Positions 1 to 64,000 of a stretch of 64,000 nucleotides of DNA are shown here, piece by piece. The DNA comes from an uncultured Bacilli bacterium (lineage in GTDB: Bacteria; Bacillota_I; Bacilli_A; RF39; UBA660). The position numbers were made by a program, and so were the translations under genes. The notes below the pieces were generated by a model. The model saw nothing but the letters and a program-made list of their open reading frames with translations. It had not been told where the DNA came from and made no database searches. How positions within the stretch are numbered: position 1 is the stretch's first letter; the number at the start of each line of letters is the position of its first letter. The DNA is taken from the NCBI GenBank assembly GCA_934167665.1, contig CAKPLN010000001.1, positions 341,331 through 405,330 on the forward strand, written 5' to 3'.

Positions 1-2
1 AA

Positions 3-494
3 ATAAAAGATCTAGAAAAAATAACTTTATTAAATTGTAAAGAAAAAATTCCCACTCTAAAAGAAGTCCTTAACTTAGTAAATGGCAAAGTACCACTCTT
101 AATAGAAGTAAAATGCAAAACAGGCGAAAAACCAATTATAAAAACTCTATTAAATGAACTAAATAACTATAATGGTGAAGTCTATATTCAGTCTTTTAAT
201 CCAAAACTAGTAAAAATATTAAAAAGAAAAAAAGCAAGATACAAAATAGGACTATTAATAAATAAAAATACAAATAAAAAGATATGGAAAATAATCAACT
301 ATCCATACCTTTGTATTAAATATATAAAACCAGACTTTATATCTATTCATAAAAGTCTTATTCAAAAAAAATATATTCAAAAATATACCAATAAAATTCC
401 TATTTTGCTTTGGACAATAAGCAATAATGAAGAATTAACAAAACTAAGTTCCAAATATATTTGTATATGTGATAATATTTTTCAAATTAATTAA
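3..494 (+). CDS. Glycerophosphodiester phosphodiesterase, C-terminal part (5' end lies outside the window)
   Basis: Frame-3 ORF open from the window edge to TAA at 492-494. The translation reads ...IPTLKEVLNLVNGKVPLLIEVK..., which resembles the GDPD-family catalytic barrel. Confidence 0.5.
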   Translation: MKDLEKITLLNCKEKIPTLKEVLNLVNGKVPLLIEVKCKTGEKPIIKTLLNELNNYNGEVYIQSFNPKLVKILKRKKARYKIGLLINKNTNKKIWKIINYPYLCIKYIKPDFISIHKSLIQKKYIQKYTNKIPILLWTISNNEELTKLSSKYICICDNIFQIN

Positions 495-496
495 TC

Positions 497-1387
497 CTAC
501 CTCTTAATATACTGTCGATAAGATACATAATTATATCCATTTGTTGTTGGAACATCTAATGGTAAAATATAAAAATCACTGGCAAATATTCTTTCTTCAA
601 GGTTAATGCCTTCATCAGAATGTCTACTTCTAAAACGAGATAGAATAACTCTACCACCATTATTTAAAATTCTCCCTAAATTGTCTCTAGCAACAACTAA
701 TTTACTTTTATCTCTATTATAATCTAATATATTAGAAATAAAGGCCAAATCATATTTCTTATCTAGTTCAATTTCTTCAGAACAAATATCTAATGGCCTA
801 AAGTTTAACTCCCTAGCAGAAAGTTTTTGTACTAGTTTTCTTTTTTTCATTTGATAATTAACTTTGGGAGCAAAGACATTAACAAAAAGAGGACTATAAT
901 ATAGTTTTTCATCAGGAAATAATTCTAAGTATTTCTTCCAAAACACTTCACTTTCCTCTTCATCTTTCGAAATAGCCAAATCATGATAATAAATAATTCC
1001 AAATAAATCATCATAACTCAATTTAGCAGCATCAACATAGCCATGTTGTAATAACCACTTACGTAAATGATAATAACGATATGTTAGAGGATTTATATCA
1101 AAAGTATCAACTACACTAGCACCAGCATCAATAGCTGAAAACAAATAATCAGAAGATGATAAAACAGAAAAAACTCTCTTGTTCATAACGTCGGTATTAT
1201 TAAATAACAGCTCCAAATCTTCATTAGTTCTAGAATACAAAAAACTAAACACATCAGCATGACGTCTAACTAGCGCATAATCAATATCCTCTTGTAATGT
1301 TCGCATACAAAGTACCACTTTTCTATAAAGAATCCCCTCATTAAAAATTTCACGACATATTATAACATAAACTTTTAAAATATACAA
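497..1387 (-). CDS. DUF3419/BtaA-like SAM-dependent enzyme (putative)
   Basis: YSRTNEDLELL ... FSVLSSSDYLFSAIDAGASVVDTFDINP resembles the conserved N-terminal region of DUF3419. The true start is probably the internal Met (MRTLQED). Confidence 0.35.
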   Translation of the reverse strand: MYILKVYVIICREIFNEGILYRKVVLCMRTLQEDIDYALVRRHADVFSFLYSRTNEDLELLFNNTDVMNKRVFSVLSSSDYLFSAIDAGASVVDTFDINPLTYRYYHLRKWLLQHGYVDAAKLSYDDLFGIIYYHDLAISKDEEESEVFWKKYLELFPDEKLYYSPLFVNVFAPKVNYQMKKRKLVQKLSARELNFRPLDICSEEIELDKKYDLAFISNILDYNRDKSKLVVARDNLGRILNNGGRVILSRFRSRHSDEGINLEERIFASDFYILPLDVPTTNGYNYVSYRQYIKR

Positions 1388-1448
1388 AACTTTTTGAAAC
1401 TAAAAAATTCCTAAAGTGATAAACTAATCGCTTTAAGAATTTTAAATT

Positions 1449-1976
1449 CTAAACTTTTGGTCCTAACCAATTTTGAAACTTATCAGTTAAATTATCAAGC
1501 TGACTAGTACCAATAACTACATACTCATCAGTTAAATACATATCATCTAAAGGTATAGGATTACATCCTTCTCCATCATCACTTAAATCATTTAACTCAT
1601 CTATAGAAAACATACTACCACAATTTTGACATTGTAATTTATCACCTACTTATACAAAATAAGCATAAGGAGCCCCACTACAGCTTTGACAAGTATTAAC
1701 AACCACTACAATCTCACCCCTAGAACCTTTAAGTGCAACAAGTCCTACCTGTACATCATCAAGTGCATAATTTACATACAAAGCTCAATCTGTAATATAA
1801 TTTTTCTTTATTAAAACCTTGCCATCATCAACTAAAGCTTCAATAACCTTCCCATTAATATTTTTTAAATTAGCAGGTCTATTACCATTATTAGTATTAT
1901 TAACCTCGCTACCACAACCACTAAACAAGAACAAACTAAATACAAGTATAAATATAATTTTATAATACTTCTTCAT
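1449..1976 (-). pseudogene. Lipoprotein with a 4-Cys (CxxC...CxxC) DUF2318-like domain, interrupted by an in-frame TGA (1785-1787) and an in-frame TAA
   Basis: ORF 1785-1976 encodes a signal peptide plus a lipobox Cys (FSGCGS). The same frame continues past the TGA as ALYVNYALDD...NTCQSCSGAPYAYFV[TAA]VGDKLQCQNCGSMF...GPKV. Confidence 0.5.
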
Positions 1977-1978
1977 AT

Positions 1979-2209
1979 TTATTTTTCCTCAAATGAAATA
2001 ACAGAATAATCAAGATCTTTAATTTTTGAAGAAATTAAATCTTTATCAACCTCATCATTATAGAAAACAGTAGCACTTTTATCTTTTAAATCAACACTGA
2101 CCTTTACAACATTATTAATACCAAGTAAAGTGCTTTTAACTTTTTCAGCGCAATGATTACACATCATCCCTTCAATATAAACTTTAAGTTTTTTATTTTT
2201 ATTAAACAT
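1979..2209 (-). CDS. copZ: Copper chaperone CopZ (HMA domain, MxCxxC)
   Basis: GMMCNHCAEKVKSTL metal-binding motif. It lies immediately downstream of copA. Confidence 0.8.
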   Translation of the reverse strand: MFNKNKKLKVYIEGMMCNHCAEKVKSTLLGINNVVKVSVDLKDKSATVFYNDEVDKDLISSKIKDLDYSVISFEEK

Positions 2210-2210
2210 A

Positions 2211-4394
2211 TTATCTTCTCCTCCATTTCTTTAATCTTAAAGCATTTAAAACAACCGTTAAACTAGATAATGTCATAGTTCCACCAGCAATCATAGGATT
2301 AATTTCTATACCTAACCCCCTAAATAACCCCATAGCTATTGGTACCATACAAGCATTATAGAAAAATGCCCAAAATAAATTTTGTTTTATATTCTTAATT
2401 GTTTTAAAACTAATATCCAATAAATTAGGAATATCACTCAAATTATTTCTCAATAAAATAACACTTGCTGAATTAAAAGCAATATCCGTACCATTCTTTA
2501 AACTAACTCCAATATCAGCCAGTGCCAAACTAGGAGCATCATTTATACCATCACCAATCATCATAACTTTCTTAGTCTTTTTCAAATCTCTTATAACATC
2601 AGCCTTTTCTTTAGGTAAAACATTAGCAATAACTTTACTGATTCCAACATTAGAAGCAATAATAGAAGCTGTCTTATCATTATCACCCGTTAACATAATC
2701 ACCTCTTTACCCATACCTTTAAGTTCCTCTATAGCAAGCTTTGCTTCATCTCTAACCACATCTTTTACCCCTGCCATTGCCAAAACTTCTTTATTTTTAA
2801 ACAAATAGACAATACTGCACCCATCTTCTTGTAATTTCCTCTCATCATCTACATATTGATTAGAAACTTCAAGCATTGAAAATATCTTATTATTACCAAC
2901 TAAATATTTTTCATTATCAACATAACCACTTAAACCTACCCCTTCAATATTTTTATAATCCTTAACTTTTAAGTTCTTATATTTGCCCTTAAAAGCACTA
3001 GCAATAGGATGAGAAGAATTACTTTCTAAAGAAGAAATAATATTTAAAACCTCTTTTTCAGAAAGTTCACCATAATTAAATAATTTACTAACTTTAAGTG
3101 TCCCATATGTCAAAGTACCAGTTTTATCAAAAACAATAGTATCAACTTTATGAGCATTTTCTAACGTCTCACTATTTTTAACTAAAATACCATTAGTAGC
3201 ACAAACGCCTTCACTTATAACGATTGCTAAAGGTGTTGCTAAACCAAGCGCACATGGGCAAGCAACAACCAACACGCTTACAAAAGAAACAAAAGCTTCC
3301 TTAACTTCAAAGCCTAAGATTAAATATCCCAAAAAAGTAACTACTGAAATAGCTATTATTACCGGTACAAAAATACCACAAACTCTATCAGCCACTCTAG
3401 ATATTGGAGCTTTAGTATTAGTTGCCTCAACTACCAATCTAACAATTTCTGAGACAGTTGAATCTTTCCCAATCTTTTCAGCACGATAAGATAAAACTCC
3501 ATCAATATTTATTGAACCAGCTACTACCTTACTAGAAATCATCTTTTTAACAGGGCTTGATTCCCCACTTATAAAAGATTCATCAACATAACTTTCACCA
3601 TCAACAACCTCTCCATCAACAGCAATCCTCATTCCCGGCTTAATAACTAAAATATCTCCTTGTTTAACCATATCCAAAGATATAGCTTTAATACTATCAC
3701 CATTTTTAATATAAGCTTCCTTAGGTGTAATAGACACTAATCCCTTAATAGCTTCCTTAGTTTTTTCTTTATTTATATCATCAATAAATCTACCCAATTT
3801 AACTAAATACAAAATTATACAGATACTTTCAAAATATAAATTATCAACTGCCATATTATTACCTGAAAAGATCAAGATCATATTATAAAAACTATATCCA
3901 AAACTAAAAATTACTCCTAATGTTACTAAAGAATCCATATTAGGTTCCCTATGAAATAAATTTTTAATACCACTTTTTATTATATCATTACCAAAAAATA
4001 TAAAATATATAACGAACAAGCATAAACATACAGAATAATTAATTGGATAGGAAGCCATATTTAAAAATGGTATACTAGGAAGTCCAATCATATGAGACAT
4101 AGATATATATAAAACAAAAAAAGCTATCAATCCATTAAAAATATAATATGTTTTATTACTATCTTTACTATCATCATCCTCGACATATAGTCCCATAGAT
4201 TTAAATCCTGCTTCTTTTACAAAACGATTTAAATCATCAACTGTAAGAAAATCTTCATACTCAATACTAGCTGTTGCCATTACTAAGTTAACTAAGGCAT
4301 CATTTATACCCTTCTGCTTCTTTAAATATTTCTCCAATCCAGAAGAACAAGCACTACATGTCATACCTTCAATTTTTAAAATTATTTTATTCAT
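2211..4394 (-). CDS. copA: Copper-translocating P1B-type ATPase
   Basis: N-terminal HMA (GMTCSACSSG), a CPC motif (VVACPCALGLATP), DKTGTLT phosphorylation site, and GDGINDAP. Confidence 0.9.
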   Translation of the reverse strand: MNKIILKIEGMTCSACSSGLEKYLKKQKGINDALVNLVMATASIEYEDFLTVDDLNRFVKEAGFKSMGLYVEDDDSKDSNKTYYIFNGLIAFFVLYISMSHMIGLPSIPFLNMASYPINYSVCLCLFVIYFIFFGNDIIKSGIKNLFHREPNMDSLVTLGVIFSFGYSFYNMILIFSGNNMAVDNLYFESICIILYLVKLGRFIDDINKEKTKEAIKGLVSITPKEAYIKNGDSIKAISLDMVKQGDILVIKPGMRIAVDGEVVDGESYVDESFISGESSPVKKMISSKVVAGSINIDGVLSYRAEKIGKDSTVSEIVRLVVEATNTKAPISRVADRVCGIFVPVIIAISVVTFLGYLILGFEVKEAFVSFVSVLVVACPCALGLATPLAIVISEGVCATNGILVKNSETLENAHKVDTIVFDKTGTLTYGTLKVSKLFNYGELSEKEVLNIISSLESNSSHPIASAFKGKYKNLKVKDYKNIEGVGLSGYVDNEKYLVGNNKIFSMLEVSNQYVDDERKLQEDGCSIVYLFKNKEVLAMAGVKDVVRDEAKLAIEELKGMGKEVIMLTGDNDKTASIIASNVGISKVIANVLPKEKADVIRDLKKTKKVMMIGDGINDAPSLALADIGVSLKNGTDIAFNSASVILLRNNLSDIPNLLDISFKTIKNIKQNLFWAFFYNACMVPIAMGLFRGLGIEINPMIAGGTMTLSSLTVVLNALRLKKWRRR

Positions 4395-4559
4395 ACCATC
4401 ACCTCGAAATAAGATTTATTATCTATTACCTTAATAGTATTTTGTATCATATTCATCCAACAATTCATAGAAAATGTCCCAACTTCATTAGGCATAAATT
4501 CAATTACATTTTCCCCTTCAACAAGCTTATGCTTAATATTATATTCTTCCATAAAGATT

Positions 4560-5654
4560 TCAATTACATCCAGTTAAATACATCTTATCAACCTCTACTA
4601 TTAATTTTGTTTTAATTCCTTTTTGAATAACAATATTATCATAGCTATCATAAGCTAAAGAAATTTTAACCTCTTGATAATCATCATAAATTGTTGAGGC
4701 CACATAGTCACTATAATCATTAGAACTATTAATATTTACGCCTATTGTTCCAAAACATCTAAATAACATATTAAAAGATAAAATTATAATGAGTACAGTA
4801 GCTACTTTATTAAAAACTACTCTCATCCTTCCACTAAAATAGTTAAATATAGTACCAACAAAAAACATAAGTGGAGCCGTACCCAAAGCAAATAACCCCA
4901 TAGCTAAAAAGCCTGATATAAAAGATCCTGTACCTAAAGCATAAATTTAATGGTCAACACGGCATTAAACCATTTATTAATCCAATAATAAAGGGAATGC
5001 TACTTTTAGTTTTATAACCTTTAAATCTAGGTATTTTTAATCTAATAATTTCCATCATTTTTAAAGCCATTAAAAGCATAAAGATAGAAGCTATAATCAT
5101 AACAATTCCATTTACCATATAATTAATTGAAATAACACTTCCAATTAAACCAACTATCCACTAATGACACTATAGGAGATAACTCGCCCTAAATTATAAA
5201 AAAAGGGCCTTTCAAATTTCTCACTTCTATCAGTACTATAACACACTAACAAATTAATAGCACCACATATGCTAATACAATGAATACTAGTTAATACACC
5301 TATTAAAAAGAGCATTCCATAAGTTGTATTACTGTCAATTGTTGGAATAGCATTGAATATATTAAAACCAAATAGTTTATGTAACCCATAACCTAACAAT
5401 AAAATAAAAAGAAAAATAAGAACAAATTGAACTAATCACAATCCAAACTTCAATTGTTTTTTATCAGTTGCGATTAAATTAGAATTCGTAATATAGCCTA
5501 AATCATTTATAGAATCAATTATTTTAGAAACATCAATTTCATCACAACATTCAATACAAGCTATATTTCCATCAACAAATGCCTTCTCAACTCCATCAAG
5601 CTTTAATAATTCTAAAATAATTTTTTTACGACAATGAATTAATATTATTTTCAA
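4560..5654 (-). pseudogene. HMA-like domain fused to a DsbD_2/CcdA-like membrane protein, disrupted by an in-frame TGA (5436-5438), a TAG (5154-5156) and a frameshift near 4950
   Basis: ORFs 5436-5654, 5154-5399 and 4560-4901 join in one frame across the TGA (...KQLKFGL[TGA]LVQFVLIFLF...). An LMPC / ALGTGS motif pair is split between two frames. Confidence 0.45.
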
Positions 5655-5777
5655 TATAATATTTTATAATTCCATCCCCCGTAACGCGCTCTAGACTTTT
5701 TCTGGAATATTCTCGCTCAACAATATGATGCTTTTTTCTTAATATCTTTTTAAAATTATACATATTATTAAGTTCAT

Positions 5778-6014
5778 TTATCTTCTAATCTTTAAACTGA
5801 TCCTAGAAACCTCATCATCCTGTTTTCTAATAATAGTTTTTATAATCAAAAAATAAACAATTATTGGCAACAAGAAAAACACAACACTAATCTCTTGAAT
5901 CATTTTATTAGTAAGTGAAGTTAAAAGAAGAATCCTATATGCTAAATAATAACTAGCATAACACGCCAATCCAATAAGTACTGCTTTTTGCCATTTTTTC
6001 ATAACAATAAACAC
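5778..6014 (-). CDS. Small membrane protein (2 TM), hypothetical
   Basis: ORF with two hydrophobic helices. It is the last gene of a three-gene minus-strand unit. Confidence 0.3.
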   Translation of the reverse strand: MFIVMKKWQKAVLIGLACYASYYLAYRILLLTSLTNKMIQEISVVFFLLPIIVYFLIIKTIIRKQDDEVSRISLKIRR

Positions 6015-6022
6015 CTCTACTA

Positions 6023-6415
6023 TTAATTAAATCTTTTACCAGTAGCCTTAACACAGTCAGCAACGCTTTTAAGTGAATCAGCTAATTTAAGAGCTTCTTC
6101 TGTTTGCATTTCAGCGGTACCATTTTTAGCCAAATCATCTATTTTATTATTTACTATCTTATTAGCTGTTTTAGTAGCCTGCCAAATAACACCCAACACT
6201 GCTTCATCAACACCAATCACAGGATCTGGAACAACCAAATCTATAACAAACGCAACAAGCGACACAGTCTTGGCTGCACTTAAAATCTTATTTGTTGTCT
6301 CTAAACTTGCAATTTTCAAAGCCGTTTGATCAGTCATTTCTGCATTATTATATTTTTCTTTAATTTTATTAATTACCTCTTTCTTTTCAGGTACTATTAC
6401 CGTTTTTCTAGCCAT
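6023..6415 (-). CDS. Hypothetical protein
   Basis: 130 aa ORF. It overlaps the upstream gene by 8 nt, which suggests translational coupling. Confidence 0.35.
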   Translation of the reverse strand: MARKTVIVPEKKEVINKIKEKYNNAEMTDQTALKIASLETTNKILSAAKTVSLVAFVIDLVVPDPVIGVDEAVLGVIWQATKTANKIVNNKIDDLAKNGTAEMQTEEALKLADSLKSVADCVKATGKRFN

Positions 6416-6707
6416 TATTCTTTCCTCCTATTTGATTTGCAATTTCATTATAAAATGCCACTACTAAATCAACTTCCTCTTCCAAAATATCTAAAACCTT
6501 AACTTTACCATCTTCTCTTACAACTTCTCCTAATAAAACAGCTCCATTTTCATTATCAGGATTATCATTAACCAAAGAATACATAGCATATTCTTTATTT
6601 AAAGCCTCAACTCTAAAAGCCCCTAAAATTGAAACCATTATAGTATCACCGTTTTCACTAACTATTTTATAACCTTCACTCATTAATATCACCCTTCTGT
6701 ACATCAT
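6408..6707 (-). CDS. DUF1292-like small acidic protein
   Basis: About 100 aa with ...IMVSILGAFRVEALNKEYAMYSL...VLLGEVVREDGKVKVLDILEEE..., the pattern typical of DUF1292. Confidence 0.4.
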   Translation of the reverse strand: MMYRRVILMSEGYKIVSENGDTIMVSILGAFRVEALNKEYAMYSLVNDNPDNENGAVLLGEVVREDGKVKVLDILEEEVDLVVAFYNEIANQIGGKNNG

Positions 6708-6812
6708 AACTAGTAATATAGCCTATATACACTATACCATATAACAATTATAAAGAAAATATTTATAACATTTTAACACAGTAAAATAATATTACCTTAT
6801 AAATTTTCTTAG

Positions 6813-6841
6813 TTGAAATAAATATACTAAATTTATATAAT
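6813..6841 (+). promoter_or_regulatory. Sigma-A-type promoter: TTGAAA, 17 nt spacer, TATAAT
   Basis: -35 at 6813-6818, a 17 nt spacer, -10 at 6836-6841, then AGAGGTG as the ribosome-binding site and an ATG at 6864. Confidence 0.55.
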
Positions 6842-6863
6842 TATACTAGAGGTGTTAAAAATT

Positions 6864-7856
6864 ATGGAAGAATTTATAAAGAAAGTCTATTCAAAGACTC
6901 TACTAATTACAGGAATTATTATTTGTTCTATTGGTATCTTATTTGGGGGATTATTTTATTTAGCTTTAAGCACTCAAGAAGCTATATATTTAGATAAAGT
7001 AACAGATGAATTTACTTATAGTAAAGTTGACGTTGATTTACTTGATGATTATTTTGCTACTCAAAAATTAGATACTAAAATTTTAAAATACTACTTAGCC
7101 TACGATAATCAAGATAAACCATACGTAGTAGTTCTTGATGATGTTAATTACAATTTATTAAAAGATATTCAAGACTACTCTTTCGGTCTTACAGATACTA
7201 AACCAAAAACTTTAACTATTTATGGTCAATCTAAAAAAATCGAAGATGAAGCCTATGAACTACTAAAAGATTACTTAAGTGATGATGAATACACTTATAG
7301 TATAACGCAAATTAAAAATGCCGTTGGTACCTACTATTTAGACACATATTATAGTCCAGAAGAAGATACTAATTTCATTCTTATATTTAGTGGAACCATC
7401 ATTACAATAGGATTAATACTTATAATTATTTATATTGTTAGAATTAAAAAAAGTAAAAAACTAATGGAAAAGTACAGTGATAAAATAGAAAGAGTTATTA
7501 ATGATGTTAATAATGGCAAAGGTATTTATAATAAAACATGTAAAGTATTCTTAACTAATGACTATATTATAAGTTACGGAGCCGGATTAAATGTTATTGA
7601 AACTAAAGACTTATTATGGATTTATCAATTCACAATGAGACAAAACGGCATATCTACAAATAAAATACTATATGGTGTTAATAAATTAGGAAAAAGTACA
7701 ACCATTACAACTATAAATGGTATGAGTAAAAAACAAAATAAGGCATTAGATGAATTATATCAAGACATTATAAATATGCTACCTGATATCTTATATGGTT
7801 ATAGTAAAGAAAATAAAGATAAAATTAAAGAACTAACCAGAAAAAATAATCTATAG
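6864..7856 (+). CDS. Membrane protein (TM, extracytoplasmic domain, TM, cytoplasmic domain), hypothetical
   Basis: The ORF track starts at 6852 (GTG). The ATG at 6864 (MEEFIKK) has the better ribosome-binding site. Confidence 0.5.
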   Translation: MEEFIKKVYSKTLLITGIIICSIGILFGGLFYLALSTQEAIYLDKVTDEFTYSKVDVDLLDDYFATQKLDTKILKYYLAYDNQDKPYVVVLDDVNYNLLKDIQDYSFGLTDTKPKTLTIYGQSKKIEDEAYELLKDYLSDDEYTYSITQIKNAVGTYYLDTYYSPEEDTNFILIFSGTIITIGLILIIIYIVRIKKSKKLMEKYSDKIERVINDVNNGKGIYNKTCKVFLTNDYIISYGAGLNVIETKDLLWIYQFTMRQNGISTNKILYGVNKLGKSTTITTINGMSKKQNKALDELYQDIINMLPDILYGYSKENKDKIKELTRKNNL

Positions 7857-7865
7857 AAAAAAGGA

Positions 7866-7896
7866 AGATAAATTTATCTTCCTTTTACATTACTTA
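7866..7896. terminator. Bidirectional rho-independent terminator
   Basis: Hairpin GGAAGATAAATTTATCTTCC flanked by an A-run and a T-run, between convergent genes. Confidence 0.6.
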
Positions 7897-8498
7897 GTAA
7901 GTACTTTCTTCTGCCAACTTCTCTTCTGGCATTTTGGACATTTCATATATCTTGTTCTATTAATATGCATAGCCCATAAAACATTAGAATAAGTTGGTAC
8001 ATATTTATGATGACACTTTCTACATTCATAATAACCAACTTGTTGTTCTATTCTAAGAGCTAAAAGACATTCTATAAATACAAAAACAGTTAATATCATT
8101 ATAATTAAAACTCTAGTACTATCTTGCATATTAGAAAAAGAAACTATCATAACCATAATTAAATACATAATAATACTTATTATTCCCATTATAACTTCAA
8201 TATTTAATAGTCTCTTATCAGACTCTTCCTTTTGTTTTTTTAATGTAAGTAAATTTTCTTCAGCTACTTTATTATAATTTTCCATTTCTATCCTCTCTCC
8301 ACTCAACAATTCGTTTACATTAATTCCAAGTACACTACACAATTCAATCATTATCGATGAATCTGGCATGGCTCTTCCATTTTCCCACTTAGATACAGCT
8401 CTATCAGTAATATTTAACTTTTCGGCCAGTTGCATCTGTGTTAAATTTTTTCCCCTTCTACACTCTGCGATAAACCTTCCAATCTTAACTTGATCCAA
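7890..8498 (-). CDS. Membrane-tethered XRE-family regulator: N-terminal HTH, 2 TM, C-terminal zinc ribbon
   Basis: HTH_XRE (LTQMQLAEKLNITDRAVSKWENG), two hydrophobic helices, then CRKC...CPKC. Confidence 0.7.
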   Translation of the reverse strand: MDQVKIGRFIAECRRGKNLTQMQLAEKLNITDRAVSKWENGRAMPDSSIMIELCSVLGINVNELLSGERIEMENYNKVAEENLLTLKKQKEESDKRLLNIEVIMGIISIIMYLIMVMIVSFSNMQDSTRVLIIMILTVFVFIECLLALRIEQQVGYYECRKCHHKYVPTYSNVLWAMHINRTRYMKCPKCQKRSWQKKVLTK

Positions 8499-8577
8499 AT
8501 CTAATTACCTCCTTCATCATTAGTGTAAGCTATTAAAATAAAAATATCTACATACCATTAGTTGAGTTCAAAAATAA

Positions 8578-8605
8578 AAAGGCAAATAATAACTTGCCTC
8601 CTAAT
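8578..8605 (-). terminator. Rho-independent terminator downstream of the 8612-9136 gene
   Basis: Hairpin AGGCAAGTTATTATTTGCCT plus a T-run on the minus strand. Confidence 0.5.
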
Positions 8606-8611
8606 AATAAA

Positions 8612-9136
8612 TTATAATAATCGTTTAGAATAGCTATATAAACCGACTCTTGCACTTTTTCTAAGCCATTCATCAGCTGCTATATCATTAACAGTAATAG
8701 TATCACCATTTTCAAGCCTAGAATATCTATTACCAGCTTCTATTACTCCTAGCAATGAAATATCATCTTCATCACCATAAGCTTCAAATACTCTTGATAA
8801 ACTAGCATTAAATTTTTCATCATCATTAAATATCACTGTGCCTTCAGCATTCATCGCATAGCAACTTATAGGATCAGCACCAAATGAAGAAAAGAAAAAA
8901 TCATTTGTAGGAGCAACTGGTCCTAAAGCTGTTTTTATAAAACTCTCATCAAATAATTTACCAAATCTAAAAACATTACTATGATTTGGATAAGCACAAG
9001 TATAATAAGAATAAACTAAATACACTAAACAATTTAATTTAAGTGGTGTAATTTTTATCCCCCTAGAATTAGCACATCTTAATATAGAATTACTAACAGT
9101 ACAACCATACGAATTCATACATATTTCCCCCAACAA
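8612..9136 (-). CDS. Panacea/DUF4065-like domain protein (SocA-like putative antitoxin domain)
   Basis: TPLKLNCLVYLVYSYYTCAY...LFDESFIKTALGPVAPT resembles the Panacea core (KLQKLLYxAQ...LFDExxEAWxxGPVxP). Confidence 0.4.
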   Translation of the reverse strand: MLGEICMNSYGCTVSNSILRCANSRGIKITPLKLNCLVYLVYSYYTCAYPNHSNVFRFGKLFDESFIKTALGPVAPTNDFFFSSFGADPISCYAMNAEGTVIFNDDEKFNASLSRVFEAYGDEDDISLLGVIEAGNRYSRLENGDTITVNDIAADEWLRKSARVGLYSYSKRLL

Positions 9137-9219
9137 CTATAAAAGTACTACTTATAATATGACAAATTCTAATAAAAGTCAACATCATACTACAACCAAT
9201 TTATATAACATAATACTTA

Positions 9220-10350
9220 CTATGCTATCTTTCTTTTCTTTAAAGATATAATTCCAGCTACCAATATAAAAACTATAGTTGTAATAACTAACACTACAAC
9301 ATTTAATAATATTGGTTTTAAAGTTACTAATGATATTTTTTCAATACCAACCAACTTATCTATAGCATCAATATAATAATAGTTTGGTATAAACTTTGAA
9401 ATTTTCAAAACGTTAGCAGGTAAAAATTCAAGTCTAACAAAAGATCCACATAAAAATGACGTACCCAAACTAATTACATTAATTATTCCACTAATAGCAT
9501 TTTTATTACTTATCAAATTAGCAACTAAAAATCCAATAGCTAAGCAATAAAGTAAGAATATAAATGATAAAGCAATTATACATAAACCATTAGCAGTCAA
9601 CATAACCTTGCCAACAATTATAAATGATAATAAAACATATATTAACCAAATAATAATTCCAAATAATAAGCTAGATAATAATAACTGTTTATTTAATTTA
9701 TTATAATTCATACTACTTATAATATTTCTTTTTAAAATATTCTTTTCCCTAAAGATAGAAATTATTACAACCAATGTATAAATACAACCAGCTAATAATG
9801 AATAGTTCATAAATGAATAATAAAATTCTGCTTTAGATAACTTATCTGTATCAAGACTTGAACTAAGTTCAACCTTAGTATTGGTTTTTAATGAACTATC
9901 CATTTTCAAAATTAAATCATCAACGTCACGCTCATTATAGATATCAAGTAAACTTAAATACTTATTAAGTAAAATAGAAGCTAAACTAGATCCATAATCA
10001 TCGACGCTTTTATATTCAATCTCTTTCATATTACCATTAATTACACTACCTTCAAATCCCCCAGATATATAAATCACATAACTAGAAAAACGATAAAACA
10101 ATTCATCTTCAACATTATCTACATTTTCTTTTACATTAGCATTATCTTTAAAATATTTTTTTAAATGCCTACTAAGTTTTGTATTATCATTATCAACTAT
10201 TATTACATCAGGTTTTACATCGACATAATTCATATTAGCGTTATCACTAGAAATAGTTATACAAGTAAAAGTAATAAGTAACACAGTATATAAAATTAAT
10301 TGTCCCTTATTTTTATTTACTAGTTTTAAGAATGTTTTAAATACTGTCAT
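9220..10350 (-). CDS. ABC-2 type transporter permease
   Basis: N-terminal TM, a large extracytoplasmic loop, then a cluster of 5 TM helices. It overlaps the upstream permease. Confidence 0.6.
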   Translation of the reverse strand: MTVFKTFLKLVNKNKGQLILYTVLLITFTCITISSDNANMNYVDVKPDVIIVDNDNTKLSRHLKKYFKDNANVKENVDNVEDELFYRFSSYVIYISGGFEGSVINGNMKEIEYKSVDDYGSSLASILLNKYLSLLDIYNERDVDDLILKMDSSLKTNTKVELSSSLDTDKLSKAEFYYSFMNYSLLAGCIYTLVVIISIFREKNILKRNIISSMNYNKLNKQLLLSSLLFGIIIWLIYVLLSFIIVGKVMLTANGLCIIALSFIFLLYCLAIGFLVANLISNKNAISGIINVISLGTSFLCGSFVRLEFLPANVLKISKFIPNYYYIDAIDKLVGIEKISLVTLKPILLNVVVLVITTIVFILVAGIISLKKRKIA

Positions 10351-11485
10351 ACTTTTTCCTCCTTAAACTAACAACTGAAATAAACACTAAAACAACAACA
10401 AATATAATCAAAGATATCATATTATAATTAAATCTACTAATATCTTCATAATATAAAGCATATAAACCATCAGTTATCATTGCTGCTGGATTAATCTTAT
10501 TTATGATTGGAAAATTAGAATCAACCACATATTTTAAGCTAACACCTGTAAGTCCAGCCAGTACAGAACAAGCCATTGATACAGCAATAACAATTCCAAA
10601 CTTTACACCTTCATTTTTATTATTAACAACGCTTATCAATAAACCAAGGGCGATACCAGCTAAAACACCAAGTACAGTAACTACCATTAATCCTAAAACA
10701 TTAGCATATAAATTAACCCCAATTAATTTTAAATAAGCCAGTAATAATAAAACACCAATCATTTGAACTATAAAACTAGAAAGTAAACTAGATAAAATTA
10801 TAACACTCTTTTTAGTAGGAGCCACTTCTACTCTTTTACCTCTAGAAGAAATAGATGCTAAAGAATTACTAATACACGTAAGAGCAATAAATCCACCATA
10901 TAAACAAGTCATCGAAAGTAATGAGTAGTATTCAATTACCGCAATATCAAGTTTTTTTACACTAACATCCTTAGTCTTAACTTGAATATTTTCGATTCTA
11001 TTAATAGCCTCAGTAACAGCTTTATCTATATCAAAAGAGGAAGTCAATTCTTTTTCTATTAAATCATTAAACATAACATTATAAGTATCTATCTCATCAA
11101 CAACTGATTTAATTATAGTTGCTGAAATACCATTAGATTTTACAGTAATATCTGAGCCACCATCATAGTACTTAATATAACCTGTTATTTTATCATCATT
11201 TAATAATTTTAAAGCAACATCATCACTAACATAAGTTATATTAAATACTCTATCCTCACCGCTACTAATAGATTCAAATACTCTTTTTGCTACCTCATTA
11301 TCCTCATAATAAGAGTTTTTTATAATCGCAATATCAATAGATTCAAACTTTTCTGACTCTACCCAATTACCAAAAGCCATATTAAATAGTGTCGCCATAA
11401 GCAAAGGAAATAAAAATGTCCAAAACAATAATCCTTTATTCTTAATCAATGACTTCAATGAATATTTTAAATTATGAAAAAACAT
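10337..11485 (-). CDS. ABC-2 type transporter permease
   Basis: Same topology as the neighbouring permease. Its start is coupled to the stop of the ATPase gene. Confidence 0.6.
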   Translation of the reverse strand: MFFHNLKYSLKSLIKNKGLLFWTFLFPLLMATLFNMAFGNWVESEKFESIDIAIIKNSYYEDNEVAKRVFESISSGEDRVFNITYVSDDVALKLLNDDKITGYIKYYDGGSDITVKSNGISATIIKSVVDEIDTYNVMFNDLIEKELTSSFDIDKAVTEAINRIENIQVKTKDVSVKKLDIAVIEYYSLLSMTCLYGGFIALTCISNSLASISSRGKRVEVAPTKKSVIILSSLLSSFIVQMIGVLLLLAYLKLIGVNLYANVLGLMVVTVLGVLAGIALGLLISVVNNKNEGVKFGIVIAVSMACSVLAGLTGVSLKYVVDSNFPIINKINPAAMITDGLYALYYEDISRFNYNMISLIIFVVVLVFISVVSLRRKKYDSI

Positions 11486-12420
11486 TAATCCCTTAACTCC
11501 TTTCCCGTTAATTCCAAAAATACATCATTTAACGTTGGTCTTTCGGAGTATATTGATAAATATTTAATTTTATTTTCTTTTAAATAATCTATTAGTCTAC
11601 CTAAATTATTTTTACCTCTATCATAAACTATAAATAAAACACCGTTTTCATAAGTCACTTCTTCTACATTTTTATCTTTCTTTATCCACCCTAAATCCTC
11701 TTCCTTAATAGCTGGCACTTCAATAGTAATTTTTTCTTCTATTTTAGCCAGTTTCTTTAATTCATCACAAGTACCTTCAGCAATTATTTTTCCTTTATCA
11801 ATAATAATTACTCTATCACATATCATTTCTACTTCTTCCATGTAATGTGTAGTATAGATTATTGTAGCTCCCTCTTCTTTTAATTTCTTTATTCCATCCA
11901 ATATACTATTTCTACTTTGAGGATCCACTGCTACCGTTGGCTCGTCTAAAAATATAATTTCTGGTTTATGGGCAATACCACAAGCTATGTTTAATCTTCT
12001 AAGTAAACCACCACTTAATTGCTTAGGATAAAACTTTTTAAAATCCCCCAAACCAACTAAGGCAATTGCTTCTTCTACATATTTGCTTCTTAACTCTTTA
12101 TCACTAATATACAAGCCACAAAAATAATCAATATTTTCCATTACTGTTAGCTCATCAAATACAGCTACATCTTGAAAAACAACACCTATTCTTCTTTTTA
12201 TATCATAAGCATTAGGGCTCATTTCCTTACCAAATATATTAATTTTACCCTCATACTTAAGTAAAGCTAAGATTGAATTTATAGTTGTTGTTTTACCACT
12301 ACCGTTAGGTCCTAATAAACCTAAAATCTCACCCTTCGTAACATTAAAAGATAAATTATTAACTGCTGTTATTTCCTTATACTTCTTTGTCAAATTACAA
12401 ACACTTATAACATTTTCCAT
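11485..12420 (-). CDS. ABC transporter ATP-binding protein
   Basis: Walker A GPNGSGKTT, signature LSGGLLRRL, Walker B IIFLDEPT. Confidence 0.9.
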   Translation of the reverse strand: MENVISVCNLTKKYKEITAVNNLSFNVTKGEILGLLGPNGSGKTTTINSILALLKYEGKINIFGKEMSPNAYDIKRRIGVVFQDVAVFDELTVMENIDYFCGLYISDKELRSKYVEEAIALVGLGDFKKFYPKQLSGGLLRRLNIACGIAHKPEIIFLDEPTVAVDPQSRNSILDGIKKLKEEGATIIYTTHYMEEVEMICDRVIIIDKGKIIAEGTCDELKKLAKIEEKITIEVPAIKEEDLGWIKKDKNVEEVTYENGVLFIVYDRGKNNLGRLIDYLKENKIKYLSIYSERPTLNDVFLELTGKELRD

Positions 12421-12621
12421 AAAATATATCTCCTATAAAATAACCTATATATTCATAATGTATACCATACTATTAAATAAATAGCTAATATATCGTTATC
12501 ATATAACATCAATTGTATGATGTCAACGTCATTTGACTATGCCATAAACTACTACCAATAATATATAAAAAAAAGTCCTAATATAATAAGACTTCAATAG
12601 AGAAAAAGTTAATAATTAGGC

Positions 12622-12912
12622 ATTTTTATGAATTAATAGAAAAATTAGTTAAAGATTAAAAAGTCATTATCCACGTTGATATGGATGGAGTAATCGCATC
12701 AACAAACCATACGACTTTGTTAACAAAAGACCCCTACTTACAAATATAAAAACTCTAAATAATATAAACAATTTAGAAAATGTAGAACTACATATATTAT
12801 CAAAAAGGAAAAGAATAAATTGTTCTTATTAATGATGATAATGAAATTTTAAAAACAATTCATAATAATTTAAAGGATGTAATTCTATATCAAGATTCAA
12901 AATTAGTTGACT
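12622..12912 (+). pseudogene. Decayed paralog of the HAD 5'-nucleotidase gene at 18357-18815
   Basis: HFYELIEKLVKD[TAA]KVIIHVDMDGVIAS...INDDNEILKTIHNNLKDVILYQDSKLVD. It is about 80% identical at the nucleotide level to the intact copy. The start codon is lost (AGG) and there are several stops. Confidence 0.6.
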
Positions 12913-12920
12913 AGAAAAAA

Positions 12921-13736
12921 CTATTTTTTAATACTATCAGTACCATCAATTCTAGAATGTGCTAAGACCTCATATAAATTAGAATTTAAACACGTTTTAA
13001 GTACATCGACATCATTTTTCGGCTTATTATCAATTAAATGATCAGAAAGAATATTCGCTAAAGGATAGCGTAACAAATAATTTACAAATCCCACATTTAA
13101 GTCATAATCATAAGTACTTACTAATTTAAGTTTACCCCTATCCAAATCATTAATGTCAATATCCCCAACTGTTCTATATAAATCTTCACAAGATAACTCA
13201 TACGAAACAGCCGAAAGCATTCTAGCTTCAAAATATACTCTATTACTTCTTCTAGTACTAATTAACGTATCAAACTCTTGCCTATCAAGATAGTTTTCTA
13301 ATTGTTTTTCAATATAAAAAGGAAATACTTCACAAAGAAAATCATATTCATGAGGAATAATTGGTGGACTAGATTTTCTATCAATATAATGAGCAAATTC
13401 ATGAGCTAACATAAAAATATCTCCATCATTACCCAAAAGGCGTATAAAGCATTTTTCACCTTCTACATCAAAAAAACTCTTTTTAGCCTCTCCAATAACA
13501 ATATCACCATTATCTATAGCTTCTAAAATCATATCATAATATTTATCACTATAATCTTTATAAAATAAAAGTACAAGATCCAAGGGATTATCTATAGTCT
13601 TTTCATAATCTCTTTTTTGATATTTTCCCTTAAAGCGATCAATTAATTGATAAATAAAATCTTCACTTAAAAATTTAGGAAGATAAGCTTCTTTTTTTAC
13701 TCTATCAACAAATATTTTATAAAAATCCTCTTTCAT
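12921..13736 (-). CDS. HExxH zinc-metallopeptidase-like protein
   Basis: MLAHEFAHYIDRK (HExxH) with a downstream Glu. The family is uncertain; ImmA/IrrE-like or WLM-like are the candidates. Confidence 0.4.
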   Translation of the reverse strand: MKEDFYKIFVDRVKKEAYLPKFLSEDFIYQLIDRFKGKYQKRDYEKTIDNPLDLVLLFYKDYSDKYYDMILEAIDNGDIVIGEAKKSFFDVEGEKCFIRLLGNDGDIFMLAHEFAHYIDRKSSPPIIPHEYDFLCEVFPFYIEKQLENYLDRQEFDTLISTRRSNRVYFEARMLSAVSYELSCEDLYRTVGDIDINDLDRGKLKLVSTYDYDLNVGFVNYLLRYPLANILSDHLIDNKPKNDVDVLKTCLNSNLYEVLAHSRIDGTDSIKK

Positions 13737-14047
13737 ATTACACTCCTAAGCAAAATTACAACCTCATTATAGCACAAGTCTAATAATCTATTTTACTTTT
13801 AAAACAAATTATTACACCAATAATTAATGCCATTATTCCTACAAGAATCCCTACATTATATAAAGAAGCTATTATAAATAGCATAAGAATCAGTAAAAAA
13901 AACAAAACTAATTTTATACAAAAAAACTAATCAATAAAAAAAAGAAACTCTAATATACTAAAGTTTCTTACAAAATTATCATAAAATTTTTTGATTACTA
14001 TTCATTTGATTATAGCTTGTACCACTAACATTATGGCTATAAATTGA

Positions 14048-14842
14048 TTAATTTTGTACACTACTATTATCACTAATCGATTGAGAATTTTGTTGGTAAT
14101 AATCTTGAGGCAAATTACCATTAATACGATTAATCTCAAAATCAATAAAATAATTTTCAGGGTTATTTTCATCAATTAATAAATCTACCATACCATCCGA
14201 ATCAAAAGTTTTCCGATCATATCTTGCATCACCATACAAGGTTACGTTAACTCCACTAGGTAATACATATTCAACAACAGGTCTTTGAATTTCAACTCCA
14301 TTTATAGCTGTTCCAGTATCTTCTAAACGATAAGGTAAATTTTTAATTAATTTTCCAGTTTGATTTAATTTTAATATTTCTTTTATTCTTTTGTTTGCTT
14401 TCATAATGTTTACAACTGCAATAACAATAGAAAAAATTGGTATTACCATAAATAGTAAGATTTTATTATCAGATGTAGAATACTCTACCACACAATTAGC
14501 AGGATTATCCAGATCATAATAAACAGTTTTATTACTATTACCGGGATTTCTACTTGATGAAAAATAAGATGGGCATACATAGCTTTCTCCATCATACTTA
14601 TATAAATAAACCGGTGAATACATAGTAGTTCCATCATCACTTTTATATGTTCTAACTTCAACATGCGTTGATGTTACACTTGAGTCTGAACTTTTTGGCA
14701 TAATAGTATTCGACACATATACCCGCCACATTAGAATCGTAAAGATTACCCCAATAAGAAAAAATATATAAAAAAATCTTCTACCTTTCGCTACATTCTT
14801 TACATTAATGTCATACATATAGCACACTACTCTACTATTCAA
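14048..14842 (-). CDS. Membrane protein, DUF3592-like topology (TM, beta-rich domain, TM, C-terminal domain)
   Basis: Only the hydropathy pattern and domain order support this; there is no sequence motif. Confidence 0.3.
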   Translation of the reverse strand: MNSRVVCYMYDINVKNVAKGRRFFYIFFLIGVIFTILMWRVYVSNTIMPKSSDSSVTSTHVEVRTYKSDDGTTMYSPVYLYKYDGESYVCPSYFSSSRNPGNSNKTVYYDLDNPANCVVEYSTSDNKILLFMVIPIFSIVIAVVNIMKANKRIKEILKLNQTGKLIKNLPYRLEDTGTAINGVEIQRPVVEYVLPSGVNVTLYGDARYDRKTFDSDGMVDLLIDENNPENYFIDFEINRINGNLPQDYYQQNSQSISDNSSVQN

Positions 14843-15028
14843 TGATATATTACAAATATATTATTGTCAATGTCATATAAACAAGCTAAAAGTATATCCA
14901 TCATAAAATAACTACATAAAAAATAGCACTAATCAAAACATAGATTAAGTGCTTTATCATACTCTTTATTTTATATCAATTTCCCTAACATACCCGTTAA
15001 AATATGTCAAAAATTATTCAATCATTTT

Positions 15029-15622
15029 TTATTTGTTAAGAGTCTTTTTATAAATTTCAATTAAATCAGGGTCATTTTGGTTTTGCGGTAAATTATCCAA
15101 GTCAAAAAATCGCATTTCCTTAGATTCACTGTCCCACTTCAATTCACCAGAATAATTTCTAATACAATATAAAACCGTATTATTTATAACAACATCACCA
15201 TTAGGATATTCATTTCTTCTACTGGCACCAGAAATAATATCTATTAATTCTAAATCATCCTCATTAATATCCAAGTTAGTTTCTTCTTTTACTTCTCTAA
15301 TAATAGTATCTTGAAATCTTTCTCCTAACTCTTGGCACCCACCAGGCAATCCCCACTTATTTCTATCAGCCCTACTTTGCAATAAAATCTGTCCCTGTTT
15401 ATTTACTATTATAGCAGCCGCACCATCTTGTAATAAAACAAACTTATGTCTTAACTTATCCATACAAAGTCTTGTAAAAACAGGATACCCAATTATATTA
15501 CTAAGTTCAATTATCTCATCAGGTGTCAGTTTACTAATAGCATTAACTAATACATCATAAGATAAATTTCTCTGTTCTTGAACAGACATATTTCTAATTT
15601 CAGTTAATATTTTATTTTCCAT
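15029..15622 (-). CDS. NUDIX hydrolase
   Basis: Nudix box GLPGGCQELGERFQDTIIREVKEETNL. Confidence 0.8.
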   Translation of the reverse strand: MENKILTEIRNMSVQEQRNLSYDVLVNAISKLTPDEIIELSNIIGYPVFTRLCMDKLRHKFVLLQDGAAAIIVNKQGQILLQSRADRNKWGLPGGCQELGERFQDTIIREVKEETNLDINEDDLELIDIISGASRRNEYPNGDVVINNTVLYCIRNYSGELKWDSESKEMRFFDLDNLPQNQNDPDLIEIYKKTLNK

Positions 15623-16164
15623 TAAGTCTAACTCCTTTAAATTAATAAAATTATACCATATATCAATCGTTTTCTAAAGAACTATCTATCTGAAAAAAAT
15701 ATAAAAAGAATATGATAAAATGAATAATATAAGGAGATGTTAATATAAGTAAGGAAAAATCTTTTTATATTGATAAGCCTTTATTACAAAGAATAGTTTT
15801 ATTTTTAACTGGTTTTAGTAATTTTCTAATAGGTTATGCCCCATATTTTATATTTAAAGATGATAAATCAAAAGACTATCAAATAGAGTTTGTTTAAAAA
15901 GGTGCAGCTTTTGGTTTAGCATTTACCATAATTGGACTATTCCTTGGTTTAATTTCATCAATTTTATAAAATTAAATTAATCAATCACAAAAAATCTCGT
16001 TTAACTTATAAAAAGAAATGAGGTTTTTTTAATATTTTAAATAAACAAAATGATATAATAGAAACTGAAAGACAAATAGTAATTTGTAATTTAGTTCTCT
16101 CTTAATAGATTTGTATTAATAATTAAGAGGATAAAAAAATAATATTTTGTGTTAAATAGTAAAG

Positions 16165-16195
16165 TTGTTTACATTTTTAAAATGTAAAATATATT
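16165..16195 (+). promoter_or_regulatory. Promoter with an overlapping 20 bp palindrome (TTTACATTTT-AAAATGTAAA), a likely autoregulatory operator of the XRE gene
   Basis: TTGTTTACATTTTTAAAATGTAAAATATAT lies upstream of 16250. The palindrome arms are a perfect 10/10 match. Confidence 0.45.
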
Positions 16196-16249
16196 TGATA
16201 GTAAAATAATAATAAAAAATGTATAGTTTTTTGTGAGAGGAGAAAGATT

Positions 16250-16657
16250 ATGGATTTAGGCAAAAAAATTATTGAAATGAGAAAAAAAGCAAAACTTTCA
16301 CAAGAACAACTTGCAGAAAAACTAGATGTTACCAGACAAACTATATCTAATTGGGAAAATGGCAAATTTTATCCTGATATTGATGCATTAGTTAAAATTA
16401 GTAAATGTTTTAATATTTCGTTAGATGACTTACTAAGTTACGATAATAAAGTTTTGCAATATTTAAAAGATAGCACAGATGTTGTAAAAAGTAATAAGAA
16501 ATTGCTTTATGCGATTTTATTAAATATTCTAATTATTATTCTATTTATAATAATAGGAATAACTGCAAATGAAAGTATTTCAATTATAGTAATAGTATTT
16601 ACTATTTCTATTATTAGTTTTTCTTATTTATTTTATCAAATCATAAAAAAAATATAG
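16250..16657 (+). CDS. Membrane-tethered XRE-family regulator (HTH plus 2 C-terminal TM)
   Basis: HTH_XRE (LSQEQLAEKLDVTRQTISNWENG) followed by a hydrophobic C-terminus. Confidence 0.7.
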   Translation: MDLGKKIIEMRKKAKLSQEQLAEKLDVTRQTISNWENGKFYPDIDALVKISKCFNISLDDLLSYDNKVLQYLKDSTDVVKSNKKLLYAILLNILIIILFIIIGITANESISIIVIVFTISIISFSYLFYQIIKKI

Positions 16658-16666
16658 GAGGAAATT

Positions 16667-16990
16667 ATGAATTATATTTTATTAGCAATATTTATAGCAA
16701 TATATCTAATAGGTTTAGTTGCTACAATTTATCAAGTTTATAAAATAACTGTTATAGATTCAAAAGCAAGAGGAATTAGCCATCCAAAATTAATGGGATT
16801 ACTAGCAACCAGTGGTAAAAGTTCAGAAGGAATTATTCTTTATCTATTGCATAGAAGAAAATATCCAATAAAAAATATTTCGAAAGAAGAACAAAATGAA
16901 ATAGAAAGAAGAAAGAAAATTGTATTAGTAGGAATTATATTTATGATTATTGGTGCAATTGGATTTGTATTCTTTATAGTAAAAATATAA
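16667..16990 (+). CDS. Small 2-TM membrane protein, PLDc_N-like (putative)
   Basis: Strong ribosome-binding site AGGAGG 8 nt upstream of the start, 9 nt after the XRE stop. The loop HPKLMGLLATSGKSSEGIILYLLHRRKY resembles the PLDc_N motif. Confidence 0.35.
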   Translation: MNYILLAIFIAIYLIGLVATIYQVYKITVIDSKARGISHPKLMGLLATSGKSSEGIILYLLHRRKYPIKNISKEEQNEIERRKKIVLVGIIFMIIGAIGFVFFIVKI

Positions 16991-17025
16991 TCATATATAA
17001 TATTAAAAAATTGCAATTAATCGTC

Positions 17026-17055
17026 GAGATCAACTTTAATAGTTGGTCTTTTTTA
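17026..17055 (+). terminator. Rho-independent terminator of the XRE operon
   Basis: AGATCAAC-N7-GTTGGTCT followed by TTTTTT. Confidence 0.5.
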
Positions 17056-17109
17056 CTTTTTATAAATAGGATGATTTTATATATAAATATTAATATATGT
17101 AAAAAAGCA

Positions 17110-17217
17110 GAATAAGAAACTTGTGCAACTACACTAAACTTTTCCTTATTTCATAAGGGTTTAGTGTTACACAAGACTGATTTCGTACCGTTGACGTAGA
17201 GGTCTACGACTTTTTTT
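17110..17217 (+). ncRNA. Candidate small RNA: long imperfect hairpin (17120-17175) followed by an intrinsic terminator (17195-17217)
   Basis: CTTGTGCAACTACACTAAAC ... GTTTAGTGTTACACAAG inverted repeat, then ACGTAGAGGTCTACG plus T7. No ORF in the segment. An AT-rich stretch that could hold a -10 lies upstream. Confidence 0.25.
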
Positions 17218-17325
17218 CGGCAATAACAATTCATATGAATCAATCTATATAAATATTATCATAAAAAATTAAAGACTTTTATAAAAATTTATTGTATAAT
17301 TATAATTGAAAGGAGTAAGCTTAAT

Positions 17326-17559
17326 ATGGAAAAAGATAATAATAATGTAGTAAGATTTTTGTTAACATTCTTTTTAGGATGGATTGGTAGTATAATTATT
17401 AATCATACTAATTTAAAACCTGCAGGATATAGAAGTAGAACTGCAGCATATTTTTTCCTTACAATTGTTACTTTTGGAATTTATGGTCTTGTTGCTAGTA
17501 TTTGCAACTTAACATTTGATCCAAACAAATCTAGTAACATTGGATATGTTAAGGAATAA
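17326..17559 (+). CDS. TM2-domain-like small membrane protein
   Basis: Strong ribosome-binding site AGGAG. VRFLLTFFLGWIGSIIINHTNL...YFFLTIVTFGIYGLVASI resembles the TM2 domain. Confidence 0.4.
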   Translation: MEKDNNNVVRFLLTFFLGWIGSIIINHTNLKPAGYRSRTAAYFFLTIVTFGIYGLVASICNLTFDPNKSSNIGYVKE

Positions 17560-17573
17560 TCTTATATTTAACT

Positions 17574-17598
17574 ATGAGGATATTATTCCTCTTTTTTT
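17574..17598. terminator. Bidirectional terminator
   Basis: GAGGA-TATTATT-CCTC followed by T7. Confidence 0.5.
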
Positions 17599-17602
17599 AT
17601 AA

Positions 17603-18249
17603 TTAAAAATCATCGTCTTTTGATTTAGAATCTCTATCTATTTCTGCAGATCTATTTTTAGTTTCTAATATACCTCTTATTTGTTCTTCATCTAAAATAT
17701 TCTTACCATATAATTCATAAGCAACTGGATAATATTTATCACGTTTTTCTTTATTACCCCACATTTTATCTACAAAGAAGTGATATAGATTGTTAATTTT
17801 ATTTTTATATTTTATAGATATTGTTAATCGTTACCAATAACTTTTATATTTATCTTCATAAATGTTATTATGTAAAGAAAAATCTGAATACATTCTACCT
17901 GAAATACCGCTACCACTTAAATAAACTTCAAAGGAAATGTTTTACCAATAAATTGTTTACCAAAATCATAATAATATGGTGTAGGTATTCCACTACCAGA
18001 TGTTGATTTTCCAAACACTCTTAAAATATCTTCATCTGTTAATTCTTTTTCTAAAATTATTTTTGTATTTCCAAATTTTCGTTTTGAATACAACATCTCA
18101 AAAATGTCTAAAATACTAGATTTTCCAATATTATTTTTTCCTATAATTACATTTATAGGTTTTATATTATTTATACATCCAGATTTAAAACATTTATAAT
18201 CTTCAAATTTAATACATTTTATATCCATACTAAACGCTCCTTCCAACAA
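17603..18249 (-). pseudogene. Remnant of an AAA/OLD-like (AAA_21-type) ATPase
   Basis: Intact N-terminal 110 aa with Walker A (IGKNNIGKSSILD) and the typical first strand (MDIKCIKFEDYKCF). It then continues in two other frames to 17603 with stops. There is no Walker B or nuclease part. Confidence 0.5.
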
Positions 18250-18356
18250 ATTTTTTAAGTATTATAACTTTATTTTGCCGTTTGTTTATTCATAATAATT
18301 CATTATTTTTATGTTATAATTAATATAGTTTTAGTTCTTAAGGAAAGAGGTACTAT

Positions 18357-18815
18357 ATGCATTTTTATGAATTAATTAAAAAATTAACTGAAGATAAAAA
18401 AACAATTATCTATGTTGATATGGACGGTGTAATTGCTTCTTATGATTTTGGAAAGCCACTTGATTTTAAAAATAAAAGACCTTTAACTACAAATATTAAA
18501 ACATTAAGTAAATTAAGCAATCTAAAAAATGTTGAACTACATATATTATCAGTTTGTAGATTTAATAATGAGGTAAATGAAAAAAATGAATGGTTAAATA
18601 AATATGCCCCATTTTTTGAAAAAGATAAAAGGACTATTATTCCAAAAGAAAGTTATCCGCATTATTCATCAAAAGAATTAAAATTAAATTATTTAAAATC
18701 ATTAAAAAATGATGAACAAATTATTTTTATTGATGATGACAATGAAGTTTTGAGAACTGTTCGTAATGGTTTGAAAAACATAATGTTATATCAAGATTCT
18801 GAATTAATAGATTAG
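18357..18815 (+). CDS. HAD-superfamily 5'(3')-deoxyribonucleotidase-like protein
   Basis: HAD motif I (IIYVDMDGVIAS) and a C-terminal FIDDD motif, an NT5C-like pattern. Confidence 0.55.
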   Translation: MHFYELIKKLTEDKKTIIYVDMDGVIASYDFGKPLDFKNKRPLTTNIKTLSKLSNLKNVELHILSVCRFNNEVNEKNEWLNKYAPFFEKDKRTIIPKESYPHYSSKELKLNYLKSLKNDEQIIFIDDDNEVLRTVRNGLKNIMLYQDSELID

Positions 18816-18830
18816 AAGAGAGAAATATAT

Positions 18831-19289
18831 ATGTTAAGTTATGAAGGAATATTTTTTGAAGCAGATATGGTTGATTTGATACATTCTTTAGAATCAGAAA
18901 AATTAGCCAGAGTTAATGATGAAATACATTGTACTTTTAAATATCATCCAACAACTGATGAAATTTTCAATGATATAGTTGGAAGAACATTTGAAGTATA
19001 TTTAATAGGTTATGGTAATGATGGGCAAAACAGTGGATTTGAAATATTATTTCCAGATGAATTAAAAGATTATTATATAAATTATGATGAACAAAATCCT
19101 ACAGTCTTAAAGACACCTCATATTACTGCATCACTAGCTGAAGGAGCAAAAGCATCAAATACAAAAAATCTTAATTTTAAACCCTTAGAAAAACCTGTTA
19201 AGTTAGTAGGAAGATTTGGTTATTGGATTAAAGGTGAGAATGAAGAATACTTATCTTATGAACCATATTCTAAAGGTAAAACAAGATAA
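18831..19289 (+). CDS. 2H phosphoesterase superfamily-like protein (LigT/YjcG-like), putative
   Basis: Two H-x-T-x motifs (HCTF near residue 33, HITA near residue 97) in a protein of about 150 aa. It is co-transcribed with the HAD gene (16 nt gap). Confidence 0.35.
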   Translation: MLSYEGIFFEADMVDLIHSLESEKLARVNDEIHCTFKYHPTTDEIFNDIVGRTFEVYLIGYGNDGQNSGFEILFPDELKDYYINYDEQNPTVLKTPHITASLAEGAKASNTKNLNFKPLEKPVKLVGRFGYWIKGENEEYLSYEPYSKGKTR

Positions 19290-19365
19290 TATTTTAATAC
19301 ACACGCTAATTGATTATGTCAATTTGCAAGTGCGTTTCTAAATTATCAAAATTTAGTATAAACAA

Positions 19366-19400
19366 AGAATACGACTAAGCAAAGTAGTCGTATTCTTTTT
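19366..19400. terminator. Strong rho-independent terminator (12 bp stem) after the HAD-2H operon
   Basis: AGAATACGACTA-agcaaag-TAGTCGTATTCT followed by TTTTT. Confidence 0.7.
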
Positions 19401-19606
19401 CTAGTATTTCTTCTTTAGACATATCTTTAAGAAATCTAAATCACTTATAAATATCATTTCATCTGCTACACAACTCTTAGAATCATCTACCATTTGATCA
19501 AATTCTCTATATCTATCTTGTCTAATAGTTTCCATTTTTTCGTCGTGTTCTTTTTTATATTCTTTAGTAATTTCATAAAACTTTTTCTATATTCAATATT
19601 TAATAA

Positions 19607-20152
19607 TTATATTTTATCTCCAATTTTATTAACTTCAATATTATCAATATAAGTACCAATTATTCTTTTCATTTCTTCTCTAGAAGCATTAATTAAATTT
19701 AAAATATTAGTTAAAAATATATCGGGATTAACAAAAGTATCAATTGTTTCTGTATCTTCTAAAATTAATAAATCATTAGTAGTAAAGTTAAGGTTTTCAC
19801 GTTGTTTAATTTCTTTAATCTTGTTATTAATGTTATCAATTTTATATCTAATACTTTTTAATTCGTTATCGAACTCATTCATTTTAACAACACCATTTAA
19901 GTAAGCACATTTAAATCTTTCTTCTTGGTTTTCATAGTCTTGGTTCATATAATCAATTACATGTGAAAAACAAGGTGTTGCTATATCATGAAAAAGCCCT
20001 GCTAATGTTGCTTTTTTATCTTTTGTTAATTTATAAACTATCAAACAAACTGTTAACGAATGATCATATCTACTTATATACTCTCTAAAATCATATATAT
20101 CTTTTGAAGCATCGTCCATTCCACAAAAATAACCAATATTTTTTAACCTCAA
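19607..20152 (-). CDS. HD-domain phosphohydrolase (YfbR-like 5'-deoxynucleotidase pattern)
   Basis: H...HD motif (DHSLTV ... GLFHDIATP). TTG start. A coding-like reading-frame continuation downstream (19420-19600) suggests a possible frameshift. Confidence 0.45.
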   Translation of the reverse strand: MRLKNIGYFCGMDDASKDIYDFREYISRYDHSLTVCLIVYKLTKDKKATLAGLFHDIATPCFSHVIDYMNQDYENQEERFKCAYLNGVVKMNEFDNELKSIRYKIDNINNKIKEIKQRENLNFTTNDLLILEDTETIDTFVNPDIFLTNILNLINASREEMKRIIGTYIDNIEVNKIGDKI

Positions 20153-20256
20153 TAAAGATGGAGTTTTTTAAATATTTAATAAGAAAATTGGGTAAGTTTG
20201 AATAATCAAGTTGCTCCAAGTAATATTGCAAATACATTTTTTCACCAACTTTCTAG

Positions 20257-20763
20257 TTATTTACTTATCATTTTTAAAGTTTTATTCATTTTTTCTAGAC
20301 AGTAATTATTTAATTCTTCATCACTATAATTCAATAATTTAGATAATGCTATTAAATAAGATAATAGTTTTAATAACTTTTCTTTATCTAGATTTATTGT
20401 TAATGAAGAAGCAAGTTTATTTGATTCTATAAATAACTTAACCATATCAGTTTCAGATATATCTTCTATTTGTATTTCTTCAATATTAGCTAAATCACAA
20501 AAACATAAAGTAATCATCAAGCAATCAGCAAACTCAGGTATTGTTATATCAGGGCTACTTTGTTTTTCATCTTTCCAATATTTAAAACACTTAGTTTCAT
20601 AAGCAAATTCACTTAATTCGCAAATTAATTCTAATACCTGTTTATAGAAAATTTCTTCATTTTCATAATCATATTTTTTTCTAAAATATGAATTTATTAT
20701 CTTTTCTTTTTCGTATATTTCTTTTAAGTTCATATAGCCATCCTTTCGATTAGTAACCACCAA
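20257..20763 (-). CDS. Hypothetical acidic helical protein; weak resemblance to MazG-like / dimeric dUTPase NTP pyrophosphatases
   Basis: The pattern ELICELSEFAYETKCFKYW is the only hint. Confidence is low. Confidence 0.2.
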   Translation of the reverse strand: MVVTNRKDGYMNLKEIYEKEKIINSYFRKKYDYENEEIFYKQVLELICELSEFAYETKCFKYWKDEKQSSPDITIPEFADCLMITLCFCDLANIEEIQIEDISETDMVKLFIESNKLASSLTINLDKEKLLKLLSYLIALSKLLNYSDEELNNYCLEKMNKTLKMISK

Positions 20764-20839
20764 TTGAATATATTATATCAGAAAATTATTGATTAGTCTT
20801 TAAATGGTAAATAAAAAAGAAAACAGTAGCATTGATACA

Positions 20840-21112
20840 TTATATTTCTATATCAAAATCGTCTTTTTCTTTGTTGTTATTGTGTTCTTTAGCAAACCTA
20901 TAGTAATCTCTAATATCTTCTATTGTTTCATCACTAAATATTCCATGCTCATATAATTCCTTTGAAAAGTGTATATAATCTTCTCGATCCTTTTCTTTTC
21001 CAAAGATTCGTTTTTTAATAAAGTTTACCAATCTATCAAATAAATTTTCAAAATAATTGATAGTTCTTTTTAATTCTTCACTTATTACAAGTTTTTTAGT
21101 TTCTATTGTCAT
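20840..21112 (-). CDS. Hypothetical protein
   Basis: 90 aa ORF with charged, helical character. Confidence 0.3.
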   Translation of the reverse strand: MTIETKKLVISEELKRTINYFENLFDRLVNFIKKRIFGKEKDREDYIHFSKELYEHGIFSDETIEDIRDYYRFAKEHNNNKEKDDFDIEI

Positions 21113-21141
21113 AACTCGATCACTTTCCTTTCTTAAATAAC

Positions 21142-21166
21142 AAAAAAACTAACTATTTCTAGTTAG
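21142..21166 (-). terminator. Terminator downstream of the tRNA pair
   Basis: On the minus strand, CTAACTA-GAAA-TAGTTAG followed by T7. A second 9 bp hairpin lies at 21179-21199. Confidence 0.55.
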
Positions 21167-21209
21167 CGTTTATTACTTAAACTCGAAAAGTTCGAGTTTC
21201 CTATCAATC

Positions 21210-21283
21210 TGGTGCCGAAAGACAGAATTGAACTGTCCGCTGATCCTTACCAAGGATCTGTTTTACCACTAAACTATATCGGC
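21210..21283 (-). tRNA. tRNA-Thr (anticodon GGU)
   Basis: Folded by hand: GCCGATA acceptor stem, GTTT/AAAC D-stem, GATCC-TTGGTAA-GGATC anticodon arm, GACAG-TTCAATT-CTGTC T-arm, ACCA end. 74 nt. Confidence 0.85.
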
Positions 21284-21351
21284 AACTACACATTTATATT
21301 ATCGTAAATACTATAAAAAAACAATTGTTAATTTACTTATTACTAAAAAAT

Positions 21352-21426
21352 TGGTGTTCAAGGCGGGAATCGAACCCACACCATTTCCTTCGGGGGGAAA
21401 TATTCTATCCATTAAAATACTTGAAC
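21352..21426 (-). tRNA. tRNA-Arg (anticodon CCG), with an unusual C at position 33
   Basis: Perfect GTTCAAG/CTTGAAC acceptor stem, TTTCC-CCCCGAA-GGAAA anticodon arm, GTGGG-TTCGATT-CCCGC T-arm, ACCA end. 75 nt. The D-stem is weak. Confidence 0.65.
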
Positions 21427-21436
21427 GAAAAAAGTG

Positions 21437-21928
21437 CTACTCGCACTTAACTCCGAAAGGTTTTGTAAAGTCAAGCCAAGTTTGCAATTTGACTTTACCA
21501 TCACTATCAATAACATTATCTTCAGAACCTTCAATATCTAAAAGTGCTTCAATATCAATTTTTGCATAATTAATAGTCGTATCTCTAGTAACAGAATTAT
21601 TATCTCTTACAACTTCAGTATCATAATATTCTAATCCCTTATACTGCTTATTAATATTATTATATGCTTCTTCATAAATATCTAAAATACTACTGTCATC
21701 ACTAATAATTTGTTCAACAGAATGAAGAATTGTTAAATACTCACCTTCATAATAAACTTCATAATTCATGTTAGTAGTACCACCATCAATACTTCCCGCT
21801 CTACTACACTTCATCATACCATCAGCCGAAGCAATTGTACCACCACAAGCAGTACATACAAAAATTAAACTAAAAATTATAACTAATTGTAAAAATCCCC
21901 AAAATTTACTCATTATCATCATCCTCAA
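21437..21928 (-). CDS. Secreted protein or lipoprotein, hypothetical
   Basis: N-terminal signal peptide with Cys residues (LIFVCTACGG). Confidence 0.4.
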   Translation of the reverse strand: MRMMIMSKFWGFLQLVIIFSLIFVCTACGGTIASADGMMKCSRAGSIDGGTTNMNYEVYYEGEYLTILHSVEQIISDDSSILDIYEEAYNNINKQYKGLEYYDTEVVRDNNSVTRDTTINYAKIDIEALLDIEGSEDNVIDSDGKVKLQTWLDFTKPFGVKCE

Positions 21929-22556
21929 GTAATTTAATAATTTTCTTTTGTGTTTTTTCTATCTCCATAATATGATCATGAAGTGATTCCAATATTAATT
22001 CACTCTTTAAATCAGTTCGATAATCATTTTGATTTCTTAAACTGTCTTTAGCAGCCTGCCTATTTTGACTCATCATAATAATTGGAGCTTGAATAGCTGC
22101 AATACAAGACAAGACCAAATTCAATAATATAAATGGATAAGGGTCAATTTCGCTACCACTAACAAAAATAACTGTATTTAAAATAACCCAACCAACTAAA
22201 AATAAAACAAAAATAATTATAAATGTCCAACTTCCAGCAACCTCACTGACTTTATCAGCAACTCGATCCCCAAAAGACATCTTAGCTTCTTCTTGTTTAT
22301 CAACATCAATAGCAATAGGTTGATCTATAAGTAAATCAAATAACTCTGTCTCATCTTTTTCATCAAGTTCATTATTCATTAATAACATTTTAACGATTTC
22401 TTTTTTAGTTTTTCTCTTTTCCATAACAACCACCTTAAAAATTGTATCATACAAAAAATACTTATAAAAGTATAATACCATAAAATAGCTTAAGTATAAA
22501 GCATAACTAAAAAAAAAGACAAATAAGTATCTTACCAATTTGTCACATAAAAACAT
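21906..22556 (-). CDS. DUF1003 membrane protein
   Basis: SWTFIIIFVLFLVGWVILN...DPYPFILLNLVLSCIAAIQAPIIMMSQNRQ. The real start is probably the internal Met near 22424. Confidence 0.55.
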   Translation of the reverse strand: MFLCDKLVRYLFVFFFSYALYLSYFMVLYFYKYFLYDTIFKVVVMEKRKTKKEIVKMLLMNNELDEKDETELFDLLIDQPIAIDVDKQEEAKMSFGDRVADKVSEVAGSWTFIIIFVLFLVGWVILNTVIFVSGSEIDPYPFILLNLVLSCIAAIQAPIIMMSQNRQAAKDSLRNQNDYRTDLKSELILESLHDHIMEIEKTQKKIIKLLEDDDNE

Positions 22557-22577
22557 TTATCTAAATATTCTAAGAAA

Positions 22578-23399
22578 TTATAAAAATGAATATAAATTAT
22601 CATAAAATAACTTATCAATAGAAAAATCCATATTTTTAAAAAAGTTGTGATTAGCAAGTTCTAGTACCAAAGACTTTCCTACAACAGTATTACAATACTC
22701 TAAAGCTTTTTCCCTAAAAATATCCATTTCTCCTACAATAAACAAAATATCACTTTTAAATTTTTCTTTATTAAGTTCTGGAAAAATTAAATAATTATTA
22801 ATATCTTTACTAGAAACATTTTTCTTATAATACTGTTGTACTTTACTAATTAGTTCTAAATTATAGCGCTCATTTTTTGACATAGTAGTATCATCAAGCA
22901 CATCTTTTCCAATAATAGGACTAACAACAATAGATTTATTAATAACTTCTTTACTAAGTCTATTAATTCCTAGTACCATATTAGCACCAATTGAATCCCC
23001 CATTAAAGCAATATTAGAAGAACTAATACCAGTTTTAATTAACTCCTCATTTAAGAAATTATAAGTTTTAAAACAGCTATCCAAACAGTTTAAATATGAA
23101 TCATTCTCATCATAATCAAGTGCAATAACTAAGCTCTTAGTCTTAACCGCAATACCACTACAAAAACTAGCATAATTATCACAAGAAGATATACTAGTTA
23201 TACCATGTATATATATTATAATTTTTTCAATCTTTGAAACTCTTTCAGGATAAAATATTCTAACAGGTAAAACATCTTCACTCAAAACAACTTTATAACT
23301 AGAAATATTATTCTTAGAAATAGTAGGATGAATAATTTTACCAATATTACTATATAATCTATAATGTAAATTTCCATCAAAATTATCTATTTGCTTCAC
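22578..23399 (-). CDS. Alpha/beta hydrolase (esterase/lipase family)
   Basis: GDSIGAN, a GxSxG nucleophile elbow. Confidence 0.55.
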   Translation of the reverse strand: MKQIDNFDGNLHYRLYSNIGKIIHPTISKNNISSYKVVLSEDVLPVRIFYPERVSKIEKIIIYIHGITSISSCDNYASFCSGIAVKTKSLVIALDYDENDSYLNCLDSCFKTYNFLNEELIKTGISSSNIALMGDSIGANMVLGINRLSKEVINKSIVVSPIIGKDVLDDTTMSKNERYNLELISKVQQYYKKNVSSKDINNYLIFPELNKEKFKSDILFIVGEMDIFREKALEYCNTVVGKSLVLELANHNFFKNMDFSIDKLFYDNLYSFL

Positions 23400-23427
23400 A
23401 ATATACTCACCATCTTTATAATATCAT

Positions 23428-23459
23428 AAAAATCAAAAGCTTTTTTCTAAAGAAAAAGC
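23428..23459 (-). terminator. Rho-independent terminator
   Basis: GCTTTTT-CTTTAG-AAAAAGC followed by a T-run on the minus strand. Confidence 0.5.
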
Positions 23460-23468
23460 CACTTGACA

Positions 23469-24110
23469 CTATTTACCACTATTTTTTAAATTTTCTCGCA
23501 TTAATTTTTCAACTTCTGCTTCTAACTTTTTATTAGCCTTTTCTAAATCATCATCAGCTTTAAATGGTTTCCCAAATCTAATCATTAAATTTTTACTTCG
23601 AAATTTATAATCACCAGTAATACCAAAAGGAACTAAATAAGAATCTGTCTTATTAGCCATAGAAACTGCTCCGTACTTAAATGGTAGTAAAAACTGTTCT
23701 GTTTTATTACGAGTTCCCTCTGGGAAAAGCCCCAATGCATAACCATTATTTAATACTTCTAAAGCCTTCTTTTTAGCATTCTCATCTTTCCTACTACGAT
23801 CAACAGGAATACATCCTACCATCTTAAAAAACCAAGCAAACTTGCCTTCGAAATATTCTTTCTTTGCCATATAATGAATAGGTCTCTTAGTCGCTATAAT
23901 AGCTAAACATTGATCAAATAAATGTTTATGATTACCAACAATAAGAATTGAACCCTCTTTAAGAATATTCTCTTTACCAATGATTGTTGGATTATAATAT
24001 AGTTTAAAAATTAATCCTAATACAGGTTTAAGAAATCTATACATATACATCTTATCTTTCTTCATTTTCACTATTTTTCTCACTTTCTTCTCGCAACTTT
24101 TTAAAATCAA
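23469..24110 (-). CDS. 1-acylglycerol-3-phosphate O-acyltransferase family (PlsC-like)
   Basis: NHKHLFD (the HxxxxD motif) and FPEGTR. Confidence 0.65.
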   Translation of the reverse strand: MILKSCEKKVRKIVKMKKDKMYMYRFLKPVLGLIFKLYYNPTIIGKENILKEGSILIVGNHKHLFDQCLAIIATKRPIHYMAKKEYFEGKFAWFFKMVGCIPVDRSRKDENAKKKALEVLNNGYALGLFPEGTRNKTEQFLLPFKYGAVSMANKTDSYLVPFGITGDYKFRSKNLMIRFGKPFKADDDLEKANKKLEAEVEKLMRENLKNSGK

Positions 24111-25788
24111 TTTTTCCTATAAGCGTTTTAGGTAAAGACTTTCTATATTCAAATTCATATGGTACCGAATAAGCTGCTAAATTCTTTTTACAATGTTCTT
24201 TAATACTATATTTAACAGTTAATGGATTATAGCCATTTTTAAGAACAATAAATGCCTTAGGTACTTCTACTTTATATGGATGTGGAATACCAACAACACT
24301 GCATTTTAAAACAGCTGGATGTTCTTCTATAACACTCTCAACATGATTAGGATATATATTATAACCACTACTAATTATCATTCTCTTAATTCTTTGACGA
24401 TAATAAATTATTCCCTCAGATGTCATCATTCCCATATCACCAGTATGAAGCCACAACGCTCCATCTTTATGTATTTGTAACATCTCATTAGTTTCTTTTT
24501 CATTATCCAAATATCCAAGCATAACAGTTGGACCACTAATACAAATTTCTCCGTCTGTTCCGTAAGGGACTTCATCTTGTGTACCAGGAGTAACTATTTT
24601 CATATAATTACCAGGAAAAGGAATACCAATACTTCCCTCACGATAAGCATCACCAAAAGATAAACAAACTGCTGCTAATGACTCTGTCATACCAAAACCT
24701 TGACTAATTTTAACCTTAGATCCATGATTACTTAGATACAAATTAACTTTTCTAATCAAACTATTAGATAATGAATCACCACCACTAATAACATATTTTA
24801 AATCACTAAGATCTAGACGATTATTATCAATATTAGTTAAAGCTTCAAATAAAGTAGGTACTCCGAAAATAACATTAGGTCGATATTTTTCAATCAATTT
24901 ATCAAACTTTCTTGAATTAAACTGTGGAATCATAATAACTTCACACCCTAAAACAAAAGGTGTATTAATAGAAACGCCTAAACCAAATCCATGAAACATT
25001 GGCATTATTCCCAAAACTCTGTCTCCAACATCAACATTCTTAAAAACAATTTTAGACTGCTCATTTAAAGCATTAAAAGCTCCATTAGATAACACAATTC
25101 CCTTAGGATTACCCGTAGTTCCACCACTATGCAATATTACTGCTACATCATCTCTACCAGTATCAACCTTATAGTCACTCAAATATGATGTTGACTTTCT
25201 CAAAAAATCTTTCCAATAAATATACTCTTCACTCTTCTTAGGCTTTTTAATCTTATACCCTTGAGTAAATTGATACCCTAGTCCTAAAAGAGATGGCATA
25301 GAATCTCTAGCAGAAACAACAATCGTCTTATAAACATCGGTTTCTCTAATTACATTTTTTACCTTTTCATAGCAAACATCTATCATAACCAACATAACAC
25401 TATGTGTAGAAACTAAATAATTCTTAATCTCTACTTCACTAGATAAAGGATGTATCATATTAGCAATAGCCCCTATTTTATTAATCGCATAAAAACTAAT
25501 AATCCCCTCTGGGGTATTAGGCATACAAATAGTTACAACGTCACCTTTTCTAATTCCAAAACTTCTAAAAGAACTTGCCGCTTTATCAATTTTACTTAAA
25601 AATTCCCTATAAGTAATATGTCTTCCAAAATAATTAATAGCGACATTCTCTCCGTTAGCAACAGCACTTCTTCTTACCATCTCATAAATAGAAACATCTT
25701 CTACTTTTATTTTCATTTCATTTTTTTTATAAAACTTTTTCCATGGTGTCTTTATCATCTTTTGTTTCAATATATCTAATACGTTCAT
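24052..25788 (-). CDS. AMP-dependent synthetase/ligase (acyl-CoA or acyl-ACP synthetase-like)
   Basis: AMP-binding motif ILHSGGTTGNPKGI and the typical adenylation C-terminal region. Confidence 0.8.
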   Translation of the reverse strand: MNVLDILKQKMIKTPWKKFYKKNEMKIKVEDVSIYEMVRRSAVANGENVAINYFGRHITYREFLSKIDKAASSFRSFGIRKGDVVTICMPNTPEGIISFYAINKIGAIANMIHPLSSEVEIKNYLVSTHSVMLVMIDVCYEKVKNVIRETDVYKTIVVSARDSMPSLLGLGYQFTQGYKIKKPKKSEEYIYWKDFLRKSTSYLSDYKVDTGRDDVAVILHSGGTTGNPKGIVLSNGAFNALNEQSKIVFKNVDVGDRVLGIMPMFHGFGLGVSINTPFVLGCEVIMIPQFNSRKFDKLIEKYRPNVIFGVPTLFEALTNIDNNRLDLSDLKYVISGGDSLSNSLIRKVNLYLSNHGSKVKISQGFGMTESLAAVCLSFGDAYREGSIGIPFPGNYMKIVTPGTQDEVPYGTDGEICISGPTVMLGYLDNEKETNEMLQIHKDGALWLHTGDMGMMTSEGIIYYRQRIKRMIISSGYNIYPNHVESVIEEHPAVLKCSVVGIPHPYKVEVPKAFIVLKNGYNPLTVKYSIKEHCKKNLAAYSVPYEFEYRKSLPKTLIGKIDFKKLREESEKNSENEER

Positions 25789-26362
25789 TATATTCCTCCA
25801 ATTTACTAGCTACAGACTTCATCAATTTTTTATTTTCACTATCTAAATCACTAGAAACTTTCATACCATTTAAAAACTCTATCTGAATGCGCCTTTTTCT
25901 AAAGCCAGCGTTGTACTTAGAAGTAATTACAAATGGCACTATAACACTTTTTGTCTCTTCAGCCATTTTAACAGCTCCTATTTTAAAAGGCATAACAATA
26001 TCTTTTGTTCTATTAATAGTACCTTCCGGAAATATTCCAATAACCTCACCCTTATTTAAAACTTCTACAGCACTAGTTAAAGCATTTTTATCATGAATTT
26101 TCCTATCTACTGGAATACACCCCATAAGTTTTACTACAGCACCAATTAAGCCCTTAAATAATTCAATTTTAGCTAAAAAATGAATAGGTCTATTAACTAA
26201 TGATATAAGTAATAAAGGATCTTTCCAATTAGTATGGTTTCCTGCTAAAACAACAGAACCATCCTTAGGAATATTTTCCCTTCCAATAATAATAGGACGA
26301 TATACAAGAAAAAAAATAGGCTTTAAAATAGTTTTACTAACTATATAAAATATATTCTTCAT
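25727..26362 (-). CDS. Second PlsC-like acyltransferase
   Basis: GNHTNWKDP and FPEGTINRTKD. Confidence 0.65.
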   Translation of the reverse strand: MKNIFYIVSKTILKPIFFLVYRPIIIGRENIPKDGSVVLAGNHTNWKDPLLLISLVNRPIHFLAKIELFKGLIGAVVKLMGCIPVDRKIHDKNALTSAVEVLNKGEVIGIFPEGTINRTKDIVMPFKIGAVKMAEETKSVIVPFVITSKYNAGFRKRRIQIEFLNGMKVSSDLDSENKKLMKSVASKLEEYNERIRYIETKDDKDTMEKVL

Positions 26363-26396
26363 ATCAATCTCCTATACTATTAATTTTACTACAAAC

Positions 26397-26427
26397 AAAA
26401 AAAATAGCAAATCTTTTGTTTTGCTAT
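26397..26427 (-). terminator. Rho-independent terminator after murI
   Basis: ATAGCAAA-hairpin-TTTGCTAT followed by T8. Confidence 0.5.
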
Positions 26428-26429
26428 AA

Positions 26430-27167
26430 TTATATTTCTTCATAAGTTGTATTATCTAACGAGTTATAAATAACTACTTTTCCAATACTATTACTATGAG
26501 ACAGTAAATTATGTAATTCCATTTGTCTTTTTACTTCTCTTGCTACACCATTAGCTCCATCAATTAAAGTAACATTCGGCATTTCTTCTAGTATCTCTTT
26601 CTTTATAAATGGATAATGTGTACAACCAAGTACTATTGAATCAATATCTTTATTTTTATAGTCTTTAAAAACTTCTTCTAAAATACGTTTGATTTCCCTT
26701 TTATCCTCTATTTCAATAGCATGAGCTAATCCATAACAACTAACTAAATAAATATTTTGGTAAGTTCTTTTATTATCTCTAACTAGTTCATTTATACGTT
26801 CAGACTCTATAGTTGCTGGAGTAGCCATCACAACTGTATTTTTAAAATCATGATCACACGCTACTTTAATAGCTGGAACAGTACCAATAAATATAGTATC
26901 GGGATACTCTTCACGAAGATACTTAATACATCTAGTAGTAGCAGTGTTACATGCAATTACTATAACACTACACCCTTCTTTTTTTAATCTCTCTACAATA
27001 GAAGAAGTAATTTTAAATAGTTCTTGATCACTTTTTTCACCATAGGGATTATTTAAACTATCACCATAATAAAAGATATCCTCATTAGGTAAAACTACTC
27101 TAATTTCCTGTAGAACACTTAAGCCACCCTTACCAGAATCAAAAACTCCAATTTTCATTATAAACAC
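26430..27167 (-). CDS. murI: Glutamate racemase
   Basis: VFDSGKGGLSV, CNTAT and GCTHYP motifs. Confidence 0.85.
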   Translation of the reverse strand: MFIMKIGVFDSGKGGLSVLQEIRVVLPNEDIFYYGDSLNNPYGEKSDQELFKITSSIVERLKKEGCSVIVIACNTATTRCIKYLREEYPDTIFIGTVPAIKVACDHDFKNTVVMATPATIESERINELVRDNKRTYQNIYLVSCYGLAHAIEIEDKREIKRILEEVFKDYKNKDIDSIVLGCTHYPFIKKEILEEMPNVTLIDGANGVAREVKRQMELHNLLSHSNSIGKVVIYNSLDNTTYEEI

Positions 27168-27201
27168 CCACTCTAAAATAAATTATTACAAATATAAAAC
27201 G

Positions 27202-27669
27202 CTAAGAAATTATCATCATTATCATTTCTTCTACCTTATCAATAATCATTCTTTTATTTTCTTCTCTACTCTCTCTATCAACTATCACAGTAGCATTATA
27301 ATACTTATTAACGTTTTTATCATAAACACTAATATAAACAGTATTATCATTACCAATAAGGTTATTTTTATCAACTCGTCCTAATTTACCTGTAACACCA
27401 ACTCCAAAATCACTATCAGCAAATAAACTAATATTACGACTCATCTCACAAGCTGTTTCCATACTATAAACACTATATTTATCTATAATATCTTTAGATA
27501 CTCCCATCTTAATTTTATATTCATTAGCATAAGTAACTGCACTATATTTTAAAACATCACTAGCTCCCTCAATATTTGTAATAGCATTAACAATACCACC
27601 GCCAGTACAAGACTCCATTGTTGCGATAGTCTTCTTTAATTCACTTAACTTAGACACTAAATCTTTCAT
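27202..27669 (-). CDS. CinA C-terminal domain / PncC-like nicotinamide-nucleotide amidohydrolase
   Basis: ATMESCTGGGIVNAIT motif. Confidence 0.65.
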   Translation of the reverse strand: MKDLVSKLSELKKTIATMESCTGGGIVNAITNIEGASDVLKYSAVTYANEYKIKMGVSKDIIDKYSVYSMETACEMSRNISLFADSDFGVGVTGKLGRVDKNNLIGNDNTVYISVYDKNVNKYYNATVIVDRESREENKRMIIDKVEEMIMMIIS

Positions 27670-27820
27670 AAAACATTCTCCTTAATTATTATGCTAATAT
27701 AACACAATATATCCAAAGTTTAATATAAGTTTATTATATCACTCATAGTAATTTTAACAAAGCAAATAAAAAAAGAAATACTATTACTAATATTTCTCAT
27801 AACTCTTATAAAGATTTAAA

Positions 27821-28300
27821 TTATTTTGTAGTAATAGTTGAATCTTTTTTAACGTAAGCAACTCCACTATCTTTATTATTACTGTTAGTCAATTGCTCTA
27901 CTGTTTGTGAAACAATATCTTCAATAGTAAAAGGAATACTTGGTTCAGGATTATTATAAGTACCAACAACTTCTGTTAAGAAAGGCTTTTCAAGTTCGCC
28001 TACTATCTTTTTATAACTAGGAAGTTTTATTAAATCCCTTACAGTGCCTAAATATTCACCTACTTTACCAATTCTCATGGCTCCAATTAAATATTGACTA
28101 GATTTTCCATCAATGAATGAACATAAAGCAACATCCATCATAAAACGACTATCTTTTTTAACCAAATCATAAAATTGCATACATTCATCAAAATTAACTA
28201 TTACTTTTCCATAGTAATACCACCAATGCATCAATAAAGTTGCTCTTTCCTCATCACTATATGAGTCAAATGTTTTAATATCCAATGTTTTAATATCCAT
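27821..28300 (-). CDS. Hypothetical protein
   Basis: Own strong promoter and a GAGGGGAG ribosome-binding site. No recognisable motif. Confidence 0.4.
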   Translation of the reverse strand: MDIKTLDIKTFDSYSDEERATLLMHWWYYYGKVIVNFDECMQFYDLVKKDSRFMMDVALCSFIDGKSSQYLIGAMRIGKVGEYLGTVRDLIKLPSYKKIVGELEKPFLTEVVGTYNNPEPSIPFTIEDIVSQTVEQLTNSNNKDSGVAYVKKDSTITTK

Positions 28301-28324
28301 AATAATCTCCCCTCAGCGGAAGAT

Positions 28325-28353
28325 ATTATAGCACACATCACCAATAAAAACAA
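28325..28353 (-). promoter_or_regulatory. Sigma-A-type promoter: TTGTTT, 17 nt spacer, TATAAT (minus strand)
   Basis: -35 at 28348-28353, -10 at 28325-28330, then GAGGGGAG and the ATG at 28300. Confidence 0.55.
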
Positions 28354-28396
28354 TACTATGTTATTTAAGGCCATCACGTTTACTTAATTTTCTGCT

Positions 28397-28651
28397 TTAT
28401 TTTTTAATATAGCTGATACCAGCAACACTATCTTGCCCCTGTTTAGATACAGCCTCTATTTCATCGATTACTGTTTTTATTTTATTATCTAATATTGCTG
28501 ATTGTCTATTTAACTCTAAAAGTTGTGCTTGAAGACTATCTATATGAGATACAGCATTTTCATCATCATTAACTTTTCTATCATAATAATCAGCAACAAT
28601 AAGTAATTTGTCAATACATAATCTCTTAAAAAAATCACTAACACCGTTCAT
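28397..28651 (-). CDS. Hypothetical small helical protein
   Basis: 84 aa with a predicted coiled-coil character. Confidence 0.3.
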   Translation of the reverse strand: MNGVSDFFKRLCIDKLLIVADYYDRKVNDDENAVSHIDSLQAQLLELNRQSAILDNKIKTVIDEIEAVSKQGQDSVAGISYIKK

Positions 28652-28713
28652 TGGAAAGCTCCAAACTTGTTTATCAAAAGGTAACTTTGCTTGTTCAATT
28701 AGCTCTCCTATCG

Positions 28714-29097
28714 TTACACTTCCATAAAGTAGTGCTTGTCTAGCAACAAGCCTAATTTACCAGTAATATATTCAACAGAAGAATTATTAAAATCAATTTT
28801 TGGATCTCTTCTTTTAAACTTACAACTTAAAACATTAACAAGACCACTAATTTCTAAACGCCTAGATTCACTAAATAAAATATCAAAATCACGGTTTTCA
28901 TAAGAAACAAATAATTGCTCTAAAGTAGTTATTCCTCTCTTTTCCAATAATTTTAATGTAGAATTAGGAACTAAATCAGCCAAATCAGATAATAAAATAT
29001 CACTAAAAGTAGAGTTATCATCATCTATATCACTAATTGATATATCTTCTTCATCAATAACGCAATCTTTATGACAACCCCTACCATTTGCCTTCAA
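28714..29097 (-). CDS. Hypothetical acidic protein; TTG start; probably the 3' part of a gene disrupted at a T5 homopolymer
   Basis: The frame opens inside upstream ORF X. The junction is at AGTACTTTTTATTGATGA (29123-29145). Confidence 0.35.
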   Translation of the reverse strand: MKANGRGCHKDCVIDEEDISISDIDDDNSTFSDILLSDLADLVPNSTLKLLEKRGITTLEQLFVSYENRDFDILFSESRRLEISGLVNVLSCKFKRRDPKIDFNNSSVEYITGKLGLLLDKHYFMEV

Positions 29098-29122
29098 ACA
29101 TTCCTTAACATAAGTAAGAAAC

Positions 29123-29290
29123 TTATCATCAATAAAAAGTACTAGTTGCTAAAGCCGAAGATCTATCTCTTATATAAAAACCCGTCTTATAAATCATCCC
29201 TGTTTTTCTATCCAAAATTTCAAAAACGGTACCATCTCTAAAATCAGCATCATTATAAGGTCATTCCAGCCAACTATATCTATTACTCAA
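29123..29290 (-). pseudogene. Small ORF X with an in-frame TGA (29261-29263), ending in the tandem stops TGA TGA TAA. Likely the 5' part of a decayed gene continuing into 28714-29097
   Basis: TTG after a GGAG ribosome-binding site, then MSNRYSWLE[TGA]PYNDADFRDGTVFEILDRKTGMIYKTGFYIRDRSSALATSTFY. Confidence 0.35.
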
Positions 29291-29383
29291 TTCAAATTTC
29301 TCCTATCAACTTGACTTATTATAATAAACTGCAAACAAATATTCATCAATAGTGATACTACTATTTAAAAAGAAAAATCATTA

Positions 29384-29413
29384 TAAAAAAAGAATCTCTA
29401 TTTATGAGATTCC
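29384..29413 (-). terminator. Terminator hairpin overlapping the histidine kinase stop codon
   Basis: GGAATCTC-ATAAATA-GAGATTC followed by T7 on the minus strand. Confidence 0.55.
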
Positions 29414-30678
29414 TTTGTAATTATAAATGATACGCCTTTCTTTTCATTGCTAATCATAATATCATAATTCATTAAATTAAGTGTTTTTTTAACAATAGAC
29501 AAGCCTAATCCAAACTCTCCTTTGATTCCCTTACGGAACGGAGTAAAAATTCCATCAAGAAAATCTTTATCTATATTTTCACCGTCATTGTATAAAATAA
29601 GTTTGTTTTGCTTGGCTATTATTTTTATAGTTGTAGCAGTATATCGCATAAAATTACTAAGTAAATTATCTAAAATTGTTTCCCAGTTTTCTTCAGTTCC
29701 AACATAATGAGATTTTTTATCAATCTCAACAATGAAGTTAATATCTTTTCTATGAAATTTGAACTTTTCAACTTCAAGATTAATAATTTTCTCCATATCA
29801 ACTGGTACAATTTTTATATTCTTAGTACTTTTAAGATAATCGAGTTTATTTAAATAAAGAAGTGAGTGTACTTTTTGTTCTAATTTTGAAGTCTGTTCTT
29901 TAATAACAGTTAAGGCTGTCTTTTCATCCTCAACCTCATCTTCAACAGCTTCTATATATGATTTTATTACAGTGAGAGGTGTTTTAAAATCATGTGAAAT
30001 ATTTTGATACATTTGATTACGATATTCTTCCTGATTAATCAAAGAAAGGCGCATATCTTCTATTGCTAAAGCTAAAGATCTAATTTCATCATCAGTTTCA
30101 AAATCAACCATATGATTATAATCAGGATTATCAATATTATCAATCTTATTCTTTAGCTTTTCTATCTTTCTAACTATAAAAGAAGACCAAGTTGTAAGAA
30201 TTACACCAATTAATAAGCAAGTAAATAAAACTATTGGAAATATTGCTCCAAGTAAAGCACTTTTAGTTTTATTAATATAACTATCATCAGATAAAGCGAT
30301 CTTAACTACTCGCTCACTTTTAATAGTATAGTAGTAATAGTTTTTATGATTATAAGTAAATTTTCCATAACTATCTGTCATTTTATCAAGTAAGATCCCT
30401 AAATTATCAACCTTAATAATGTCTCTTAGATTACTAGTTGAAGCAACATTATTACCAACAACATAAATATAAGCAATTTCTGTATCCAACAACTTAGAAT
30501 CAAAGTTATCATTATTAACAAGTTTTAAAGGTTCACTTAAATAACTATATACATTGTTTTCAGCAACCGGTAATATAAGTTTAGGTAACACAATTCCAAG
30601 TAAAATAAACAATACAACAAATGTTAATCCAACAAGCCAAATTAGCTGTCTACTAAGTTTATTTTTAACTTTTTTCAT
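29398..30678 (-). CDS. Sensor histidine kinase (2 TM, HisKA, HATPase)
   Basis: H-box ISHDFKTPLT, and N and G boxes in the C-terminal part. Confidence 0.85.
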   Translation of the reverse strand: MKKVKNKLSRQLIWLVGLTFVVLFILLGIVLPKLILPVAENNVYSYLSEPLKLVNNDNFDSKLLDTEIAYIYVVGNNVASTSNLRDIIKVDNLGILLDKMTDSYGKFTYNHKNYYYYTIKSERVVKIALSDDSYINKTKSALLGAIFPIVLFTCLLIGVILTTWSSFIVRKIEKLKNKIDNIDNPDYNHMVDFETDDEIRSLALAIEDMRLSLINQEEYRNQMYQNISHDFKTPLTVIKSYIEAVEDEVEDEKTALTVIKEQTSKLEQKVHSLLYLNKLDYLKSTKNIKIVPVDMEKIINLEVEKFKFHRKDINFIVEIDKKSHYVGTEENWETILDNLLSNFMRYTATTIKIIAKQNKLILYNDGENIDKDFLDGIFTPFRKGIKGEFGLGLSIVKKTLNLMNYDIMISNEKKGVSFIITKESHK

Positions 30679-31334
30679 GATAATCTATACCCATATCCAT
30701 AAATAGCATTAAGATTAAGTTTAGGCATTTTTTTTCTAAGCCTTCTAACTAAATCATCCACAACCCTATCTGATCCAAAATAGTCCATTCCCCATACTTC
30801 ATTCAAGATTTCTTCTCTTGAAAAGCCCTTATCTAAGTGTTTTAAAAACATGACTAATAAATCAAATTCTAGTGTCGTAAGTTTAATTTCTTTGCCATTT
30901 AAAGTTACTAATCTCTTTACAGTATCAATAGAATAATCACCATAAGTAATAATATCCGAATTAATATCTTTATAAACCCTCTTGATAATTCTATTAACTC
31001 TCAAAACTAATTCCTTAGTTGAATAAGGCTTAGTAATATAATCATCACTTCCAAGTTCTAGTCCAAGTATCTTATCAAGATCCTGATCTCTCGCTGATGT
31101 AAATATAACAGGAACATTAACATCCTTTTCACGAATAGCCTTAATTATATCATAGCCATTAACATCATCACCAAGCATAATATCAAGTATCCATAAATGA
31201 GGACTATTATCAATATAGTCTATAGCATCCTTACCTTTAGTAAAGCAAACTACATTGTATCCAGCCTTCTCCAAATAAGCTTTAATAAGTGTTGAAAGAT
31301 CAGCTTCATCTTCTACTAAACAGATAGTATACAT
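30675..31334 (-). CDS. OmpR-family response regulator
   Basis: Receiver domain (LVEDE...DIML..D) plus a winged-helix C-terminus. It overlaps the kinase gene by 4 nt. Confidence 0.9.
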   Translation of the reverse strand: MYTICLVEDEADLSTLIKAYLEKAGYNVVCFTKGKDAIDYIDNSPHLWILDIMLGDDVNGYDIIKAIREKDVNVPVIFTSARDQDLDKILGLELGSDDYITKPYSTKELVLRVNRIIKRVYKDINSDIITYGDYSIDTVKRLVTLNGKEIKLTTLEFDLLVMFLKHLDKGFSREEILNEVWGMDYFGSDRVVDDLVRRLRKKMPKLNLNAIYGYGYRLS

Positions 31335-31522
31335 TTATAATCACCACCAATAGTATACCATTAAATACTAATATTTTCTATTATCTATTTATCTCCTCCT
31401 TTATATATATAAAGTAAAATATAAATCAGTCTAATTTAAATAATTTTTATTCTTTCCTTATAATACATTACCTCCTTTACACCCTAATCATACCTCTTAA
31501 ATACAGTCGAAATATCGCACAT

Positions 31523-31540
31523 TTATGGGAAATTATGGGA
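31523..31540. promoter_or_regulatory. Direct repeat TTATGGGA-AA-TTATGGGA (10 bp periodicity) upstream of the two-component operon
   Basis: Seen directly in the sequence. Its geometry matches OmpR-family binding sites. Confidence 0.25.
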
Positions 31541-31571
31541 TTTTTTTATTAACGAGCAAATAAAAAAACTA

Positions 31572-32120
31572 CTACCCAAGTAATAGTTCTTCAATAGCCT
31601 TCCAAGAAGTTACTCTATTTTTAACCTCTGGATACATATTTTTATCATCAAATAGAAAAACATTAATTCCCTTTTCTACTAAAGCCTCATAATTAGCAAT
31701 GTCATCATCTATCATAATATCAATTTTATTTTCTTCACATATCATAGCTTTTTCTTCTTTATATACATGACTATAATACTTTTTATATAAAATATCATTA
31801 TCAGCTAACCACTCCAAAGTAATATAATCAACCTTTTTACCGTCTGGCATATATACATCACTTCTAGCCGTTATAATATAAATATCATTATCTAAAGAAA
31901 GTTTAGTAAATACCTCTTTAAAATCATTCTTAAGTTCAGCTTCTTTTATTATATCGATAAAATGTTCCTTTAAAAATCTTTTTCTAAGTGAAAAGTCCAT
32001 AAAAATATCAGCAACTTCCATTTTTTTAATAGCAGCATACTTCTTAGCCCATTTATTTAAACTTTCCGATGTTTTACACACCGTATCATCCAAATCAAGT
32101 CCTATCTTCAACCAAATCAC
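31572..32120 (-). CDS. HAD-superfamily hydrolase
   Basis: Motif I, IGLDLDDTV. Confidence 0.5.
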   Translation of the reverse strand: MIWLKIGLDLDDTVCKTSESLNKWAKKYAAIKKMEVADIFMDFSLRKRFLKEHFIDIIKEAELKNDFKEVFTKLSLDNDIYIITARSDVYMPDGKKVDYITLEWLADNDILYKKYYSHVYKEEKAMICEENKIDIMIDDDIANYEALVEKGINVFLFDDKNMYPEVKNRVTSWKAIEELLLG

Positions 32121-32123
32121 CTC

Positions 32124-33155
32124 CTATTTTAAAGCTTCAATCGCCTCTATTGCCTCTTCTATATTAGAGACTTCTACAAGTTTTATTTTTAAATTCTTCT
32201 CTTTCTTTACCTTTACACATTCCTCATAGTTATCACCACTTGGTACTAAAAACACATCCGCACCACCTGCTGCGGCTCCAATTAATTTATACCTAACTCC
32301 CCCTATTTGTCCAATACTACCATCACTTTCAATAGTACCAGTTCCAGCAATTTTTAATGAATTAGTTAAGTCTTTTTCAACTAATTTATCATAAATAGCA
32401 AGTGTTGTAATTAAACCAGCTGATGGGCCAGACTCATCAGACTCAAATTGTAGTTTTACTTCCGGATTAGTTTTATACTCATTAACAGTTTGTAGATAAA
32501 TTCCTAAAATAATTCTATCATCATAATTATATAATTTAGTATCAAATTCAACAGTTTTATTATCTCTAAGTACTTTAATATTAACACTATCCAAACCCTT
32601 TAATGTTTGAATATATTGTTGATATTCAGCTAATGTAGAAAAACTATTACCATTAATCTCTAATAACAAATCTCCAACCTTAAAAGATGTTTCGTAACCA
32701 CTTATAACAGAAATTACATAGATTTTAGAACTAATAATATTACACTCTTTATTAGCCAATTTATAAGCCCAATATATTGCATTACCATTAGCACTATCTA
32801 GATCCAATAAACTTCTAAACTCTATATCATCAACACTTTCACTAGCATCATATTTATATAAGTTAACACTTTCTCTTTCCCACGATGGAATAATATAACT
32901 AAGTAAATATGATCCAACTGTTCCCTTTAATTCAGACACATAAGAAATATTAAAACTACCATTACTACTATACTGATCTACAACATTAATTCTATCATCA
33001 ATATCACTAATTCCTCCACCAATAATAATATAATAATTTACCGGATAAAAGAATAATATTAGTATAAAGAAAGAAACAATTAAAGCCTTATATTCTTCTA
33101 TAAAAAACTGCTTTATATCACAAAATATCTTATTAAAAATTTTTCTAAACATCAT
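32124..33155 (-). CDS. YlbL-like membrane-anchored Lon-type (S16) protease with a PDZ domain
   Basis: N-terminal TM, a PDZ-like segment, and the catalytic Ser motif DGPSAGL with a downstream Lys region. Confidence 0.7.
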   Translation of the reverse strand: MMFRKIFNKIFCDIKQFFIEEYKALIVSFFILILFFYPVNYYIIIGGGISDIDDRINVVDQYSSNGSFNISYVSELKGTVGSYLLSYIIPSWERESVNLYKYDASESVDDIEFRSLLDLDSANGNAIYWAYKLANKECNIISSKIYVISVISGYETSFKVGDLLLEINGNSFSTLAEYQQYIQTLKGLDSVNIKVLRDNKTVEFDTKLYNYDDRIILGIYLQTVNEYKTNPEVKLQFESDESGPSAGLITTLAIYDKLVEKDLTNSLKIAGTGTIESDGSIGQIGGVRYKLIGAAAGGADVFLVPSGDNYEECVKVKKEKNLKIKLVEVSNIEEAIEAIEALK

Positions 33156-33192
33156 ATCACCTTACTTAATTATAACAAAGAAATGGAGAATT

Positions 33193-34065
33193 ATGAAAAG
33201 AAATTATAAAACCATAATAATTATAAGTCTATTAGTATTATTAATAATATATATCCTAAATTCTAATATGATAGCAACAAGTATTATAAATTATACTAAT
33301 CTCTTTATTACTAAACTTTTCCCTTCTAGTTTTATTATTTTTATTTTCTCATCATTATTAATTGATTATGGTATCATTCAATTACTTAGTAGTACTAAAA
33401 TAAATGGAAATATTATCTATGTCAGTCTAATGAGCTTAATTAGTGGTTTCCCAAGTGGTGTAAAATATACAAAGGAACTTTTAGATAAAAATCTAATTTC
33501 TCCTAAAACAGCCAACTATTTAATAACCTATACCCACTTTCCTAATCCCATCTTTCTATTAGGCCCAATATCATCAATATTAACTAAACCCCTAGCCTTA
33601 AAACTACTTATGATAATTATTATAAGTAATACCATTATAGCCATCATATTTAAACCTAAAAAAGAAACATTCACTCTTCCTAAAACAAGTAACACTAGTT
33701 TTGCCACATCTTTAAAAAAAGCAACTTACGCATCATTAAAAACATTAACTATAGTTTATAGTTCATCCCTTTTTTTCTATTTAATAAGTATTATTATCAC
33801 TAAATACATTAGCCTAGATCCCTTAAATTATGTAATTTTAAATGGTCTATTTGATCTAACCCAAGGAATATTTTCATCTCCAATAATATCAAGTATCACA
33901 ACAAGAGCTATTGTTATTTTATTTTTCCTATCATTTGGAAGTATTTCTATACATATCCAAACAAAAAGTATCATTGCTGATACTTCTATAAACTATAATA
34001 AATATTTACTAGGAAGAGTCTTAGAAACAATAATAGCCTTATCTTTATTTATAATATTAAACTAA
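33193..34065 (+). CDS. Polytopic membrane protein (about 8 TM), hypothetical, possibly YlbJ-like
   Basis: Highly hydrophobic. No peptidase A24 (prepilin peptidase) motifs were seen. Confidence 0.35.
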   Translation: MKRNYKTIIIISLLVLLIIYILNSNMIATSIINYTNLFITKLFPSSFIIFIFSSLLIDYGIIQLLSSTKINGNIIYVSLMSLISGFPSGVKYTKELLDKNLISPKTANYLITYTHFPNPIFLLGPISSILTKPLALKLLMIIIISNTIIAIIFKPKKETFTLPKTSNTSFATSLKKATYASLKTLTIVYSSSLFFYLISIIITKYISLDPLNYVILNGLFDLTQGIFSSPIISSITTRAIVILFFLSFGSISIHIQTKSIIADTSINYNKYLLGRVLETIIALSLFIILN

Positions 34066-34709
34066 AAATAATTGATTGGACAAACTATATCTATTCCATA
34101 TCTAGTTCCTAAATCAGGATGGTAAAAACCAACATAGAAACTAAAGATACTATTATCGGTATCAATAATAATATTGTTAATTCTAAAATCATAGATTTTG
34201 CATCCTTCTCCCCCACACTTTGCAGAGTTACCATTATATCCAAAACCTAAATCAGGTAATTTATAAACTGTATAGTCATCACTACCCTCATCAGTACCAT
34301 AACTAATCTCAAAAACATCATCATGATCAGAACTACAAACGCCATCTTCAGAATCAATACATTCCCCAAAATCTCTAGCATAAGATGCCCCAACTGTTAA
34401 TTTTTTCTTAGCACCATCACGAAATGTCAAATATACAACATATTTTTTTTCGTAATCGCTATTAGAATTAGATATATTTTCATCGATCTTAGCATCAACT
34501 AACCCTTTTTTTATAAGATCATCTTGTATTTCCTTTGTTAAAAGGTTTTTATATGTAACAATCTTATCTTTATCAGATTCAATATTCTGTTTATTTTTAT
34601 ACTTATTAACAGTCCCATACATAGATACCATTAATATTGTCATTAATATAAAACTAACTAAAATTTCAACTGCTGTCATTCCTTTATTATTTAATCTTAC
34701 CCTTTTCAT
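34062..34709 (-). CDS. Pseudopilin / minor pilin with a class III (prepilin) signal
   Basis: NNKG-MTAVE: Gly at -1 and Glu at +5, followed by a hydrophobic helix. Confidence 0.6.
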   Translation of the reverse strand: MKRVRLNNKGMTAVEILVSFILMTILMVSMYGTVNKYKNKQNIESDKDKIVTYKNLLTKEIQDDLIKKGLVDAKIDENISNSNSDYEKKYVVYLTFRDGAKKKLTVGASYARDFGECIDSEDGVCSSDHDDVFEISYGTDEGSDDYTVYKLPDLGFGYNGNSAKCGGEGCKIYDFRINNIIIDTDNSIFSFYVGFYHPDLGTRYGIDIVCPINYF

Positions 34710-35335
34710 TACTTCTTCACCTCTATTGTTGAATAAGCATAGTAATCATTATCATCCTTAGTTCTATGATACTCAATTATTAATCTATATTTAGCCCCAT
34801 TCAAAGAAGCCGTATTAATATATTCAGGCAAATAAGCAACATAATCTGATAAATTGCCACTAAAAATACCTTGACCAAGTTCTGTTGCCGCTCTTTCCTT
34901 AAAGTCTGTTAATCTATATGCAGTTAAATATATACAAGGCTTATCATCAGCTGTATTAGTAATATTACCATTACTATCTCTAGCGGCAACTTGTAATTTA
35001 CTAACAAGATTATTACATAAATTTTGTGTAGTAGCATCATAAGGAATATCAGTAGTACAATCAAATCTATGATAACTATTATTAGCTATATCATACGAAA
35101 TGCTACCGGCAGTAGAAACATCTCCAAATGAAACATCATCACTTTGAATAATCTTCTTAAACCAATAAGTACCATATTTACCGTCAATATCATCGTAAAC
35201 TTCTCGCTTTTCATATTCCGCAACTATTGGAAATAAGTTGGTATATATAATGGAAAATATAGTCATTACAAATACCGTAACTATAAGGGTCTCTGCGAGC
35301 ATAAAACCCTTGTCGTTTAATTTGAATTTTTTCAT
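34709..35335 (-). CDS. Pseudopilin / minor pilin with a class III signal
   Basis: NDKG-FMLAE-TLIV. Its stop overlaps the start of the downstream pseudopilin gene. Confidence 0.65.
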   Translation of the reverse strand: MKKFKLNDKGFMLAETLIVTVFVMTIFSIIYTNLFPIVAEYEKREVYDDIDGKYGTYWFKKIIQSDDVSFGDVSTAGSISYDIANNSYHRFDCTTDIPYDATTQNLCNNLVSKLQVAARDSNGNITNTADDKPCIYLTAYRLTDFKERAATELGQGIFSGNLSDYVAYLPEYINTASLNGAKYRLIIEYHRTKDDNDYYAYSTIEVKK

Positions 35336-35422
35336 AACTCTCTCCTTGCTATTATAATAAAACTATTATATAATAAAATATAGTAAAATACCATATCAAA
35401 GTAAACAAAAGGGGTTGAAAAA

Positions 35423-38400
35423 ATGGTAGAAATGGAAGTAAGAAAAGTAACAAAAGGTGTTGAATCTAACATGGTAGCTTTCGACTTTGAGCGTACACCA
35501 ATTACTCAAATCGCCGATTATATCATTATAACTGCCTCAAGAAACAATGCTTCAGATATTCATTTTGATCCACGTGATGAGAGCATGATGGTAAGATTCC
35601 GTATTGATGGTGACTTGCAAGATTATACAAATATTCCAAAACTTTACGAAAGAACCCTAACTACTCGTCTAAAACTTTTAGCTGGAATGAATATTACAGA
35701 ATCTCGTCTACCTCAAGATGGTGCCATAAAAGGTGAATTTGGTGGCCAATATCTTGATATGCGTGTTTCCTGTCTTCCACTTAACACAGGTGAAAAAATA
35801 GTTATTCGTATCTTAGATTATACAAGAAGTTTAAAAGGTGTTGAACATTTAGGATTCAATCAAACTAATTTAAAGAAAATCAAAAGAATGATGGGTGTCC
35901 CAAATGGTATCATTTTAGTTACTGGTGCTACAGGTTCTGGTAAATCTACGACAGTATATTCAATACTACAGGAATTAAATCGCCCTGAAACAAACATTAT
36001 TACTGTTGAAGACCCAATCGAAATGGACATCGAAGGAATGAATCAAGTTCAAGTAAATGCTGAAATCGGTATGACATTTGCCGCTGCTTTAAGATCTATT
36101 TTGCGTCAAGACCCAAATATTATACTAATAGGAGAAATTCGTGACTCAGAAACTGCTCAAATAGCAGTTCGTGCTTCAATAACAGGTCACTTAGTTCTAT
36201 CAACTATCCACACCAACAATGCCCTTTCAACAATTGAACGTTTACTAGATATGGATGTAGAGCGATACTTACTATCAACATCTCTTACTGGAATAATTGC
36301 TCAAAGACTTGCCAAAAAACTATGCACACATTGCCGCATAGAAAGAGAAACAACAAAATATGAAAAAAAAGTCTTTAAAAAATTCATGAATCGTGACATT
36401 GAAAAAATCTACGATGCCAACCCAAAAGGCTGTGAAAACTGCCGTAACGGTTATAAAGGACGTATCGCTGTTCACGAAGTCCTAGAAATTGATGATGAAA
36501 TTAGAAATGCTTTGGCCATTAATAAAATGACTAAAGAAGAACTATCTAAAATGGTATACGGATCAAAAACTATAACAATGCTTCAAGATGCCTTAGGAAA
36601 AGCTATATCAGGCCTAACAAGTTTTGAAGAAGTATACAGAGTAATAGAAATTGAAACAGAACCAGATGATGATACTGCTTATCTAACTAGAGCCATAGAA
36701 GATGTTCCAGAAGTAATTAAACCAACTTCACCAGTTCAGACAGCACCAAAAGCTACTGAAACTTCACCTTTACAAGTAACTCCAACAACAGTATCTACAA
36801 CTGTACCCGTAACAACTCCTGCTACAGTAGCTCCTTCAAAAGTCAGTACACCAGTTAATACTAATAAAGCTGTAAATACTCAAAATACTGAAATAAAAAC
36901 TCCAATTTTATTAACTAAAGAGCAAGAGCAGCAACAAGCAGAAAATGCCAAGACTAAATTAAAAGAACTAGTCGAAGCAGAAAATGCCAAAAAACTAGCT
37001 GAAGTAATATCAAAACCACAAGAAGTACAAAGAGCAAAGCTAGTTGTACAAGATCCAAAACTAAATCCAGTACCTGTACAAACAAAAACAAATACCGAAA
37101 ACGAAACACAAAATAAAGAAAAAGCTGCTGAACAGCCTATTCCTATTCCTATTCCTATTCCACCACAAAGATTATATCAATTACCTAGATCATCAAATGA
37201 ACAGTTACCTAAACAAGTAAAAACAACTTCACCTAAGATTGAAAAAATGGAGAAAGCTATTCCAGAGTTAAATATAAAAATTAAAACTAATGATAAGAAA
37301 GCTACAATAAAATCATTAAGTGGTTCACCAATATTTGAAAATAGTAACCTCTTTGAAGAAAAAGACAAAGTCAAAGCCATTGACCTTAATAAAATAAGTC
37401 AATCAATAGACTTAAAGAAAGAAGAAAAAGTTATTAATCCTCTAAAACCAACCGTTAAACCAGATGAAAGCAATGATAGAGGAAATAACATCCCTGTAAT
37501 TATTGAAACATTCTCAATAGATGACAGTCTAAGATCAGCTCCAAAGTTAAATGCCATCAAGCTTGATCAAATAAAAAATAATGAAACAGTTCCTACTACT
37601 AATAAAGAAAAAGTTGCAGTAAAAAAAGAAACAACAAATAACAGTACTGAAAAGTTCGAAATAGAAACACCAACAACAAATACAAGTAAGACTGATAATA
37701 AAGATAGTGAAAGGAAAGAACAAGTTGGAACAACAAGTATTAAACCAGTAGCCTCTAAAACCACTACTAAAAAAATAACTAAAGCTAATGTAGAAACTGT
37801 TAAACCTACTACTCCTGTAGTTGAACCAAAAGTAGTGCCTACTACCAAACCAATATTACAACAACCAGTAGTAAATACAGTTAAATCAGTAGTGCCTATT
37901 GTTAATACTCTAACTACAAAAGCTAATATTGAAACGGTTAAACCAACAGTTCCTATTACGAACCCTACAACTGCAAAAGTTAATATCGAAGCTGTTAAAC
38001 CTATAGCTCCTGTTACTACTCCTATAGCTACAAAAACTAATATTGAAACTGATAAACCTACTACTACTGAGGTTGTACCAAAAGTAGCGCCTACTACAAA
38101 ACCAGTATTGCGACAACCAGTAATAAATACAGTTAAATCAGTAGTGCCTATTGTTAATACTTTAACTACAAAAACCAATATTGAAGCTGTTAAACCTACT
38201 ATTCCTGTGATTGTACCAAAAGTAGCACCTACTACAAAACCAGTATTGCAACAACCAGTAATAAATACAGTTAAATCAGTAGTGCCTATTGTTAATACTT
38301 TAACTACAAAAGTTAATATCGAAGCTGTTAAACCTATAGCTCCTGTTACTACTCCTATAGCTACAAAAGCTAATATTGAAACTGTTAAACCTATAGCTCC

Positions 38401-40054
38401 TGTTACTACTCCTATAGCTACAAAAACCAATATTGAAACTGATAAACCTACTATTCCTGTGGTTGTACCAAAAGTAGCACCTACTGCAAAACCAGTATTA
38501 CAACAGCCAGTAGTAAATACAGTTAAATCAACAGTTCCTATTACTACACCTGCAGTTATTAAAACTAATGTTGATGTTAAACCTATAACTTCTGTTACTA
38601 CCCCTATAGCTGCAAAAGTTAATATCGAAACGGTTAAATCAACTACTCCTGTAGTTGAACAAAAAGTAGTACCTACTACAAATATTCCTATACCTAGTAT
38701 TGTATTGGAAACTAAACCTACTACTCCAACTACCTCAGTAGCAACTAGCACTAATAAAGGAAAAGAAGTAACACCTATAGACAAAGTAAAAACACCTATT
38801 CCTAATATCATAACAGAAGAAAAAATAAGTAATGATAAAAAAACAACTGTAATAAATTCACCAGTTAATTTAACATCGCAAGTTTTGCCTGAAGCAATCA
38901 CTAAAAAACCAACTGAAATCAAAACTGATGGTAAGAAGTTAGAATTTCCAACAACTAAAGTTCCAGAAAAGACTTTTCTAATAACTGATGCAAAAGTTAA
39001 TGTAATAAAGCCTACAGCTACACCTATGACATCTTCTCTCATAACAGAAGCAAAAACTAATAATACATTAACTCCAGCAACAAAAGAAATAAAACCACTT
39101 GTTACTGAAGCCAAAGTAGCACCTAACATTAAAACAGAGAAACAAATAAGTGACACAGATGCTTCTAAAATTAAAGCAATTTTAACCTCAACAGAGAAAA
39201 AACCATTTATAACTGAATTTAAGGCAACACCAACGACTGCATCACCATTAAAAACAATTGAAAAAAATTCTCTTATTGCCGAGGTTAAAACTACTACACC
39301 TCTAATATCTCAATCAATAAGTAAAACTCCTTTAGCTAGCCAAGCAAAAACATCGCTTGAGAAAAAACCTTTTATTACAGAAGCCAAGATTACTCCTACA
39401 AAACCAGTAAGTAGTACAATGCAACCTACAAAGGAAATACAAAAACCACTTGTTACTGAAATAAAACCAAATACAGTACCTCTTACAGAAATAAAAGTTG
39501 CTCCAAAGAGATCCTTTATTACTGAAGAAAAAGTTGTTCCTTTAAAATCTACTCCAACTATTCCAACTGTTGAGAAAAAGGAGTTAATTAAAGAAGTTAA
39601 AATGACTACTCCTATTAAACAAACAACTAATACAACGCCACTACCAAAAACGACACTTCCAGAAAAAAAGCCTCTCATAACAGAGACAAAGCCTAATGTA
39701 TTAGTAACACCAATCACAAAACCTCTTATCACTGAAGAGAAGATTAATCAGGTACCTAAAACAACTGCTCCTACACTTCCACCTATTGAGAAAAAACCAC
39801 TTGTTCCGAAAATAAAAAATAAGGAAGAAAAAATAGAAGTCAAAAAAGATAACAGTTCAATAAATATTACTGATAACAAAAACAAAGTAAATACTGCTTC
39901 TACTACACCAATTAAAACTATAACCCCAGCAGTTCAGGTACCAAAACAACAAGAAAATAAAATAGCAATCAAGAAAGAGCCAACTATTATGAAAAAAGCT
40001 GAAAAGTCTAATTCAGATACAGATAGTGACTTACCAATTTTAGGAGAAGATTAA
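35423..40054 (+). CDS. GspE/PilB/ComGA-family secretion ATPase (about 410 aa) fused to a Pro/Thr/Val/Lys-rich tandem-repeat tail of about 1130 aa
   Basis: Walker A GATGSGKST, Asp box TVEDPIE, RQDPNIILIGEIRD, His box TIHTNNA, and tetracysteine CTHC...CENC. The uninterrupted frame then runs 3.4 kb in AT-rich DNA and ends at a TAA. Confidence 0.85.
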   Translation: MVEMEVRKVTKGVESNMVAFDFERTPITQIADYIIITASRNNASDIHFDPRDESMMVRFRIDGDLQDYTNIPKLYERTLTTRLKLLAGMNITESRLPQDGAIKGEFGGQYLDMRVSCLPLNTGEKIVIRILDYTRSLKGVEHLGFNQTNLKKIKRMMGVPNGIILVTGATGSGKSTTVYSILQELNRPETNIITVEDPIEMDIEGMNQVQVNAEIGMTFAAALRSILRQDPNIILIGEIRDSETAQIAVRASITGHLVLSTIHTNNALSTIERLLDMDVERYLLSTSLTGIIAQRLAKKLCTHCRIERETTKYEKKVFKKFMNRDIEKIYDANPKGCENCRNGYKGRIAVHEVLEIDDEIRNALAINKMTKEELSKMVYGSKTITMLQDALGKAISGLTSFEEVYRVIEIETEPDDDTAYLTRAIEDVPEVIKPTSPVQTAPKATETSPLQVTPTTVSTTVPVTTPATVAPSKVSTPVNTNKAVNTQNTEIKTPILLTKEQEQQQAENAKTKLKELVEAENAKKLAEVISKPQEVQRAKLVVQDPKLNPVPVQTKTNTENETQNKEKAAEQPIPIPIPIPPQRLYQLPRSSNEQLPKQVKTTSPKIEKMEKAIPELNIKIKTNDKKATIKSLSGSPIFENSNLFEEKDKVKAIDLNKISQSIDLKKEEKVINPLKPTVKPDESNDRGNNIPVIIETFSIDDSLRSAPKLNAIKLDQIKNNETVPTTNKEKVAVKKETTNNSTEKFEIETPTTNTSKTDNKDSERKEQVGTTSIKPVASKTTTKKITKANVETVKPTTPVVEPKVVPTTKPILQQPVVNTVKSVVPIVNTLTTKANIETVKPTVPITNPTTAKVNIEAVKPIAPVTTPIATKTNIETDKPTTTEVVPKVAPTTKPVLRQPVINTVKSVVPIVNTLTTKTNIEAVKPTIPVIVPKVAPTTKPVLQQPVINTVKSVVPIVNTLTTKVNIEAVKPIAPVTTPIATKANIETVKPIAPVTTPIATKTNIETDKPTIPVVVPKVAPTAKPVLQQPVVNTVKSTVPITTPAVIKTNVDVKPITSVTTPIAAKVNIETVKSTTPVVEQKVVPTTNIPIPSIVLETKPTTPTTSVATSTNKGKEVTPIDKVKTPIPNIITEEKISNDKKTTVINSPVNLTSQVLPEAITKKPTEIKTDGKKLEFPTTKVPEKTFLITDAKVNVIKPTATPMTSSLITEAKTNNTLTPATKEIKPLVTEAKVAPNIKTEKQISDTDASKIKAILTSTEKKPFITEFKATPTTASPLKTIEKNSLIAEVKTTTPLISQSISKTPLASQAKTSLEKKPFITEAKITPTKPVSSTMQPTKEIQKPLVTEIKPNTVPLTEIKVAPKRSFITEEKVVPLKSTPTIPTVEKKELIKEVKMTTPIKQTTNTTPLPKTTLPEKKPLITETKPNVLVTPITKPLITEEKINQVPKTTAPTLPPIEKKPLVPKIKNKEEKIEVKKDNSSINITDNKNKVNTASTTPIKTITPAVQVPKQQENKIAIKKEPTIMKKAEKSNSDTDSDLPILGED
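37136..37159 (+). repeat. (CCTATT)x4 hexanucleotide microsatellite encoding PIPIPIPI
   Basis: Seen directly. The repeats are in frame. Confidence 0.9.
37780..38660 (+). repeat. Interleaved tandem repeats of 138 nt (46 aa) and 57 nt (19 aa) inside the ATPase-fusion gene
   Basis: The block CAACCAGTA(G/A)TAAATACAGTTAAATCAGTAGTGCCTATTGTTAATACT recurs at about 37863, 38115 and 38259. Each unit begins with K-x-N-I-E-x-V-K-P. Confidence 0.85.
39180..39800 (+). repeat. Second, looser repeat family (EKKP[FL]ITE[AEF]K units) in the C-terminal tail
   Basis: GAGAAAAAACC(A/T)TTTAT(A/T)AC(T/A)GAA recurs at about 39190, 39360, 39663 and 39788. Confidence 0.6.
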
Positions 40055-40087
40055 AAAAAAGAGATTGATTAAAATTCAATCTCTTTT
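40053..40087. terminator. Bidirectional rho-independent terminator
   Basis: A8-GAGATTGA-TTAAAAT-TCAATCTC-TTTT between convergent genes. Confidence 0.7.
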
Positions 40088-40116
40088 CATTTGTCAAAAA
40101 AAAGAACTATAAAATT

Positions 40117-40806
40117 TTATAGTCCTTGTAATCTGCTCAGTATTTCCTCACTTATATCATCAATAGTTCTAAGGCTACCATCCTTAATACATTCGATCTT
40201 ATCCCAATTATATAATTCAGACAACTCCATATAAGCATCCTCAGCTCTTTTCAAATGTTCTGGTGACTTCTCTAACTCATCTAAATACTCTCTATTCTTT
40301 CTAAGCTCTAAAGTGTATTCTAAAGGAACATGTAAAAATATTGTTTTATCAGGCTTTGGTAAACCTAATAACCAATATTCTAATTTATCTATCCATTGAT
40401 ACATATTAAAACGTTGATCTTTATCATGAATCTTACTACCTTGGTGAGCCAAATTAGAGGTAATATACCTATCTAAAATAATATAATATCCATCATTTAA
40501 GTATTTTTCTATAGTTGGAAAGTTATATTTTCTATCAGCAGCATAATATAGACAAACAACATAAGGATCAACATTAACTGCTCCCTCTTCAAATAAACAT
40601 TTTCCAATTTCTGGTTTTCCTAAATAAGGACCACCAACAATCTTTCCTGTCGGAGTATCATACATAGGAAAGCTAAAACGCATACATTTTTTCCCTTGTT
40701 CATTTAATTTTTTTTCTAATAAACGTGATTGTGTTTCTTTACCAGAACAATCAGTACCTTCTATAACAATTATCTTTCCTCTCATCTTATCACTCCTACA
40801 TAACAT
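40117..40806 (-). CDS. tmk: Thymidylate (dTMP) kinase
   Basis: P-loop IEGTDCSGKETQ, DRYITSNLAHQG, and a LID region. Confidence 0.75.
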   Translation of the reverse strand: MLCRSDKMRGKIIVIEGTDCSGKETQSRLLEKKLNEQGKKCMRFSFPMYDTPTGKIVGGPYLGKPEIGKCLFEEGAVNVDPYVVCLYYAADRKYNFPTIEKYLNDGYYIILDRYITSNLAHQGSKIHDKDQRFNMYQWIDKLEYWLLGLPKPDKTIFLHVPLEYTLELRKNREYLDELEKSPEHLKRAEDAYMELSELYNWDKIECIKDGSLRTIDDISEEILSRLQGL

Positions 40807-40899
40807 ATATTATACAATAAAAAGGTATTAGTAAACTCATACTATCCTTTCCTATATTAATATACCAAATATTTTATCTCAATACAATAAAAAGTGCTA

Positions 40900-41478
40900 T
40901 TAAACACTTATATCGTTACCATTAAAGGGCACCAAAAGACATTTTCTACTTGCTAGATAATCAGCCATATGGACAAAGTTTTGATACTTAGTTTTTGGTT
41001 TTTCAAGGATCTCATTACCATTATAATCAACGGTCCAGTCTCCCATATGTGTTTTTATGACATCAGCACAAAATTTTGCATCTTCTTCATTTAAACCAAT
41101 TTTACTAGCGTTTTCCAAAACATAATTTGCCATCAATATTGGATGATCAAACCTTGTATATTTCTCTTCTGGATTGCCACTTTTTAGTCCATCATGAACA
41201 AGTAATGACAATAGCATTAAGTCCCTTTCATGTTCTGTATATTTACCACCAATTGATGGATCACATAAAAGTTCATAACCAATCCTCATCGCAGCTTTAG
41301 AGTGTCTTAATAAACCGCTCTCACCCAAAGCATATTCTGGATGATATTTGCCAGTAGAAGACGCTGGTACTCTATACCAATAATCTGGTAAAATTTTCAA
41401 TAATTCTACCAACGCCTTTCTAAGTTTTTCATCTTTAATATAATTTAATTCTGTCTTAAACATCTCTTCTATATTCAT
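40900..41478 (-). CDS. HD-domain phosphohydrolase
   Basis: H...HD...D pattern (LLRHSKAA ... LLVHDGLK). Confidence 0.55.
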   Translation of the reverse strand: MNIEEMFKTELNYIKDEKLRKALVELLKILPDYWYRVPASSTGKYHPEYALGESGLLRHSKAAMRIGYELLCDPSIGGKYTEHERDLMLLSLLVHDGLKSGNPEEKYTRFDHPILMANYVLENASKIGLNEEDAKFCADVIKTHMGDWTVDYNGNEILEKPKTKYQNFVHMADYLASRKCLLVPFNGNDISV

Positions 41479-42572
41479 TTTACTTCCCTTTCCAACACAC
41501 CTACTATAATTCCATTACTTATATACCATTTATCTTCTGGAATAAAAAGATGCTCATTCTTTAAAGCTAACAAACCATTTTTTAATAATTCTTTATAATC
41601 ATAAACTTCTATTAAATTAATACCAAACCTATTTTTAAAAAGTTCTAAGTCAATACCATCAGATTTTCGTAAATTTAAAATTACCTGATATTCTATCTCA
41701 TCATGCCAACTCAAAACCTCTACATCATTACCATATTCATTTATAAAATATCTATTAATAGATCTAGTATTATTCTTACGTACATTTTCTAAATAAGAAC
41801 TAGCTCCAAGCCCAAATCCATAATAATGTTCATTATCCCAATAACAAGTATTATGTCTCGACTCATATCCTTCCTTCGCAAAATTACTAATTTCATAATG
41901 CTTATATCCCTTACTTTTAAGAACTTCACAAATCAGTTTATACATATCATTATCTAAATCTTCTGAGATATTTTTAATACCCTTAATTTTTAATTTAGTG
42001 TTATCCTCAATAATTAATGAATATGTAGAAATATGAGGAACATCAAGACTCAAAATATAGTTAATATCATTCATCAAAATATCTAAATCTTCACCAGGAA
42101 TGGCATAAATTAAATCAACATTTACATTAGTTAACCCTATCTTCTTAGAATATTCAATTATATCGGTAACGTTTTTAATAGAAATGTTTCGCTCTAAAAT
42201 AGATAAATTCCCCTCATCAATTGATTCTATACCAAATGACAATCTGTTAACACCATAGTTTTTATATAAATCGAGTTTTTCATATGTTGTACTTTCAAAA
42301 TTACCTTCAATAGTAAACTCACAATCTAAGCTCTTATTAAATATTTTTGTTATTTCAAAGAGTCTAATCAGTTGTTCTATATTCAAGCAACTAGGTGTTC
42401 CACCACCAATATAAATAGTATTCACTAACTCGCCCTTATATAAAGTTAAAATTTCTTTTTTTAAAGCCTCTAAATACCTATCAACAAAATTCTCATTATA
42501 AAACAATTTACAAAAATCGCAATAAGAACAGATTTTATCACAAAATGGAATATGTATATATACACTTATCAT
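41475..42572 (-). CDS. hemW: Radical SAM heme chaperone HemW (oxygen-independent coproporphyrinogen III oxidase-like)
   Basis: CDKICSYCDFC is the CxxxCxxC motif. The gene lies downstream of lepA, as in other Bacillota. Confidence 0.8.
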   Translation of the reverse strand: MISVYIHIPFCDKICSYCDFCKLFYNENFVDRYLEALKKEILTLYKGELVNTIYIGGGTPSCLNIEQLIRLFEITKIFNKSLDCEFTIEGNFESTTYEKLDLYKNYGVNRLSFGIESIDEGNLSILERNISIKNVTDIIEYSKKIGLTNVNVDLIYAIPGEDLDILMNDINYILSLDVPHISTYSLIIEDNTKLKIKGIKNISEDLDNDMYKLICEVLKSKGYKHYEISNFAKEGYESRHNTCYWDNEHYYGFGLGASSYLENVRKNNTRSINRYFINEYGNDVEVLSWHDEIEYQVILNLRKSDGIDLELFKNRFGINLIEVYDYKELLKNGLLALKNEHLFIPEDKWYISNGIIVGVLEREVK

Positions 42573-43144
42573 TTGTGTTTTCTAGCACCTTCATCAACAA
42601 CAAGTCTTTCGGTATCATCATCTTTTCTATCATTTCCATCATCAGCAAGTATACTAGCAGCATCTACTATAGACTCTTTAGTCACATCAGTTGCTCCTCT
42701 TCTAATACCTTCAACTGCTGCTTTTTTATTTTGACCATACTGCTTGCGAACATCACCATGTAACTCAGAACCTAAATTTTTCTCATTTAAAGCTCCATAG
42801 ATAGTTGAAGCTGAAACTTCAATACCTGTTTCATCTTTTACTTGTTTAAGTGTTAATCCTTCTTCTACTAACTTTCCTGCTAGTTCACAAGCTTTATCCG
42901 TTGATATTTTTTTATGTCCCAAATTGCCACACGTTTTTTTAGCAGCCAACCAACGAGCCTTCTTAGTTTCAAGAACCTGCTTTTGCGTCTCTGGATCCAA
43001 CCAAACACCAGCTCTACCATTTAAATATCTATTAATTGTTGTTTTAGATACAGCATATTTACCAGCTAAAAAATCCATTGTAGCTTTATCATTATTAATA
43101 TATTCAAATGCAATCGCATATAACGTTATTATGTCAAAACTCAT
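42569..43144 (-). CDS. HTH-domain protein inserted between lepA and hemW (possibly derived from a mobile element or phage)
   Basis: N-terminal HTH (AVSKTTINRYLNG), a basic/acidic tail, and visibly higher GC than the surrounding sequence. Confidence 0.35.
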   Translation of the reverse strand: MSFDIITLYAIAFEYINNDKATMDFLAGKYAVSKTTINRYLNGRAGVWLDPETQKQVLETKKARWLAAKKTCGNLGHKKISTDKACELAGKLVEEGLTLKQVKDETGIEVSASTIYGALNEKNLGSELHGDVRKQYGQNKKAAVEGIRRGATDVTKESIVDAASILADDGNDRKDDDTERLVVDEGARKHK

Positions 43145-43146
43145 AT

Positions 43147-44943
43147 TTACTCACCATCCATACTTAATACACTCATAAAAGCTTCTTGTGGAAGTTCAAC
43201 GCTTCCTATTTGTTTCATTCTTTTTTTACCTTCTTTTTGCTTTTCTAAAAGCTTTCTTTTTCTAGTAACATCTCCACCATAGCATTTAGCCAAAACATCT
43301 TTACGAAGAGCTTTAACAGTACTTCTCGCAATAACTTGATTGCCAATAGCAGCCTGAATTGGTACTTCAAATAACTGTCGAGGTATTGATTCTTTAAGCT
43401 TTTCAACCACTGCTCTACCCCTTGAATAAGCAAAATCCTTATGAACAATAACACTTAAAGCATCAACCATTTCACCATTAAGCAATATATCAAGCCTAAC
43501 TAACGAACTAGACTTATAACCAATAATCTCATAATCAAATGAAGCATATCCTTTAGTATAAGACTTTAATTTATCAAAAAAGTCATAAACTATTTCCGAT
43601 AAAGGTAATTCATAGTGAATATTAACTCTTGTAGTATCAATATATTCCATATTAATATAAATTCCTCTTTTGTCCTGACATAGCTTCATAATAGAACCTA
43701 TATATTCCTTAGGAGTAAATATATTAGTCTTAATATAAGGCTCTCTAATATCTTTTACTTTACTTTTATCAGGTAACTTACTAGGAGCATCAACCATAAC
43801 TATTTCTCCATTAGTAAGTTCTACTTCATATACAACTGAAGGAGCTGTCATAATTAGATCTATATTAAACTCTCTAGTAACTCTCTCCCTAACTATATCC
43901 ATGTGTAAAAGTCCTAAAAAGCCACATCTAAAACCAAAACCCAAAGCTCCCGAAGTTTCCGGTTCAAAAACCAAAGAAGCATCATTTAATTTTAACTTCT
44001 CTAAAGCTTCTCTTAAATCCTCAAACTTCGAAGTATCAATTGGATAAACACCACAAAATACCATTGATTTCATAGGCTTATATCCAGGTAAAGCAACCTC
44101 TGCTGGCCTACTAGCTAAAGTGATAGTATCACCAACTTTAACATCAGAAATATTCTTGATACTAGCACTTATAAATCCAACTTCACCTGCTATAAGTTCA
44201 TCTCTTTTTACTTCTTTTGGTGTAGCTGTATTAATAGATAGAACCTCATAATTTGCTCCAGTTTCCATCATCTTTATAGTATCCCCAACTCTAATCTTAC
44301 CATTAACAACTCTAATGGATACAACAATACCTTTATACGAATCAAAAATACTATCAAATATTAAAGCCTGTAGTGGAAGACTTATATCACCCTTAGGTGC
44401 TGGTACTTTTTCAATTACTGCCTCCACTAATTCTTTAATTCCAACACCAGTTTTAGCACTAGTTAATATAATTTCATTCTTATCAAAGCCAAGCATTTCA
44501 AGTTCACTACTAACTCTATCAATATCAGCCGAAGGTAAATCTATTTTATTAATAACCGGTATAATTGTTAAATTATTATCTAAAGCCAAATACAAATTTG
44601 CAAGAGTTTGAGCTTCAATTCCTTGAGCAGCATCAACTACTAATATAGCTCCTTCACAAGCTGCTAAACTTCTAGAAACTTCATAAGAAAAGTCTACATG
44701 ACCTGGTGTATCAATTAAATTTAAATCATAATCTTCACCATTATATGTATATGAAAGTTGTACAGCATTAAGCTTAATAGTAATTCCTCTTTCTCGCTCT
44801 AAATCCATAGAGTCAAGCATTTGATCTTTAAGTTCTCTTTTAGAAATAGCCCCAGTAAGCTCCAAAATTCTATCTGCTAATGTACTCTTGCCATGATCAA
44901 TATGAGCAATAATACAAAAATTTCTAATATTTTCTCGTCTCAT
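43147..44943 (-). CDS. lepA: Elongation factor 4 (LepA)
   Basis: Full-length translational GTPase: [21 protein letters not shown], and the LepA-specific C-terminal domain. Confidence 0.95.
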
Positions 44944-45022
44944 AAAGTCCTCCTGTCTAGATAATTATATCAAAAAATACTATCAAAAAAAAGAAAATAA
45001 AACTATAAAGATTTATTTTCTC

Positions 45023-46291
45023 TTATTTACTAACAAATTTTATTACGGCCTTATTATTAAAGTCAATTTTACTTATAATCTTCTTCATATCACTAATATT
45101 TAAAGATCTAATTAAATCTAATTTTTCAGGGATCATTCTTTTATAAGAAATCATATCATCATATATATTATTCATAACAGAATCAACATAATCAGCCATT
45201 TTAACTTCATTAGCAATCCAAACCTTTTTCATTCTTACAAATGACTCCTCATCAATATCTAAGTTCATAAACTCTTGATTAATTTCTCTAATAAGTTCAT
45301 CCGGTTCATTAGTAGATGCTAATATTAAAAGTACTCTAAATCCAGGTATTGTTTCCCATTCATAAGAAAAACTATTTAATATTTTTTTATTACGAACTCT
45401 TTCTCTAAATTCTGATGAGGATCCAAAAGAAATTGCTACTAACATCTGTAAATATAAGTCAATTATTAGATCGTCAAAAGAACTAAATTCATCAGTAGAA
45501 ACTTTTAATCCCATACCAATTTTAGGTACTTCTATTGCTAAAGGAATAGTTTGTTCTTTAATATTAACTTCCTTTGGCTCAACAATTTTTCTTACAATAG
45601 GTTTTTCTTTATTAGGAATACTATCTATTGCCTCATGAACAATACTACTTGCTTTTACATAGTCAAAGTTACCAACCATAAGTAAAAACATATTATTAGG
45701 ACTATAAAAATTGTTGTAGCAAGTATATAAGTCTTCTTTAGTAATCTTCATAATTTCTGAAACAGTACCACCAATATCTACTCTACGAGGATGTATTTTA
45801 TAAACAGCTTCTCTTAATTTTGACTCACATTGCCAATCAGGCATATCTTCATACATTTTTATTTCTTCCGCAATAATGCCTTTTTCTTTTTCAACATTCT
45901 CTGAAGTATAATATGGTTCATTAACATATTTGAGTAAAAATTTTAAATTATCTTCAAAATTTTTCGTACCATAAAAGATATATTGGGTACTATCAAATGA
46001 AGTTGATGCATTAGCACCAGTACCACTTTCTGAAAAATAACTGAATGGATCAACACCATCTTCTTGCTCAAACATTTTATGTTCCAAAAAATGAGCAATT
46101 CCATCTGGCACTTTAATTTCTTTATTAGAACAGGCTGGAATAAAAGTTGTTACTTCAGATCCAAATCTAGTAGCATAACTTACAAAATAATTTTTCTTAT
46201 CTTTAAAAGGAACATATATAACTTCTAATCCGTTCTTTAAAGTTTCTGTATAATAATCTAAATCTAATCCACTAAATCTAATTTTCTCCAT
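45023..46291 (-). CDS. M16-family zinc peptidase (active; HxxEH present)
   Basis: GIAHFLEHKMF. Confidence 0.75.
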   Translation of the reverse strand: MEKIRFSGLDLDYYTETLKNGLEVIYVPFKDKKNYFVSYATRFGSEVTTFIPACSNKEIKVPDGIAHFLEHKMFEQEDGVDPFSYFSESGTGANASTSFDSTQYIFYGTKNFEDNLKFLLKYVNEPYYTSENVEKEKGIIAEEIKMYEDMPDWQCESKLREAVYKIHPRRVDIGGTVSEIMKITKEDLYTCYNNFYSPNNMFLLMVGNFDYVKASSIVHEAIDSIPNKEKPIVRKIVEPKEVNIKEQTIPLAIEVPKIGMGLKVSTDEFSSFDDLIIDLYLQMLVAISFGSSSEFRERVRNKKILNSFSYEWETIPGFRVLLILASTNEPDELIREINQEFMNLDIDEESFVRMKKVWIANEVKMADYVDSVMNNIYDDMISYKRMIPEKLDLIRSLNISDMKKIISKIDFNNKAVIKFVSK

Positions 46292-47615
46292 CTTTTACAC
46301 CCTCCAATAAGAAGATTGTATCAATGCTTACCTTCTTAGCTACTTTAACTATTTCATCTTTTTCTACTTTATTCATCTTCTTACGTTTCTCTTCAATAGT
46401 ATCAGTACCAATAAGTTCCATCATATAATAATTATTAATTATTTTAGTTTCACTTTCTAAAGTTTCCTCAAGTGCTGTATTATAGTACTCTTTAGCTGTA
46501 TTAATATCTCTAAGTGTAAAGTCCCCTTTTTTCATACTAGCTAAACATTCTTCTATTAAAGAAACACATTTAGTGTAAGCATCTTTATCTATACCAGCTC
46601 TTATTAAAATAAGATTATCTAATTTATTAGGAACAGAATTAATTGTATAACACAAAGAATTTTCTTCCCTTACTACTTTAAATAACTTAGAGTCAGAACA
46701 ACCACCAAATATAATGTTAAATAAAGTTAAAGGATAATTTCTTTCATATTCACTAAGCCCTTCTACTCTACAAGCTATCGCAAGTTTTGACTGAGAACTA
46801 TCAATCTCTTCTCTACCAAATACTTTTTTAGAACGAGCCTTCTTTTCACTTAATAAATAAGGAGTTTGTTGTCTTTTTAATGTATTAATCTTAATATTTT
46901 CTCTAATTAAACTAATAACTTCATCTTCATTAAAATTACCAATAACAAAAACATCCACTAAACTATCATTAATCATTTTTACATAATGTTCATATAAGTT
47001 TTTACCATTAATTTTATCTAAATCTTCTATATAACCCATCATTCTATAAGAACTAGGAGACTTACTATCAAATAACTCAAACATTTTAACTAAACTATAA
47101 TTAGAAGTATTTTCTTTAATAGAATTAAGTGCACTTCTACAAGCTGTTTTTACAATATCAAGTTTTTCTTCATTAAATTCTCCATCTTCAACATCAGGAT
47201 TAAAAACTATTTCATTTAAAAACTTAACAGCTTCCCTAAAATTACCAGGTTCTGTATATTTATCATTTAAAACAGTCATATAAATATCTGTATTAATATA
47301 ATTACCTAATCTTGAATTATTAGTTCTAATATCTAAAGCATACAAATCCTGTGCCTTAATAGTAAGAGATCTTTTACTATTATATTTTTTACTAGATAAT
47401 ACAAACATATCAATTAAGATGTTTCTTAAAGTTATTTCTTCTTTTTTTATTGGACTCCTAAAAGCTAATCTAACTTCTATGGTTTTGAATTTATCAGTTT
47501 TAATTAAATGTAATTTATAAGCTCCAAAGTCTTTTTTAGTGTATTCCATAGTCCACCTCATATTTCTTAGTATATTCACTATTTTAATTTTTATTAATAC
47601 TAGCTTCAATAGCAA
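46278..47615 (-). CDS. M16-family peptidase-like partner subunit (no HxxEH)
   Basis: M16 fold by length and context. It overlaps the active subunit gene. Confidence 0.6.
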   Translation of the reverse strand: MLLKLVLIKIKIVNILRNMRWTMEYTKKDFGAYKLHLIKTDKFKTIEVRLAFRSPIKKEEITLRNILIDMFVLSSKKYNSKRSLTIKAQDLYALDIRTNNSRLGNYINTDIYMTVLNDKYTEPGNFREAVKFLNEIVFNPDVEDGEFNEEKLDIVKTACRSALNSIKENTSNYSLVKMFELFDSKSPSSYRMMGYIEDLDKINGKNLYEHYVKMINDSLVDVFVIGNFNEDEVISLIRENIKINTLKRQQTPYLLSEKKARSKKVFGREEIDSSQSKLAIACRVEGLSEYERNYPLTLFNIIFGGCSDSKLFKVVREENSLCYTINSVPNKLDNLILIRAGIDKDAYTKCVSLIEECLASMKKGDFTLRDINTAKEYYNTALEETLESETKIINNYYMMELIGTDTIEEKRKKMNKVEKDEIVKVAKKVSIDTIFLLEGVKDGEN

Positions 47616-48348
47616 GTTTGATCATTTCATTTAAAGAAGTTTGTCTATCTTCACTACTAAGACTTCTCTTATCATATTTTGAATCAACAACTGTCAAAAT
47701 ACATGCTGCTTCTTTATTTAATTTATGAGCTAGATAAAATAAGCAAAAAGCTTCCATTTCACTAGCTAAAAACTCTTCTTTTGGAAAGTTACTAATAAAT
47801 TTTTCTTGATCAACATAAGGATCAAAAACATCACTAGTAATAATTTTACCGCTTTTAACATTAATACCCATTTCAAGAGCTTTTTCAGTAATTTTTTTAT
47901 TTAGCTCATCACTTGATGAATATTCTTTTTCCAAATCACCATCAAATAATAATGGAAAAGTACTAAAAGAAAAAGCTGATGTTGCTAAAACAACGTCTAA
48001 TAACTTAACACTAGGATGAATAGTACCACACGTACCTATCCTAATAATTGTTTTAACATCATAAAATTTATATAATTCATAAGCATAAATACCAATACTA
48101 GGTATACCCATACCAGAAGCAAAAACAGTAATTTTAACTCCTTTATAATAACCAGTATAACCATAAATATTTCTAACTGTATTAACTAATTTATAATCAT
48201 CCAAAAACTCCTCGGCTATATATTTAGCTCTTAAAGGATCTCCTGGCATTAAAACTATATCTGCTATATCTTCTTTTCTACTTTCAATATGTGCTGTCAT
48301 ATTATTATCTTCCTCTCTACAATTATATTTATAATTAAATTGTACCAC
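47584..48348 (-). CDS. deoD: Purine nucleoside phosphorylase DeoD-type
   Basis: HIESRKEDIADIVLMPGDPLRAKYIAE...GMGIPS...SEMEA. Confidence 0.85.
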   Translation of the reverse strand: MVQFNYKYNCREEDNNMTAHIESRKEDIADIVLMPGDPLRAKYIAEEFLDDYKLVNTVRNIYGYTGYYKGVKITVFASGMGIPSIGIYAYELYKFYDVKTIIRIGTCGTIHPSVKLLDVVLATSAFSFSTFPLLFDGDLEKEYSSSDELNKKITEKALEMGINVKSGKIITSDVFDPYVDQEKFISNFPKEEFLASEMEAFCLFYLAHKLNKEAACILTVVDSKYDKRSLSSEDRQTSLNEMIKLAIEASINKN

Positions 48349-48374
48349 ATAATACTTAAAAGATGTAACTAATA

Positions 48375-50678
48375 TTACTCAGTTACATCATTACTACTAT
48401 TATTATCAAATTGAACCAAAACTTCACGTGGCTTAGAACCATTTTGAGCTCCAATTATGCCTCTTTCTTCAAGTAAATCAATTATTCTAGCTGCTCTGTT
48501 ATATCCTAGTTTAAACTTTCTTTGTAAAAGTGAAGCACTAGCTTTTTGTGTTTGAACAACAAACTGAACAATCTCATTATATAAAGGATCATCTTCATCA
48601 ACCGTTCCCGTAGCATCCGCAAGACCACTACTAGAAGAACTAGTATCAACTGCTTCTAGGTTTAATAAAGAATCATCATACTGTGCTTTTTGCTGTTCAA
48701 TAGTAAAATCAATAATTCTCTTAATTTCATTATCATTGATAAAAGCTCCTTGAATACGAATAGGATTATTAGTACCAATTGGTAAGAATAACATATCTCC
48801 TTTTCCCAAAAGCTTTTCAGCTCCAACTTGATCCAAAATTGTTCTTGAATCAATTCCAGAACCAACCGCAAAAGAAATTCTAGATGGAATATTTGCCTTA
48901 ATCAAACCAGTAACAACTTCTGTAGATGGTCTTTGTGTTGCAACAATTAAATGCATACCAGCTGCTCTCGCCTTCTGTGTAATTCTAAGAATTGAATCTT
49001 CAACTTCTTTAGCCGCAACCATCATCAAATCAGCCAACTCATCAATAATAATTACAATATATGGCATTCTATTCTTCCTACTATCCGCATCGTGTTCACT
49101 ATTCCACTTATCAATGTATTCATTATAAGATTCAATGTTTTTAGTTCCAGAATCATTAAATACTTGATAACGTCTTTCCATTTCATTAACCATCTTAGCA
49201 AGTGCAACAGAAGCTTTCTTAGGATCTGATACCACAGGACACAACAAATGTGGAATGCCATTATAAACAGATAATTCAACAACTTTTGGATCAACCATTA
49301 CTAACTTAACTTCATCAGGTCTTGCCCTCATCAAAATAGAACATATTATTCCGTTAACACAAACAGATTTACCAGAACCAGTAGTACCAGCAATAAGTAA
49401 ATGTGGCATTTTATTGACTTCACAAACACCAATTTCACCCATAATACTTTTTCCAAGTGGAACCATTAACTTCTTTTGTGGAGCTCCCTGCATCAATTTA
49501 CTACTGATAATTTCATAAAAACTTACTGGTGTTGCTACTTCATTAGCAAACTCAATTCCAACCGTATTCTTACCAGGAATTGGTGCTTCTATCTTAACAT
49601 CTTTTTTAGCTAAAGCTAACGCTATCTCTCTATCAATTGAAGTAAGTCTACTAACACGTGTACCAGAAGCAATTTCAAGTTCATATTGAGCAACAGTAGG
49701 TCCAATATGTACCTCAACTACCTTACCAACAATCTTAAAATCACGTAAAACTCTCTCCAAGATTTCAATATTTTTCTCAATTACAGCACTATCCATCTCA
49801 TTAGATTTTTTCTTTGGTCTATCAAGTAAACTAAGTGGAGGTAATTGATATTTTTGATTAACAACAACAGCCTTTTCTTCGCTCGAATTAACTTCTTTAG
49901 GTTGAACTTCTTCCTTAATCTCACGATCAGCAATCTTATTTAACTGATCAATACTAGTAATTTTAATTTTATTGTCATCTTTTCCTTCATCTTCTACTTC
50001 ATCATTACTAGATCCATTATTAATAATAATTGAAGAACGCTTTTCTTTAACAGACTTCTTATGACTAAGTTTTTCCTTTTCTTTATCATAAACATTTTTA
50101 ATATAATCAATAATAGAAAAGCCTGTAAATAACAATACACCTAAAGCAACTAGTACCCAAGCAATGATCTGCATACCAGCATAAGAAAATAATTTAACAA
50201 ACACTATAGAAAATAAACATCCAATAAGTCCCCCACCAACGGCTAACCAACTCTCTAGTGATCCATTGTTCATAATACTATTAAAAGCTGTTGCTAACTG
50301 ATTCATAGTTTCTTGAAAAATTAAAACAACATTACTATCATTCTCAGTAACAAACTCTTTATGCATCAAAGTAAGTAAACCAAATGTAAAAATATATAAT
50401 CCTACTAGCTTAGTAGAAAAAAAGCTAGGTGCTTCTCTTTTTAATAAATAATAACCTCCAACAAGTATTAATACAAGTAAGAAAACCATATATAATGATC
50501 CTACTAAATAAAGACCAAAAGACGCAATTAACCTCCCTACAGGTCCATACATACCTATTCCTAAAATACCAGCTAGTATTAAAAGAATTCCCCGTAGTTC
50601 AGCACTATATCCAAATGTTTTTTCTTCTTTTTTCTTCTTCTTTTTATTTTTTGCCATAATGCTAACTCCTAATATCAA
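48375..50678 (-). CDS. ftsK: DNA translocase FtsK/SpoIIIE
   Basis: N-terminal TM domain, a linker, the motor domain (GTTGSGKS, Walker B) and a gamma domain. Confidence 0.9.
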   Translation of the reverse strand: MILGVSIMAKNKKKKKKEEKTFGYSAELRGILLILAGILGIGMYGPVGRLIASFGLYLVGSLYMVFLLVLILVGGYYLLKREAPSFFSTKLVGLYIFTFGLLTLMHKEFVTENDSNVVLIFQETMNQLATAFNSIMNNGSLESWLAVGGGLIGCLFSIVFVKLFSYAGMQIIAWVLVALGVLLFTGFSIIDYIKNVYDKEKEKLSHKKSVKEKRSSIIINNGSSNDEVEDEGKDDNKIKITSIDQLNKIADREIKEEVQPKEVNSSEEKAVVVNQKYQLPPLSLLDRPKKKSNEMDSAVIEKNIEILERVLRDFKIVGKVVEVHIGPTVAQYELEIASGTRVSRLTSIDREIALALAKKDVKIEAPIPGKNTVGIEFANEVATPVSFYEIISSKLMQGAPQKKLMVPLGKSIMGEIGVCEVNKMPHLLIAGTTGSGKSVCVNGIICSILMRARPDEVKLVMVDPKVVELSVYNGIPHLLCPVVSDPKKASVALAKMVNEMERRYQVFNDSGTKNIESYNEYIDKWNSEHDADSRKNRMPYIVIIIDELADLMMVAAKEVEDSILRITQKARAAGMHLIVATQRPSTEVVTGLIKANIPSRISFAVGSGIDSRTILDQVGAEKLLGKGDMLFLPIGTNNPIRIQGAFINDNEIKRIIDFTIEQQKAQYDDSLLNLEAVDTSSSSSGLADATGTVDEDDPLYNEIVQFVVQTQKASASLLQRKFKLGYNRAARIIDLLEERGIIGAQNGSKPREVLVQFDNNSSNDVTE

Positions 50679-50740
50679 TCTTTATATAATCATTATACTA
50701 CAAAAAGTTCTAACCTCCATACTAAAACCTAAAACTTTAC

Positions 50741-50765
50741 AAAAAAAAAAGAGCATTAAGCTCTA
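50741..50765 (-). terminator. Terminator overlapping the efp stop codon
   Basis: AGAGC-TTAAT-GCTCT followed by T10 on the minus strand. Confidence 0.6.
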
Positions 50766-51313
50766 GAAACATATTTACCATCACTGGTAGATACAATAAT
50801 AGTTTCTCCTTCTTCAATAAATAAAGGAACTCTAACCATTAAACCAGTTTCAACTTCTGCATCTTTTAAAGCATTATTAGTAGTATTTCCTTTTACAGCA
50901 GGTTCTGTATGTGTAACAACTAATTCAACCTTATCAGGTAAATCAATTCCTAATACTTCACCATCAAACATTGTAATGTATACTTCTAAGTTTTCCTTTA
51001 AGAATTTAGCACCATCACCAACAGTATCCTTACTTAACTCTAATTGTTCATAAGAATCCATATTCATAAAGTAATAAACATCACCCATAGTATACAAGTA
51101 TTGCATCAATTGTTTTTCAATTCTAGCAGTTGCAACCTTAACACCAGCATTAAATGTTTGTTCAAAGATAGCCCCTGTTCTTAAATTCTTAAGTTTAGCT
51201 TTTACAATAGCTGCACCTTTACCAGGTTTAACATGTTCAGTATTCATAACAACATAAATATTGCCATCATACTCAATAGTAATACCATTCTTTAAATCAT
51301 TTGTATTAATCAT
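50756..51313 (-). CDS. efp: Elongation factor P
   Basis: Full-length EF-P (GKGAA loop around Lys, three OB domains). Confidence 0.95.
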   Translation of the reverse strand: MINTNDLKNGITIEYDGNIYVVMNTEHVKPGKGAAIVKAKLKNLRTGAIFEQTFNAGVKVATARIEKQLMQYLYTMGDVYYFMNMDSYEQLELSKDTVGDGAKFLKENLEVYITMFDGEVLGIDLPDKVELVVTHTEPAVKGNTTNNALKDAEVETGLMVRVPLFIEEGETIIVSTSDGKYVSRA

Positions 51314-51327
51314 CTGTATTTCACCTC

Positions 51328-51525
51328 CTATTTATGTCGTTTAACTGAATTAGGTCTAAATTTTTGATAAACCTTACCTCTTGTTTCATTACCCTTACCA
51401 TTAGTCATACTGCTACAATTATCCTGAGAAGGAATAGTACCAGTTTGTTGATTAGCCTGAACTTCAATCAATTCATTTAAATCAACGCTAGGATAAGTCA
51501 AAGTCTTTATTACATCATTTTTCAT
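51328..51525 (-). CDS. Small hypothetical protein
   Basis: 65 aa ORF between efp and rpmG with a basic C-terminus. Confidence 0.25.
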   Translation of the reverse strand: MKNDVIKTLTYPSVDLNELIEVQANQQTGTIPSQDNCSSMTNGKGNETRGKVYQKFRPNSVKRHK

Positions 51526-51533
51526 AAGCTATA

Positions 51534-51696
51534 CTACTTTTTCTCCTTATGTACAGTATGTTTTCTACATCTAGGACAGTATCTATTTAATTCAAGACGA
51601 TCTGTTTTCTTTACATTTCTTTCAACTCTATAATTTTCTTCACTACATTCAGTACAAACTAGAGTTTTATTTTGTCTATTTCCTACTTTAGCCATG
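51534..51696 (-). CDS. rpmG: 50S ribosomal protein L33 (not in the supplied ORF track)
   Basis: Translates to MAKVGNRQNKTLVCTECSEENYRVERNVKKTDRLELNRYCPRCRKHTVHKEKK, with CxxC...CxxC. Coordinates may be off by 1 nt. Confidence 0.8.
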
Positions 51697-51817
51697 TCTA
51701 TCCCTCCTTACGTCTATAGGTATTATACCAAACTTTCATAAAAATGCAAAAGTTTTTTAACAAATATCACAATATTTAAAGGAATTTTACTAAAATATCT
51801 AATAAATAATACAAAAT

Positions 51818-53857
51818 TTAAATTCCATACATTTCATAATACTTATTAGTAACCTCTTTTGTAATTCTAAGTGTCACTAAACTAGCATAATCAGTTGTAG
51901 AATTAGGATGAGACGAATTAGGTGAAGTAACAACTATAGATACCTTAGGATTATTATAAGGAAAATAGCCAACAAAAGAACTAGTAATAGTTTCTGTATC
52001 AATAATACCATTATTATCAGTATCAATAAAACTCTGGGAAGTACCAGTTTTACCGGCTGCATCTAATTTATTATCAATATAACCTCGTCCATATCCTCCA
52101 TTAGCGTGCATAACCGCATAAAAGCCCTCTTTAACTCTATTCATATAATTACTATCTATATTAATTGTATTTAAAACTTGTTTTGGAACCTCAAAATAAG
52201 TATCACTAATCGTCTCATCATTCGTAGCTTGATGAACCTCTTTTAATAATCTAGGCGCTATTCTACTACCACCATTTGCAAAAGTTGAAATATATTGTGA
52301 TAATTGAATTGGCGTATAAGTTTCATATTGACCCATAACAAAATCTAACAAATTACCAGCACTTCGATCTTTAGAAGTATAACCACTACTTTCAACTGGT
52401 AAATCAATACCTGTCTTAACACCCAAGCCAAAGGCATGATACATATTACGATAAGTATCAAATGCTGCCTGATTAAAGTTTAATTTCATATCCCTAAAAT
52501 ACTCTTGTCCATTAACCCTAATAGCGGCCTTAAACTGATAAACATTACTACTTTTAGCAAGTGCCGTAATATCATTAATATATCCTAAAGTAACTGAAGA
52601 ACATTTAGCAGGAGCCCCAGCAACTTTAATACATTCATCTAAAATCTCTTCTCCAATATGAACAGCACCAGTATTATAAGCCACTAACATAGATGCACCC
52701 TTAACAACAGAACCAGGAGTTATTGGAGATATAAGCATACTAGTAACATTATCAATGATATTACCATTAACTATTTTTTTAGAGGCCATAGCTAAAATCT
52801 CCCCAGTATTCGGATCCTGAATAATTACACTAGAGTGATCATAATACTCCGTATTAGCCTCACTCTTAGCCCTAATCATTTGTTCTTCAATAATTCTCTC
52901 AACTTCTCTTTGTAAATTTATATCTATCGATAAAACAATATCATTACCTCTACTTCCCTCATCAATAAGCCTAAGTTCATGAGAATTAACAACTTCATAT
53001 ACAGCCTTTTCTCCTCGTAAGTAATTTTCATATTGCTTTTCCAAATAACTAAGACCAACACGTTCATTTAAAGAATACCCTAAAGAAAGATAATAATCCT
53101 TATCCTCTGCTGGAATTCCCTGAAGAGATACTGTTCCTAAAATAGATCTTAAAGTATCACCATAAGGATAAATTCTCTCCCAATCAACTTGTGTATTAAA
53201 GCCACCTAAATCACTATTATTTTCAGAAATATAAGCAAATTCTTTATCTGAGGCATTACTTTTTATAACCTTCTCCTCATAATTATATCCCCGACTCATT
53301 AAATAGTATAAATAAGCTGCTCTAAGGTCATTATCATCTAATGAAGAAAGTTCATTATCAGTAATCCTTTCAAGCTTCATCTCTAATAAATCACTATTTG
53401 TTATCTTTCGCTCCTTAATTAACTTTCTTTCTTGTGAAGTTACTTTCTTATTACACTCATCAGAATATTTAGTTAAATAAAATTCTCTTTTAGCCCTATC
53501 AGTCAATTTATCAAAATCAAGTTCCAAGTGTGGAGCAACCTTATATGCTAGTTGTAACATTTCATCATTAGTAACACCTTTTTCTTTTTTATAAACTATA
53601 GTATTTAGCGCTTTATTATCCACTATAATATTATAATTTCGATCATAAATTCTTCCTCTAGGAGAACTACCTAAAGTAACCTTATTAGATGTAAGAGAAG
53701 CTAATGTATCAACATTTTCATCATAATTAACTACCATAACAGAAAATAATTTAAAAAATAAAACAAAGAAAAAGATAACAAGTACCACCAATAAGACGTT
53801 AAATCTAACGCCAATCACTTTATCATAATTAATACTTTTCGTCATACTTTTTCTCAT
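51818..53857 (-). CDS. Class B penicillin-binding protein (transpeptidase)
   Basis: N-terminal TM, a dimerisation domain, and the SxxK (GSVVK), SSN and KTGT motifs. Confidence 0.85.
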   Translation of the reverse strand: MRKSMTKSINYDKVIGVRFNVLLVVLVIFFFVLFFKLFSVMVVNYDENVDTLASLTSNKVTLGSSPRGRIYDRNYNIIVDNKALNTIVYKKEKGVTNDEMLQLAYKVAPHLELDFDKLTDRAKREFYLTKYSDECNKKVTSQERKLIKERKITNSDLLEMKLERITDNELSSLDDNDLRAAYLYYLMSRGYNYEEKVIKSNASDKEFAYISENNSDLGGFNTQVDWERIYPYGDTLRSILGTVSLQGIPAEDKDYYLSLGYSLNERVGLSYLEKQYENYLRGEKAVYEVVNSHELRLIDEGSRGNDIVLSIDINLQREVERIIEEQMIRAKSEANTEYYDHSSVIIQDPNTGEILAMASKKIVNGNIIDNVTSMLISPITPGSVVKGASMLVAYNTGAVHIGEEILDECIKVAGAPAKCSSVTLGYINDITALAKSSNVYQFKAAIRVNGQEYFRDMKLNFNQAAFDTYRNMYHAFGLGVKTGIDLPVESSGYTSKDRSAGNLLDFVMGQYETYTPIQLSQYISTFANGGSRIAPRLLKEVHQATNDETISDTYFEVPKQVLNTINIDSNYMNRVKEGFYAVMHANGGYGRGYIDNKLDAAGKTGTSQSFIDTDNNGIIDTETITSSFVGYFPYNNPKVSIVVTSPNSSHPNSTTDYASLVTLRITKEVTNKYYEMYGI

Positions 53858-54216
53858 AAAACTCTCCTCATTATTAGTTTATCACATAATTAAAAACTTA
53901 TTTCATATATTTCTTTAGAGGTGATATTATTTACAAAGAATTAATAAAAAAATATATTAATATTTTAACTCCCAGTAATATAAAAGATTATGCTATAAAA
54001 GAGAATGTAAATCTAAATAATAATGAAGTAATGATAATATATAATTTTATAAAAAAATATTATAATGACCTACTAGAAAAAAATATAACCGTTTTTAAAT
54101 ATTTAAAATCTGAAGTAAATGATGAAATTTACATTAAAGCACTTACTCTTTATAATGAATATGCTAATAAATATCTTTAATAACTAAAAAAAGACATTTA
54201 TGTAATTAAATGTCTT

Positions 54217-55113
54217 TTAATTAATTATTTTATTTATTAAATCACTATCAAATTTCTTATTTTTAATCATTTCAATTTCATACTTATATGGTGGAAATTG
54301 TCTATCAATATATGGTGTCTCTAAAATTTTAGGGATATCAACAAGTCTATCATTATAGACTATCTTAATTAAGGTATCAAATCCAATCTTACCAAAACCG
54401 AAGTTTTCGTGGCGATCTTTATGAGCAGCTATTTCATTTTTACTATCATTAATATGAACACAATGAATTTTACTAATTCCAATCATTTTATCAAACATAT
54501 CTAAAAAATCATCAAAATTCTTCATATCGTACCCTGCATCATTTAAATGACAAGTATCTAAACAAACACCAATATGTTCTTTATCATTAACACCATCAAT
54601 AATAGTTTTAATCTCTTCTAATTTTGAACCAATTTCGGTACCCTTTCCAGCCATTGTTTCTAAAAGAATAGTAACATCTCTCTTACCCAAAATTTTATTT
54701 AATCCATCAATAATATTTGAAATGCCAACGCAAGTACCAAGACCAACATGGCTTCCCGGATGTAGGACCATATATTTAATTCCAAGTAAATGACAACGTT
54801 CAATCTCTTCTTTCAAAAACTCTACAGAAAAATTAAACTTGTCCATTTCTTTATTATTAGCCAAATTTATAATATAAGGTGCATGAACAACAACTTTTGA
54901 ATAATCAAGTTTATTATCATTCATTACTGATATTGCCTTTTTTGTAAGTTCCAAATCAATAGGATATCTACTAGTATTTTGTGGAGCTCCTGTATAAAAC
55001 ATAAATGTATTAGCCCCATACTCTAAAGCTTCATTTAAACTTCCTAACAATTGTGTATCTTTCTTAAAACCAACATGACTTCCAATTAGTAACATATAAT
55101 TACCTCCATACAA
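54217..55113 (-). CDS. nfo: Endonuclease IV
   Basis: AP endonuclease family 2 motifs (HAPYIINLAN, LETMAGKGTE, CLDTCH). Confidence 0.9.
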   Translation of the reverse strand: MYGGNYMLLIGSHVGFKKDTQLLGSLNEALEYGANTFMFYTGAPQNTSRYPIDLELTKKAISVMNDNKLDYSKVVVHAPYIINLANNKEMDKFNFSVEFLKEEIERCHLLGIKYMVLHPGSHVGLGTCVGISNIIDGLNKILGKRDVTILLETMAGKGTEIGSKLEEIKTIIDGVNDKEHIGVCLDTCHLNDAGYDMKNFDDFLDMFDKMIGISKIHCVHINDSKNEIAAHKDRHENFGFGKIGFDTLIKIVYNDRLVDIPKILETPYIDRQFPPYKYEIEMIKNKKFDSDLINKIIN

Positions 55114-55122
55114 AGTATAGCA

Positions 55123-55153
55123 AAAAAAAGAATCTAAGTCTATCCTAGATTCT
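55123..55153 (-). terminator. Rho-independent terminator downstream of the pilin gene
   Basis: GAATCTAGG-loop-TAGATTC followed by T8 on the minus strand. Confidence 0.55.
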
Positions 55154-55162
55154 TTAATCTAC

Positions 55163-55729
55163 TTAAGCTTCAACGCAAACTGGAACAGTTGGATTAGCTA
55201 CAAGAATATCATTTACAGCCTTCTTTTCAGGATCAGTTAAAGTCATTTTAACATTTCCTCTAACTAAAGCATCAGATTGAATTCCAGAAGCAACTGTATC
55301 AGTAATTCCATGAGTACCATCATTTAAAGCAACATAGAACTTAGTAATACGACGTTCTCCTGAAGTAGAAATGTTAACTCTTACATAACCTTTTACGTTA
55401 CGATTACCCCAAGATGACTTACCACCTTGATCAACCAATACTGGATAATTAGCAGAACTAGTATCAATTTGAACATAGTAATCACCATCATCAACTGCAG
55501 AAGATACTACTGAATCATTTACACCAACCTTACAAGATAATCCATCAGCTGTCCATAATGTTTTAACAGCATTAGCATAAGACTTAGCAATATCTACAAA
55601 AGTATCCTTTCTTGAATTTTCAATTGTTCTAGATACTGAAGGAATCGCAACCATCATTAAGATACCCATAATTACGATTACTGCAAGTAACTCAACCAAT
55701 GTAAAACCTTTACTATTGATCTTTTTCAT
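55163..55729 (-). CDS. Type IV pilin / ComGC-like major pilin
   Basis: KG-FTLVE-LLAVIVIMGIL class III signal with Glu at +5. Confidence 0.75.
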   Translation of the reverse strand: MKKINSKGFTLVELLAVIVIMGILMMVAIPSVSRTIENSRKDTFVDIAKSYANAVKTLWTADGLSCKVGVNDSVVSSAVDDGDYYVQIDTSSANYPVLVDQGGKSSWGNRNVKGYVRVNISTSGERRITKFYVALNDGTHGITDTVASGIQSDALVRGNVKMTLTDPEKKAVNDILVANPTVPVCVEA

Positions 55730-55748
55730 ATTTTCACTCTCTCTTTCT

Positions 55749-55778
55749 ATTATGATTACAATATGATAGTATCATAAT
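55749..55778. promoter_or_regulatory. Nested dyad symmetries in the pilin gene leader (ATTATGAT-N14-ATCATAAT, and TATGATA-C-TATCATA)
   Basis: Seen directly. They lie within 20-50 nt upstream of the pilin start codon. Confidence 0.3.
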
Positions 55779-55885
55779 TTTTTTTAAAATACAATGAAAA
55801 TTTTTTTATTTTTTTATTAAATGTAAAGTAATTATTTTTTTCAAGTAATATCAACATTCAAAATGTGTAAAGTATAATTTAGTGC

Positions 55886-56497
55886 CTATTCTATAGCATA
55901 AACATGTGTAATTCCTGCTGAGCAATCAACAACACTATGATCTATTCTTGAACTAAGCGTAACTCCTTTATTACTATTAGCTTCTAAAGTAGCCTGATCA
56001 TTACCATATGCATAGTTATAATCAGATAAATTAAATAAATTACTATTTTCAACATTTTCAACTTTATCAGTTGCTCCATCAGCATATAAAGTTGTTACCT
56101 TAACTAAAGGAATACCTCTAGGCTCAGTACTAGCTGAGATTCTCTCAATTAATTGAACATAGTATTCATATTCATTATTTACTCTTTTTATAACAACATA
56201 AGACTGATTCTTTAAATACTCACCACCATTAGGTGGATCTTCAAATTCTGAGTTATCTAAATATGCCAAGTTCATTACAACACATTGATTTTCTAAAGGC
56301 TTTACAATACCAGTACTACTACCTCTAAGTTTATATTCAGCCGTTGTTGCAAGCTTCTTAGCATCTTCAACATAAGTAGTAGCCCTATTTTTATAAAGAA
56401 TACCCGTAACATTAGGAATCGCAATTGACATAATAATTCCTAAAATAACCATTACTGCCAACAACTCTACTAAAGTAAAACCCTTTTCATTTCTCAC
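55886..56497 (-). CDS. Type IV pilin-like protein
   Basis: KG-FTLVE-LLAVMVILGII. Confidence 0.7.
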   Translation of the reverse strand: MRNEKGFTLVELLAVMVILGIIMSIAIPNVTGILYKNRATTYVEDAKKLATTAEYKLRGSSTGIVKPLENQCVVMNLAYLDNSEFEDPPNGGEYLKNQSYVVIKRVNNEYEYYVQLIERISASTEPRGIPLVKVTTLYADGATDKVENVENSNLFNLSDYNYAYGNDQATLEANSNKGVTLSSRIDHSVVDCSAGITHVYAIE

Positions 56498-56550
56498 AAA
56501 TTATCACCTACCTTAAATTAATTATAACAAATATCTTCAATATTTAAATA

Positions 56551-57729
56551 TTAATTTAATATTTTCCTCATGTTTTCAATCTCTAACATCGTCGTATTAG
56601 TGTAAAGTGAATCATCAAATAAGAAATCATACCTAAAAAGACTAAAACCATTATAATATTTAAGATTCCTTGATAATATTATTTCTCGCATAATGATATT
56701 ACTATTATTAATCCATTCATTAGAGCCACTTCTAGCATATTTATCAAATGCTCCTACTTTATAAAAAGCTAGGGCAACATTTAACTTAATATCATCATTT
56801 TTAATAAGACTCTCCCACTCTTCTATAACATGTAAAAAAGCCTTAGTCTCATTAAAAAAGCCATAATAAACTTGTGGCATAATAAAGTCAACATACTCCT
56901 TACTGCTTAACCACGCTTTAACATCAGCTGAAATCACCCCATAATTATTTTCAATATTACCATCAGGACTAACTCCAAATATAACATTATGTTTAAAACA
57001 CACCTTATGAACTCTAGAAATCATTCTGTTAATAATCATCAAATGATACTTATCAAAACTAATATTATCATGATCTTTTAAATAATTAACGTAATCATTA
57101 TAATCCAAATCATAACTAGGATAAAAATAATCATCAAATAAAATTCCATCCACTTGATAATTACTTACAACCTCCAAAACTCCATCCACAATTAAATCCT
57201 CAATCTCCCTTTTAGATGGGTTATAATAAACTCCAACATCTTCATATAAATAATCAGTACCCAAATATTTATAAGCAGGGTTCGCCTCACTAATATCTCT
57301 TCCAGAACTCCTAACTCGATAAGGATTAATCCAACCATAGATATACATATTATTAGCCTTACACTGCTCAATAAAATACTCTAAAACATCAAATCCCGGA
57401 TCAACGCCCTCCTTACCACTAACTGTGCTACTCCAAGGAAAAATATTAGACTTATATATAGCATCAGAAAAACTTCTTATCTGTAAAATAATAGTATTAA
57501 ATCCCAAATCCTTAATATTTTTAATCATTAAATCAATATTTTTCTTCCTTAAATCACCATTAGAATTACCAACATATTTATTTAACTCAATATAACTAAC
57601 AAAAATAGCTCTTACTTCATTTTTATCTTTTGAAGAGTTACCATTAATAGTAGTAACCTTACTAGTTACCAATATGAACACTATACTTAAAACAATTAAT
57701 AGAACATACTTTTTCACTCTAATCACCAA
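56551..57729 (-). CDS. GHL10 (DUF187, YngK-like) glycoside-hydrolase-like secreted protein
   Basis: Signal peptide, and RAIFVSYIE...FNTIILQIR...DAIYKS...PWS matches the GHL10 N-terminal core. Confidence 0.6.
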   Translation of the reverse strand: MVIRVKKYVLLIVLSIVFILVTSKVTTINGNSSKDKNEVRAIFVSYIELNKYVGNSNGDLRKKNIDLMIKNIKDLGFNTIILQIRSFSDAIYKSNIFPWSSTVSGKEGVDPGFDVLEYFIEQCKANNMYIYGWINPYRVRSSGRDISEANPAYKYLGTDYLYEDVGVYYNPSKREIEDLIVDGVLEVVSNYQVDGILFDDYFYPSYDLDYNDYVNYLKDHDNISFDKYHLMIINRMISRVHKVCFKHNVIFGVSPDGNIENNYGVISADVKAWLSSKEYVDFIMPQVYYGFFNETKAFLHVIEEWESLIKNDDIKLNVALAFYKVGAFDKYARSGSNEWINNSNIIMREIILSRNLKYYNGFSLFRYDFLFDDSLYTNTTMLEIENMRKILN

Positions 57730-57762
57730 ATATAAAATAACACCCTAAAATTAAAAAAGTTG

Positions 57763-58422
57763 TCACTTTATATTTTCACGTTTAATTAAAAACAATCTAT
57801 TTTTTTGATAAAAACCATAGAATATATCCTCTAATTTAAAATTTTCTTCATCAAGCTTTCTATTAAGCCAACTAATATCCTTTCTTATTTGAATAAGCAC
57901 ATCTTCTTGAACTTTTCCATCTAAAATAACTGGTAAAGGATATGTTCTATCTGGATCATCATCCCTTTTAAAAACTGACAACTTCCCACTTGTCTCCAGT
58001 ATAGCATAATCAACTTCTTCTATTGATTTAATAGATTGCGCTCTAAGTTGAGTAAGTAAATCATCCAAATTATATCTTTGCTTTAACATTTCTTCAAAAT
58101 TTATCTTACCACGATTTATAATAACAGATACTTCTCCATCAACTGTCTTTCTAACACCTGTTACTTTTAAAGAAATATAAGCTACACAAAGTTGTATCAA
58201 AACCAAAGTTACAATTGGTAGAATCGATAAAAGCATATCATCTTTATAGTTTTCTATTGAAATAGCCGCAAGTTCCGCAATAAAAAGAGAAACAATAAAA
58301 TCCATTACTGATAGTTCTCCTACTTCTCTTTTACCCATAAATCTATAGGCTAGTGTAATAATTATATAAAATAATATACTTCTAATGATAACAACTACAT
58401 ATTCCATAAAATCCTCCACCAA
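57763..58422 (-). CDS. YetF-like DUF421 membrane protein
   Basis: Three N-terminal TM helices plus the DUF421 C-terminal domain pattern. Confidence 0.6.
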   Translation of the reverse strand: MVEDFMEYVVVIIRSILFYIIITLAYRFMGKREVGELSVMDFIVSLFIAELAAISIENYKDDMLLSILPIVTLVLIQLCVAYISLKVTGVRKTVDGEVSVIINRGKINFEEMLKQRYNLDDLLTQLRAQSIKSIEEVDYAILETSGKLSVFKRDDDPDRTYPLPVILDGKVQEDVLIQIRKDISWLNRKLDEENFKLEDIFYGFYQKNRLFLIKRENIK

Positions 58423-58545
58423 GTAAATTAACTTAGATTAATCAATAGTCAAAATATTCTACATAAGTATAGAGCTATACCTATTAATATATTTATCTTT
58501 TTCATAATTTTTATACAAAAACATATTATTTACTGAGGTGTTTTA

Positions 58546-58911
58546 ATGACATATCTAAAAAAATATGGTTTAAGACTTTTATATACTTTTCTAGTTATAA
58601 TAATTTCTCTCCTATTAATTAATACTTTATATTACTTTAATATAATTAATAATAACCTCTACAAAGTATTAAAAATAATACCAATTCTAATATCTATTTT
58701 TATAAATGCCTACATATTAGGTAAAAATACTGACCAAAAAGGCTATTTAGAAGGCTTAAAACTATCTATAATTATAATTTTAATATTTTTTATTTTAACT
58801 CTTATAACTAAACAACCACTTAAACTAAAAGTTATTCTCTATTATCTAATAATAGGTATAACATCAATCCTAGGTAGTATGATAGGTATAAACAAAAAAA
58901 AGGATAGTTAA
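58546..58911 (+). CDS. Small polytopic membrane protein, hypothetical
   Basis: Four hydrophobic helices. Confidence 0.35.
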   Translation: MTYLKKYGLRLLYTFLVIIISLLLINTLYYFNIINNNLYKVLKIIPILISIFINAYILGKNTDQKGYLEGLKLSIIIILIFFILTLITKQPLKLKVILYYLIIGITSILGSMIGINKKKDS

Positions 58912-59357
58912 TCCTTTTTTATTGTTTCGTTCATCTTTTTAACTTTTTGAATAGAACTAGAAAGTTCTTTTGCTCTACTATCTGATATTACAACATTAGA
59001 ATCATCATGTGCAGCTTCTATTGCGGAAAAGTTTATAGTTCCAAAAAACGTTGTCATCGTCTCTAACGTCTCATGAACTTTTGGTAAATCAAACGCACAA
59101 AATAAACAAGATTCTTCTTCATCACTTTCAAATTTTAAAGCTCCTGAAAAAGCTCCTCTTTCCTTATATTCTCTAAGAAAATGACAAAGCATATCATTAT
59201 TATCAAGTCTAACAAAAACATCAGTAGTACCATTTAAACATTCATACACAACTTGATGTACCAATAACTCTGCTTCCTTTTCTTTTAAAACTACCCACTT
59301 ATAAGCTTCAGGTATTTTAATCTTTCCATAATCATCTATTAATTCAGAAAACATCAT
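58908..59357 (-). CDS. Hypothetical protein
   Basis: 149 aa ORF downstream of trmK. Confidence 0.35.
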   Translation of the reverse strand: MMFSELIDDYGKIKIPEAYKWVVLKEKEAELLVHQVVYECLNGTTDVFVRLDNNDMLCHFLREYKERGAFSGALKFESDEEESCLFCAFDLPKVHETLETMTTFFGTINFSAIEAAHDDSNVVISDSRAKELSSSIQKVKKMNETIKKD

Positions 59358-59376
59358 CTATATTCCTCCAAATCCT

Positions 59377-60039
59377 CTACAACTCTTTTTGTATCATTTT
59401 AATTTCTCTTTTAGTAATAATCTTCTTAAGTAAATAATTTTTAGGTAAAACCCTAATTAATATTTCTCTTGATAACTTTTCTCTTTCATAATACTCTCTA
59501 AATAAATCTCCTTTATTTTTAAGAAATACTGGTCCAAAGAAAAATTCTTTCTTACTATAATGTTTTTTTCCCTTTTTAAAAACTATAATTTGATATATAA
59601 ATTTTTTCTCTTTTACAAAAACCTCATTATCAATATAAAAACCATTATTAGTCAAAAATCTTTTTACATCACTCTGATAATTATTAGGACTTAAAATAAT
59701 TGTACTTACCTTCTTTAAAACATCTAAGTGTTTTTTGAATATGCCTATCATATTTCTACCACCCATACCAGAAATAATAATAGTATCAATACAATCACTA
59801 TAAGTATCCAGGCCATCCCCTAATCGAACTTCAATTTTATCTGTTAGATGTTCACGTTGAATATTTTCTTTAGCCTGTAAAACAGGACCTTCCGCTACAT
59901 CACTCGCAATAGTTTGAATATTTTTATTACGGCGAACAAGATAAATATCTAATAAAGCATGATCACAACCAACGTCCAAACAAAAGGAATTAGCTTCAAC
60001 TAAATCCCCTATTGTTTTTAATCTATCATTTATTTTCAT
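59377..60039 (-). CDS. trmK: tRNA (adenine22-N1)-methyltransferase TrmK-like
   Basis: SAM motif DVGCDHALLDIYL. It sits immediately downstream of sigA, as in Bacillus. Confidence 0.65.
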   Translation of the reverse strand: MKINDRLKTIGDLVEANSFCLDVGCDHALLDIYLVRRNKNIQTIASDVAEGPVLQAKENIQREHLTDKIEVRLGDGLDTYSDCIDTIIISGMGGRNMIGIFKKHLDVLKKVSTIILSPNNYQSDVKRFLTNNGFYIDNEVFVKEKKFIYQIIVFKKGKKHYSKKEFFFGPVFLKNKGDLFREYYEREKLSREILIRVLPKNYLLKKIITKREIKMIQKEL

Positions 60040-61130
60040 TAATCAGTTAAAAAATCCTTTAACTTACGAGATCTAGATGGATGTCTTAATTTGCGAAGAG
60101 CCTTAGCTTCAATTTGTCTGATTCTCTCTCTTGTAACACCAAAGATTTGACCAACTTCTTCAAGTGTTCTACATTGACCATCATCAAGTCCAAATCTAAG
60201 ACGGAGAACTTTTTCTTCACGTTCTGTCAAAGTAGCCAAAACACCACTTAACTCTTCTTTTAACATTTCAACAGTTGCATATTCTTCAGGTCCCATAGTT
60301 CTCTCATCTTTAATAAAATCTCCTAAATGAGAATCATCCTCTTCACCAATAGGTGTTTCAAGAGAAACAGGATCTTGTGATATTTTATATACTTCTCTTA
60401 CCTTATCAATAGAAATGCCTAACTTTTTAGCTATCTCTTCATCAGTAGGTTCACGATTTAACTCTTGAGTTAGTTGTCTTTGAACTCTTGCTAACTTATT
60501 GATTGTTTCAACCATGTGTACTGGAACACGAATTGTTCTAGCTTGATCAGCAATAGCTCTTGTAATTGCCTGTCTTATCCACCAAGTAGCATAAGTTGAG
60601 AACTTATATCCTTTAGTTGGATCAAACTTATCAACGGCCTTCATCAATCCTATATTACCCTCTTGAATCAAATCAAGAAAAAGCATACCACGTCCAACAT
60701 ATCTTTTAGCAATACTAACAACTAAACGTAAATTAGATTCAGCAAGCATTCTCTTAGCCTCTTCATCACCCTCTTCAGCTCTTTGAGCATATTCAAACTC
60801 TTCATCTGAAGTAAGCAAATTAATACGGCCAATTTCCTTTAAATACATACGAACAGGATCATTTATTTTAACATCTTTTGATAAAGTTATACTTTCAACT
60901 TCGACATCTGCAGTAATTTCATCAGCACTAACATCATCACTACCATCTTCAGTAACAATATCGATATTAGCATCAACTAAAGCATTATATAATTCATCTA
61001 GAGAATCACTATCTACATCTAATCCTCTTAACTCGTCAGCTAACTGTTCATAAGTAATAAAACCTTGTTTTTTACCCTTAGCAATTAGTTTCTCTTTTCT
61101 TTCCTCTAAAGTCTTAATTTCTCCAACCAT
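60039..61130 (-). CDS. sigA: Primary sigma factor (sigma-70 / SigA)
   Basis: Regions 1.2, 2 ([18 protein letters not shown]...[10 protein letters not shown]), 3 and 4 are all present. Confidence 0.95.
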
Positions 61131-61133
61131 AAT

Positions 61134-62885
61134 CTATTCTCCTATTCTTAATTTTCTAATTTTTTCGCCTATCTTAGCTTGTTCTAATGGATCGACTTCT
61201 TTTTTCATCAACACTGTTAATCTTCCTATTTCCTGATTACGTCTATAATCATTAATAACTCTAAAATATAAGAATAACTCTTCCTTTGTCGTTTTATCAT
61301 TATAATTTTCAGCTAAAATAGAATTTAGTAAAACTAGAATATCTTCTTTATCTTGAACATAAGTATAAAAATCAGCAATATTTATATTACCATATTTTTT
61401 ATAATAATAAATAATTTCACTTGCCAGTACTCTACTTACTTCACTAGGAAAAATAACTTTCTCTATTTCTACTTGTGAAACTACCCAATCATTATTAAGC
61501 ATAAAATATAATACTTGTTCTACTGCTTTATCATACTTTGTTTTTTGTATCTTCTTATTAACAGGAATATTTACCTTTGTATCTTTTACTTCTTTAAACA
61601 CCATCAAGTCATTTAAGCGTTTTTCCAGTGTATTATACCCTAGATCAAACTCTTTTGCAAGCTTTTTTAAAACGATTTCTACTCTAATCGCATCATTTAC
61701 TTTGACCATTTCCCTTAAAACACTATTAATATAGTTAGCTTTCTCTTCATCACTTCTAAAATCAACACTACCTCTTAATTGTTGTATTTTAAAATCACTA
61801 TAATTAATCGCATTATCAATTAATCCTATAAACCTATCTTTCCCATATTTTAAAATAAAACTATCAGGATCATTATCATCAGGTAAAACTACAACCTTCA
61901 CTTCAATTCCCTTATCAAGTAACCCCTCACCAATACTAAGCATAGCATTAACACCAGGCGAATCTCCATCTAAACATAAAATAATATTATTAGAAAGTCT
62001 TTTAATAAGAGAGGCTTGTTGATTAGTTAAAGCCGTTCCCATCAAAGCTACTGTATTTTTAACCCCAATACTACTAGCTCTAATAACATCCATAAAGCCT
62101 TCCATCACAATGACAGACTTTTTTAATCTACACTCTTCTCTAGCAATATGATAATGGTATAACATTTCCCCTTTTTTAAATATTTCCGTTTCCTTAGTAT
62201 TTAAATATTTATTTTGCCCATTATCTTTATATATACGTCCACTAAAGCCTACCACATGACCAAAAACATCATATAATGGGAACATAATCCTATCATTATA
62301 AATATCATGCTCATCACTAGATAAACCTATTCTATTTAAAGTACTTAAATCATATTCTTTCTTTAAAAGTAACTTTGTCAAATCATCTCTATTTTCTAAA
62401 GATAAACCAATTTCAAATTCCTTTATTAAATCCTCATTAATTTCTCTTCCAAGTAAATATTCTCTAGCCTTCTTTCCTACAGCACTAGACAAATTATTTT
62501 GAAAATATTTAACAGAAAACTTATAAGCCTCATATAATTTATCATATTTGCTACTTTTCTTAGTAACAGAAATATTAGAAACATCTAAACCAACTTTTTC
62601 TCCTAAATACCTTAAAGCCTCTTTAAAATCAATATGTTCATAGTCCATTAAAAAAGTAAAAACATTACCAGTTGCATGACAAGAAAAACAAGTAAATATT
62701 TGTTTTTCCCTAGACACACACATCGAAGGATTGGAATCATCATGAAAAGGACAAACCCCAAAAAAGTTTTTGCCCTTAGAAACAAGAGGGATTCTTTCAC
62801 CTATAATATCAACAATGTCAACTTTATGTCGTATTTCATTTGCTAAATCATTGTTCATAAACACCCCTCCACAATATAAAACCAT
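61134..62885 (-). CDS. dnaG: DNA primase
   Basis: Zinc ribbon (CPFHDDSNPSMCV...CFSC), TOPRIM domain (EGFMDV...DGDSPG) and a C-terminal domain. The likely start is the internal MNNDL. Confidence 0.9.
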   Translation of the reverse strand: MVLYCGGVFMNNDLANEIRHKVDIVDIIGERIPLVSKGKNFFGVCPFHDDSNPSMCVSREKQIFTCFSCHATGNVFTFLMDYEHIDFKEALRYLGEKVGLDVSNISVTKKSSKYDKLYEAYKFSVKYFQNNLSSAVGKKAREYLLGREINEDLIKEFEIGLSLENRDDLTKLLLKKEYDLSTLNRIGLSSDEHDIYNDRIMFPLYDVFGHVVGFSGRIYKDNGQNKYLNTKETEIFKKGEMLYHYHIAREECRLKKSVIVMEGFMDVIRASSIGVKNTVALMGTALTNQQASLIKRLSNNIILCLDGDSPGVNAMLSIGEGLLDKGIEVKVVVLPDDNDPDSFILKYGKDRFIGLIDNAINYSDFKIQQLRGSVDFRSDEEKANYINSVLREMVKVNDAIRVEIVLKKLAKEFDLGYNTLEKRLNDLMVFKEVKDTKVNIPVNKKIQKTKYDKAVEQVLYFMLNNDWVVSQVEIEKVIFPSEVSRVLASEIIYYYKKYGNINIADFYTYVQDKEDILVLLNSILAENYNDKTTKEELFLYFRVINDYRRNQEIGRLTVLMKKEVDPLEQAKIGEKIRKLRIGE

Positions 62886-62970
62886 AACGTTTCTTCAACA
62901 TGCTGATTATAACATTTTACCTTATAAATGTCAAAAAAATGATGAATTATATCATCATTATAGTTAAAAA

Positions 62971-63987
62971 TTAAATTAAAGATTTTCTTGTAAAAGTTTC
63001 TACATTTTTATCAATATATACATCAACTACACCCTTATTAACAATCTTAATAAAACCTAACCCATTAATTACTAAATCCTCATCATATTTAACCTGATAA
63101 GTAACTTTATTCAAATCCTTTAAATCACTCTTATTAGAAGCATTAAGAAGTCTCTTAACTTTTAAGTCATTAGAAACAAATAACGTAAAGCTATTTCTTT
63201 CCCCTTCAACGTAATCAATTCTTACCAAATCTTCTATAATAATAGCTTGGTTAACTCGTAACTGATAAGTCTTAGGCTTAATTTCCTTACGAGGAGAAAT
63301 CTTTTTAACCATACTACTATCAATATGATTTAATATAGAACCAGTATCTACTAAACCAGGAGTATCAATAAGTGTTAAATAATCATTTATTTCAATCTTT
63401 ACCATATTTAACGTTGTAGAAGGAAGTGGAGACATAGTTAATTCTTGCGAATTATCAGAATAATTTTGAATAAGTTTATTAATTAAACTAGATTTACCAG
63501 CATTAGTATGACCAACAACATATACATTCTTAGTAGTTTGATAAAACTTAATTCTTTTAAGTAAATAATCTATATTATAATTTTTACTAACACTAATTAC
63601 AATTACCTCTTCAAAGTGAATATCTTTCTCTTCTAAATACTGAATTAATTTAGTTTCTTTAACTGATTTAGGTAATACATCTTTCTTATTCAATACCAAA
63701 ATCATTTTGTTAGGTATAATACTTCTAATCTGTTCAATATTCTTCTCTAAATTTAATAAATCTGTAATATATAAAACTAAATCCTTAGTCTCACCAACAC
63801 TCTTTAAAATATTTAAATATTCCTCATTTGACTTAGTAATAACTTGATACTCACCATAATTTTTCATTCTAAAACATCTTTGACAAATATCATTTTCTAA
63901 ACTAGTAGTATATCCTTCTTGTAAAACATTCTGATCTTGTAAAACAACCCCACAACCTTTACAAGTTTTTTCTAAATTATCATTCAT
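62971..63987 (-). CDS. yqeH: Ribosome biogenesis GTPase YqeH (circularly permuted)
   Basis: N-terminal CxxC...CxxC zinc finger, a G4 motif placed before G1 (NKKD ... GHTNAGKSSLIN ... DTPG). Confidence 0.75.
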   Translation of the reverse strand: MNDNLEKTCKGCGVVLQDQNVLQEGYTTSLENDICQRCFRMKNYGEYQVITKSNEEYLNILKSVGETKDLVLYITDLLNLEKNIEQIRSIIPNKMILVLNKKDVLPKSVKETKLIQYLEEKDIHFEEVIVISVSKNYNIDYLLKRIKFYQTTKNVYVVGHTNAGKSSLINKLIQNYSDNSQELTMSPLPSTTLNMVKIEINDYLTLIDTPGLVDTGSILNHIDSSMVKKISPRKEIKPKTYQLRVNQAIIIEDLVRIDYVEGERNSFTLFVSNDLKVKRLLNASNKSDLKDLNKVTYQVKYDEDLVINGLGFIKIVNKGVVDVYIDKNVETFTRKSLI

Positions 63988-64000
63988 AATACTTTCCTCT

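Follow-up and report, generated by a model that had tools for sequence, protein, structure and literature searches.

What were the in-frame TGA codons that interrupt several genes of this chromosome before they became stops, and does UGA still end translation here? We examined the question in a 64-kb window, the whole stretch of DNA analyzed, whose ~27-28% GC marks a low-GC chromosome. The sequence-only reading had noted TGAs in three broken genes, placed them at Trp positions and proposed TGG-to-TGA decay under AT pressure as their shared origin. For comparison we fetched related loci (L numbers) from uncultured Bacilli or Bacillota metagenome-assembled genomes of gut and rumen, and recovered intact orthologs of the broken genes from sister strains at ~91-96% nucleotide identity. 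The broken loci are very probably ordinary pseudogenes, specific to their lineage, in a low-GC chromosome of an uncultured gut Bacillota.

Broken genes and their intact orthologs

Two of the three loci belong to a cop cluster, whose intact order, seen in L031, is csoR, a gene for an HMA-DsbD_2 membrane protein, copA, copZ and a gene for an FtrD-like lipoprotein. In the window, copZ (1979-2209) and copA (2211-4394), which like the pseudogenes and lesions described below are on the minus strand, are intact, with HMA, E1-E2_ATPase and Hydrolase domains across the pair. The two pseudogenes, FtrD-like and HMA-DsbD_2, flank this copA/copZ unit (1979..4394). The intact L031 version resembles the csoR-copA-copZ copper-resistance operons of Firmicutes, whereas the window keeps only copA and copZ, the genes for the repressor and the two accessory proteins having died or been deleted.

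The FtrD-like pseudogene (1449..1976; PF10080, Pfam match 4e-16), the last gene of the cluster, is full length (175 codons) and carries two premature stops. Its intact 175-aa ortholog (P0125), 91% identical, occurs in L031-L034, where the gene copies share ~94% nucleotide identity with that of the window. The in-frame TGA at 1785..1787 is present as described earlier; DNA alignment places it opposite a Gln codon, two base changes away (GAT TGA GCT in the window, GAT CAA GCT in L031 and L032). In distant homologs this site is occupied by K, D, N, E or Q and never by W. The additional in-frame TAA, at 1650..1652, also stands; it replaces CAA by a C-to-T change at a Gln that is invariant across homologs, and L017 and L020, both distant relatives, have the identical CAA-to-TAA change. 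Stops in the FtrD-like gene of relatives are TAA (three), TAG (one) and TGA (one), and the gene is missing from L027, L028 and L030 through a ~1149-bp deletion.

The HMA-DsbD_2 pseudogene (4391..5637; PF13386 match 1e-34) is more heavily damaged. When intact, as in L030, L031, L033 and L034, the gene encodes 433 aa with a conserved C-terminal GCN...CWMNM region and ends in GTATGA, overlapping the copA ATG. The window copy has lost its start codon. We found the reported TGA at 5436..5438 in frame, where a single C-to-T change converts an Arg codon (TTG CGA TTA in L030, TTG TGA TTA in the window, L027 and L028); L029 and L035 carry this TGA as well. The TAG at 5154-5156 exists but is not a primary lesion, since it enters the frame only through a 1-bp deletion at 5157/5158 (GGTGGAATA to AGTGG-ATA, 5154..5158). 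L027 and L028 share this deletion, and in L032, whose DsbD_2 gene is split, it sits within a ~190-bp patch. A second in-frame TGA, at 4954..4956, had been overlooked; it replaces GGC, the codon of a Gly invariant in homologs (GLMPC-TGA-PL), and is followed by an 11-bp deletion at 4948/4949 (4948..4956). This deletion, and not a 1-nt frameshift, is what separates the GLMPC and ALGTGS motifs, and it is common, together with the TGA, to the window, L027 and L028. Further downstream, a 2-bp deletion at 4562/4563 (AATAATGAA to AAT--TGAA, 4560..4563) creates an apparent stop, the out-of-frame TGA at 4560-4562; we found it in the window and in none of the other assemblies probed.

Upstream, a 1117-bp deletion with its junction at 5633-5637, likewise seen in the window only, took csoR, most of a gene for an HNH-domain protein and the first ~14 codons of the DsbD_2 gene. 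What is left of the HNH-domain gene, which encodes 342 aa in relatives, is its first ~123 codons (5633..6002); this remnant has a 1-bp deletion near 5786/5787 and terminates at the deletion junction.

The third locus (28397..29290), aligned with its intact ortholog, is the pseudogene of a protein of 507 aa in its intact form. That ortholog (P0001; 88% protein identity) is present in L022-L025 with conserved gene order; Pfam gave a faint DUF4116 match for it and matched no family to the protein reconstructed from the window. The TGA at 29261..29263 is in frame as claimed and differs from a Gly codon by one G-to-T change (CTG GAA TGA CCT in the window, TTA GAG GGA CCT in L022 and L023), and L026 reads GAG at this site. 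A supposed slip at a T5 run proved to be a 620-bp deletion between two direct repeats of TTTTTATT (junction 29131..29138), which is out of frame and costs the gene about 210 codons. A 10-bp deletion at 28748/28749, identified by alignment, removes TTCCACCTAC and shifts the frame again.

The window evidently comes from a metagenome assembly. Exact 31-46-nt probes across the lesions gave matches in L027-L029 and L035-L039. Both FtrD-like stops recur in L035-L037, which come from different sequencing runs, and the TGA at 5436 in L027, L028, L029 and L035. For the TGA at 4954 and the 1- and 11-bp deletions of the DsbD_2 gene, recurrence in L027 and L028 was read from the alignment. The TGA at 29261, the 10-bp deletion and the 620-bp deletion are all present in L038 and L039, which match the window at 100% identity and could derive from the same reads; the 620-bp deletion is in L026 too. 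Sixty neighboring genes are intact. Sequencing or assembly errors are thus a very improbable source of the lesions overall. Three of the lesions are confined to the window, namely the junction of the 1117-bp deletion, the 2-bp deletion in the DsbD_2 gene and the loss of 1 bp from the HNH-domain gene, and for these an assembly artefact could still be the explanation.

The same comparisons show that the lesions accumulated in a nested order, some being common to sister strains and some private. L027 and L028, 98.5-99.4% identical to the window, carry the CGA-to-TGA and GGC-to-TGA changes and the 1- and 11-bp deletions. At the third locus, L026 has the 620-bp deletion and neither the TGA at 29261 nor the 10-bp deletion.

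Origin of the TGA codons

The sister-strain orthologs allowed us to read the codons that preceded the TGAs. These are CAA at 1785, CGA at 5436, GGC at 4954 and GGA at 29261, so that TGG was the original codon at none of the four sites. Trp is absent from these positions in distant homologs as well, and all four Trp codons of the three genes that survived the deletions are still TGG. The proposal that TGG-to-TGA transitions in Trp codons produced every one of the TGAs fits the AT-rich base composition (~27-28% GC) and the direction of change at the stop sites, where, as had been suggested, most substitutions run from GC to AT (six of the seven inferred at the five stop codons). Even so, we regard it as extremely improbable: measured against the intact orthologs, a TGG-to-TGA origin is already refuted, and the TGA codons are substitutions at Gln, Arg and Gly codons that have no relation to one another. 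With such ortholog codons there is neither a special TGG-to-TGA signature nor recoding. As two of the TGAs are two changes away from the ortholog codon, some of the changes probably came after gene death.

Nor is TGG the favored nonsense route that it was taken to be. Because Trp codons are rare (74 of 17,864), the TGG route makes up only 3.5% of the paths to TGA under the codon usage of the window and uniform mutation rates, and ~15% under an illustrative AT-biased spectrum of our own choosing.

We also considered whether TGA is overrepresented among the stops. From the codon usage of this window, TGA is expected to form 23-26% of single-step nonsense mutations, and it accounts for four of the five primary in-frame stops (nominal P ~0.01-0.03, post hoc and from a tiny sample in which one dead gene supplies two of the TGAs and two of them require two substitutions). 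When single-step events alone are counted, two of three are TGA (P ~0.15). The excess over chance is therefore not convincing.

UGA as a stop codon

If UGA were decoded, as Trp (code 4), Gly (code 25) or selenocysteine or by programmed readthrough, the interrupted genes could be functional. Two observations lean this way: TGA is an uncommon stop here, and intact orthologs have Gly opposite two of the four TGA sites. We examined how intact genes use the codon. Among the 60 intact genes of the window, 38 end in TAA, 18 in TAG and four in TGA (stops at 30675, 41475, 42569 and 57763), which corrects the earlier statement that intact genes stop in TAA or TAG only. In one of the four, a response-regulator gene, the TGA lies one residue past a complete match to the Trans_reg_C domain model. 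No internal TGA occurs among the 17,864 codons of these genes, which use TGG for Trp (74 codons), as previously noted. Neither the window nor 15 related loci yielded a tRNA(UCA), and an Rfam search matched two tRNAs and nothing else. UGA was concluded to be a stop in the RF39 gut Bacilli covered by a screen of over 250,000 genomes, Bacilli formerly mislabelled as using code 4 (PMC8629427).

The lesions themselves point the same way. Three different amino acids stand opposite the four TGA sites, none of them Cys or Sec. No decoding of UGA could repair the frameshifts and large deletions, which are of 1, 2, 10, 11, 620 and 1117 bp; the FtrD-like gene has only its two stop codons in the window, but it is deleted in L027, L028 and L030. 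On the evidence of the window and the fetched loci recoding is excluded, and we give a functional reading of these genes through UGA next to no probability; the judgment that genome-wide UGA recoding is unlikely was sound.

Known recoded systems provide a useful comparison. UGA is read as Trp (table 4) in Mycoplasmatales, Entomoplasmatales and several insect endosymbionts. The window resembles these in its low GC content, in its relationship to the Bacilli/Mollicutes radiation and in having TGA as its rarest stop. Unlike in table 4 systems, its TGA sites fall away from Trp, no intact gene has an in-frame TGA at a conserved Trp position, and TGA closes genes at conserved C-termini; the intact DsbD_2 ortholog, like four of the 60 intact genes, ends in TGA. 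In Gracilibacteria and Absconditabacteria, UGA encodes Gly (table 25). Two of the four TGA sites do fall opposite Gly, but in dead genes; the other two fall opposite Gln and Arg, the carrier genes contain frameshifts and internal TGA is absent from every intact gene. The fetched relatives bear the labels Bacilli or Bacillota and not that of the Candidate Phyla Radiation. Selenocysteine insertion fares no better, as the sites are Gln, Arg, Gly and Gly and the Rfam matches are the two tRNAs.

The ORF fragments should be treated in annotation as pseudogenes, with the standard bacterial code (table 11) applied, and unusual decoding is unneeded. A further lesson is that the plausibility of Trp in its local context is not evidence; close intact orthologs reveal the original codon.

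Gene loss and copper handling

That the genes are decaying, as the sequence-only reading had concluded, is supported. Intact full-length orthologs occupy the same chromosomal position in close relatives, with gene order conserved, every locus has several independent disabling lesions, and dN/dS is raised. Pairwise values for the pseudogenes were 0.25, 0.27 and 0.52, compared with 0.04-0.23 for intact neighbors; all stay below 1, as expected if inactivation was recent, but this makes the test soft. Four probably dispensable genes have lost function, namely the two accessory genes flanking copA/copZ, the HNH-domain gene and the gene for the 507-aa protein with the faint DUF4116 match, and csoR has gone altogether. 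Inactivation probably proceeded through point nonsense mutations, small deletions (1, 1, 2, 10 and 11 bp) and two large deletions, of 620 and 1117 bp, between short direct repeats.

Host-associated bacteria undergoing genome reduction form pseudogenes in this ordinary way, with a deletional bias. The likeness extends to the nonsense substitutions, the small frameshifting deletions, the larger deletions at short direct repeats, the stepwise build-up across sister strains and the mostly GC-to-AT changes; all indels in our loci are deletions, and nothing essential differs. Gene loss of this sort is ordinary. Reduced genomes have been reported for RF39-type uncultured gut Bacilli (PMC6784871), and with relatives from gut and rumen the suggestion of a host-restricted or genome-reducing lifestyle is plausible. 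As a sign of it the window is weak, since only ~4 of its ~65 genes are pseudogenes and intact ORFs cover 84%, a modest decay far below the massive decay of recently host-restricted pathogens. Although the case has little importance beyond annotation, it is a small and clean example of genes being lost step by step in a species complex of uncultured gut Bacilli, with loss by point stops and short-repeat deletions while the host population still holds intact alleles.

The genes probably became dispensable, with selection on them relaxed; active selection for their loss is the less likely alternative. Under the latter, inactivation of the cop accessory genes and csoR was favored, for example as a means of changing copper handling in the gut. 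Different lesions have hit both accessory genes time and again, in sister strains as well as in distant relatives; among the latter, L014, L017, L019 and L020 have stops of their own, reflecting independent losses of the same genes. The ~190-bp patch with the 1-bp deletion in L032 suggests that a dead allele spreads by recombination, and copA and copZ are still under purifying selection (dN/dS 0.11-0.14 against L031). However, genes that are merely dispensable are equally expected to be lost repeatedly, and the same host population still carries intact alleles (Hadza samples of L030, L031 and L033). We therefore consider adaptive loss unlikely, and it is similarly doubtful that the repeated inactivation of the FtrD-like and HMA-DsbD_2 genes, with loss of csoR here, represents a selected rewiring of copper handling. 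Loss of csoR would leave transcription of copA and copZ in this strain free of CsoR control.

Disrupted genes and their original codons

The sequence-only reading pointed to three minus-strand genes, each interrupted by an in-frame TGA where tryptophan seemed plausible, and attributed them to decay of TGG codons. All three TGAs (1785-1787, 5436-5438 and 29261-29263) are present, as is an extra TAA at 1650-1652; a fourth in-frame TGA, at 4954-4956 (GLMPC-TGA-PL), had been overlooked. The first gene (locus 1, 1449-1976, minus strand) encodes an FtrD-like lipoprotein (PF10080 match). The second (locus 2, 4391-5637, minus strand) encodes an HMA-DsbD_2 membrane protein (PF13386 match), the C-terminal part of which contains a conserved GCN...CWMNM region that we take to be cupredoxin-like. 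These two loci flank intact copA and copZ. The third (locus 3, 28397-29290, minus strand) is the remnant of a gene for a 507-aa protein; the reconstructed protein had no Pfam match, and the intact 507-aa ortholog gave only a faint match to DUF4116.

Sister-strain contigs were recovered by protein searches followed by exact-product look-ups. Look-ups with copA and with the 63-aa N-terminal fragment returned no match, while other fragments matched. Among the related contigs from other assemblies (designated L014-L039), L031-L034 are ~94-96% identical to the window at the nucleotide level and contain the whole cop cluster: csoR, the HMA-DsbD_2 gene (433 aa), copA, copZ and the FtrD-like gene (175 aa). 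The 433-aa gene is intact in L030, L031, L033 and L034 and split in L032. The 507-aa gene is intact in L022-L025, in the same gene neighbourhood as locus 3.

DNA alignment with the intact orthologs revealed the original codons on the minus strand. Both site 1785 (TGA in the window) and site 1650 (TAA) were CAA (Gln); the remaining TGAs were CGA (Arg) at 5436, GGC (Gly) at 4954 and GGA (Gly) at 29261. The last codon was read from a multi-sequence alignment, as the automatic codon alignment misplaced the N terminus of locus 3 because of a 620-bp deletion. The TGG-to-TGA reading is therefore wrong, with TGG the original codon at none of the five stop sites. In distant homologs (about 45-55% identity), site 1785 is K, D, N, E or Q, site 5436 is mostly L or I, and site 4954 is an invariant G. 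All Trp codons that remain in the window copies of the three genes are still TGG.

Additional lesions and their presence in other assemblies

Gene decay, the broader interpretation, was right: sister strains have intact orthologs and the window copies carry multiple disabling lesions. The observation is real but in part misdescribed, and the phenomenon itself is already known. At locus 2, an 1117-bp deletion (junction 5633-5637) took the start of the gene and csoR, together with all of an upstream HNH-domain gene past codon ~123; what remains of that gene has its own 1-bp deletion. The TAG noted at 5154-5156 exists, produced by a 1-bp deletion at 5157/5158. What had been described as a 1-nt frameshift between GLMPC and ALGTGS is an 11-bp deletion directly past the second TGA (4954-4956), and an apparent stop at 4560 is created by a 2-bp deletion at 4562/4563. 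Similarly, the supposed slip at a T5 run in locus 3 is a 620-bp out-of-frame deletion between two TTTTTATT repeats; this locus also has a 10-bp deletion at 28748/28749. The indels in the broken genes are deletions in every case.

To verify the lesions, we matched exact probes spanning them against other assemblies. The stops at 1785 and 1650 were also found in L035-L037, the TGA at 5436 in L027-L029 and L035, and the locus 3 lesions in L038 and L039, both of which match the window at 100% identity and could stem from the same reads. Since these probes match other assemblies, sequencing error is excluded as the source of the stops. Three lesions, namely the 1117-bp and 2-bp deletions and the 1-bp deletion in the HNH remnant, were seen in the window alone and in no other assembly probed, and may be assembly artefacts. 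Over 6.3 kb, contig k141_178257 of ERZ27286937 matches the window at 100% identity.

The distribution of the lesions also indicates their order. At locus 2, L027 and L028 (98.5-99.4% identical to the window) share the CGA-to-TGA and GGC-to-TGA changes as well as the 1-bp and 11-bp deletions; only the window has the 2-bp and 1117-bp deletions. At locus 3, L026 (~94% identical) shares the 620-bp deletion, has GAG in place of the TGA and lacks the 10-bp deletion.

Decoding of UGA and arginine codons

An alternative is that UGA is decoded as sense and the genes are functional, a possibility that the sequence-only reading judged unlikely and that we find to be excluded. Translating TGA as sense did merge ORFs at the three loci, but genes that have also suffered frameshifts and deletions of hundreds of bases could not be rescued by UGA decoding, and the original residues at the four TGA sites are of three kinds, none of them Cys or Sec. 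TGA also functions as a terminator: intact genes, said to stop solely at TAA or TAG, comprise 38 ending in TAA, 18 in TAG and 4 in TGA among the 60 in the window. The TGA of the response-regulator gene comes one residue past the match to the complete Trans_reg_C model, and the intact DsbD_2 ortholog terminates in GTATGA, overlapping the copA start. As had been stated, intact genes specify Trp by TGG (74 codons), with no internal TGA in 17,864 codons. Neither the window nor 15 related loci contained a tRNA(UCA), and an Rfam search returned two tRNAs and nothing else. A published genome-wide screen concluded that the RF39 gut Bacilli examined use UGA as a stop codon (PMC8629427).

Apart from the three loci, ORFs merged only in frames antisense to a 1543-aa plus-strand gene. 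We rejected these frames as a recoding signal and consider them a compositional artefact, since TAA and TAG are scarce on this T/G-rich strand. The 1543-aa ORF (35423-40054, plus strand) lies on the strand opposite to all its neighbours. Its residues 24-406 match a T2SSE/PilB-type secretion ATPase (PF00437, 4e-119) and are followed by ~1,100 residues of T/K/P/V-rich, repetitive low-complexity sequence that matches no Pfam family. The antisense strand of this ORF contains a 1124-codon frame that, due to the skewed composition, is broken by TGA codons only and could mislead searches for TGA recoding.

In uncultured gut Bacilli of the order RFN20, AGG is reported to be reassigned to Met and CGG to Trp (PMC8629427). 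A shallow check yielded no evidence for either change in the window lineage, since AGG aligns with Arg in DsbD_2 homologs, CGG makes up only 4 of the 17,864 codons, at uninformative positions, and the tRNA(CCG) at 21352-21426 (minus strand), parsed by hand, appears Arg-like by A20 and A73. The same parse places C at anticodon-loop position 33, where U is near-universal.

Gene loss in relatives and mutational bias

The cop accessory genes have been lost repeatedly. A ~1149-bp deletion removed the whole FtrD-like gene in L027, L028 and L030. In the more distant L014, L017, L019 and L020, this gene has its own stops: three TAAs at Gln codons, one TAG at Trp and one TGA at Cys. An invariant Gln codon (YFV-Q-VG) is TAA in the window (1650-1652), L017 (~10199) and L020 (~10136); as judged from these alignments, CAA-to-TAA mutation is recurrent at this site. 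The DsbD_2 gene of L032 is split by a ~190-bp patch with the window-type 1-bp deletion and neighbouring substitutions. Compared with L031, differences in L032 6286-7586 are confined to this cluster of ~20 changes, which match the window-type pseudogene allele, suggesting that a short recombination tract may have brought the disabling lesion into a gene that was otherwise intact. In pairwise comparisons, the three pseudogenes have dN/dS values of 0.25-0.52, versus 0.04-0.23 for intact neighbours.

A gene without a Pfam match at 497-1387 (minus strand) is intact in the window and carries a ~668-bp internal deletion in L031-L034 (L031 10590-10809). In L027, L028 and L030, the ~1149-bp deletion cuts it short (L027 12450-12749). 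In L035-L037, this position holds two adjacent genes of 266 and 268 aa (L035 6308-7926), possibly a tandem pair. Thus, each strain has its own set of losses. Sister strains L030-L034 also contain ~2.8 kb that is absent from the window at 7860-7891 (L030 2558-5367; L031 140-2949) and includes a DDE_Tnp_1 transposase gene; an insertion sequence is therefore present in the species complex.

Given the codon usage of the window, 23-26% of single-step nonsense mutations would be expected to yield TGA, and TGG to TGA would supply only 3.5% of the routes to TGA at uniform rates or ~15% under an illustrative AT-biased spectrum of our own choice. That four of the five primary stops are TGA has a nominal, post hoc P of about 0.01-0.03; two of the four lie in one dead gene and two needed two substitutions. 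The excess vanishes once the relatives' lesions are added. Six of the seven base changes inferred at stop sites are GC to AT, so AT pressure as a general idea fits the data, although the specific Trp route does not.

The window has a GC content of about 27-28% and an unusually strong plus-strand GC skew (-0.3 to -0.4 in 4-kb windows), such that G is about twice as frequent as C on the coding (minus) strand, which holds nearly all genes. This skew may favour some stop codons over others in dead genes. The Pfam content (sigA, dnaG, lepA, ftsK, efp, a PBP transpeptidase, pseudopilins, a two-component system, ABC transporters and copA/copZ) marks the window as an ordinary piece of a walled Bacillota chromosome. 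Intact ORFs occupy 84% of the sequence, and pseudogenes number only ~4 among roughly 65 genes, which indicates gradual gene loss of an ordinary kind and not a burst of decay. The nearest species-level genomes retrieved by searching with the FtrD-like protein are all metagenome-assembled. Most are labelled uncultured Bacilli or Bacillota, from human (Hadza) or ruminant gut; the set includes a 1.26-Mb contig from one genome and a 1.53-Mb chromosome from another. Uncultured gut Bacilli, RF39 among them, reportedly have reduced genomes (PMC6784871).

One region, 16000-20000, has a GC content of 23%, lacks the strong skew of the remaining window and contains plus-strand HTH regulator genes. Within it, a 110-aa N-terminal fragment of an AAA_15 ATPase (17917-18249) is followed by ~900 bp without a sizeable ORF. 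This region is probably an acquired island with another decayed gene.

What the first reader, a model, noticed from the sequence alone, without database searches (positions are those of the whole stretch)
17603..21426. Nucleotide-metabolism accessory module beside a tRNA-Thr/tRNA-Arg pair, consistent with an island or prophage remnant, or candidate anti-defence genes
A cluster of small genes with a different character from the housekeeping context ends at two tRNA genes, which are common integration sites. The cluster holds:
- an operon of a HAD 5'(3')-deoxyribonucleotidase-like gene and a 2H phosphoesterase-like gene, closed by a strong terminator
- an HD-domain 5'-nucleotidase-like gene
- a candidate MazG-like gene and an unknown 90 aa gene
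- the eroded N-terminal stub of an AAA/OLD-type ATPase, a family typical of abortive-infection and defence systems

The enzyme types (dNMP nucleotidase, 2H phosphodiesterase, HD hydrolase, NTP pyrophosphatase) are the classes that phages use to reshape nucleotide pools and, in some cases, to degrade nucleotide immune signals. The ATPase stub suggests that a former defence gene decayed here.

No integrase is present, so any mobile origin is old.
Basis: partly seen in the sequence, partly recalled or inferred. Interest (0 to 1): 0.6.

Follow-up and report, generated by a model that had tools for sequence, protein, structure and literature searches.

The report
Decayed hotspot with RNA-end-healing-like operon
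The stretch beside the two tRNA genes is a mosaic of dead mobile-element and defence-gene debris mixed with three intact, lineage-wide chromosomal genes; two of them form an uncharacterised operon that probably removes 2',3'-cyclic phosphates from RNA ends or nucleotides, and nothing tested shows a phage or anti-defence origin for these genes.

Summary
The genes and tRNAs are at the stated coordinates, in an uncultured low-GC gut Bacilli genome.

**Variable region.** In 13 related species with enough flank, the right flank up to tRNA-Arg(CCG)/tRNA-Thr(GGT) is conserved. Everything beyond tRNA-Thr differs, and one relative has a full large serine recombinase there.

**Debris**
- The "HD gene" is a chimeric pseudogene: about 80 HD codons fused to about 100 codons that look like a serine recombinase C-terminus. 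So "no integrase" is probably wrong.
- The ATPase is a 60-residue OLD/AriA/GajA-type stub.
- The 90 aa ORF is decaying among strains.

**Intact genes**
- A dimeric dUTPase (PF08761).

**Origin of the intact genes.** All three have hundreds of homologues at 68-99% identity in related gut Bacilli, in varied chromosomal contexts. The 2H gene has no phage or PADLOC match; the other two have no PADLOC match and only distant phage relatives (26-31% identity).

**Best reading.** An eroded integration hotspot. The operon most likely performs two-step removal of 2',3'-cyclic phosphate; this function is inferred. The anti-defence reading is not supported.

The parts
17603..17916 (-). Frameshifted debris downstream of the ATPase stub. 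It is a 53 aa ORF here and a 96 aa ORF in other strains.
   Evidence: Three-frame translation shows broken reading frames. The called gene length is 53 or 96 aa depending on the strain. There is no Pfam or PADLOC hit. Among strains the 53-codon ORF has 0 synonymous and 3 non-synonymous variable codons.
17917..18249 (-). N-terminal stub (P-loop region only) of an OLD/AriA/GajA/AbiL-type ABC ATPase; a pseudogene.
   Evidence: AAA_15 E 7.6e-11 over profile positions 1-66 of 374. Matches to the retron Eco8 effector, PtuA and RecF cover their N-termini only. PADLOC AriA 8.8e-12, AbiLi, GajA and Old, all over positions 1 to about 60. The same stub is present in all strains that cover this stretch.
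18357..18815 (+). Intact capless HAD phosphatase (152 aa), first gene of the operon. Its sequence motifs are NT5C-like and its architecture is like the Pnkp 3'-phosphatase domain.
   Evidence: - Invariant D21xD23, S65, K106/K109 and D126-128.
- NT5C E 3e-4, below the cut-off; phrog_415 'polynucleotide kinase' 2e-7.
- The PDB profile hits dNT-1/2, but the cap segment is missing.
- AF2 model pLDDT 89.7.
18831..19289 (+). Intact 2H phosphoesterase (152 aa), CNPase-like by fold, from a family not covered by Pfam, NCBIfam or PHROGs.
   Evidence: - No profile hit.
- Invariant H33-C-T-F-K-Y and H97-I-T-x-S.
- AF2 model pLDDT 88.3, pTM 0.83.
- hhalign to the human CNPase catalytic domain puts both HxT motifs in register, E 0.055.
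- 394 clusters at 50% identity.
19364..19398 (.). Strong hairpin terminator between the convergent operon and the pseudogene.
   Evidence: 14-bp stem with 4 GC pairs and a T-run. The region holds 6 terminator-like sites against 0.7 expected. It is inverted repeat I23.
19560..19906 (-). Probable remnant of the C-terminal region of a large serine recombinase, fused in frame to the HD stub.
   Evidence: - phrog_95 integrase E 3.4e-4 and 6e-4, profile positions about 470-560 of 651.
- 29% identity to residues 376-469 of the bona fide recombinase in L015.
- 67% identity to an ORF directly after tRNA-Thr in L017. That ORF is itself colinear with the last 172 residues of the L015 recombinase.
- Homology continues past the stop codon (IEYRKSF).
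19907..20240 (-). N-terminal part of an HD-domain hydrolase; a pseudogene, frameshifted near 20160 and truncated after the HD motif.
   Evidence: PF01966 E 1.4e-5 over residues 28-73 only. The upstream frame encodes MYLQYYLEQLDYSNLPNFLIKYLK, which joins LLRLKNIG across an A-run. Six of ten strains carry a 1-bp deletion at 20028 that shortens the ORF to 113 aa. A premature stop is polymorphic.
20257..20733 (-). Intact dimeric (all-alpha) dUTPase, 158 aa.
   Evidence: PF08761 E 1.5e-16, 61.5 bits against a 22.9 cut-off, covering positions 1-151 of 162. phrog_173 NTP pyrophosphohydrolase. 172 homologues at 73-99% identity, named 'dUTP diphosphatase [Bacilli bacterium]'.
20840..21112 (-). 90 aa ORF of unknown function, apparently decaying.
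   Evidence: No family hit and no phage match. It is called as 42 aa in several strains. Among strains it has 0 synonymous and 6 non-synonymous variable codons, one of them a premature stop.
21210..21283 (-). tRNA-Thr(GGT). Its 3' end faces the block, and it is the pivot where synteny breaks.
   Evidence: ARAGORN and Rfam. It is conserved next to tRNA-Arg(CCG) in related species. No repeat of its 3' end occurs in the window.
21352..21426 (-). tRNA-Arg(CCG).
16049..17559 (+). Left part of the strain-conserved block: an XRE-type HTH protein with a membrane tail, a 107 aa membrane protein, and a DUF4234 protein with a structured leader.
   Evidence: One strain (L005) has a different left flank, with the breakpoint at window 16049. 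HTH_3 E 2.4e-19 and DUF4234 E 4.6e-6.

Best explanation
The stretch is an eroded recombination and integration hotspot just downstream of tRNA-Thr(GGT) in an uncultured low-GC gut Bacilli genome.

It mixes two kinds of sequence:
- **Dead debris.** A defence-type ABC-ATPase stub. A chimeric pseudogene in which the 5' part of an HD hydrolase gene is fused to what is probably the 3' part of a large serine recombinase gene. A decaying 90 aa ORF.
- **Intact genes typical of this bacterial lineage.** A dimeric dUTPase that keeps dUTP low. A two-gene operon encoding a capless HAD phosphatase and a CNPase-like 2H phosphoesterase.

Proposed mechanism of the operon (inferred, not shown):
1. The 2H enzyme uses its two HxT histidines to hydrolyse a 2',3'-cyclic phosphodiester to a 2'- (or 3'-) phosphomonoester. 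The substrate would be an RNA or oligonucleotide 3' end, or less likely a 2',3'-cNMP.
2. The HAD enzyme removes that monoester through an aspartyl-phosphate intermediate on D21. This restores a 2',3'-diol end, or a nucleoside.

That would be housekeeping 3'-end healing or clearance of products of metal-independent RNases, not phage counter-defence.
For: Shown:
- Folds and catalytic motifs of both operon proteins.
- Operon structure and terminator.
- The HAD-2H pair is adjacent, in the same order, in at least 7 other loci with different surroundings: L104/L105, L106, L107, L109, L121, L130.
- Both genes are conserved at 68-99% identity with invariant active sites across hundreds of clusters.
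- The HAD and dUTPase genes show no indel or premature stop among the ten strains, whereas the HD/recombinase chimera and the 90 aa ORF do. The 2H gene is uninformative here, because the strains were selected for an identical 2H protein.
- Hotspot: synteny ends at tRNA-Thr in 13 species, and a recombinase or relaxase sits there in relatives.
- In three species a tRNA-Thr(GGT) lies on the opposite strand a few kb (about 1.4 to 6.4 kb) beyond the HAD gene or HAD-2H pair, with different inserts between them. The inserts are FGase in L106, SLFN/AlbA_2 in L097, and additionally Abi_2 plus CBASS in L098.

From the literature:
- 2H enzymes ThpR, CNPase and Trl1-CPD open RNA>p or cNMP to 2'-phosphate (PMC4201822).
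- The T4 Pnkp HAD domain removes 2'-, 3'- and cyclic phosphates from RNA ends (PMC3592404).

Supporting association: a distant homologue carrying this 2H domain lies directly upstream of a CCA-adding enzyme/HD gene, which is a tRNA 3'-end repair function.
Against: - No biochemical data exist.
- The pairing is not universal. The 2H gene is alone in L091-96, L099, L108 and L110-129, and the HAD gene is alone in L097/98.
- No kinase or ligase partner is nearby.
- The recombinase-remnant call rests on weak similarity: 19.5-20.3 bits to PHROG, 29% identity, and no hit in the phage or plasmid databases.
- A decayed second HAD copy at 12.6 kb hints that the current operon copy could have been acquired laterally from a relative.
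Confidence: 0.55

Rival explanations
1. Mononucleotide salvage or pool control. The 2H enzyme opens free 2',3'-cNMPs and the HAD enzyme acts as a 5'(3')- or 2'/3'-nucleotidase. Together with the dUTPase this would be a small nucleotide-housekeeping cluster, with no role at RNA ends.
Against: The HAD protein lacks the helical cap that encloses nucleotides in dNT-1/2. From established knowledge of HAD families (Burroughs et al. 2006, recalled), capless HADs usually take macromolecular ends. The top structural neighbours are polynucleotide phosphatase domains. The dUTPase is not linked to the operon in other species.
Confidence: 0.25
2. The whole block is cargo of an old prophage or island, and the 2H, HAD, HD and dUTPase genes are phage-style pool-reshaping or anti-defence enzymes that degrade immune signalling nucleotides.
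For: - The site is tRNA-adjacent and variable, and holds a probable recombinase remnant and a defence ATPase stub.
- GC is lower than in the flanks.
- There is a second, dead HAD copy.
- In L104 the pair sits beside HTH and SSB genes.
- Distant 2H-domain relatives are fused to the Csx3 ring nuclease, an Acb1-like 2H domain, HD, NUDIX or DUF4116, which resembles polyvalent-protein architecture (PMC5512222).
Against: - The 2H protein has no hit in the phage genome set or IMG/VR. The HAD and dUTPase proteins have only 26-31% relatives there.
- No PADLOC hit.
- Acb1 and the viral PDEs are distant in structure.
- Homologues sit among housekeeping genes, with no recurrent mobile neighbour.
- No att repeat.
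- No phage structural genes.
Confidence: 0.12
3. The HAD and 2H genes are functionally unrelated enzymes whose adjacency here is a by-product of the heavy gene-order shuffling in these reduced genomes.
For: In most of the more distant loci the two genes are apart. Neighbours are otherwise random.
Against: The same order, strand and a short gap of 11-22 nt (110 nt in L130, where the 2H match is partial) recur in seven or more loci with unrelated flanks, spanning 57-91% identity. The two chemistries are complementary.
Confidence: 0.08

Closest known systems
CNPase catalytic domain / Trl1-CPD branch of the 2H phosphoesterase superfamily (also ThpR/LigT)
   Same: It has the two-lobed 2H fold and two HxT motifs on adjacent strands, H-C-T-x-K-aromatic and H-I-T, which align with CNPase HCTTKF and HITLG. 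The expected chemistry is hydrolysis of 2',3'-cyclic phosphate to a 2'-phosphate.
   Different: It is 152 aa against about 215, with no P-loop kinase or ligase domain. It has no significant sequence match to any Pfam 2H model, including CNPase, LigT_PEase and 2_5_RNA_ligase2. It lacks the Arg of the ThpR HxTxxR motif (PMC4201822). It is bacterial, from gut Bacilli.
T4 / Capnocytophaga Pnkp 3'-phosphatase domain (HAD, DxDxT)
   Different: It stands alone, with no 5'-kinase domain. Motif I is DMDGV rather than DxDxT. There is no associated ligase or Hen1.
5'(3')-deoxyribonucleotidase family (NT5C, PF06941; dNT-1/dNT-2)
   Same: It has the DMDGV motif and these are its only sequence-level relatives.
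   Different: Its score is below the Pfam gathering cut-off, the helical cap of about 40 residues is missing, and it is 152 aa against about 200.
Phage anti-CBASS Acb1 and viral 2'-5' phosphodiesterases
   Different: There is no Pfam Acb1 match. The gene is not phage-encoded and has no phage homologues. These proteins are structurally much further away than CNPase.
tRNA-adjacent genomic islands / large-serine-recombinase elements
   Same: The site is variable and lies downstream of a tRNA. It keeps a probable recombinase remnant, relatives have an intact recombinase or relaxase there, and a defence-gene stub is present.
   Different: There is no intact recombinase, no att repeats and no element boundaries. 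The intact genes are lineage-wide chromosomal genes rather than cargo.

Membership tests
2H phosphoesterase superfamily | Two H-x-T/S-x motifs | tested here: met
   H33-C-T-F and H97-I-T-A are invariant in 22 sequences at 68-93% identity and are kept in distant relatives.
2H phosphoesterase superfamily | Bilobed alpha+beta fold with the motifs on central strands | tested here: met
2H phosphoesterase superfamily | Match to a curated sequence model (LigT_PEase, 2_5_RNA_ligase2, CNPase, Acb1) | tested here: not met
   There is no Pfam, NCBIfam or PHROG hit at E up to 0.1. hhalign to CNPase gives E 0.055.
2H phosphoesterase superfamily | Cyclic phosphodiesterase activity | not testable with these tools
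   This needs an enzyme assay.
Acb1 anti-CBASS nuclease | Phage-encoded, matches PF23474, and is close in structure to Acb1 | tested here: not met
HAD (DxDxT/V) phosphatase superfamily | Motifs I-IV on a Rossmann-like core | tested here: met
NT5C 5'(3')-deoxyribonucleotidase (PF06941) | Score above the Pfam gathering threshold and presence of the helical cap | tested here: not met
   21.0 bits against a 24.8 cut-off. The cap segment is absent in the profile alignment and in the model.
Pnkp-type polynucleotide 3'-phosphatase | Capless HAD domain structurally matching the Pnkp phosphatase | tested here: met
Pnkp-type polynucleotide 3'-phosphatase | Fused or adjacent 5'-kinase, and the DxDxT motif | tested here: not met
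   It is a single 152 aa domain, motif I ends in V, and no kinase lies in the block.
Dimeric dUTPase (PF08761) | Full-length match above the gathering score | tested here: met
   61.5 bits against 22.9, covering positions 1-151 of 162.
OLD/AriA/GajA-type ABC ATPase (AAA_15) | Complete ATPase with Walker B, signature motif and effector domain | tested here: not met
   Only profile positions 1 to about 66 are matched, and the reading frames are broken downstream. It is a pseudogene stub.
Large serine recombinase | N-terminal resolvase catalytic domain plus recombinase domain | tested here: not met
   Only the C-terminal region is recognisable (phrog_95 positions about 470-560). It is a remnant, not a gene.
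tRNA-linked genomic island or prophage | Variable among relatives and adjacent to the tRNA 3' end | tested here: met
tRNA-linked genomic island or prophage | Flanking direct repeat of the tRNA 3' end, intact integrase, phage structural genes | tested here: not met
   There is no repeat, only a recombinase remnant, and no phage structural family.

The most novel reading that the evidence does not exclude
The HAD-2H operon is an undescribed minimal bacterial RNA 3'-end healing system: a stand-alone Pnkp-like phosphatase plus a CNPase-like cyclic phosphodiesterase, with no kinase or ligase. It would restore 2',3'-OH ends on tRNAs or other RNAs cut by metal-independent RNases or toxins. It belongs to a 2H family that is absent from the domain databases searched here. 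Elsewhere the same 2H domain is fused to Csx3, HD, NUDIX or a second 2H domain, or sits next to a CCA-adding enzyme. The family may therefore also clear >p-ended products of cyclic-oligoadenylate signalling.
Probability: 0.3. Interest if true: 0.55.

Novelty: new member of a known kind. Interest (0 to 1): 0.35.

Why it matters
One is an ordinary, eroded integration hotspot beside a tRNA pair. The other is a pair of well-conserved but unannotated enzymes typical of an uncultured, reduced-genome gut lineage.

The 2H protein defines a family of about 400 clusters at 50% identity that Pfam, NCBIfam and PHROGs all miss. Its closest structural relative is CNPase and the tRNA-ligase healing domain.

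If the two-step cyclic-phosphate removal is real, it would be a compact bacterial counterpart of Pnkp/Trl1 end healing. It would also be a simple annotation fix for hundreds of 'hypothetical' genes in gut metagenomes.

Tried and rejected
- **att site.** I searched for a repeat of the tRNA-Thr 3' end with up to 3 mismatches and found none. The only tRNA-like direct repeat is 19/22 nt, 17931-17952 against the 5' half of the tRNA. It is on the wrong half for an att site and is probably chance.
- **Phage origin.** tblastn against phage genomes gave nothing for the 2H protein and the 90 aa ORF, and only 26-31% hits for the HAD and dUTPase proteins. An IMG/VR scan for the 2H family found nothing. 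PADLOC had no hit for any intact gene.
- **Recombinase remnant.** tblastn against phages and plasmids found no match. The call therefore rests on the PHROG profile and on the related loci.
- **HD subfamily.** PDB and NCBIfam gave only marginal hits to PhnZ and the NadD-HD protein. No 5'-nucleotidase assignment is possible.
- **Conserved neighbour of the 2H gene.** None was found among 74 flanking ORFs.
- **Rfam.** Only the two tRNAs reached threshold.
- **AFDB fold search.** The library was not available.
- **Pfam on ORFs inserted between the tRNAs, or after tRNA-Thr, in relatives.** Mostly no hits.

Full report
**Organism and setting.** The window has about 27% GC, and nearly all genes are on the minus strand. 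Flanking proteins find their best relatives (up to 84% identity) in MAGs labelled uncultured Bacilli, Tenericutes or 'Mycoplasma sp. CAG:877' from gut samples. The block occurs with about 99% nucleotide identity in at least ten independent gut metagenome contigs. It is therefore not an assembly artefact.

**Check of the observation.** ARAGORN and Rfam confirm tRNA-Thr(GGT) at 21210-21283 and tRNA-Arg(CCG) at 21352-21426, both on the minus strand. The listed ORFs exist.
- The two 152 aa ORFs on the plus strand are 15 nt apart, each with a ribosome-binding site. A 14-bp-stem terminator at 19364-19398 follows them.
- Region 16-21 kb has 21-25% GC against 27-29% in the flanks, and its GC skew is broken.

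**The 2H gene (18831-19289).** No Pfam, NCBIfam, PHROG or PADLOC model matches it.
- It has 408 homologues in the word-indexed search. In the exhaustive search it has 394 clusters at 50% identity.
- In 22 aligned sequences at 68-93% identity, H33-C-T-F-K-Y-H-P and P-H97-I-T-x-S are invariant.
- An AlphaFold model built on that alignment has pLDDT 88.3 and pTM 0.83, with both motifs in beta strands.
- After checking a recalled CNPase sequence against PDB entry 1woj, hhalign placed both HxT motifs in register with CNPase HCTTKF and HITLG. The match is non-significant, E 0.055.

The family is a divergent, unannotated one and is nearest in structure to CNPase.

**The HAD gene (18357-18815).** All four HAD motifs are invariant.
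- Sequence relatives are 5'(3')-deoxyribonucleotidases, but only weakly: Pfam NT5C is below its cut-off and the PDB profile gives E 7e-4.
- The profile alignment and the model (pLDDT 89.7) show that the helical cap of dNT-1/2 is missing.

**The 'HD gene' (19607-20152).** This is a chimeric pseudogene.
- Only residues 28-73 match HD.
- An upstream reading frame (MYLQYY...IKYLK) joins it across a frameshift in an A-run.
- Residues 83-179 match PHROG integrase phrog_95, positions about 470-560 of 651, at E 3-6e-4. They are 29% identical to residues 376-469 of a bona fide 583 aa large serine recombinase (Resolvase plus Recombinase domains). That recombinase lies about 600 bp after tRNA-Thr in related species L015.
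- The same residues are 67% identical to an ORF that starts 65 bp after tRNA-Thr in L017. That ORF is colinear with the last 172 residues of the L015 recombinase. Homology to it continues past the window ORF's stop codon.
- Six of ten strains carry an extra 1-bp deletion at 20028, and premature stops are polymorphic.

A recombinase remnant is therefore probably present, contrary to 'no integrase'. tblastn of the remnant against phages and plasmids found nothing, so I hold this call at about 0.7.

**Other members of the block.**
- The ATPase ORF matches only the first ~60 positions of AAA_15, AriA, AbiLi, GajA, Old and PtuA. Broken frames follow it.
- The 90 aa ORF has no relatives in the family libraries or the phage genome set, and it is truncated in several strains.
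- The 'MazG-like' gene is an intact dimeric dUTPase (PF08761, 61.5 bits). It has 172 homologues at 73-99% identity, named dUTP diphosphatase.

**Is it an island?** I fetched loci around the acyl-CoA synthetase gene three genes to the right of the tRNAs in GTDB species representatives.
- In about 20 species the order CinA, racemase, acyltransferase, AMP-binding, acyltransferase, hydrolase, DUF1003, lipoprotein, tRNA-Arg(CCG), tRNA-Thr(GGT) is kept.
- In the 13 species with at least 3.8 kb beyond tRNA-Thr, the downstream genes differ in every case. None carries the HAD, 2H, dUTPase or 90 aa genes.
- Mobile genes occur there: the recombinase in L015 and a Mob_Pre relaxase in L017.
- Several species have insertions between the two tRNAs or just before them.
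- One conspecific strain has a different left flank, with a breakpoint at window 16049.
- No repeat of the tRNA 3' end was found. That is expected if serine recombinases rather than tyrosine integrases were involved (inference).

The site is a real hotspot and synteny breakpoint.

**The intact genes do not behave like cargo.** Homologues of the 2H gene sit in these contexts:
- after ScpA/ScpB (L099);
- after TrpRS (L094);
- near RNase III, SpoU, SmpB and RNase R (L091);
- next to the HAD gene near RecA and DAGK (L104), or between desulfoferrodoxin and FGase (L106).

The HAD gene occurs alone next to CorA (L097/98). dUTPase homologues are in yet other contexts.

Among 74 ORFs flanking 2H homologues in 22 loci, no Pfam family recurs more than twice. 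No integrase or phage family appears among the 25 most frequent families listed. The phage, IMG/VR and PADLOC searches were negative or distant, and BFVD structural matches were weak.

In three species (the window, L106 and L097/98) a tRNA-Thr(GGT) lies on the opposite strand a few kb beyond the HAD or HAD-2H genes, with different genes in between. In L098 these include an Abi_2 plus CBASS insert that is absent from L097. With one such tRNA per genome of roughly 1.5 Mb, this recurrence is unlikely by chance (inference). It suggests that the operon is an old neighbour of the hotspot rather than its cargo.

A caveat is a decayed second HAD copy at 12620-12912, with stops, a frameshift and a deletion of about 45 codons. 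It is 64-72% identical to all homologues, not specifically to the intact copy. This leaves room for lateral replacement among relatives.

**Mechanism.**
- Shown: both operon proteins have complete catalytic motifs and confident folds. They are adjacent in the same order, with a short gap of 11-22 nt (110 nt in one locus with a partial 2H match), in seven or more loci with unrelated flanks.
- From the literature: ThpR, CNPase and Trl1-CPD-type 2H enzymes open 2',3'-cyclic phosphates to 2'-phosphates (PMC4201822). The Pnkp HAD domain removes 2'-, 3'- and cyclic phosphates from RNA ends (PMC3592404). 2H domains in general process >p RNA ends, cyclic nucleotides or 2'-5' linkages (PMC5512222).
- Inferred: the operon removes 2',3'-cyclic phosphate in two steps, most likely at RNA or oligonucleotide 3' ends. 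The reasons are the capless HAD and the Pnkp-like neighbours. In addition, one distant double-2H homologue lies directly upstream of a CCA-adding enzyme/HD gene.
- Main rival: a mononucleotide route (2',3'-cNMP to NMP to nucleoside), because motif I is NT5C-like.
- Not excluded for the wider family: a signalling-nucleotide role. Distant relatives are fused to the Csx3 ring nuclease, an Acb1-like 2H domain, HD and NUDIX. Nothing supports that role for this chromosomal copy.

**Verdict.** The HD gene and the 'no integrase' statement need correction. The island reading holds for the site and its debris, but not for the intact enzymes. The anti-defence idea is not supported. Novelty is modest: new, unannotated members of known superfamilies in a plausible end-healing pairing, inside an ordinary eroded hotspot.

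Noticed in passing
window 12620-12912 (+): A decayed paralogue of the HAD gene lies between the ABC transporter and the 271 aa gene. It is 73-76% identical in nucleotides to 18343-18817, with in-frame stops, a frameshift and an internal deletion of about 45 codons. It is equally distant (64-72% aa) from all homologues.
   Followed up: partly
window 17120-17215 (+): A long hairpin plus a terminator-like stem and T-run lie in the leader of the DUF4234 membrane-protein gene. MFE is -29.8 kcal/mol, z -2.76. There is no Rfam match, so this may be an attenuator or an unknown riboswitch.
   Followed up: partly
window 16049; locus L005 1-7217: One conspecific strain has a completely different left flank (CdaA, RNase R, NlpC/P60, HAD, HTH-VanZ) that joins the block exactly at window 16049, just after a terminator-like hairpin.
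   Followed up: partly
L011 14476-15192, L013 15049-15777, L038 14484-15218: In three related species an ORF of about 240 aa with no Pfam hit is inserted between tRNA-Arg(CCG) and tRNA-Thr(GGT). In other species (L015, L016, L027) the stretch between the lipoprotein gene and tRNA-Arg is 1-3.8 kb longer than in the window.
   Followed up: partly
L098 10831-14418 compared with L097: Two assemblies of another species carry an identical HAD protein and the same left flank. They differ by an Abi_2 plus CBASS (SMODS/AGS_C plus SLATT_4) insert between the HAD gene and tRNA-Thr(GGT). This is a live defence-island polymorphism at the equivalent site.
   Followed up: no
P0182, P0187, P0200, P0122; loci L134-L137: Distant relatives of the 2H domain (35-62% identity) are fused to Cas_csx3, a second Acb1-like 2H domain, HD with DUF4116, or NUDIX. 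P0187 sits directly upstream of a CCA-adding enzyme/HD gene. That contig also has LAGLIDADG endonucleases and giant glycosyltransferases, so it may be from a giant virus or megaphage.
   Followed up: partly
window 13867-14184 and 14733-14857: The DUF3592-like gene (14048-14842) is the most strain-variable segment of the left flank. It is called as 128-264 aa in different strains.
   Followed up: no
window 35423-40054 (+): A 1543 aa ORF lies on the otherwise rarely used plus strand. It has raised GC (31-35%) and a strong AT skew (up to 0.36), with long antisense ORFs inside it. I did not examine it.
   Followed up: no
L014, L022, L023, L028, L029 about 12300-14600: Several related species carry a tandem duplicate of the AMP-binding/acyltransferase gene pair that is single-copy in the window.
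   Followed up: no

Follow-up and report, generated by a model that had tools for sequence, protein, structure and literature searches.

A PilB/GspE-type motor ATPase with a giant, predicted disordered C-terminal tail in an uncultured gut bacterium

The window, the whole 64-kb stretch of DNA analyzed here, contains a gene for a PilB/GspE-type ATPase with a very long C-terminal extension (Table 1). The NCBI and ENA collections contain an identical 1543-aa protein without a name. A sequence-only reading of this DNA correctly assigned the gene its own ribosome-binding site (AAAGGGG, 8 nt upstream of the ATG) and began its interval at 34,062, which takes in two divergent pilin genes; the ORF itself starts at 35,423. 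Both of these adjoining pseudopilins do carry a class III signal (G-1, E+5), as that reading had recognized. The signal of pseudopilin 1, which had no Pfam match, was read from the sequence, and pseudopilin 2 matches Pfam N_methyl at 20.0 bits, slightly below the cut-off of 21.2. Two further pilin genes about 15 kb away, likewise noticed earlier, match N_methyl above its cut-off, with E values of 6.7e-8 and 1.2e-9, and also exceed that of NCBIfam IV_pilin_GFxxxE (TIGR02532); their products are candidates for the major pilins of the ATPase's own system. Weak ComGC, ComGD, and ComGE matches were also seen among the pilins of the window. As the sequence-only reading had stated, neither a T2SSF platform gene nor an A24 prepilin peptidase gene is present among the Pfam-scanned ORFs of the window. 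In 80 related genomes, no platform, PilM-like, or peptidase gene was found within 10 kb of the ATPase gene (flanking ORFs taken without a Pfam scan), and no extra conserved gene lies beside it. The gene order in the related loci is fixed as YlbL, YlbJ, pilin, pilin, ATPase, and tmk.

Table 1. Features of the ATPase locus, with positions counted from the first nucleotide of the window
Feature	Position	Strand	Basis or remark
Whole gene, PilB/GspE-type ATPase with C-terminal tail predicted to be disordered	35423..40054	+	ORF listing; 1543 aa + stop
ATPase core, aa 1-412 (N2E-like and C-terminal ATPase domains)	35423..36658	+	Pfam, NCBIfam, 4pht alignment
Walker A GATGSGKST, aa 168-176	35924..35950	+	Motif reading
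Tetracysteine motif, CTHC (aa 301-304) ... CENC (aa 337-340)	36323..36442	+	Aligned to GspE Cys motif
C-terminal tail, aa 413-1543, low complexity, predicted disordered	36659..40051	+	Composition, AF2
Charged E/K/Q/A-rich predicted helix, aa ~499-530	36917..37012	+	AF2, alignments; LT.EQ..QA... kept in long-tail clade
Block of conserved short islands, aa 539-720	37037..37582	+	Six-species alignment; invariant columns
Repeat family A, tandem PT-rich units of 19/46 aa (57/138/390 nt)	37740..38680	+	Repeat analysis
Repeat family B, 12 dispersed copies of [KS][KP][PS][FL][IV]TE.K	38948..39751	+	Motif count
Acidic C-terminal peptide SNSDTDSDLPILGED	40007..40051	+	Alignment
Pseudopilin gene 1, 208 aa, leader MKKFKLNDKG|FMLAE	34709..35335	-	Weak ComGD N-terminal match; syntenic in all related loci
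Pseudopilin gene 2, 215 aa, leader MKRVRLNNKG|MTAVE	34062..34709	-	Pfam N_methyl E 4.9e-4; syntenic
Two further type IV pilin genes, 188 and 203 aa, KGFTLVELL leaders	55163..55729 and 55886..56497	-	Pfam, NCBIfam
Divergent intergenic region, 87 bp, promoter-like hexamers on both strands	35336..35422	.	Consensus matches only
Terminator-like hairpin, 13-bp stem, between ATPase stop and convergent thymidylate kinase gene	40056..40088	.	

The Pfam profile T2SSE (PF00437) matches aa 24-406 of the protein over profile positions 5-370 of 370 (E 4.2e-119), and the score of 397.9 bits against a cut-off of 24.9 places the protein in this superfamily. Together with Walker A, the Asp box (aa 193-200), Walker B (aa 233-241), and the His box (aa 255-265) all align with those of GspE, and the tetracysteine motif that marks the GspE/PilB subfamily is present as a putative Zn site. 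GspE 4pht ranks best among the solved relatives, with aa 24-408 aligned on chain residues 117-497 (E 3.9e-103). Judged by these matches, the motor is a complete GspE/PilB-class ATPase, in line with the sequence-only reading. The label ComGA, also proposed there, found no support, as the protein scored 267.5 against a cut-off of 300 with the NCBIfam ComGA model (NF041000; only aa 34-298 covered), compared with 469.2 for GspE (TIGR02533) and 449.4 for PilB (TIGR02538), which are themselves below the respective equivalog cut-offs of 630.25 and 675.65. The N-terminal N1E/GSPII/MshEN-type domain, which docks to GspL/PilM or binds c-di-GMP, is absent: just 23 aa lie ahead of the Pfam match, and the alignments begin at model positions 105 (GspE) and 172 (PilB) in NCBIfam and at chain residue 117 in 4pht. 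The host system is predicted to be a Com- or type-IV-pilus-like filament assembly machinery, in which the protein would serve as the hexameric ATPase.

The tail is rich in T (16.6%), K (14.1%), P (11.6%), V (10.4%), and I (9.3%), has a net charge of +50, and contains no Cys or Trp and only 12 F/W/Y residues in 1131 aa. The tail frame is clearly coding, as not one in-frame stop occurs in its 1131 codons, against 81 expected from composition (about one per 14 codons); the remaining plus-strand frames contain 107 and 148. Codon position 3 is 88% A/T. One reservation applies to the additional claim that such a frame cannot arise by chance: the antisense strand is also stop-free over 529-580 aa. 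Composition alone can thus yield long ORFs here, and conservation across species is therefore the stronger argument for coding. Since no other ORF of the window has a comparable low-complexity segment, the tail is not a genome-wide compositional habit. AF2 returned a single helix in aa 485-727 (mean pLDDT 57) and no secondary structure in aa 760-1543 (mean pLDDT 35), values that are weak as proof of disorder given the shallow alignments (5 and 8 sequences). These low values and the aromatic-poor low complexity agree with the proposed disorder, and the tail is predicted to be intrinsically disordered. We found no TM-like segment (best 19-aa hydropathy window, 0.95), signal peptide, or sorting signal in the tail, and the protein terminates in ...DLPILGED without an LPXTG-like end; the tail is most probably cytoplasmic.

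Within this non-conserved and presumably disordered sequence sit short conserved motifs. The islands of aa 539-720 read KLVV..PN.NP, LYQLP[KR]S, EKMEKAIPELNI, SPI..E.N.F.EKDKV..IDxNKISxSxDLKK, PLxPT[IV]K, P[IV]IIE[TS]F..DD, and PKLN.IK. Their columns are invariant among proteins that are just 46% identical across this stretch, they survive between species whose spacers defy alignment, and some of them also occur in the orthologue L005. Both of the repeat families described earlier as tandem exist. Family A is truly tandem and accounts for most of the length variation among alleles; family B is instead a dispersed 41-nt motif (peptide KKPFITE.K), with every spacing a multiple of 3. Of the 12 family B copies, six fit the strict form K[PS][FL][IV][TS]E.K; shuffling expects 0.2 copies, and KKPFITE.K or EKKPFITEMK-like motifs number 2-12 per protein against 0.1-0.2 expected. 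Other long-tail species share the C-terminal peptide in the form ...D.D(G)EL..LGED. In 20 of the 61 species, the motif [ILVM]P[KRTNQ][ILVFY] falls among the final 10 residues, compared with expectations of 1.3 from shuffles (maximum 6 in 2000) and 2.7 from internal windows. Just about one third of the species match the strict C-terminal motif.

Genome bins of related gut "Bacilli/Tenericutes" supplied 61 complete orthologues for comparison. Of these, 58 have a low-complexity tail at the C-terminus that measures 100 aa or more (median 229 aa, maximum 1147 aa), and the genes invariably share one neighborhood. The tail is a lineage-wide trait that is most extreme in this clade. Lineage members bear database titles such as 'Bacilli bacterium', 'Mycoplasma sp. 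CAG:877', and 'Tenericutes', and we take this uncultured, low-GC gut lineage to be the RF39-type group. No published description of an ATPase with a giant disordered tail was found in the literature searched, in agreement with the sequence-only reading. The tail is nevertheless no isolated case. The species share a conserved core-tail junction (aa 405-430) that is free of repeats. Tail composition differs by branch, being K-rich here and D/E-rich in L035 and L039; long tails of differing composition originated in separate branches. One orthologue, L074 (406 aa), has no tail and another, L066, has a tail of about 50 aa, so the motor of some species can do without it. At the other extreme of relatedness, 34 near-identical conspecific proteins of 1327-1685 aa are all in frame and all end in DLP[IV]LGED. 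These alleles differ solely through in-frame indels, with the reservation that repeat copy number is possibly inaccurate in short-read assemblies; two of them (L081 and L082) lie in the same gene neighborhood on contigs of 138 kb and 294 kb. Among close alleles, dN/dS was 0.59-0.80 for the tail and 0.04 for the core. Computed in wrong reading frames, the tail gave 0.41-0.76; as the true-frame tail is no lower, constraint at the amino acid level is unsupported by the close-allele data.

This is a genuine single gene, and we favor the reading, with a probability of about one half, that it encodes a motor with a flexible, multivalent cytoplasmic tail for docking or tethering. The N1E docking domain found at the N-terminus of related motors has been lost, and in its place the protein carries a probably cytoplasmic, predicted disordered C-terminal extension, which evolves quickly via slippage and duplication and has reached about 1,130 aa in this clade. 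A hexamer would then display six tails, each arm presenting short linear motifs, namely the proximal charged helix, the island block, and up to 12 KKPFITE.K repeats, and ending in an acidic hydrophobic-Pro-x-hydrophobic peptide. These motifs may bind partner proteins or the membrane platform, with a logic resembling that of the FtsZ linker and C-terminal peptide. Points that speak against this reading are the lack of nearby platform, PilM-like, and peptidase genes, the orthologues with little or no tail, the high dN/dS of the tail, and the limited share of species that have the strict C-terminal motif. Going further, an order-level gut lineage may have swapped the PilB/GspE docking domain for an FtsZ-like C-terminal linker and peptide, expanded here into a multivalent scaffold of about 1,100 residues, a speculative extension that we put forward tentatively. 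If it is true, DNA-uptake or envelope proteins could gather around the motor in a hub or condensate that the scaffold nucleates. What appears new, given the literature searched, is the giant, apparently disordered C-terminal tail on a member of a well-studied motor family.

The main rival to a docking arm is a nearly neutral low-complexity expansion, in which the tail has no function and the motor behaves like any other PilB; the genome being reduced, AT-rich, and fast-evolving, replication slippage would simply keep lengthening a tolerated appendage. Such an origin would suit a tail length ranging from 0 to 1147 aa, the branch-dependent composition, the copy number variation within species, the existence of tail-less or nearly tail-less orthologues, and a tail dN/dS (0.6-0.8) indistinguishable from wrong-frame values. 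It is harder to reconcile with a frame kept open over hundreds of codons in 58 of the 61 species, with islands that stay invariant between unalignable flanks, with motif repeats and a C-terminal peptide strongly enriched over shuffles, and with the restriction of such a segment to this one gene of the 64 kb, and we regard it as possible but doubtful. The predicted disorder, the high P/T/K content, the net charge, and the fact that length varies more than sequence are also what an entropic bristle or spacer that has no specific ligands would show, six chains sterically keeping the motor at a distance (from the nucleoid, ribosomes, or neighboring machines, for instance) or tuning hexamer dynamics. 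A mere PEVK-like bristle, which the sequence-only reading had entertained, is nevertheless at odds with the conserved short motifs: it leaves the islands, the repeated KKPFITE.K, and the C-terminal peptide unexplained, and neither composition nor charge is kept across the K-rich and D/E-rich branches. We consider it quite unlikely.

Two other explanations carry far less weight. Repeats can be mis-joined in short-read metagenome assemblies and one database protein, P0155, begins inside the tail, both of which would speak for an artefact, whether through repeats bridged in assembly, an overlooked stop or frameshift, or two genes merged into one. The suspicion of an assembly fusion was nonetheless refuted by the 34 conspecific variants, which have the same architecture with identical junction, frame, and C-terminus; moreover, the junction is non-repetitive, orthologues in 61 other species are fused too, and the lone split (P0155/L083) proved to be a 10-N scaffold gap. 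An artefact is hardly credible. PT-rich composition is typical of the wall-spanning linkers of Gram-positive surface proteins, and it would agree with an exported or cleaved mucin/PEVK-like spacer outside the cell. This location is very improbable for a tail that lies C-terminal to a domain obliged to bind ATP in the cytoplasm, lacks any signal peptide, TM segment, or sorting signal, and has no LPXTG-like motif at its end.

The docking-tail reading can be set against several known systems. The core aligns end to end with the N2E and C-terminal ATPase domains of GspE, PilB, and PilF, the extension ATPases of type II secretion and type IV pili (4pht/4kss of V. vulnificus/V. cholerae GspE, 5it5 of T. 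thermophilus PilF, and 5tsg of Geobacter PilB), with E values of about 1e-100 for aa 24-408 and with catalytic and tetracysteine motifs in common, and in those systems, too, the ATPase gene is accompanied by pilin genes with class III signals. Unlike them, our ATPase has no N1E/GSPII/MshEN domain and no adjoining platform gene; alignment of the solved chains (385-913 aa) ends no more than a few residues short of their C-termini, whereas ours goes on into a 1,131-aa tail predicted to be disordered. Distant relatives of 43-47% identity (for example, P0222, P0261, and P0264) also have a T2SSE core with a C-terminal extension, but they keep the N-terminal domain (core from about aa 150-180), and their extensions are not low-complexity and look like folded response-regulator receiver domains. 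The missing N-terminal domain, the ComG-like pseudopilins, and the single-membrane Gram-positive-type lineage recall ComGA of Bacillus and Streptococcus. ComGA is a tail-less protein of about 310-360 aa, and its comGA-comGB-comGC operon is absent here, the ATPase gene being divergent from two pilin genes and 15 kb from two others. In the related low-GC lineage of Mycoplasma, the terminal organelle proteins HMW1, HMW3, and P65 are cytoplasmic scaffolds with acidic/proline-rich low-complexity sequence, so a PT-rich composition need not mean an extracellular location; they are not fused to an ATPase, and the likeness is one of composition, with no sequence similarity claimed. FtsZ consists of a folded NTPase core, a disordered linker, and a short conserved C-terminal peptide, D-I-P-x-F-L. 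By analogy rather than homology, the linker of our protein varies in length and sequence and its terminal peptide, D/Q-[IL]-P-x-hydrophobic, resembles that of FtsZ; it differs in belonging to an unrelated family, in a linker that reaches three or more times the length, and in having internal repeated motifs with putative partner binding.

The 1543-aa product of the ATPase gene carries a complete T2SSE domain with its catalytic motifs (see the table). Its nearest solved structures are GspE and PilB/PilF (E ~1e-100), the alignment being limited to query residues 24-408. In NCBIfam, the protein scored 469 bits against the GspE model and 449 against the PilB model, neither of which reaches its equivalog cut-off, since the match begins at model position 105 or 172; by these start positions, the N-terminal domain of GspE/PilB is missing. 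The scores and the missing N-terminal part therefore identify the core (aa 1-412) as a PilB/GspE-type extension ATPase without the N1 domain. The ComGA identity entertained by the sequence-only reading was not borne out: the ComGA model gave 267.5 against a cut-off of 300, and judged by this score the core is not a canonical ComGA. As described below, the ORF is one real gene, in which this core is followed by a C-terminal tail (aa 413-1543) that is predicted to be disordered and has no export signal.

Features of the ATPase, its tail and its surroundings (nucleotide positions unless marked aa)
Feature	Position	Remark
ATPase gene	35423-40054 (+)	1543 aa (ORF listing)
T2SSE domain	aa 24-406	complete; Pfam, E 4.2e-119
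Walker A	aa 168-176	catalytic motif present
Asp box	aa 193-200	catalytic motif present
Walker B	aa 233-241	catalytic motif present
His box	aa 255-265	catalytic motif present
Two CxxC pairs	aa 301-304 and 337-340	present
Repeat A	37740-38680	true tandem array, periods 57/138/390 nt
Motif B	38948-39751	dispersed 41-nt motif, every spacing a multiple of three
Island ...DDTAYLTR...	immediately past core	long-tail clade
Island LT.EQ..QA		long-tail clade; helix
Island KLVV..PN.NP		long-tail clade
Island LYQLP[KR]S		long-tail clade
Island EKMEKAIPELNI		long-tail clade
Island SPI..E.N.F.EKDKV..IDxNKISxSxDLKK		long-tail clade
Island PLxPT[IV]K		long-tail clade
Island P[IV]IIE[TS]F..DD		long-tail clade
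Island PKLN.IK		long-tail clade
XRE-type HTH protein with membrane tail	16250-16657	in low-GC stretch
Truncated AAA_15 ATPase fragment	17917-18249	in low-GC stretch
Two tRNA genes	21210-21426	past low-GC stretch
CinA-domain ('competence-damaged') gene	27202-27669
YlbJ-like sporulation membrane protein	33193-34065 (+)
Second pilin gene of adjacent pair	34062-34709 (-)	class III signal peptide
First pilin gene of adjacent pair	34709-35335 (-)	class III signal peptide
Weak SpoIIID-like HTH protein	42569-43144
Distant pilin pair	55163-56497 (-)	class III signal peptides

The tail is rich in T (16.6%), K (14.1%), P (11.6%), V (10.4%) and I (9.3%), with a net charge of +50 and 12 aromatic residues in all; it contains no Cys or Trp and, by hydropathy, no membrane-spanning hydrophobic segment. 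Its 1131 codons hold no in-frame stop, against 81 predicted from composition, and the other two sense frames over the same region hold 107 and 148; A or T occupies 88% of third codon positions. AlphaFold2, working from small alignments, predicted a lone charged helix at aa ~499-530 (pLDDT 77-88) with coil elsewhere for aa 485-727 (mean pLDDT 57) and no structure at all for aa 760-1543 (mean pLDDT 35). The window has a G + C content of ~27%, with the majority of genes on the minus strand, and PT-rich segments as a genome-wide habit were rejected, since the tail ORF is the sole such ORF in it. Two antisense ORFs rich in V, G, T, F and L lie inside the tail region, at 37567-39156 (-, 529 aa) and 39310-39732 (-, 140 aa), and are compositional shadows of a sense strand rich in A and poor in stops. 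The 529-aa ORF was accordingly rejected as a real gene; the antisense stop-free stretch over the tail is 580 aa in the window versus 302 aa in a close allele.

The sequence-only reading had allowed that the fusion might have been created by assembly across repeats. A tail-only query retrieved 34 proteins of 1327-1685 aa, all of which carry PF00437 and end in DLP[IV]LGED, on contigs of up to 349 kb. Two alleles compared as DNA (L081 and L082) have the same neighbouring genes as the window and differ from it solely by substitutions and in-frame indels, chiefly affecting repeat A and, in the motif-B region, a unit of 48 aa. The one apparent exception to fusion, the 761-aa protein P0155, whose start lies within the tail, was rejected as a separate tail gene, being the product of a 10-N scaffold gap. 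At the locus concerned (L083; ENA NODE_1674, coverage 5x), a 10-N run at 3900-4100 splits the orthologue into proteins of 620 and 761 aa. The architecture shared by 34 proteins, the allele DNA and the explanation of P0155 therefore exclude an assembly artefact for the architecture, although the exact number of repeat copies may still be affected by one. The exact window protein exists, without a name, in NCBI and ENA data. Our first core search listed only relatives of at most 85% identity (about 596 aa), the near-identical long proteins being absent from it, probably because a 55-aa fragment stands for the window protein's 90%-identity cluster. No relatives emerged when JGI metagenomes were scanned with the conserved block of the tail (aa 495-720).

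A scan of one genome per species yielded 80 loci, titled 'uncultured Bacilli bacterium', 'Mycoplasma sp. CAG:877', 'uncultured Tenericutes' or 'Erysipelotrichaceae', whose lineage we take to be the RF39-type group. Gene order is nearly invariant (YlbL-like protease, YlbJ-like membrane protein, pilin, pilin, ATPase on the opposite strand, thymidylate kinase), with a HemN-like gene and LepA beyond the thymidylate kinase; judged by gene order, no extra conserved gene accompanies the ATPase within up to 10 kb per side in these loci. Of the 61 complete orthologues (core identity 73-90%), 58 end in a low-complexity tail of 100 aa or more. Tail length has a median of 229 aa and reaches 1147 aa at most; L074 has no tail and L066 one of ~50 aa. 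Thus, the architecture described by the sequence-only reading stands, whereas its uniqueness does not. It is apparently undescribed for the family, as that reading had supposed: the literature searched contained nothing on disordered tails in PilB/GspE-type ATPases, nor on pili in the RF39-type lineage, whose published genome surveys do not discuss them. In the core tree, very long tails occur in at least two separate branches of differing chemistry, K-rich in the window, L001, L069 and L005 and D/E-rich in L035 and L039. Long low-complexity tails at the C-terminus are also present in representatives at 58-78% identity. More remote members of the family instead retain the N-terminal domain, with apparent folded receiver domains added in some. 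By sequence appearance, five of these distant PilB-family relatives (P0222, P0261, P0264, P0231 and P0201) have C-terminal extensions resembling response-regulator receiver domains (...VLVVDD...KP...LL.R...). Alignment of the ~170-aa tails of the 596-aa relatives with window aa 413-600 was too ambiguous for homology; the tail may have grown past an ancestral ...Q[IL]PK[ILV] end.

The tail is a lineage trait that bears conserved short motifs. In the long-tail clade (the window protein, P0157, L001/P0156, L069, P0158 and L002), the spacers are unalignable, yet discrete islands are invariant (see the table), some of which are shared by L005. The peptide K[PS][FL][IV][TS]E.K (consensus EKKPFITEMK) occurs in 6 strict and 12 loose copies in the window protein and in 2-4 copies in each other clade member, against 0.1-0.2 expected by shuffling, and has no occurrence elsewhere in the window. 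All clade members have in common an acidic ...D.D(G)EL..LGED terminus. Across the 61 species, 20 have [ILVM]-P-[KRTNQ]-[ILVFY] inside the last ten residues, where 1.3 were expected by local shuffles (maximum 6 in 2000) and 2.7 by internal windows of the same tails. The Nei-Gojobori dN/dS was 0.04-0.05 for the core and 0.59-0.80 for the tail; wrong-frame values for the tail (0.41-0.76) overlap the sense value and the ratio therefore says nothing about constraint on the tail, so that, with 0.59 in the sense frame versus 0.41-0.76 in wrong frames, it was rejected as uninformative in such composition. In this DNA a stop is expected every ~14 codons, and the open frame is kept in nearly every species; the case for selection, a sequence-based one, rests on this maintained frame and on motif conservation.

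Class III signal peptides are found in four genes of the window, the pair adjacent to the ATPase and a distant pair, the latter being candidate major pilin genes. The 87 bp between the divergent genes include an AAAGGGG ribosome-binding site and, on each strand, promoter-like hexamers. The window encodes neither a T2SSF platform protein nor a peptidase A24 nor anything PilM-like. The YlbJ-like and second pilin genes converge with a 4-nt overlap, leaving no terminator room between them, and this tight arrangement is kept in most related loci. In nine loci (L002, L028, L036, L037, L038, L054, L063, L066 and L076), the second pseudopilin is enlarged from ~200 to 475-841 aa, retaining the pilin leader and gaining a large G/T/S/N-rich C-terminal part; their sequences suggest 'giant' minor pilins of modular build. 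The L076 ORF that matches the first pilin gene is also long (809 aa), but its predicted start does not resemble a pilin leader. Directly upstream of the distant pair lie a GHL10 glycosyl-hydrolase-like protein (E 3e-40) and a YetF/DUF421 membrane protein (56551-57729, -). The CinA-domain, YlbJ-like and SpoIIID-like genes fit a reduced lineage retaining some sporulation- and competence-associated genes. The stretch at 16000-19300, with the lowest GC (0.23), a local GC-skew reversal and plus-strand genes, also holds small membrane proteins and two NT5C-like or unknown ORFs, and may be what is left of a mobile or defence island.

The ATPase domain must lie in the cytoplasm and an export signal is absent, from which we infer that the tail is cytoplasmic too. 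We further propose that it acts as a docking or tethering arm, flexible and multivalent; with the N-terminal docking domain lost, a C-terminal substitute for it is plausible. The main rival is that the tail is a nearly neutral expansion driven by slippage, as its extreme variability in length and composition and the existence of orthologues without a tail would suggest; the conserved motifs argue against this. A pure entropic bristle is less probable, an exported spacer less probable again, and an assembly artefact the least probable.

In this lineage the rule is a motor that lacks the N-terminal domain and bears a long, disordered C-terminal extension containing conserved peptides. If the tail is a docking arm, such a motor would represent another way, so far unexplored, of docking or regulating these machines. 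It would also be a clear addition to the bacterial examples of very large disordered regions in the cytoplasm that carry repeated linear motifs. The finding opens concrete access to the biology of a gut group that is abundant but uncultured, for instance to DNA uptake for nutrition or for exchanging genes, and motifs this short lend themselves to direct tests with peptides and heterologous expression. Even a functionless tail would be a striking runaway low-complexity expansion tolerated by an essential-looking motor, and the importance would rise if the motifs prove to be docking sites that take the place of the N-terminal coupling usual in type IV filament motors.

PilB, GspE and ComGA motors are among the best-studied bacterial machines and are regarded as compact folded hexamers, whose docking to the membrane platform is pictured via N-terminal domains and actin-like partners; PilB and GspE usually dock through these domains to the actin-like PilM or GspL. 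In the solved relatives recovered here, the extra domains are folded and N-terminal to the core, whereas in the window ATPase the extension is C-terminal and predicted to be disordered. The FtsZ C-terminal peptide D-I-P-x-F-L binds the actin-like FtsA, and the tails described here, with a variable linker and a conserved terminal hydrophobic-Pro-x-hydrophobic peptide, parallel the FtsZ linker and its C-terminal peptide.

Follow-up and report, generated by a model that had tools for sequence, protein, structure and literature searches.

A type IV filament-type ATPase with a long, repeat-containing C-terminal tail of variable length in an uncultured gut Bacilli species

The gene located at positions 35423..40054 (+ strand) of the window, the 64 kb stretch of DNA analysed here from an uncultured human-gut Bacilli species, probably of the GTDB order RF39, is a single 1543-aa ORF and probably encodes an ATPase of the type IV pilus or competence pilus type with a disordered, repeat-resized tail, which would serve as a variable-length tether carrying docking motifs. 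As judged by the reading frame, the tail is translated in one piece with the intact motor. The assemblies examined further support the conclusion that the length of the tail varies among conspecific strains in steps of entire repeat units, and only at the repeats. The exact 1543-aa protein is found on 2 metagenome contigs, and its open frame is kept in all 34 conspecific clusters (34/34) and in genus-level relatives.

The motor head and its genomic neighbourhood

Residues 1-412 (35423..36658, + strand) form the head of the protein, a complete GspE/PilB/ComGA-type core. Profile PF00437 matches aa 24-406 (E 4e-119, profile positions 5-370 of 370) with a score of 397.9 bits against a gathering cut-off of 24.9, which places the protein in this superfamily. 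Along its whole length, the segment aa 24-408 matches the N2D+CTD core of the solved GspE, PilB and PilF structures (E 1e-95 to 1e-103), and the head reaches the canonical C-terminus of these chains. It includes Walker A (GATGSGKST), Walker B (ILIGEIRD, with the catalytic Glu), the His box (LVLSTIHTN) and a zinc motif, CxxC...CxxC (C301/C304...C337/C340), of the tetracysteine type of assembly ATPases. All catalytic motifs are invariant in a 14-sequence alignment, and the pN/pS of the head is 0.03. As the scores against the equivalog models for ComGA (NF041000, 270.8 against a cut-off of 300), GspE (TIGR02533, 473 against 630) and PilB (TIGR02538, 454 against 676) all fall below the cut-offs, the protein was filed only at the superfamily level. 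The N-terminal N1/T2SSE_N domain is absent. Neither a signal peptide nor a transmembrane (TM) segment was found in the protein by hydropathy and architecture, and the view of the initial annotation that the tail sits on a cytoplasmic motor is therefore reasonable.

Like the GspE, PilB, PilF and ComGA ATPases, the protein has the common N2D+CTD core and motifs and is adjoined by prepilin-like genes. However, characterised members of this group stop within a few residues of the end of the head, whereas here ~1130 more residues follow.

The two adjoining prepilin-like genes (208 and 215 aa; 34062..35335, - strand), recognised by the N_methyl motif and by a motif scan, are divergent from the ATPase gene. 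Their N-termini are of the KGF/MLAE and KGM/TAVE types, and give weak matches to the N-termini of ComGD and ComGE. This arrangement is kept in conspecific and distant loci, with synteny extending to a closed long-read genome whose orthologue has a 71-aa tail. Origin of the gene by fusion via misassembly or frameshift was rejected, given the conserved synteny and a continuous ORF in >34 clusters. Two further prepilin-like genes lie at 55163-56497, and neither a T2SSF platform protein nor a prepilin peptidase was found among the window ORFs tested (part of 59). The ATPase gene stands alone, and no platform-protein gene comes after it. Promoter-like hexamers (35329..35374, + strand; consensus match only, 10/12) were located in the 87 nt that separate the ATPase gene from the divergent pilin-like genes, and a terminator-like 13-bp hairpin (40056..40088; consensus match only) lies between the convergent ATPase and thymidylate-kinase genes. 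An Rfam scan of the window returned two tRNAs only, and nothing in the repeat region.

Composition, predicted disorder and conserved elements of the tail

The ~1130 residues following the head are rich in T, K, P, V and I, and the tail is 2.7 times longer than the motor domain. Its frame includes 0 internal stops in 1110 codons, against about 80 (minimum 51) in composition shuffles. Third codon positions have an A+T content of 88% in the tail, as compared with 79% in the head, and the longest homopolymers are A7-A8. The extension is predicted to be disordered by AlphaFold (AF2), a call that is based on a shallow 17-sequence alignment. The mean pLDDT is 36, values stay under 50 for 1077 of 1144 residues, and only one helix is predicted with confidence. 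Residues F, W and Y account for 1.1% of the composition and G for 0.5%, the net charge is +50, and no TM segment was detected in the tail (maximum 19-residue hydropathy 0.95). Pfam and NCBIfam scans of the tail alone identified no family. A word-index search with the distal tail (aa 1120-1543) retrieved one 342-aa fragment and missed even known alleles, and is uninformative since low-complexity words swamped the candidate selection.

Directly behind the head is an acidic linker (aa 413-432, net charge -6), which is followed by a P/T-rich variable stretch (aa 433-494), both being assigned by charge and composition (together 36659..36904, + strand). An acidic stretch occupies this position in 42 of the 42 orthologues with tails of at least 30 aa.

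The initial annotation treated the tail as repeats only. This does not hold, as a conserved non-repeat module is present, and conservation between species extends to the EKKPxITE motif as well. The module (~230 aa, aa 495-725; 36905..37597, + strand) was defined from an alignment of relatives and its invariant columns, and includes an LTxEQ helix, YQLPKS, EKMEKAIPELNI, SPxxExxxFxEKDKVxxIDxNKISKSxDLKK, PLxPTVK and PVIIETF. It is 40-47% identical to its counterparts in genus-level relatives (E to 1e-44), and contains the only confidently predicted helix of the tail (aa 499-530, nt 36917-37012; pLDDT 84-92). Local profile matches to the module were confined to tailed ATPases, and a search of 1.84 billion representatives with the module profile gave only 4 matches, all tailed ATPases or a fragment. 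Hence, there is no stand-alone homologue that could serve as a functional clue. The pN/pS is 0.20 in the segment containing the module (alignment columns 426-790) and ~0.8 in the array described below and the distal tail, the value for the array being confounded by paralogous misalignment.

The motif EKKPFITEMK is kept in 2-5 copies among genus-level relatives, and one EKKPxITExK copy is invariant in the 17-sequence alignment. The tail ends with the peptide DTDSDLPILGED (40016..40051, + strand), identified from a list of C-termini and their invariant columns. Its pattern, D.D..L..LGED, is invariant in species- and genus-level relatives (columns D1133, D1135, L1138, L1141, G1142, E1143 and D1144), but conserved at the genus level only and not universal across the wider order. 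An order-wide acidic C-terminal tip was also considered and rejected. The last 10 residues have a net charge of -2 or below in only 38% of tails of at least 30 aa, as compared with 20% of internal 10-mers, and the idea was kept for the genus-level LGED clade only. Outside the motifs, the tail sequence is only ~30-40% identical between species. The tail combines short conserved elements with T/P/K/V/I-rich spacers that evolve fast, and several of these spacers are in-frame tandem DNA repeats of 6, 57, 138 and 144 nt.

In-frame repeats and tail length among strains and species

The repeat region covers the distal two-thirds of the ~1130-residue extension. The tail arrays are the only strong tandem repeats of the 64 kb window, with scores of 197-1206, and no tandem repeat elsewhere in it scores above 69. 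As in a VNTR-type locus, in-frame tandem units occur well beyond chance and, in short-read assemblies, their copy number differs among strains of one species.

The KxNIExVKP tandem array (37781..38692, + strand; TRF, repeat families D1-D3 and unit parse) consists of 10 units in the order 46, 19, 19, 46, 46, 19, 19, 46 and 18 aa followed by a partial unit of 26 aa, and every unit starts with K-x-N-I/V-E/D at the protein level. TRF identified periods of 138 (2.3 copies, 91% match, score 538) and 57 (scores 197 and 252), and a higher-order period of 390 (1.9 copies, 88%, score 1206). The initial annotation described the 138- and 57-nt K-x-N-I-E-x-V-K-P units as present in at least three near-exact copies. 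The units are real, but 'near-exact' is somewhat generous, since the DNA identity is 80-94% among long units and 75-100% among short units, two of which are identical. Differences between units are mostly amino-acid-changing (89% DNA against 78% protein identity), and the longest exact internal repeat in the window allele is 62 nt. The array is absent from genus-level relatives.

The EKKPxITExK motif region (38792..39742, aa 1129-1445, + strand; repeat families D4-D9 and motif list) includes 12 irregularly spaced copies, which bears out the looser EKKP[FL]ITE family noted before. A 144-nt (48-aa) unit, recognised in a protein alignment of 5 alleles, is present as a single copy here (39395..39538, + strand) and in allele L083, and is tandemly duplicated in L082, L084 and L087. 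The microsatellite (CCTATT)4.3 (37136..37161, + strand; TRF, 100% match) codes for PIPIPIPI (aa 572-579), as annotated, and lies in a non-conserved gap of the module where relatives have unrelated residues. All repeat unit lengths (6, 57, 138, 144 and 390 nt) are multiples of three, as had been claimed for the units noted before, to which the 144-nt unit is added here. Each gain or loss of a unit would therefore resize the tail, and never truncate it. For the same reason, and as no truncated allele was found among the 34 conspecific clusters, a phase-variable contingency locus was rejected.

Two antisense ORFs of 529 aa (37567..39156, - strand) and 140 aa (39310..39732, - strand) are mirror images of the repeats. 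They have no Pfam or NCBIfam match and lie in a single mirror frame that is nearly free of stops (9 stops) because of the composition of the repeats, consistent with the initial annotation, in which they were not considered genes. An analogous antisense ORF of 517 aa overlies the different repeats of locus L027.

The proposal that in-frame repeats vary the length of the tail while leaving the frame intact agrees with the strain comparison, in which whole-unit differences were found in short-read assemblies. The 34 database protein clusters with a 98-99.8% identical ATPase head represent 21 lengths, from 1327 to 1685 aa, some of which may be wrong (see below). Entire units of 18/19 and 46 aa distinguish the KxNIE arrays of these clusters, and the PI run has a length of 1-4 across alleles. 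At the DNA level, four conspecific loci were compared, the flanks being 99.1-99.8% identical with 0-2 gapped bases per 3.9 kb. The indels in the gene (2, 14, 18, 48, 64, 98 and 310 aa) are all inside the tail repeats, as are all indels in the ~12 kb aligned. The 2-aa indel corresponds to one CCTATT unit, with (CCTATT)4 in the window and (CCTATT)3 in six other conspecific contigs with identical flanks, and alleles have either one or two copies of the 144-nt unit.

Across the uncultured gut Bacilli lineage, orthologues at the conserved genomic position have tails of 0 to >1100 aa, and tail lengths differ within every head cluster (at least 98% identity, at least 2 members). In other species, in-frame repeats with units of 87 nt and 114 nt occur that are unrelated to those described here. 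The tail is dispensable for basic ATPase function, since it is missing or very short in many orthologues.

Possible origin and role of the tail

In the favoured explanation, that of a pilus-type ATPase with a disordered and repeat-resized tail, CCTATT units would be gained and lost by slipped-strand mispairing. For the longer units, between which exact identity extends over as much as 62 nt, the mechanism would be unequal recombination or replication slippage. The tail may form a flexible, positively charged tether or a multivalent scaffold on each subunit of the hexamer and may offer docking motifs to a partner. The repeats would mainly set the length of the spacers and the number of motifs, their own sequence being under little constraint.

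A more specific suggestion, put forward only tentatively, is that the tail is a functional multivalent scaffold particular to this gut lineage. Each hexamer would present six basic disordered arms of ~1100 residues that recruit or concentrate partners at the cytoplasmic base of the pilus machine, and each arm would combine the interaction module and the LGED tip with as many as a dozen docking motifs of the EKKPFITE type. Partners could be components of DNA uptake or of the pilus, nucleic acid, or further arms with which a condensate is formed, and arm length and motif number, driven by the repeats, would tune activity between strains.

Alternatively, the tail could have arisen by neutral low-complexity growth, as a tolerated and functionally irrelevant outgrowth from a short C-terminal extension in a lineage with reduced genomes. 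Repeat numbers would then rise and fall by drift, the length of the tail having no phenotypic effect. A near-neutral mode of evolution fits the pN/pS of ~0.8 in the array and distal tail, and the predominance of amino-acid-changing differences between units, the unrelated sequences of orthologue tails of 0 to >1100 aa and the restriction of the module to 4 of 1.84 billion representatives point the same way. However, despite the A+T-rich genome, >1100 codons have stayed open in every allele as well as in genus-level relatives, whereas truncations by nonsense or frameshift mutations, for example at A7 runs, would be expected often and none occurs among the 34 clusters. The pN/pS of 0.20 in the segment holding the module, and the invariance of EKKPFITEMK and the LGED tip in a tail that is otherwise only ~30-40% identical, also argue against neutral growth, which is considered unlikely.

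The differences in copy number could also be an assembly artefact, with repeats collapsed or mis-joined and the real locus fixed. All alleles are from short-read metagenome assemblies, a type of assembly that fails at tandem repeats. An exact internal repeat of at least 200 nt is present in the 1685-aa allele (L082), and the 1327-aa allele (L083), from which the array is missing, is from a contig of 3x coverage, hence some copy numbers may be wrong. However, an identical 1621-aa allele is found on 9 contigs from different sample sets with three naming schemes (NODE_, scaffold_ and k141_), and the 1523-aa and 1537-aa alleles are likewise recurrent. The longest exact repeat of the window, at 62 nt, does not reach the k-mer length that the contig name k141 implies for the assembler, and the difference between (CCTATT)3 and (CCTATT)4 and the 144-nt duplication are too short for assembler confusion. 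Point substitutions within units also separate conspecific alleles. An artefact affecting the locus as a whole is therefore improbable.

The least credible alternative, for which there is hardly any room, is a surface-exposed antigen of variable size, with the T/P/K-rich tail exported and varying under host or phage selection as in the size-variable repeat lipoproteins of mycoplasmas: the composition recalls wall-spanning or linker regions, such as those of Gram-positive surface proteins, and within-species length variation and a high pN/pS are typical of surface antigens, but a signal peptide, a lipobox and a sorting signal are all missing, as is any TM segment (maximum 19-residue hydropathy 0.95), the tail is the C-terminal part of a soluble cytoplasmic protein, an ATPase with relatives that work on the inner face of the membrane, and on/off switching is absent as the repeat units do not shift the frame. 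An exported surface repeat protein was likewise rejected on its architecture, the N-terminus being the head and the C-terminus the acidic LGED rather than LPXTG plus a TM segment.

The preferred explanation, an ATPase with a resizable tether, can be set beside several known systems. Length polymorphism of coding VNTRs is known from bacterial surface proteins and contingency loci. The present locus resembles these in its in-frame tandem units, with copy number varying between conspecific strains and slippage or unequal recombination presumed, but the carrier is a cytoplasmic motor ATPase and not a secreted or surface protein, and there is no frame-shifting switch. The C-terminal linker and C-terminal peptide of FtsZ and the acidic tip of SSB are examples of architectures with a disordered linker and a terminal peptide. 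By analogy, a globular oligomeric NTPase is followed here by a variable, predicted disordered linker and a short conserved acidic/hydrophobic end. Of the FtsZ-type features, predicted disorder and variability of length and sequence are present; unlike in FtsZ and SSB, the tail is 10-20 times longer and includes an internal module and a multi-copy motif, and its terminal peptide is conserved at the genus level only. In the Tad pilus ATPase CpaF, the disordered region is N-terminal and short, whereas the region described here is C-terminal, >1100 aa long, built from repeats and length-polymorphic. CpaF, which like the present ATPase belongs to the PilT/VirB11-like ATPase superfamily, is discussed together with an N-terminal intrinsically disordered region (PMC12019362). 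No tail of the present kind was described in the literature found on RF39 pili and competence, disorder in ComGA, or C-terminal extensions or intrinsically disordered regions of PilB.

Type IV filament assembly ATPases are usually seen as compact hexameric motors that end with the catalytic domain. The tailed motor departs from this picture and is widespread in an uncultured lineage of the human and animal gut, where the tail has evolved by repeated, independent in-frame repeat expansions with a few short motifs kept. The locus is a ready-made strain-typing marker for the species, and for annotation it shows that repeats of this kind give rise to artefactual long antisense ORFs. A neutral tail would be a striking low-complexity load tolerated by an essential-type motor in a reduced genome. 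If the motifs are functional, it would be a natural system in which to study how disordered tethers and motif valency control a bacterial nanomachine, and if the scaffold suggestion is true, the tail would represent a level of regulation or organisation not described before for a type IV filament motor.

The ATPase gene and its repeat-built tail

A forward-strand ORF of 1543 codons (35423-40054) encodes the ATPase and its tail. The Pfam scan placed PF00437, the type II/IV secretion ATPase family, at aa 24-406 with the full profile covered (E 4e-119), and the same segment aligns end to end with the catalytic core in the solved structures of GspE, PilB and PilF, reaching within a few residues of the chain ends. 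The Walker A, Walker B, His box and tetracysteine motifs all lie in the head (aa 1-412) and are invariant across relatives. As the head matched each curated equivalog model (GspE, PilB, ComGA) only below its cut-off, it was classed at the superfamily level only; judged by its sequence, it is an ordinary GspE/PilB-type ATPase. Neither Pfam nor NCBIfam yielded a family match in the ~1130 residues scanned beyond ~aa 412.

The tandem repeats and hexanucleotide microsatellite of the tail, described in the initial annotation, were recovered by TRF and a protein-level unit parse. A perfect (CCTATT)4.3 microsatellite lies at 37136-37161 (+), and a compound array has periods of 57, 138 and 390 nt (scores 197-1206), while the remaining tandem repeats of the 64 kb window reach at most 69. 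The array at 37781-38692 (+), referred to here as KxNIE, comprises ten units in the order 46-19-19-46-46-19-19-46-18-partial (aa), all starting K-x-N-I/V-E/D, with DNA identities of 80-94% between long and 75-100% between short units. The longest exact internal repeat in the gene is 62 nt. The looser EKKP[FL]ITE family was likewise found, as twelve EKKPxITE copies at aa 1129-1445, and, as had been stated, all repeat unit lengths are divisible by three. The 1110 tail codons include no internal stop in the true frame, against ~80 expected from composition, and A+T at third codon positions is similar in tail (88%) and head (79%).

The antisense ORFs of 529 and 140 aa over the repeats are artefacts, as originally judged. 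They gave no family match in Pfam and occupy the sole mirror frame that the repeat composition leaves almost free of stops, and in a related species (locus L027), whose repeats differ, a comparable antisense ORF of 517 aa arises from them.

Composition and conserved elements of the tail

The tail is rich in T (17%), K (14%), P (12%), V (10%) and I (9%), with 1.1% aromatics and 0.5% Gly, and has a net charge of +50 and a pI of 9.6. Hydropathy points to no membrane-spanning segment in the tail. In an AlphaFold2 model the mean pLDDT of the tail is 36, with 1077 of 1144 residues below 50, and one helix (aa 499-530) is the sole confident element. The tail is thus predicted to be disordered; the alignment behind the model is shallow (17 sequences), making this supporting evidence, short of proof.

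Comparison with genus-level relatives revealed a conserved module of ~230 aa (aa 495-725), 40-47% identical to theirs, as against ~30-40% for the rest of their tail. Its invariant motifs include EKMEKAIPELNI, FxEKDKVxxIDxNKISKSxDL and PVIIETF, and the microsatellite falls in a non-conserved gap. EKKPFITEMK recurs almost letter-perfect in 2-5 copies in these relatives, and the C-terminal peptide pattern D.D..L..LGED is invariant. As a module profile retrieved only four matches from 1.84 billion representatives, all tailed ATPases or a fragment, the tail is lineage-restricted.

The pN/pS ratio is 0.03 in the head, 0.20 in alignment columns 426-790, which hold the module, and ~0.8 in the array and distal tail, the array value being confounded by paralogy. 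Neutral growth of low-complexity sequence would account for the high ratio and for the dispensability of the tail in relatives, but it leaves both the universally open frame and the invariant motifs unexplained, and we consider it rather unlikely.

Tail length among strains

Searching 5.8 billion protein clusters yielded 34 conspecific ones, with heads 97.9-99.8% identical to that of the window. Total length among them spans 1327-1685 aa, in 21 different values; in an anchor parse the KxNIE arrays proved to differ by entire units of 18/19 and 46 aa, and PI runs of 1 to 4 occur. At the DNA level, the 3.9-kb flanks of four further alleles match the window at 99.1-99.8% identity and contain 0-2 gapped bases. 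The indels in the gene (2, 14, 18, 48, 64, 98 and 310 aa) are all in-frame and within tail repeats. That of 2 aa is exactly one CCTATT unit (four in the window, three in six other contigs with identical flanks), and that of 48 aa is a 144-nt unit at 39395-39538 (+), present once in the window and as a tandem duplicate in three other alleles. The initial prediction that the tail can be resized without loss of frame is therefore upheld by the strain comparison, in which alleles differ by whole units and the frame is always kept. In a related species (heads ≥98% identical), proteins P0036, P0037 and P0038, of 1244-1384 aa, carry 4, 4 and 5 EKKPFITEMK copies, respectively; strains thus vary in motif valency besides spacer length. 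A7-A8 homopolymers also occur within the ORF, one at 36363-36370 and, among the A7 runs of the tail, four at 37621, 37769, 38837 and 39663; a truncated protein would result from slippage there, but no truncated allele was seen among the 34 clusters.

The main caveat on copy numbers is that all allele sources are short-read metagenome assemblies. Assembly error would fit the exact repeat of at least 200 nt in the 1685-aa allele and the 3x coverage of the contig carrying the 1327-aa allele. However, nine contigs, drawn from three sample sets that name their contigs differently, carry one identical 1621-aa allele; other allele lengths also recur; the 62-nt repeat of the window falls short of the k-mer length that its k141 contig name implies; and differences of 6 and 144 nt are too short to confuse an assembler. 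An artefact is accordingly improbable, and we are highly confident of the repeats and length polymorphism. An exported, size-variable antigen is scarcely credible, given a tail fused to a cytoplasmic ATPase in a protein that carries neither an export nor an anchoring signal.

In-frame repeat polymorphism is a textbook mechanism. Hexamer units would be gained or lost by slipped-strand mispairing, and the 57-144-nt units by unequal recombination or replication slippage. The product would be a hexamer in the cytoplasm whose six long arms, basic and flexible, may serve as tethers or scaffolds that present the module, EKKPFITE motifs and LGED tip to putative partners, with reach and valency set by the repeat spacers. 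The FtsZ linker and terminal peptide, the SSB tip and the composition of titin PEVK are architectural analogies, taken as leads only. The tether or scaffold role is tentative, but because this functional part is put forward as inference, the reading as a whole, with repeats and polymorphism as observed, is judged probable.

Genomic setting and relatives

The ATPase gene is divergent from two prepilin-like genes, beside ylbJ-like and Lon-PDZ genes, and convergent with tmk. The prepilin-like genes (34062-35335, -) are unusually large (208 and 215 aa), have no family match beyond the N-terminal motif, and stay paired with the ATPase across the lineage. Two further type IV pilin-like genes with strong N-terminal methylation motifs (KGFTLVELL), of 188 aa (55163-55729, -) and 203 aa (55886-56497, -), lie 15-20 kb from the ATPase and adjoin GHL10 and AP-endonuclease-type genes. 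In this organism the pilus genes appear dispersed, with no single operon.

Elsewhere, positions 16000-20000 form the lowest-GC stretch of the window (0.23), with GC skew locally reversed and + strand genes amid an otherwise minus-strand region. This stretch may be a small island. It encodes a regulator of the HTH_3/Cro-C1 type at 16250-16657 and, at 18357-18815 and 18831-19289, a tandem pair of 152-aa paralogues, one of which gave a weak match to NT5C. A YlbJ-like 'sporulation integral membrane protein' (33193-34065, +; E 9e-25) and a SpoIIID-like HTH protein (42569-43144, -) score below and just below cut-off, respectively. Several records label the lineage Tenericutes/Mycoplasmatota. With a PBP transpeptidase (51818-53857) and a glutamate racemase encoded in the window, the organism appears, on gene content, to make peptidoglycan. 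Rfam matches in the window were confined to two tRNA genes (21213-21283 and 21355-21426, -).

When one genome per GTDB species was scanned, relatives turned up in at least 568 genomes, the best 80 of which are uncultured gut 'Bacilli/Tenericutes/Mycoplasmatota' MAGs, presumably of order RF39. The extension after the head in these orthologues ranges from 0 to >1100 aa, the longest tails occurring only in the closest clade. The gene position is kept as far as a closed long-read genome with a 71-aa tail; this conservation across short- and long-tailed orthologues indicates that the tail lengthened in situ on a motor that is orthologous throughout. Dozens of Patescibacteria GspE/PilB-type ATPases (P0076-P0120; 42-46% identical to the head) have ~1005 aa, about twice the canonical length, with extensions assumed to be N-terminal.

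A predicted-disordered, repeat-built, strain-variable tail of >1000 residues with conserved linear motifs at the C-terminus of a type IV filament motor is not described in protein-family libraries or the searchable literature. It is the combination of tail, motifs and motor that appears to be new, head type and repeat mechanism each being already known. Other species carry unrelated in-frame repeats (87 nt x2.7-2.9 in L027; 114 nt x2.6 in L004), and tail lengths differ in every head cluster (≥98% identity) that has two or more members. Resizing through repeats thus recurs across this protein family and is no peculiarity of one window.
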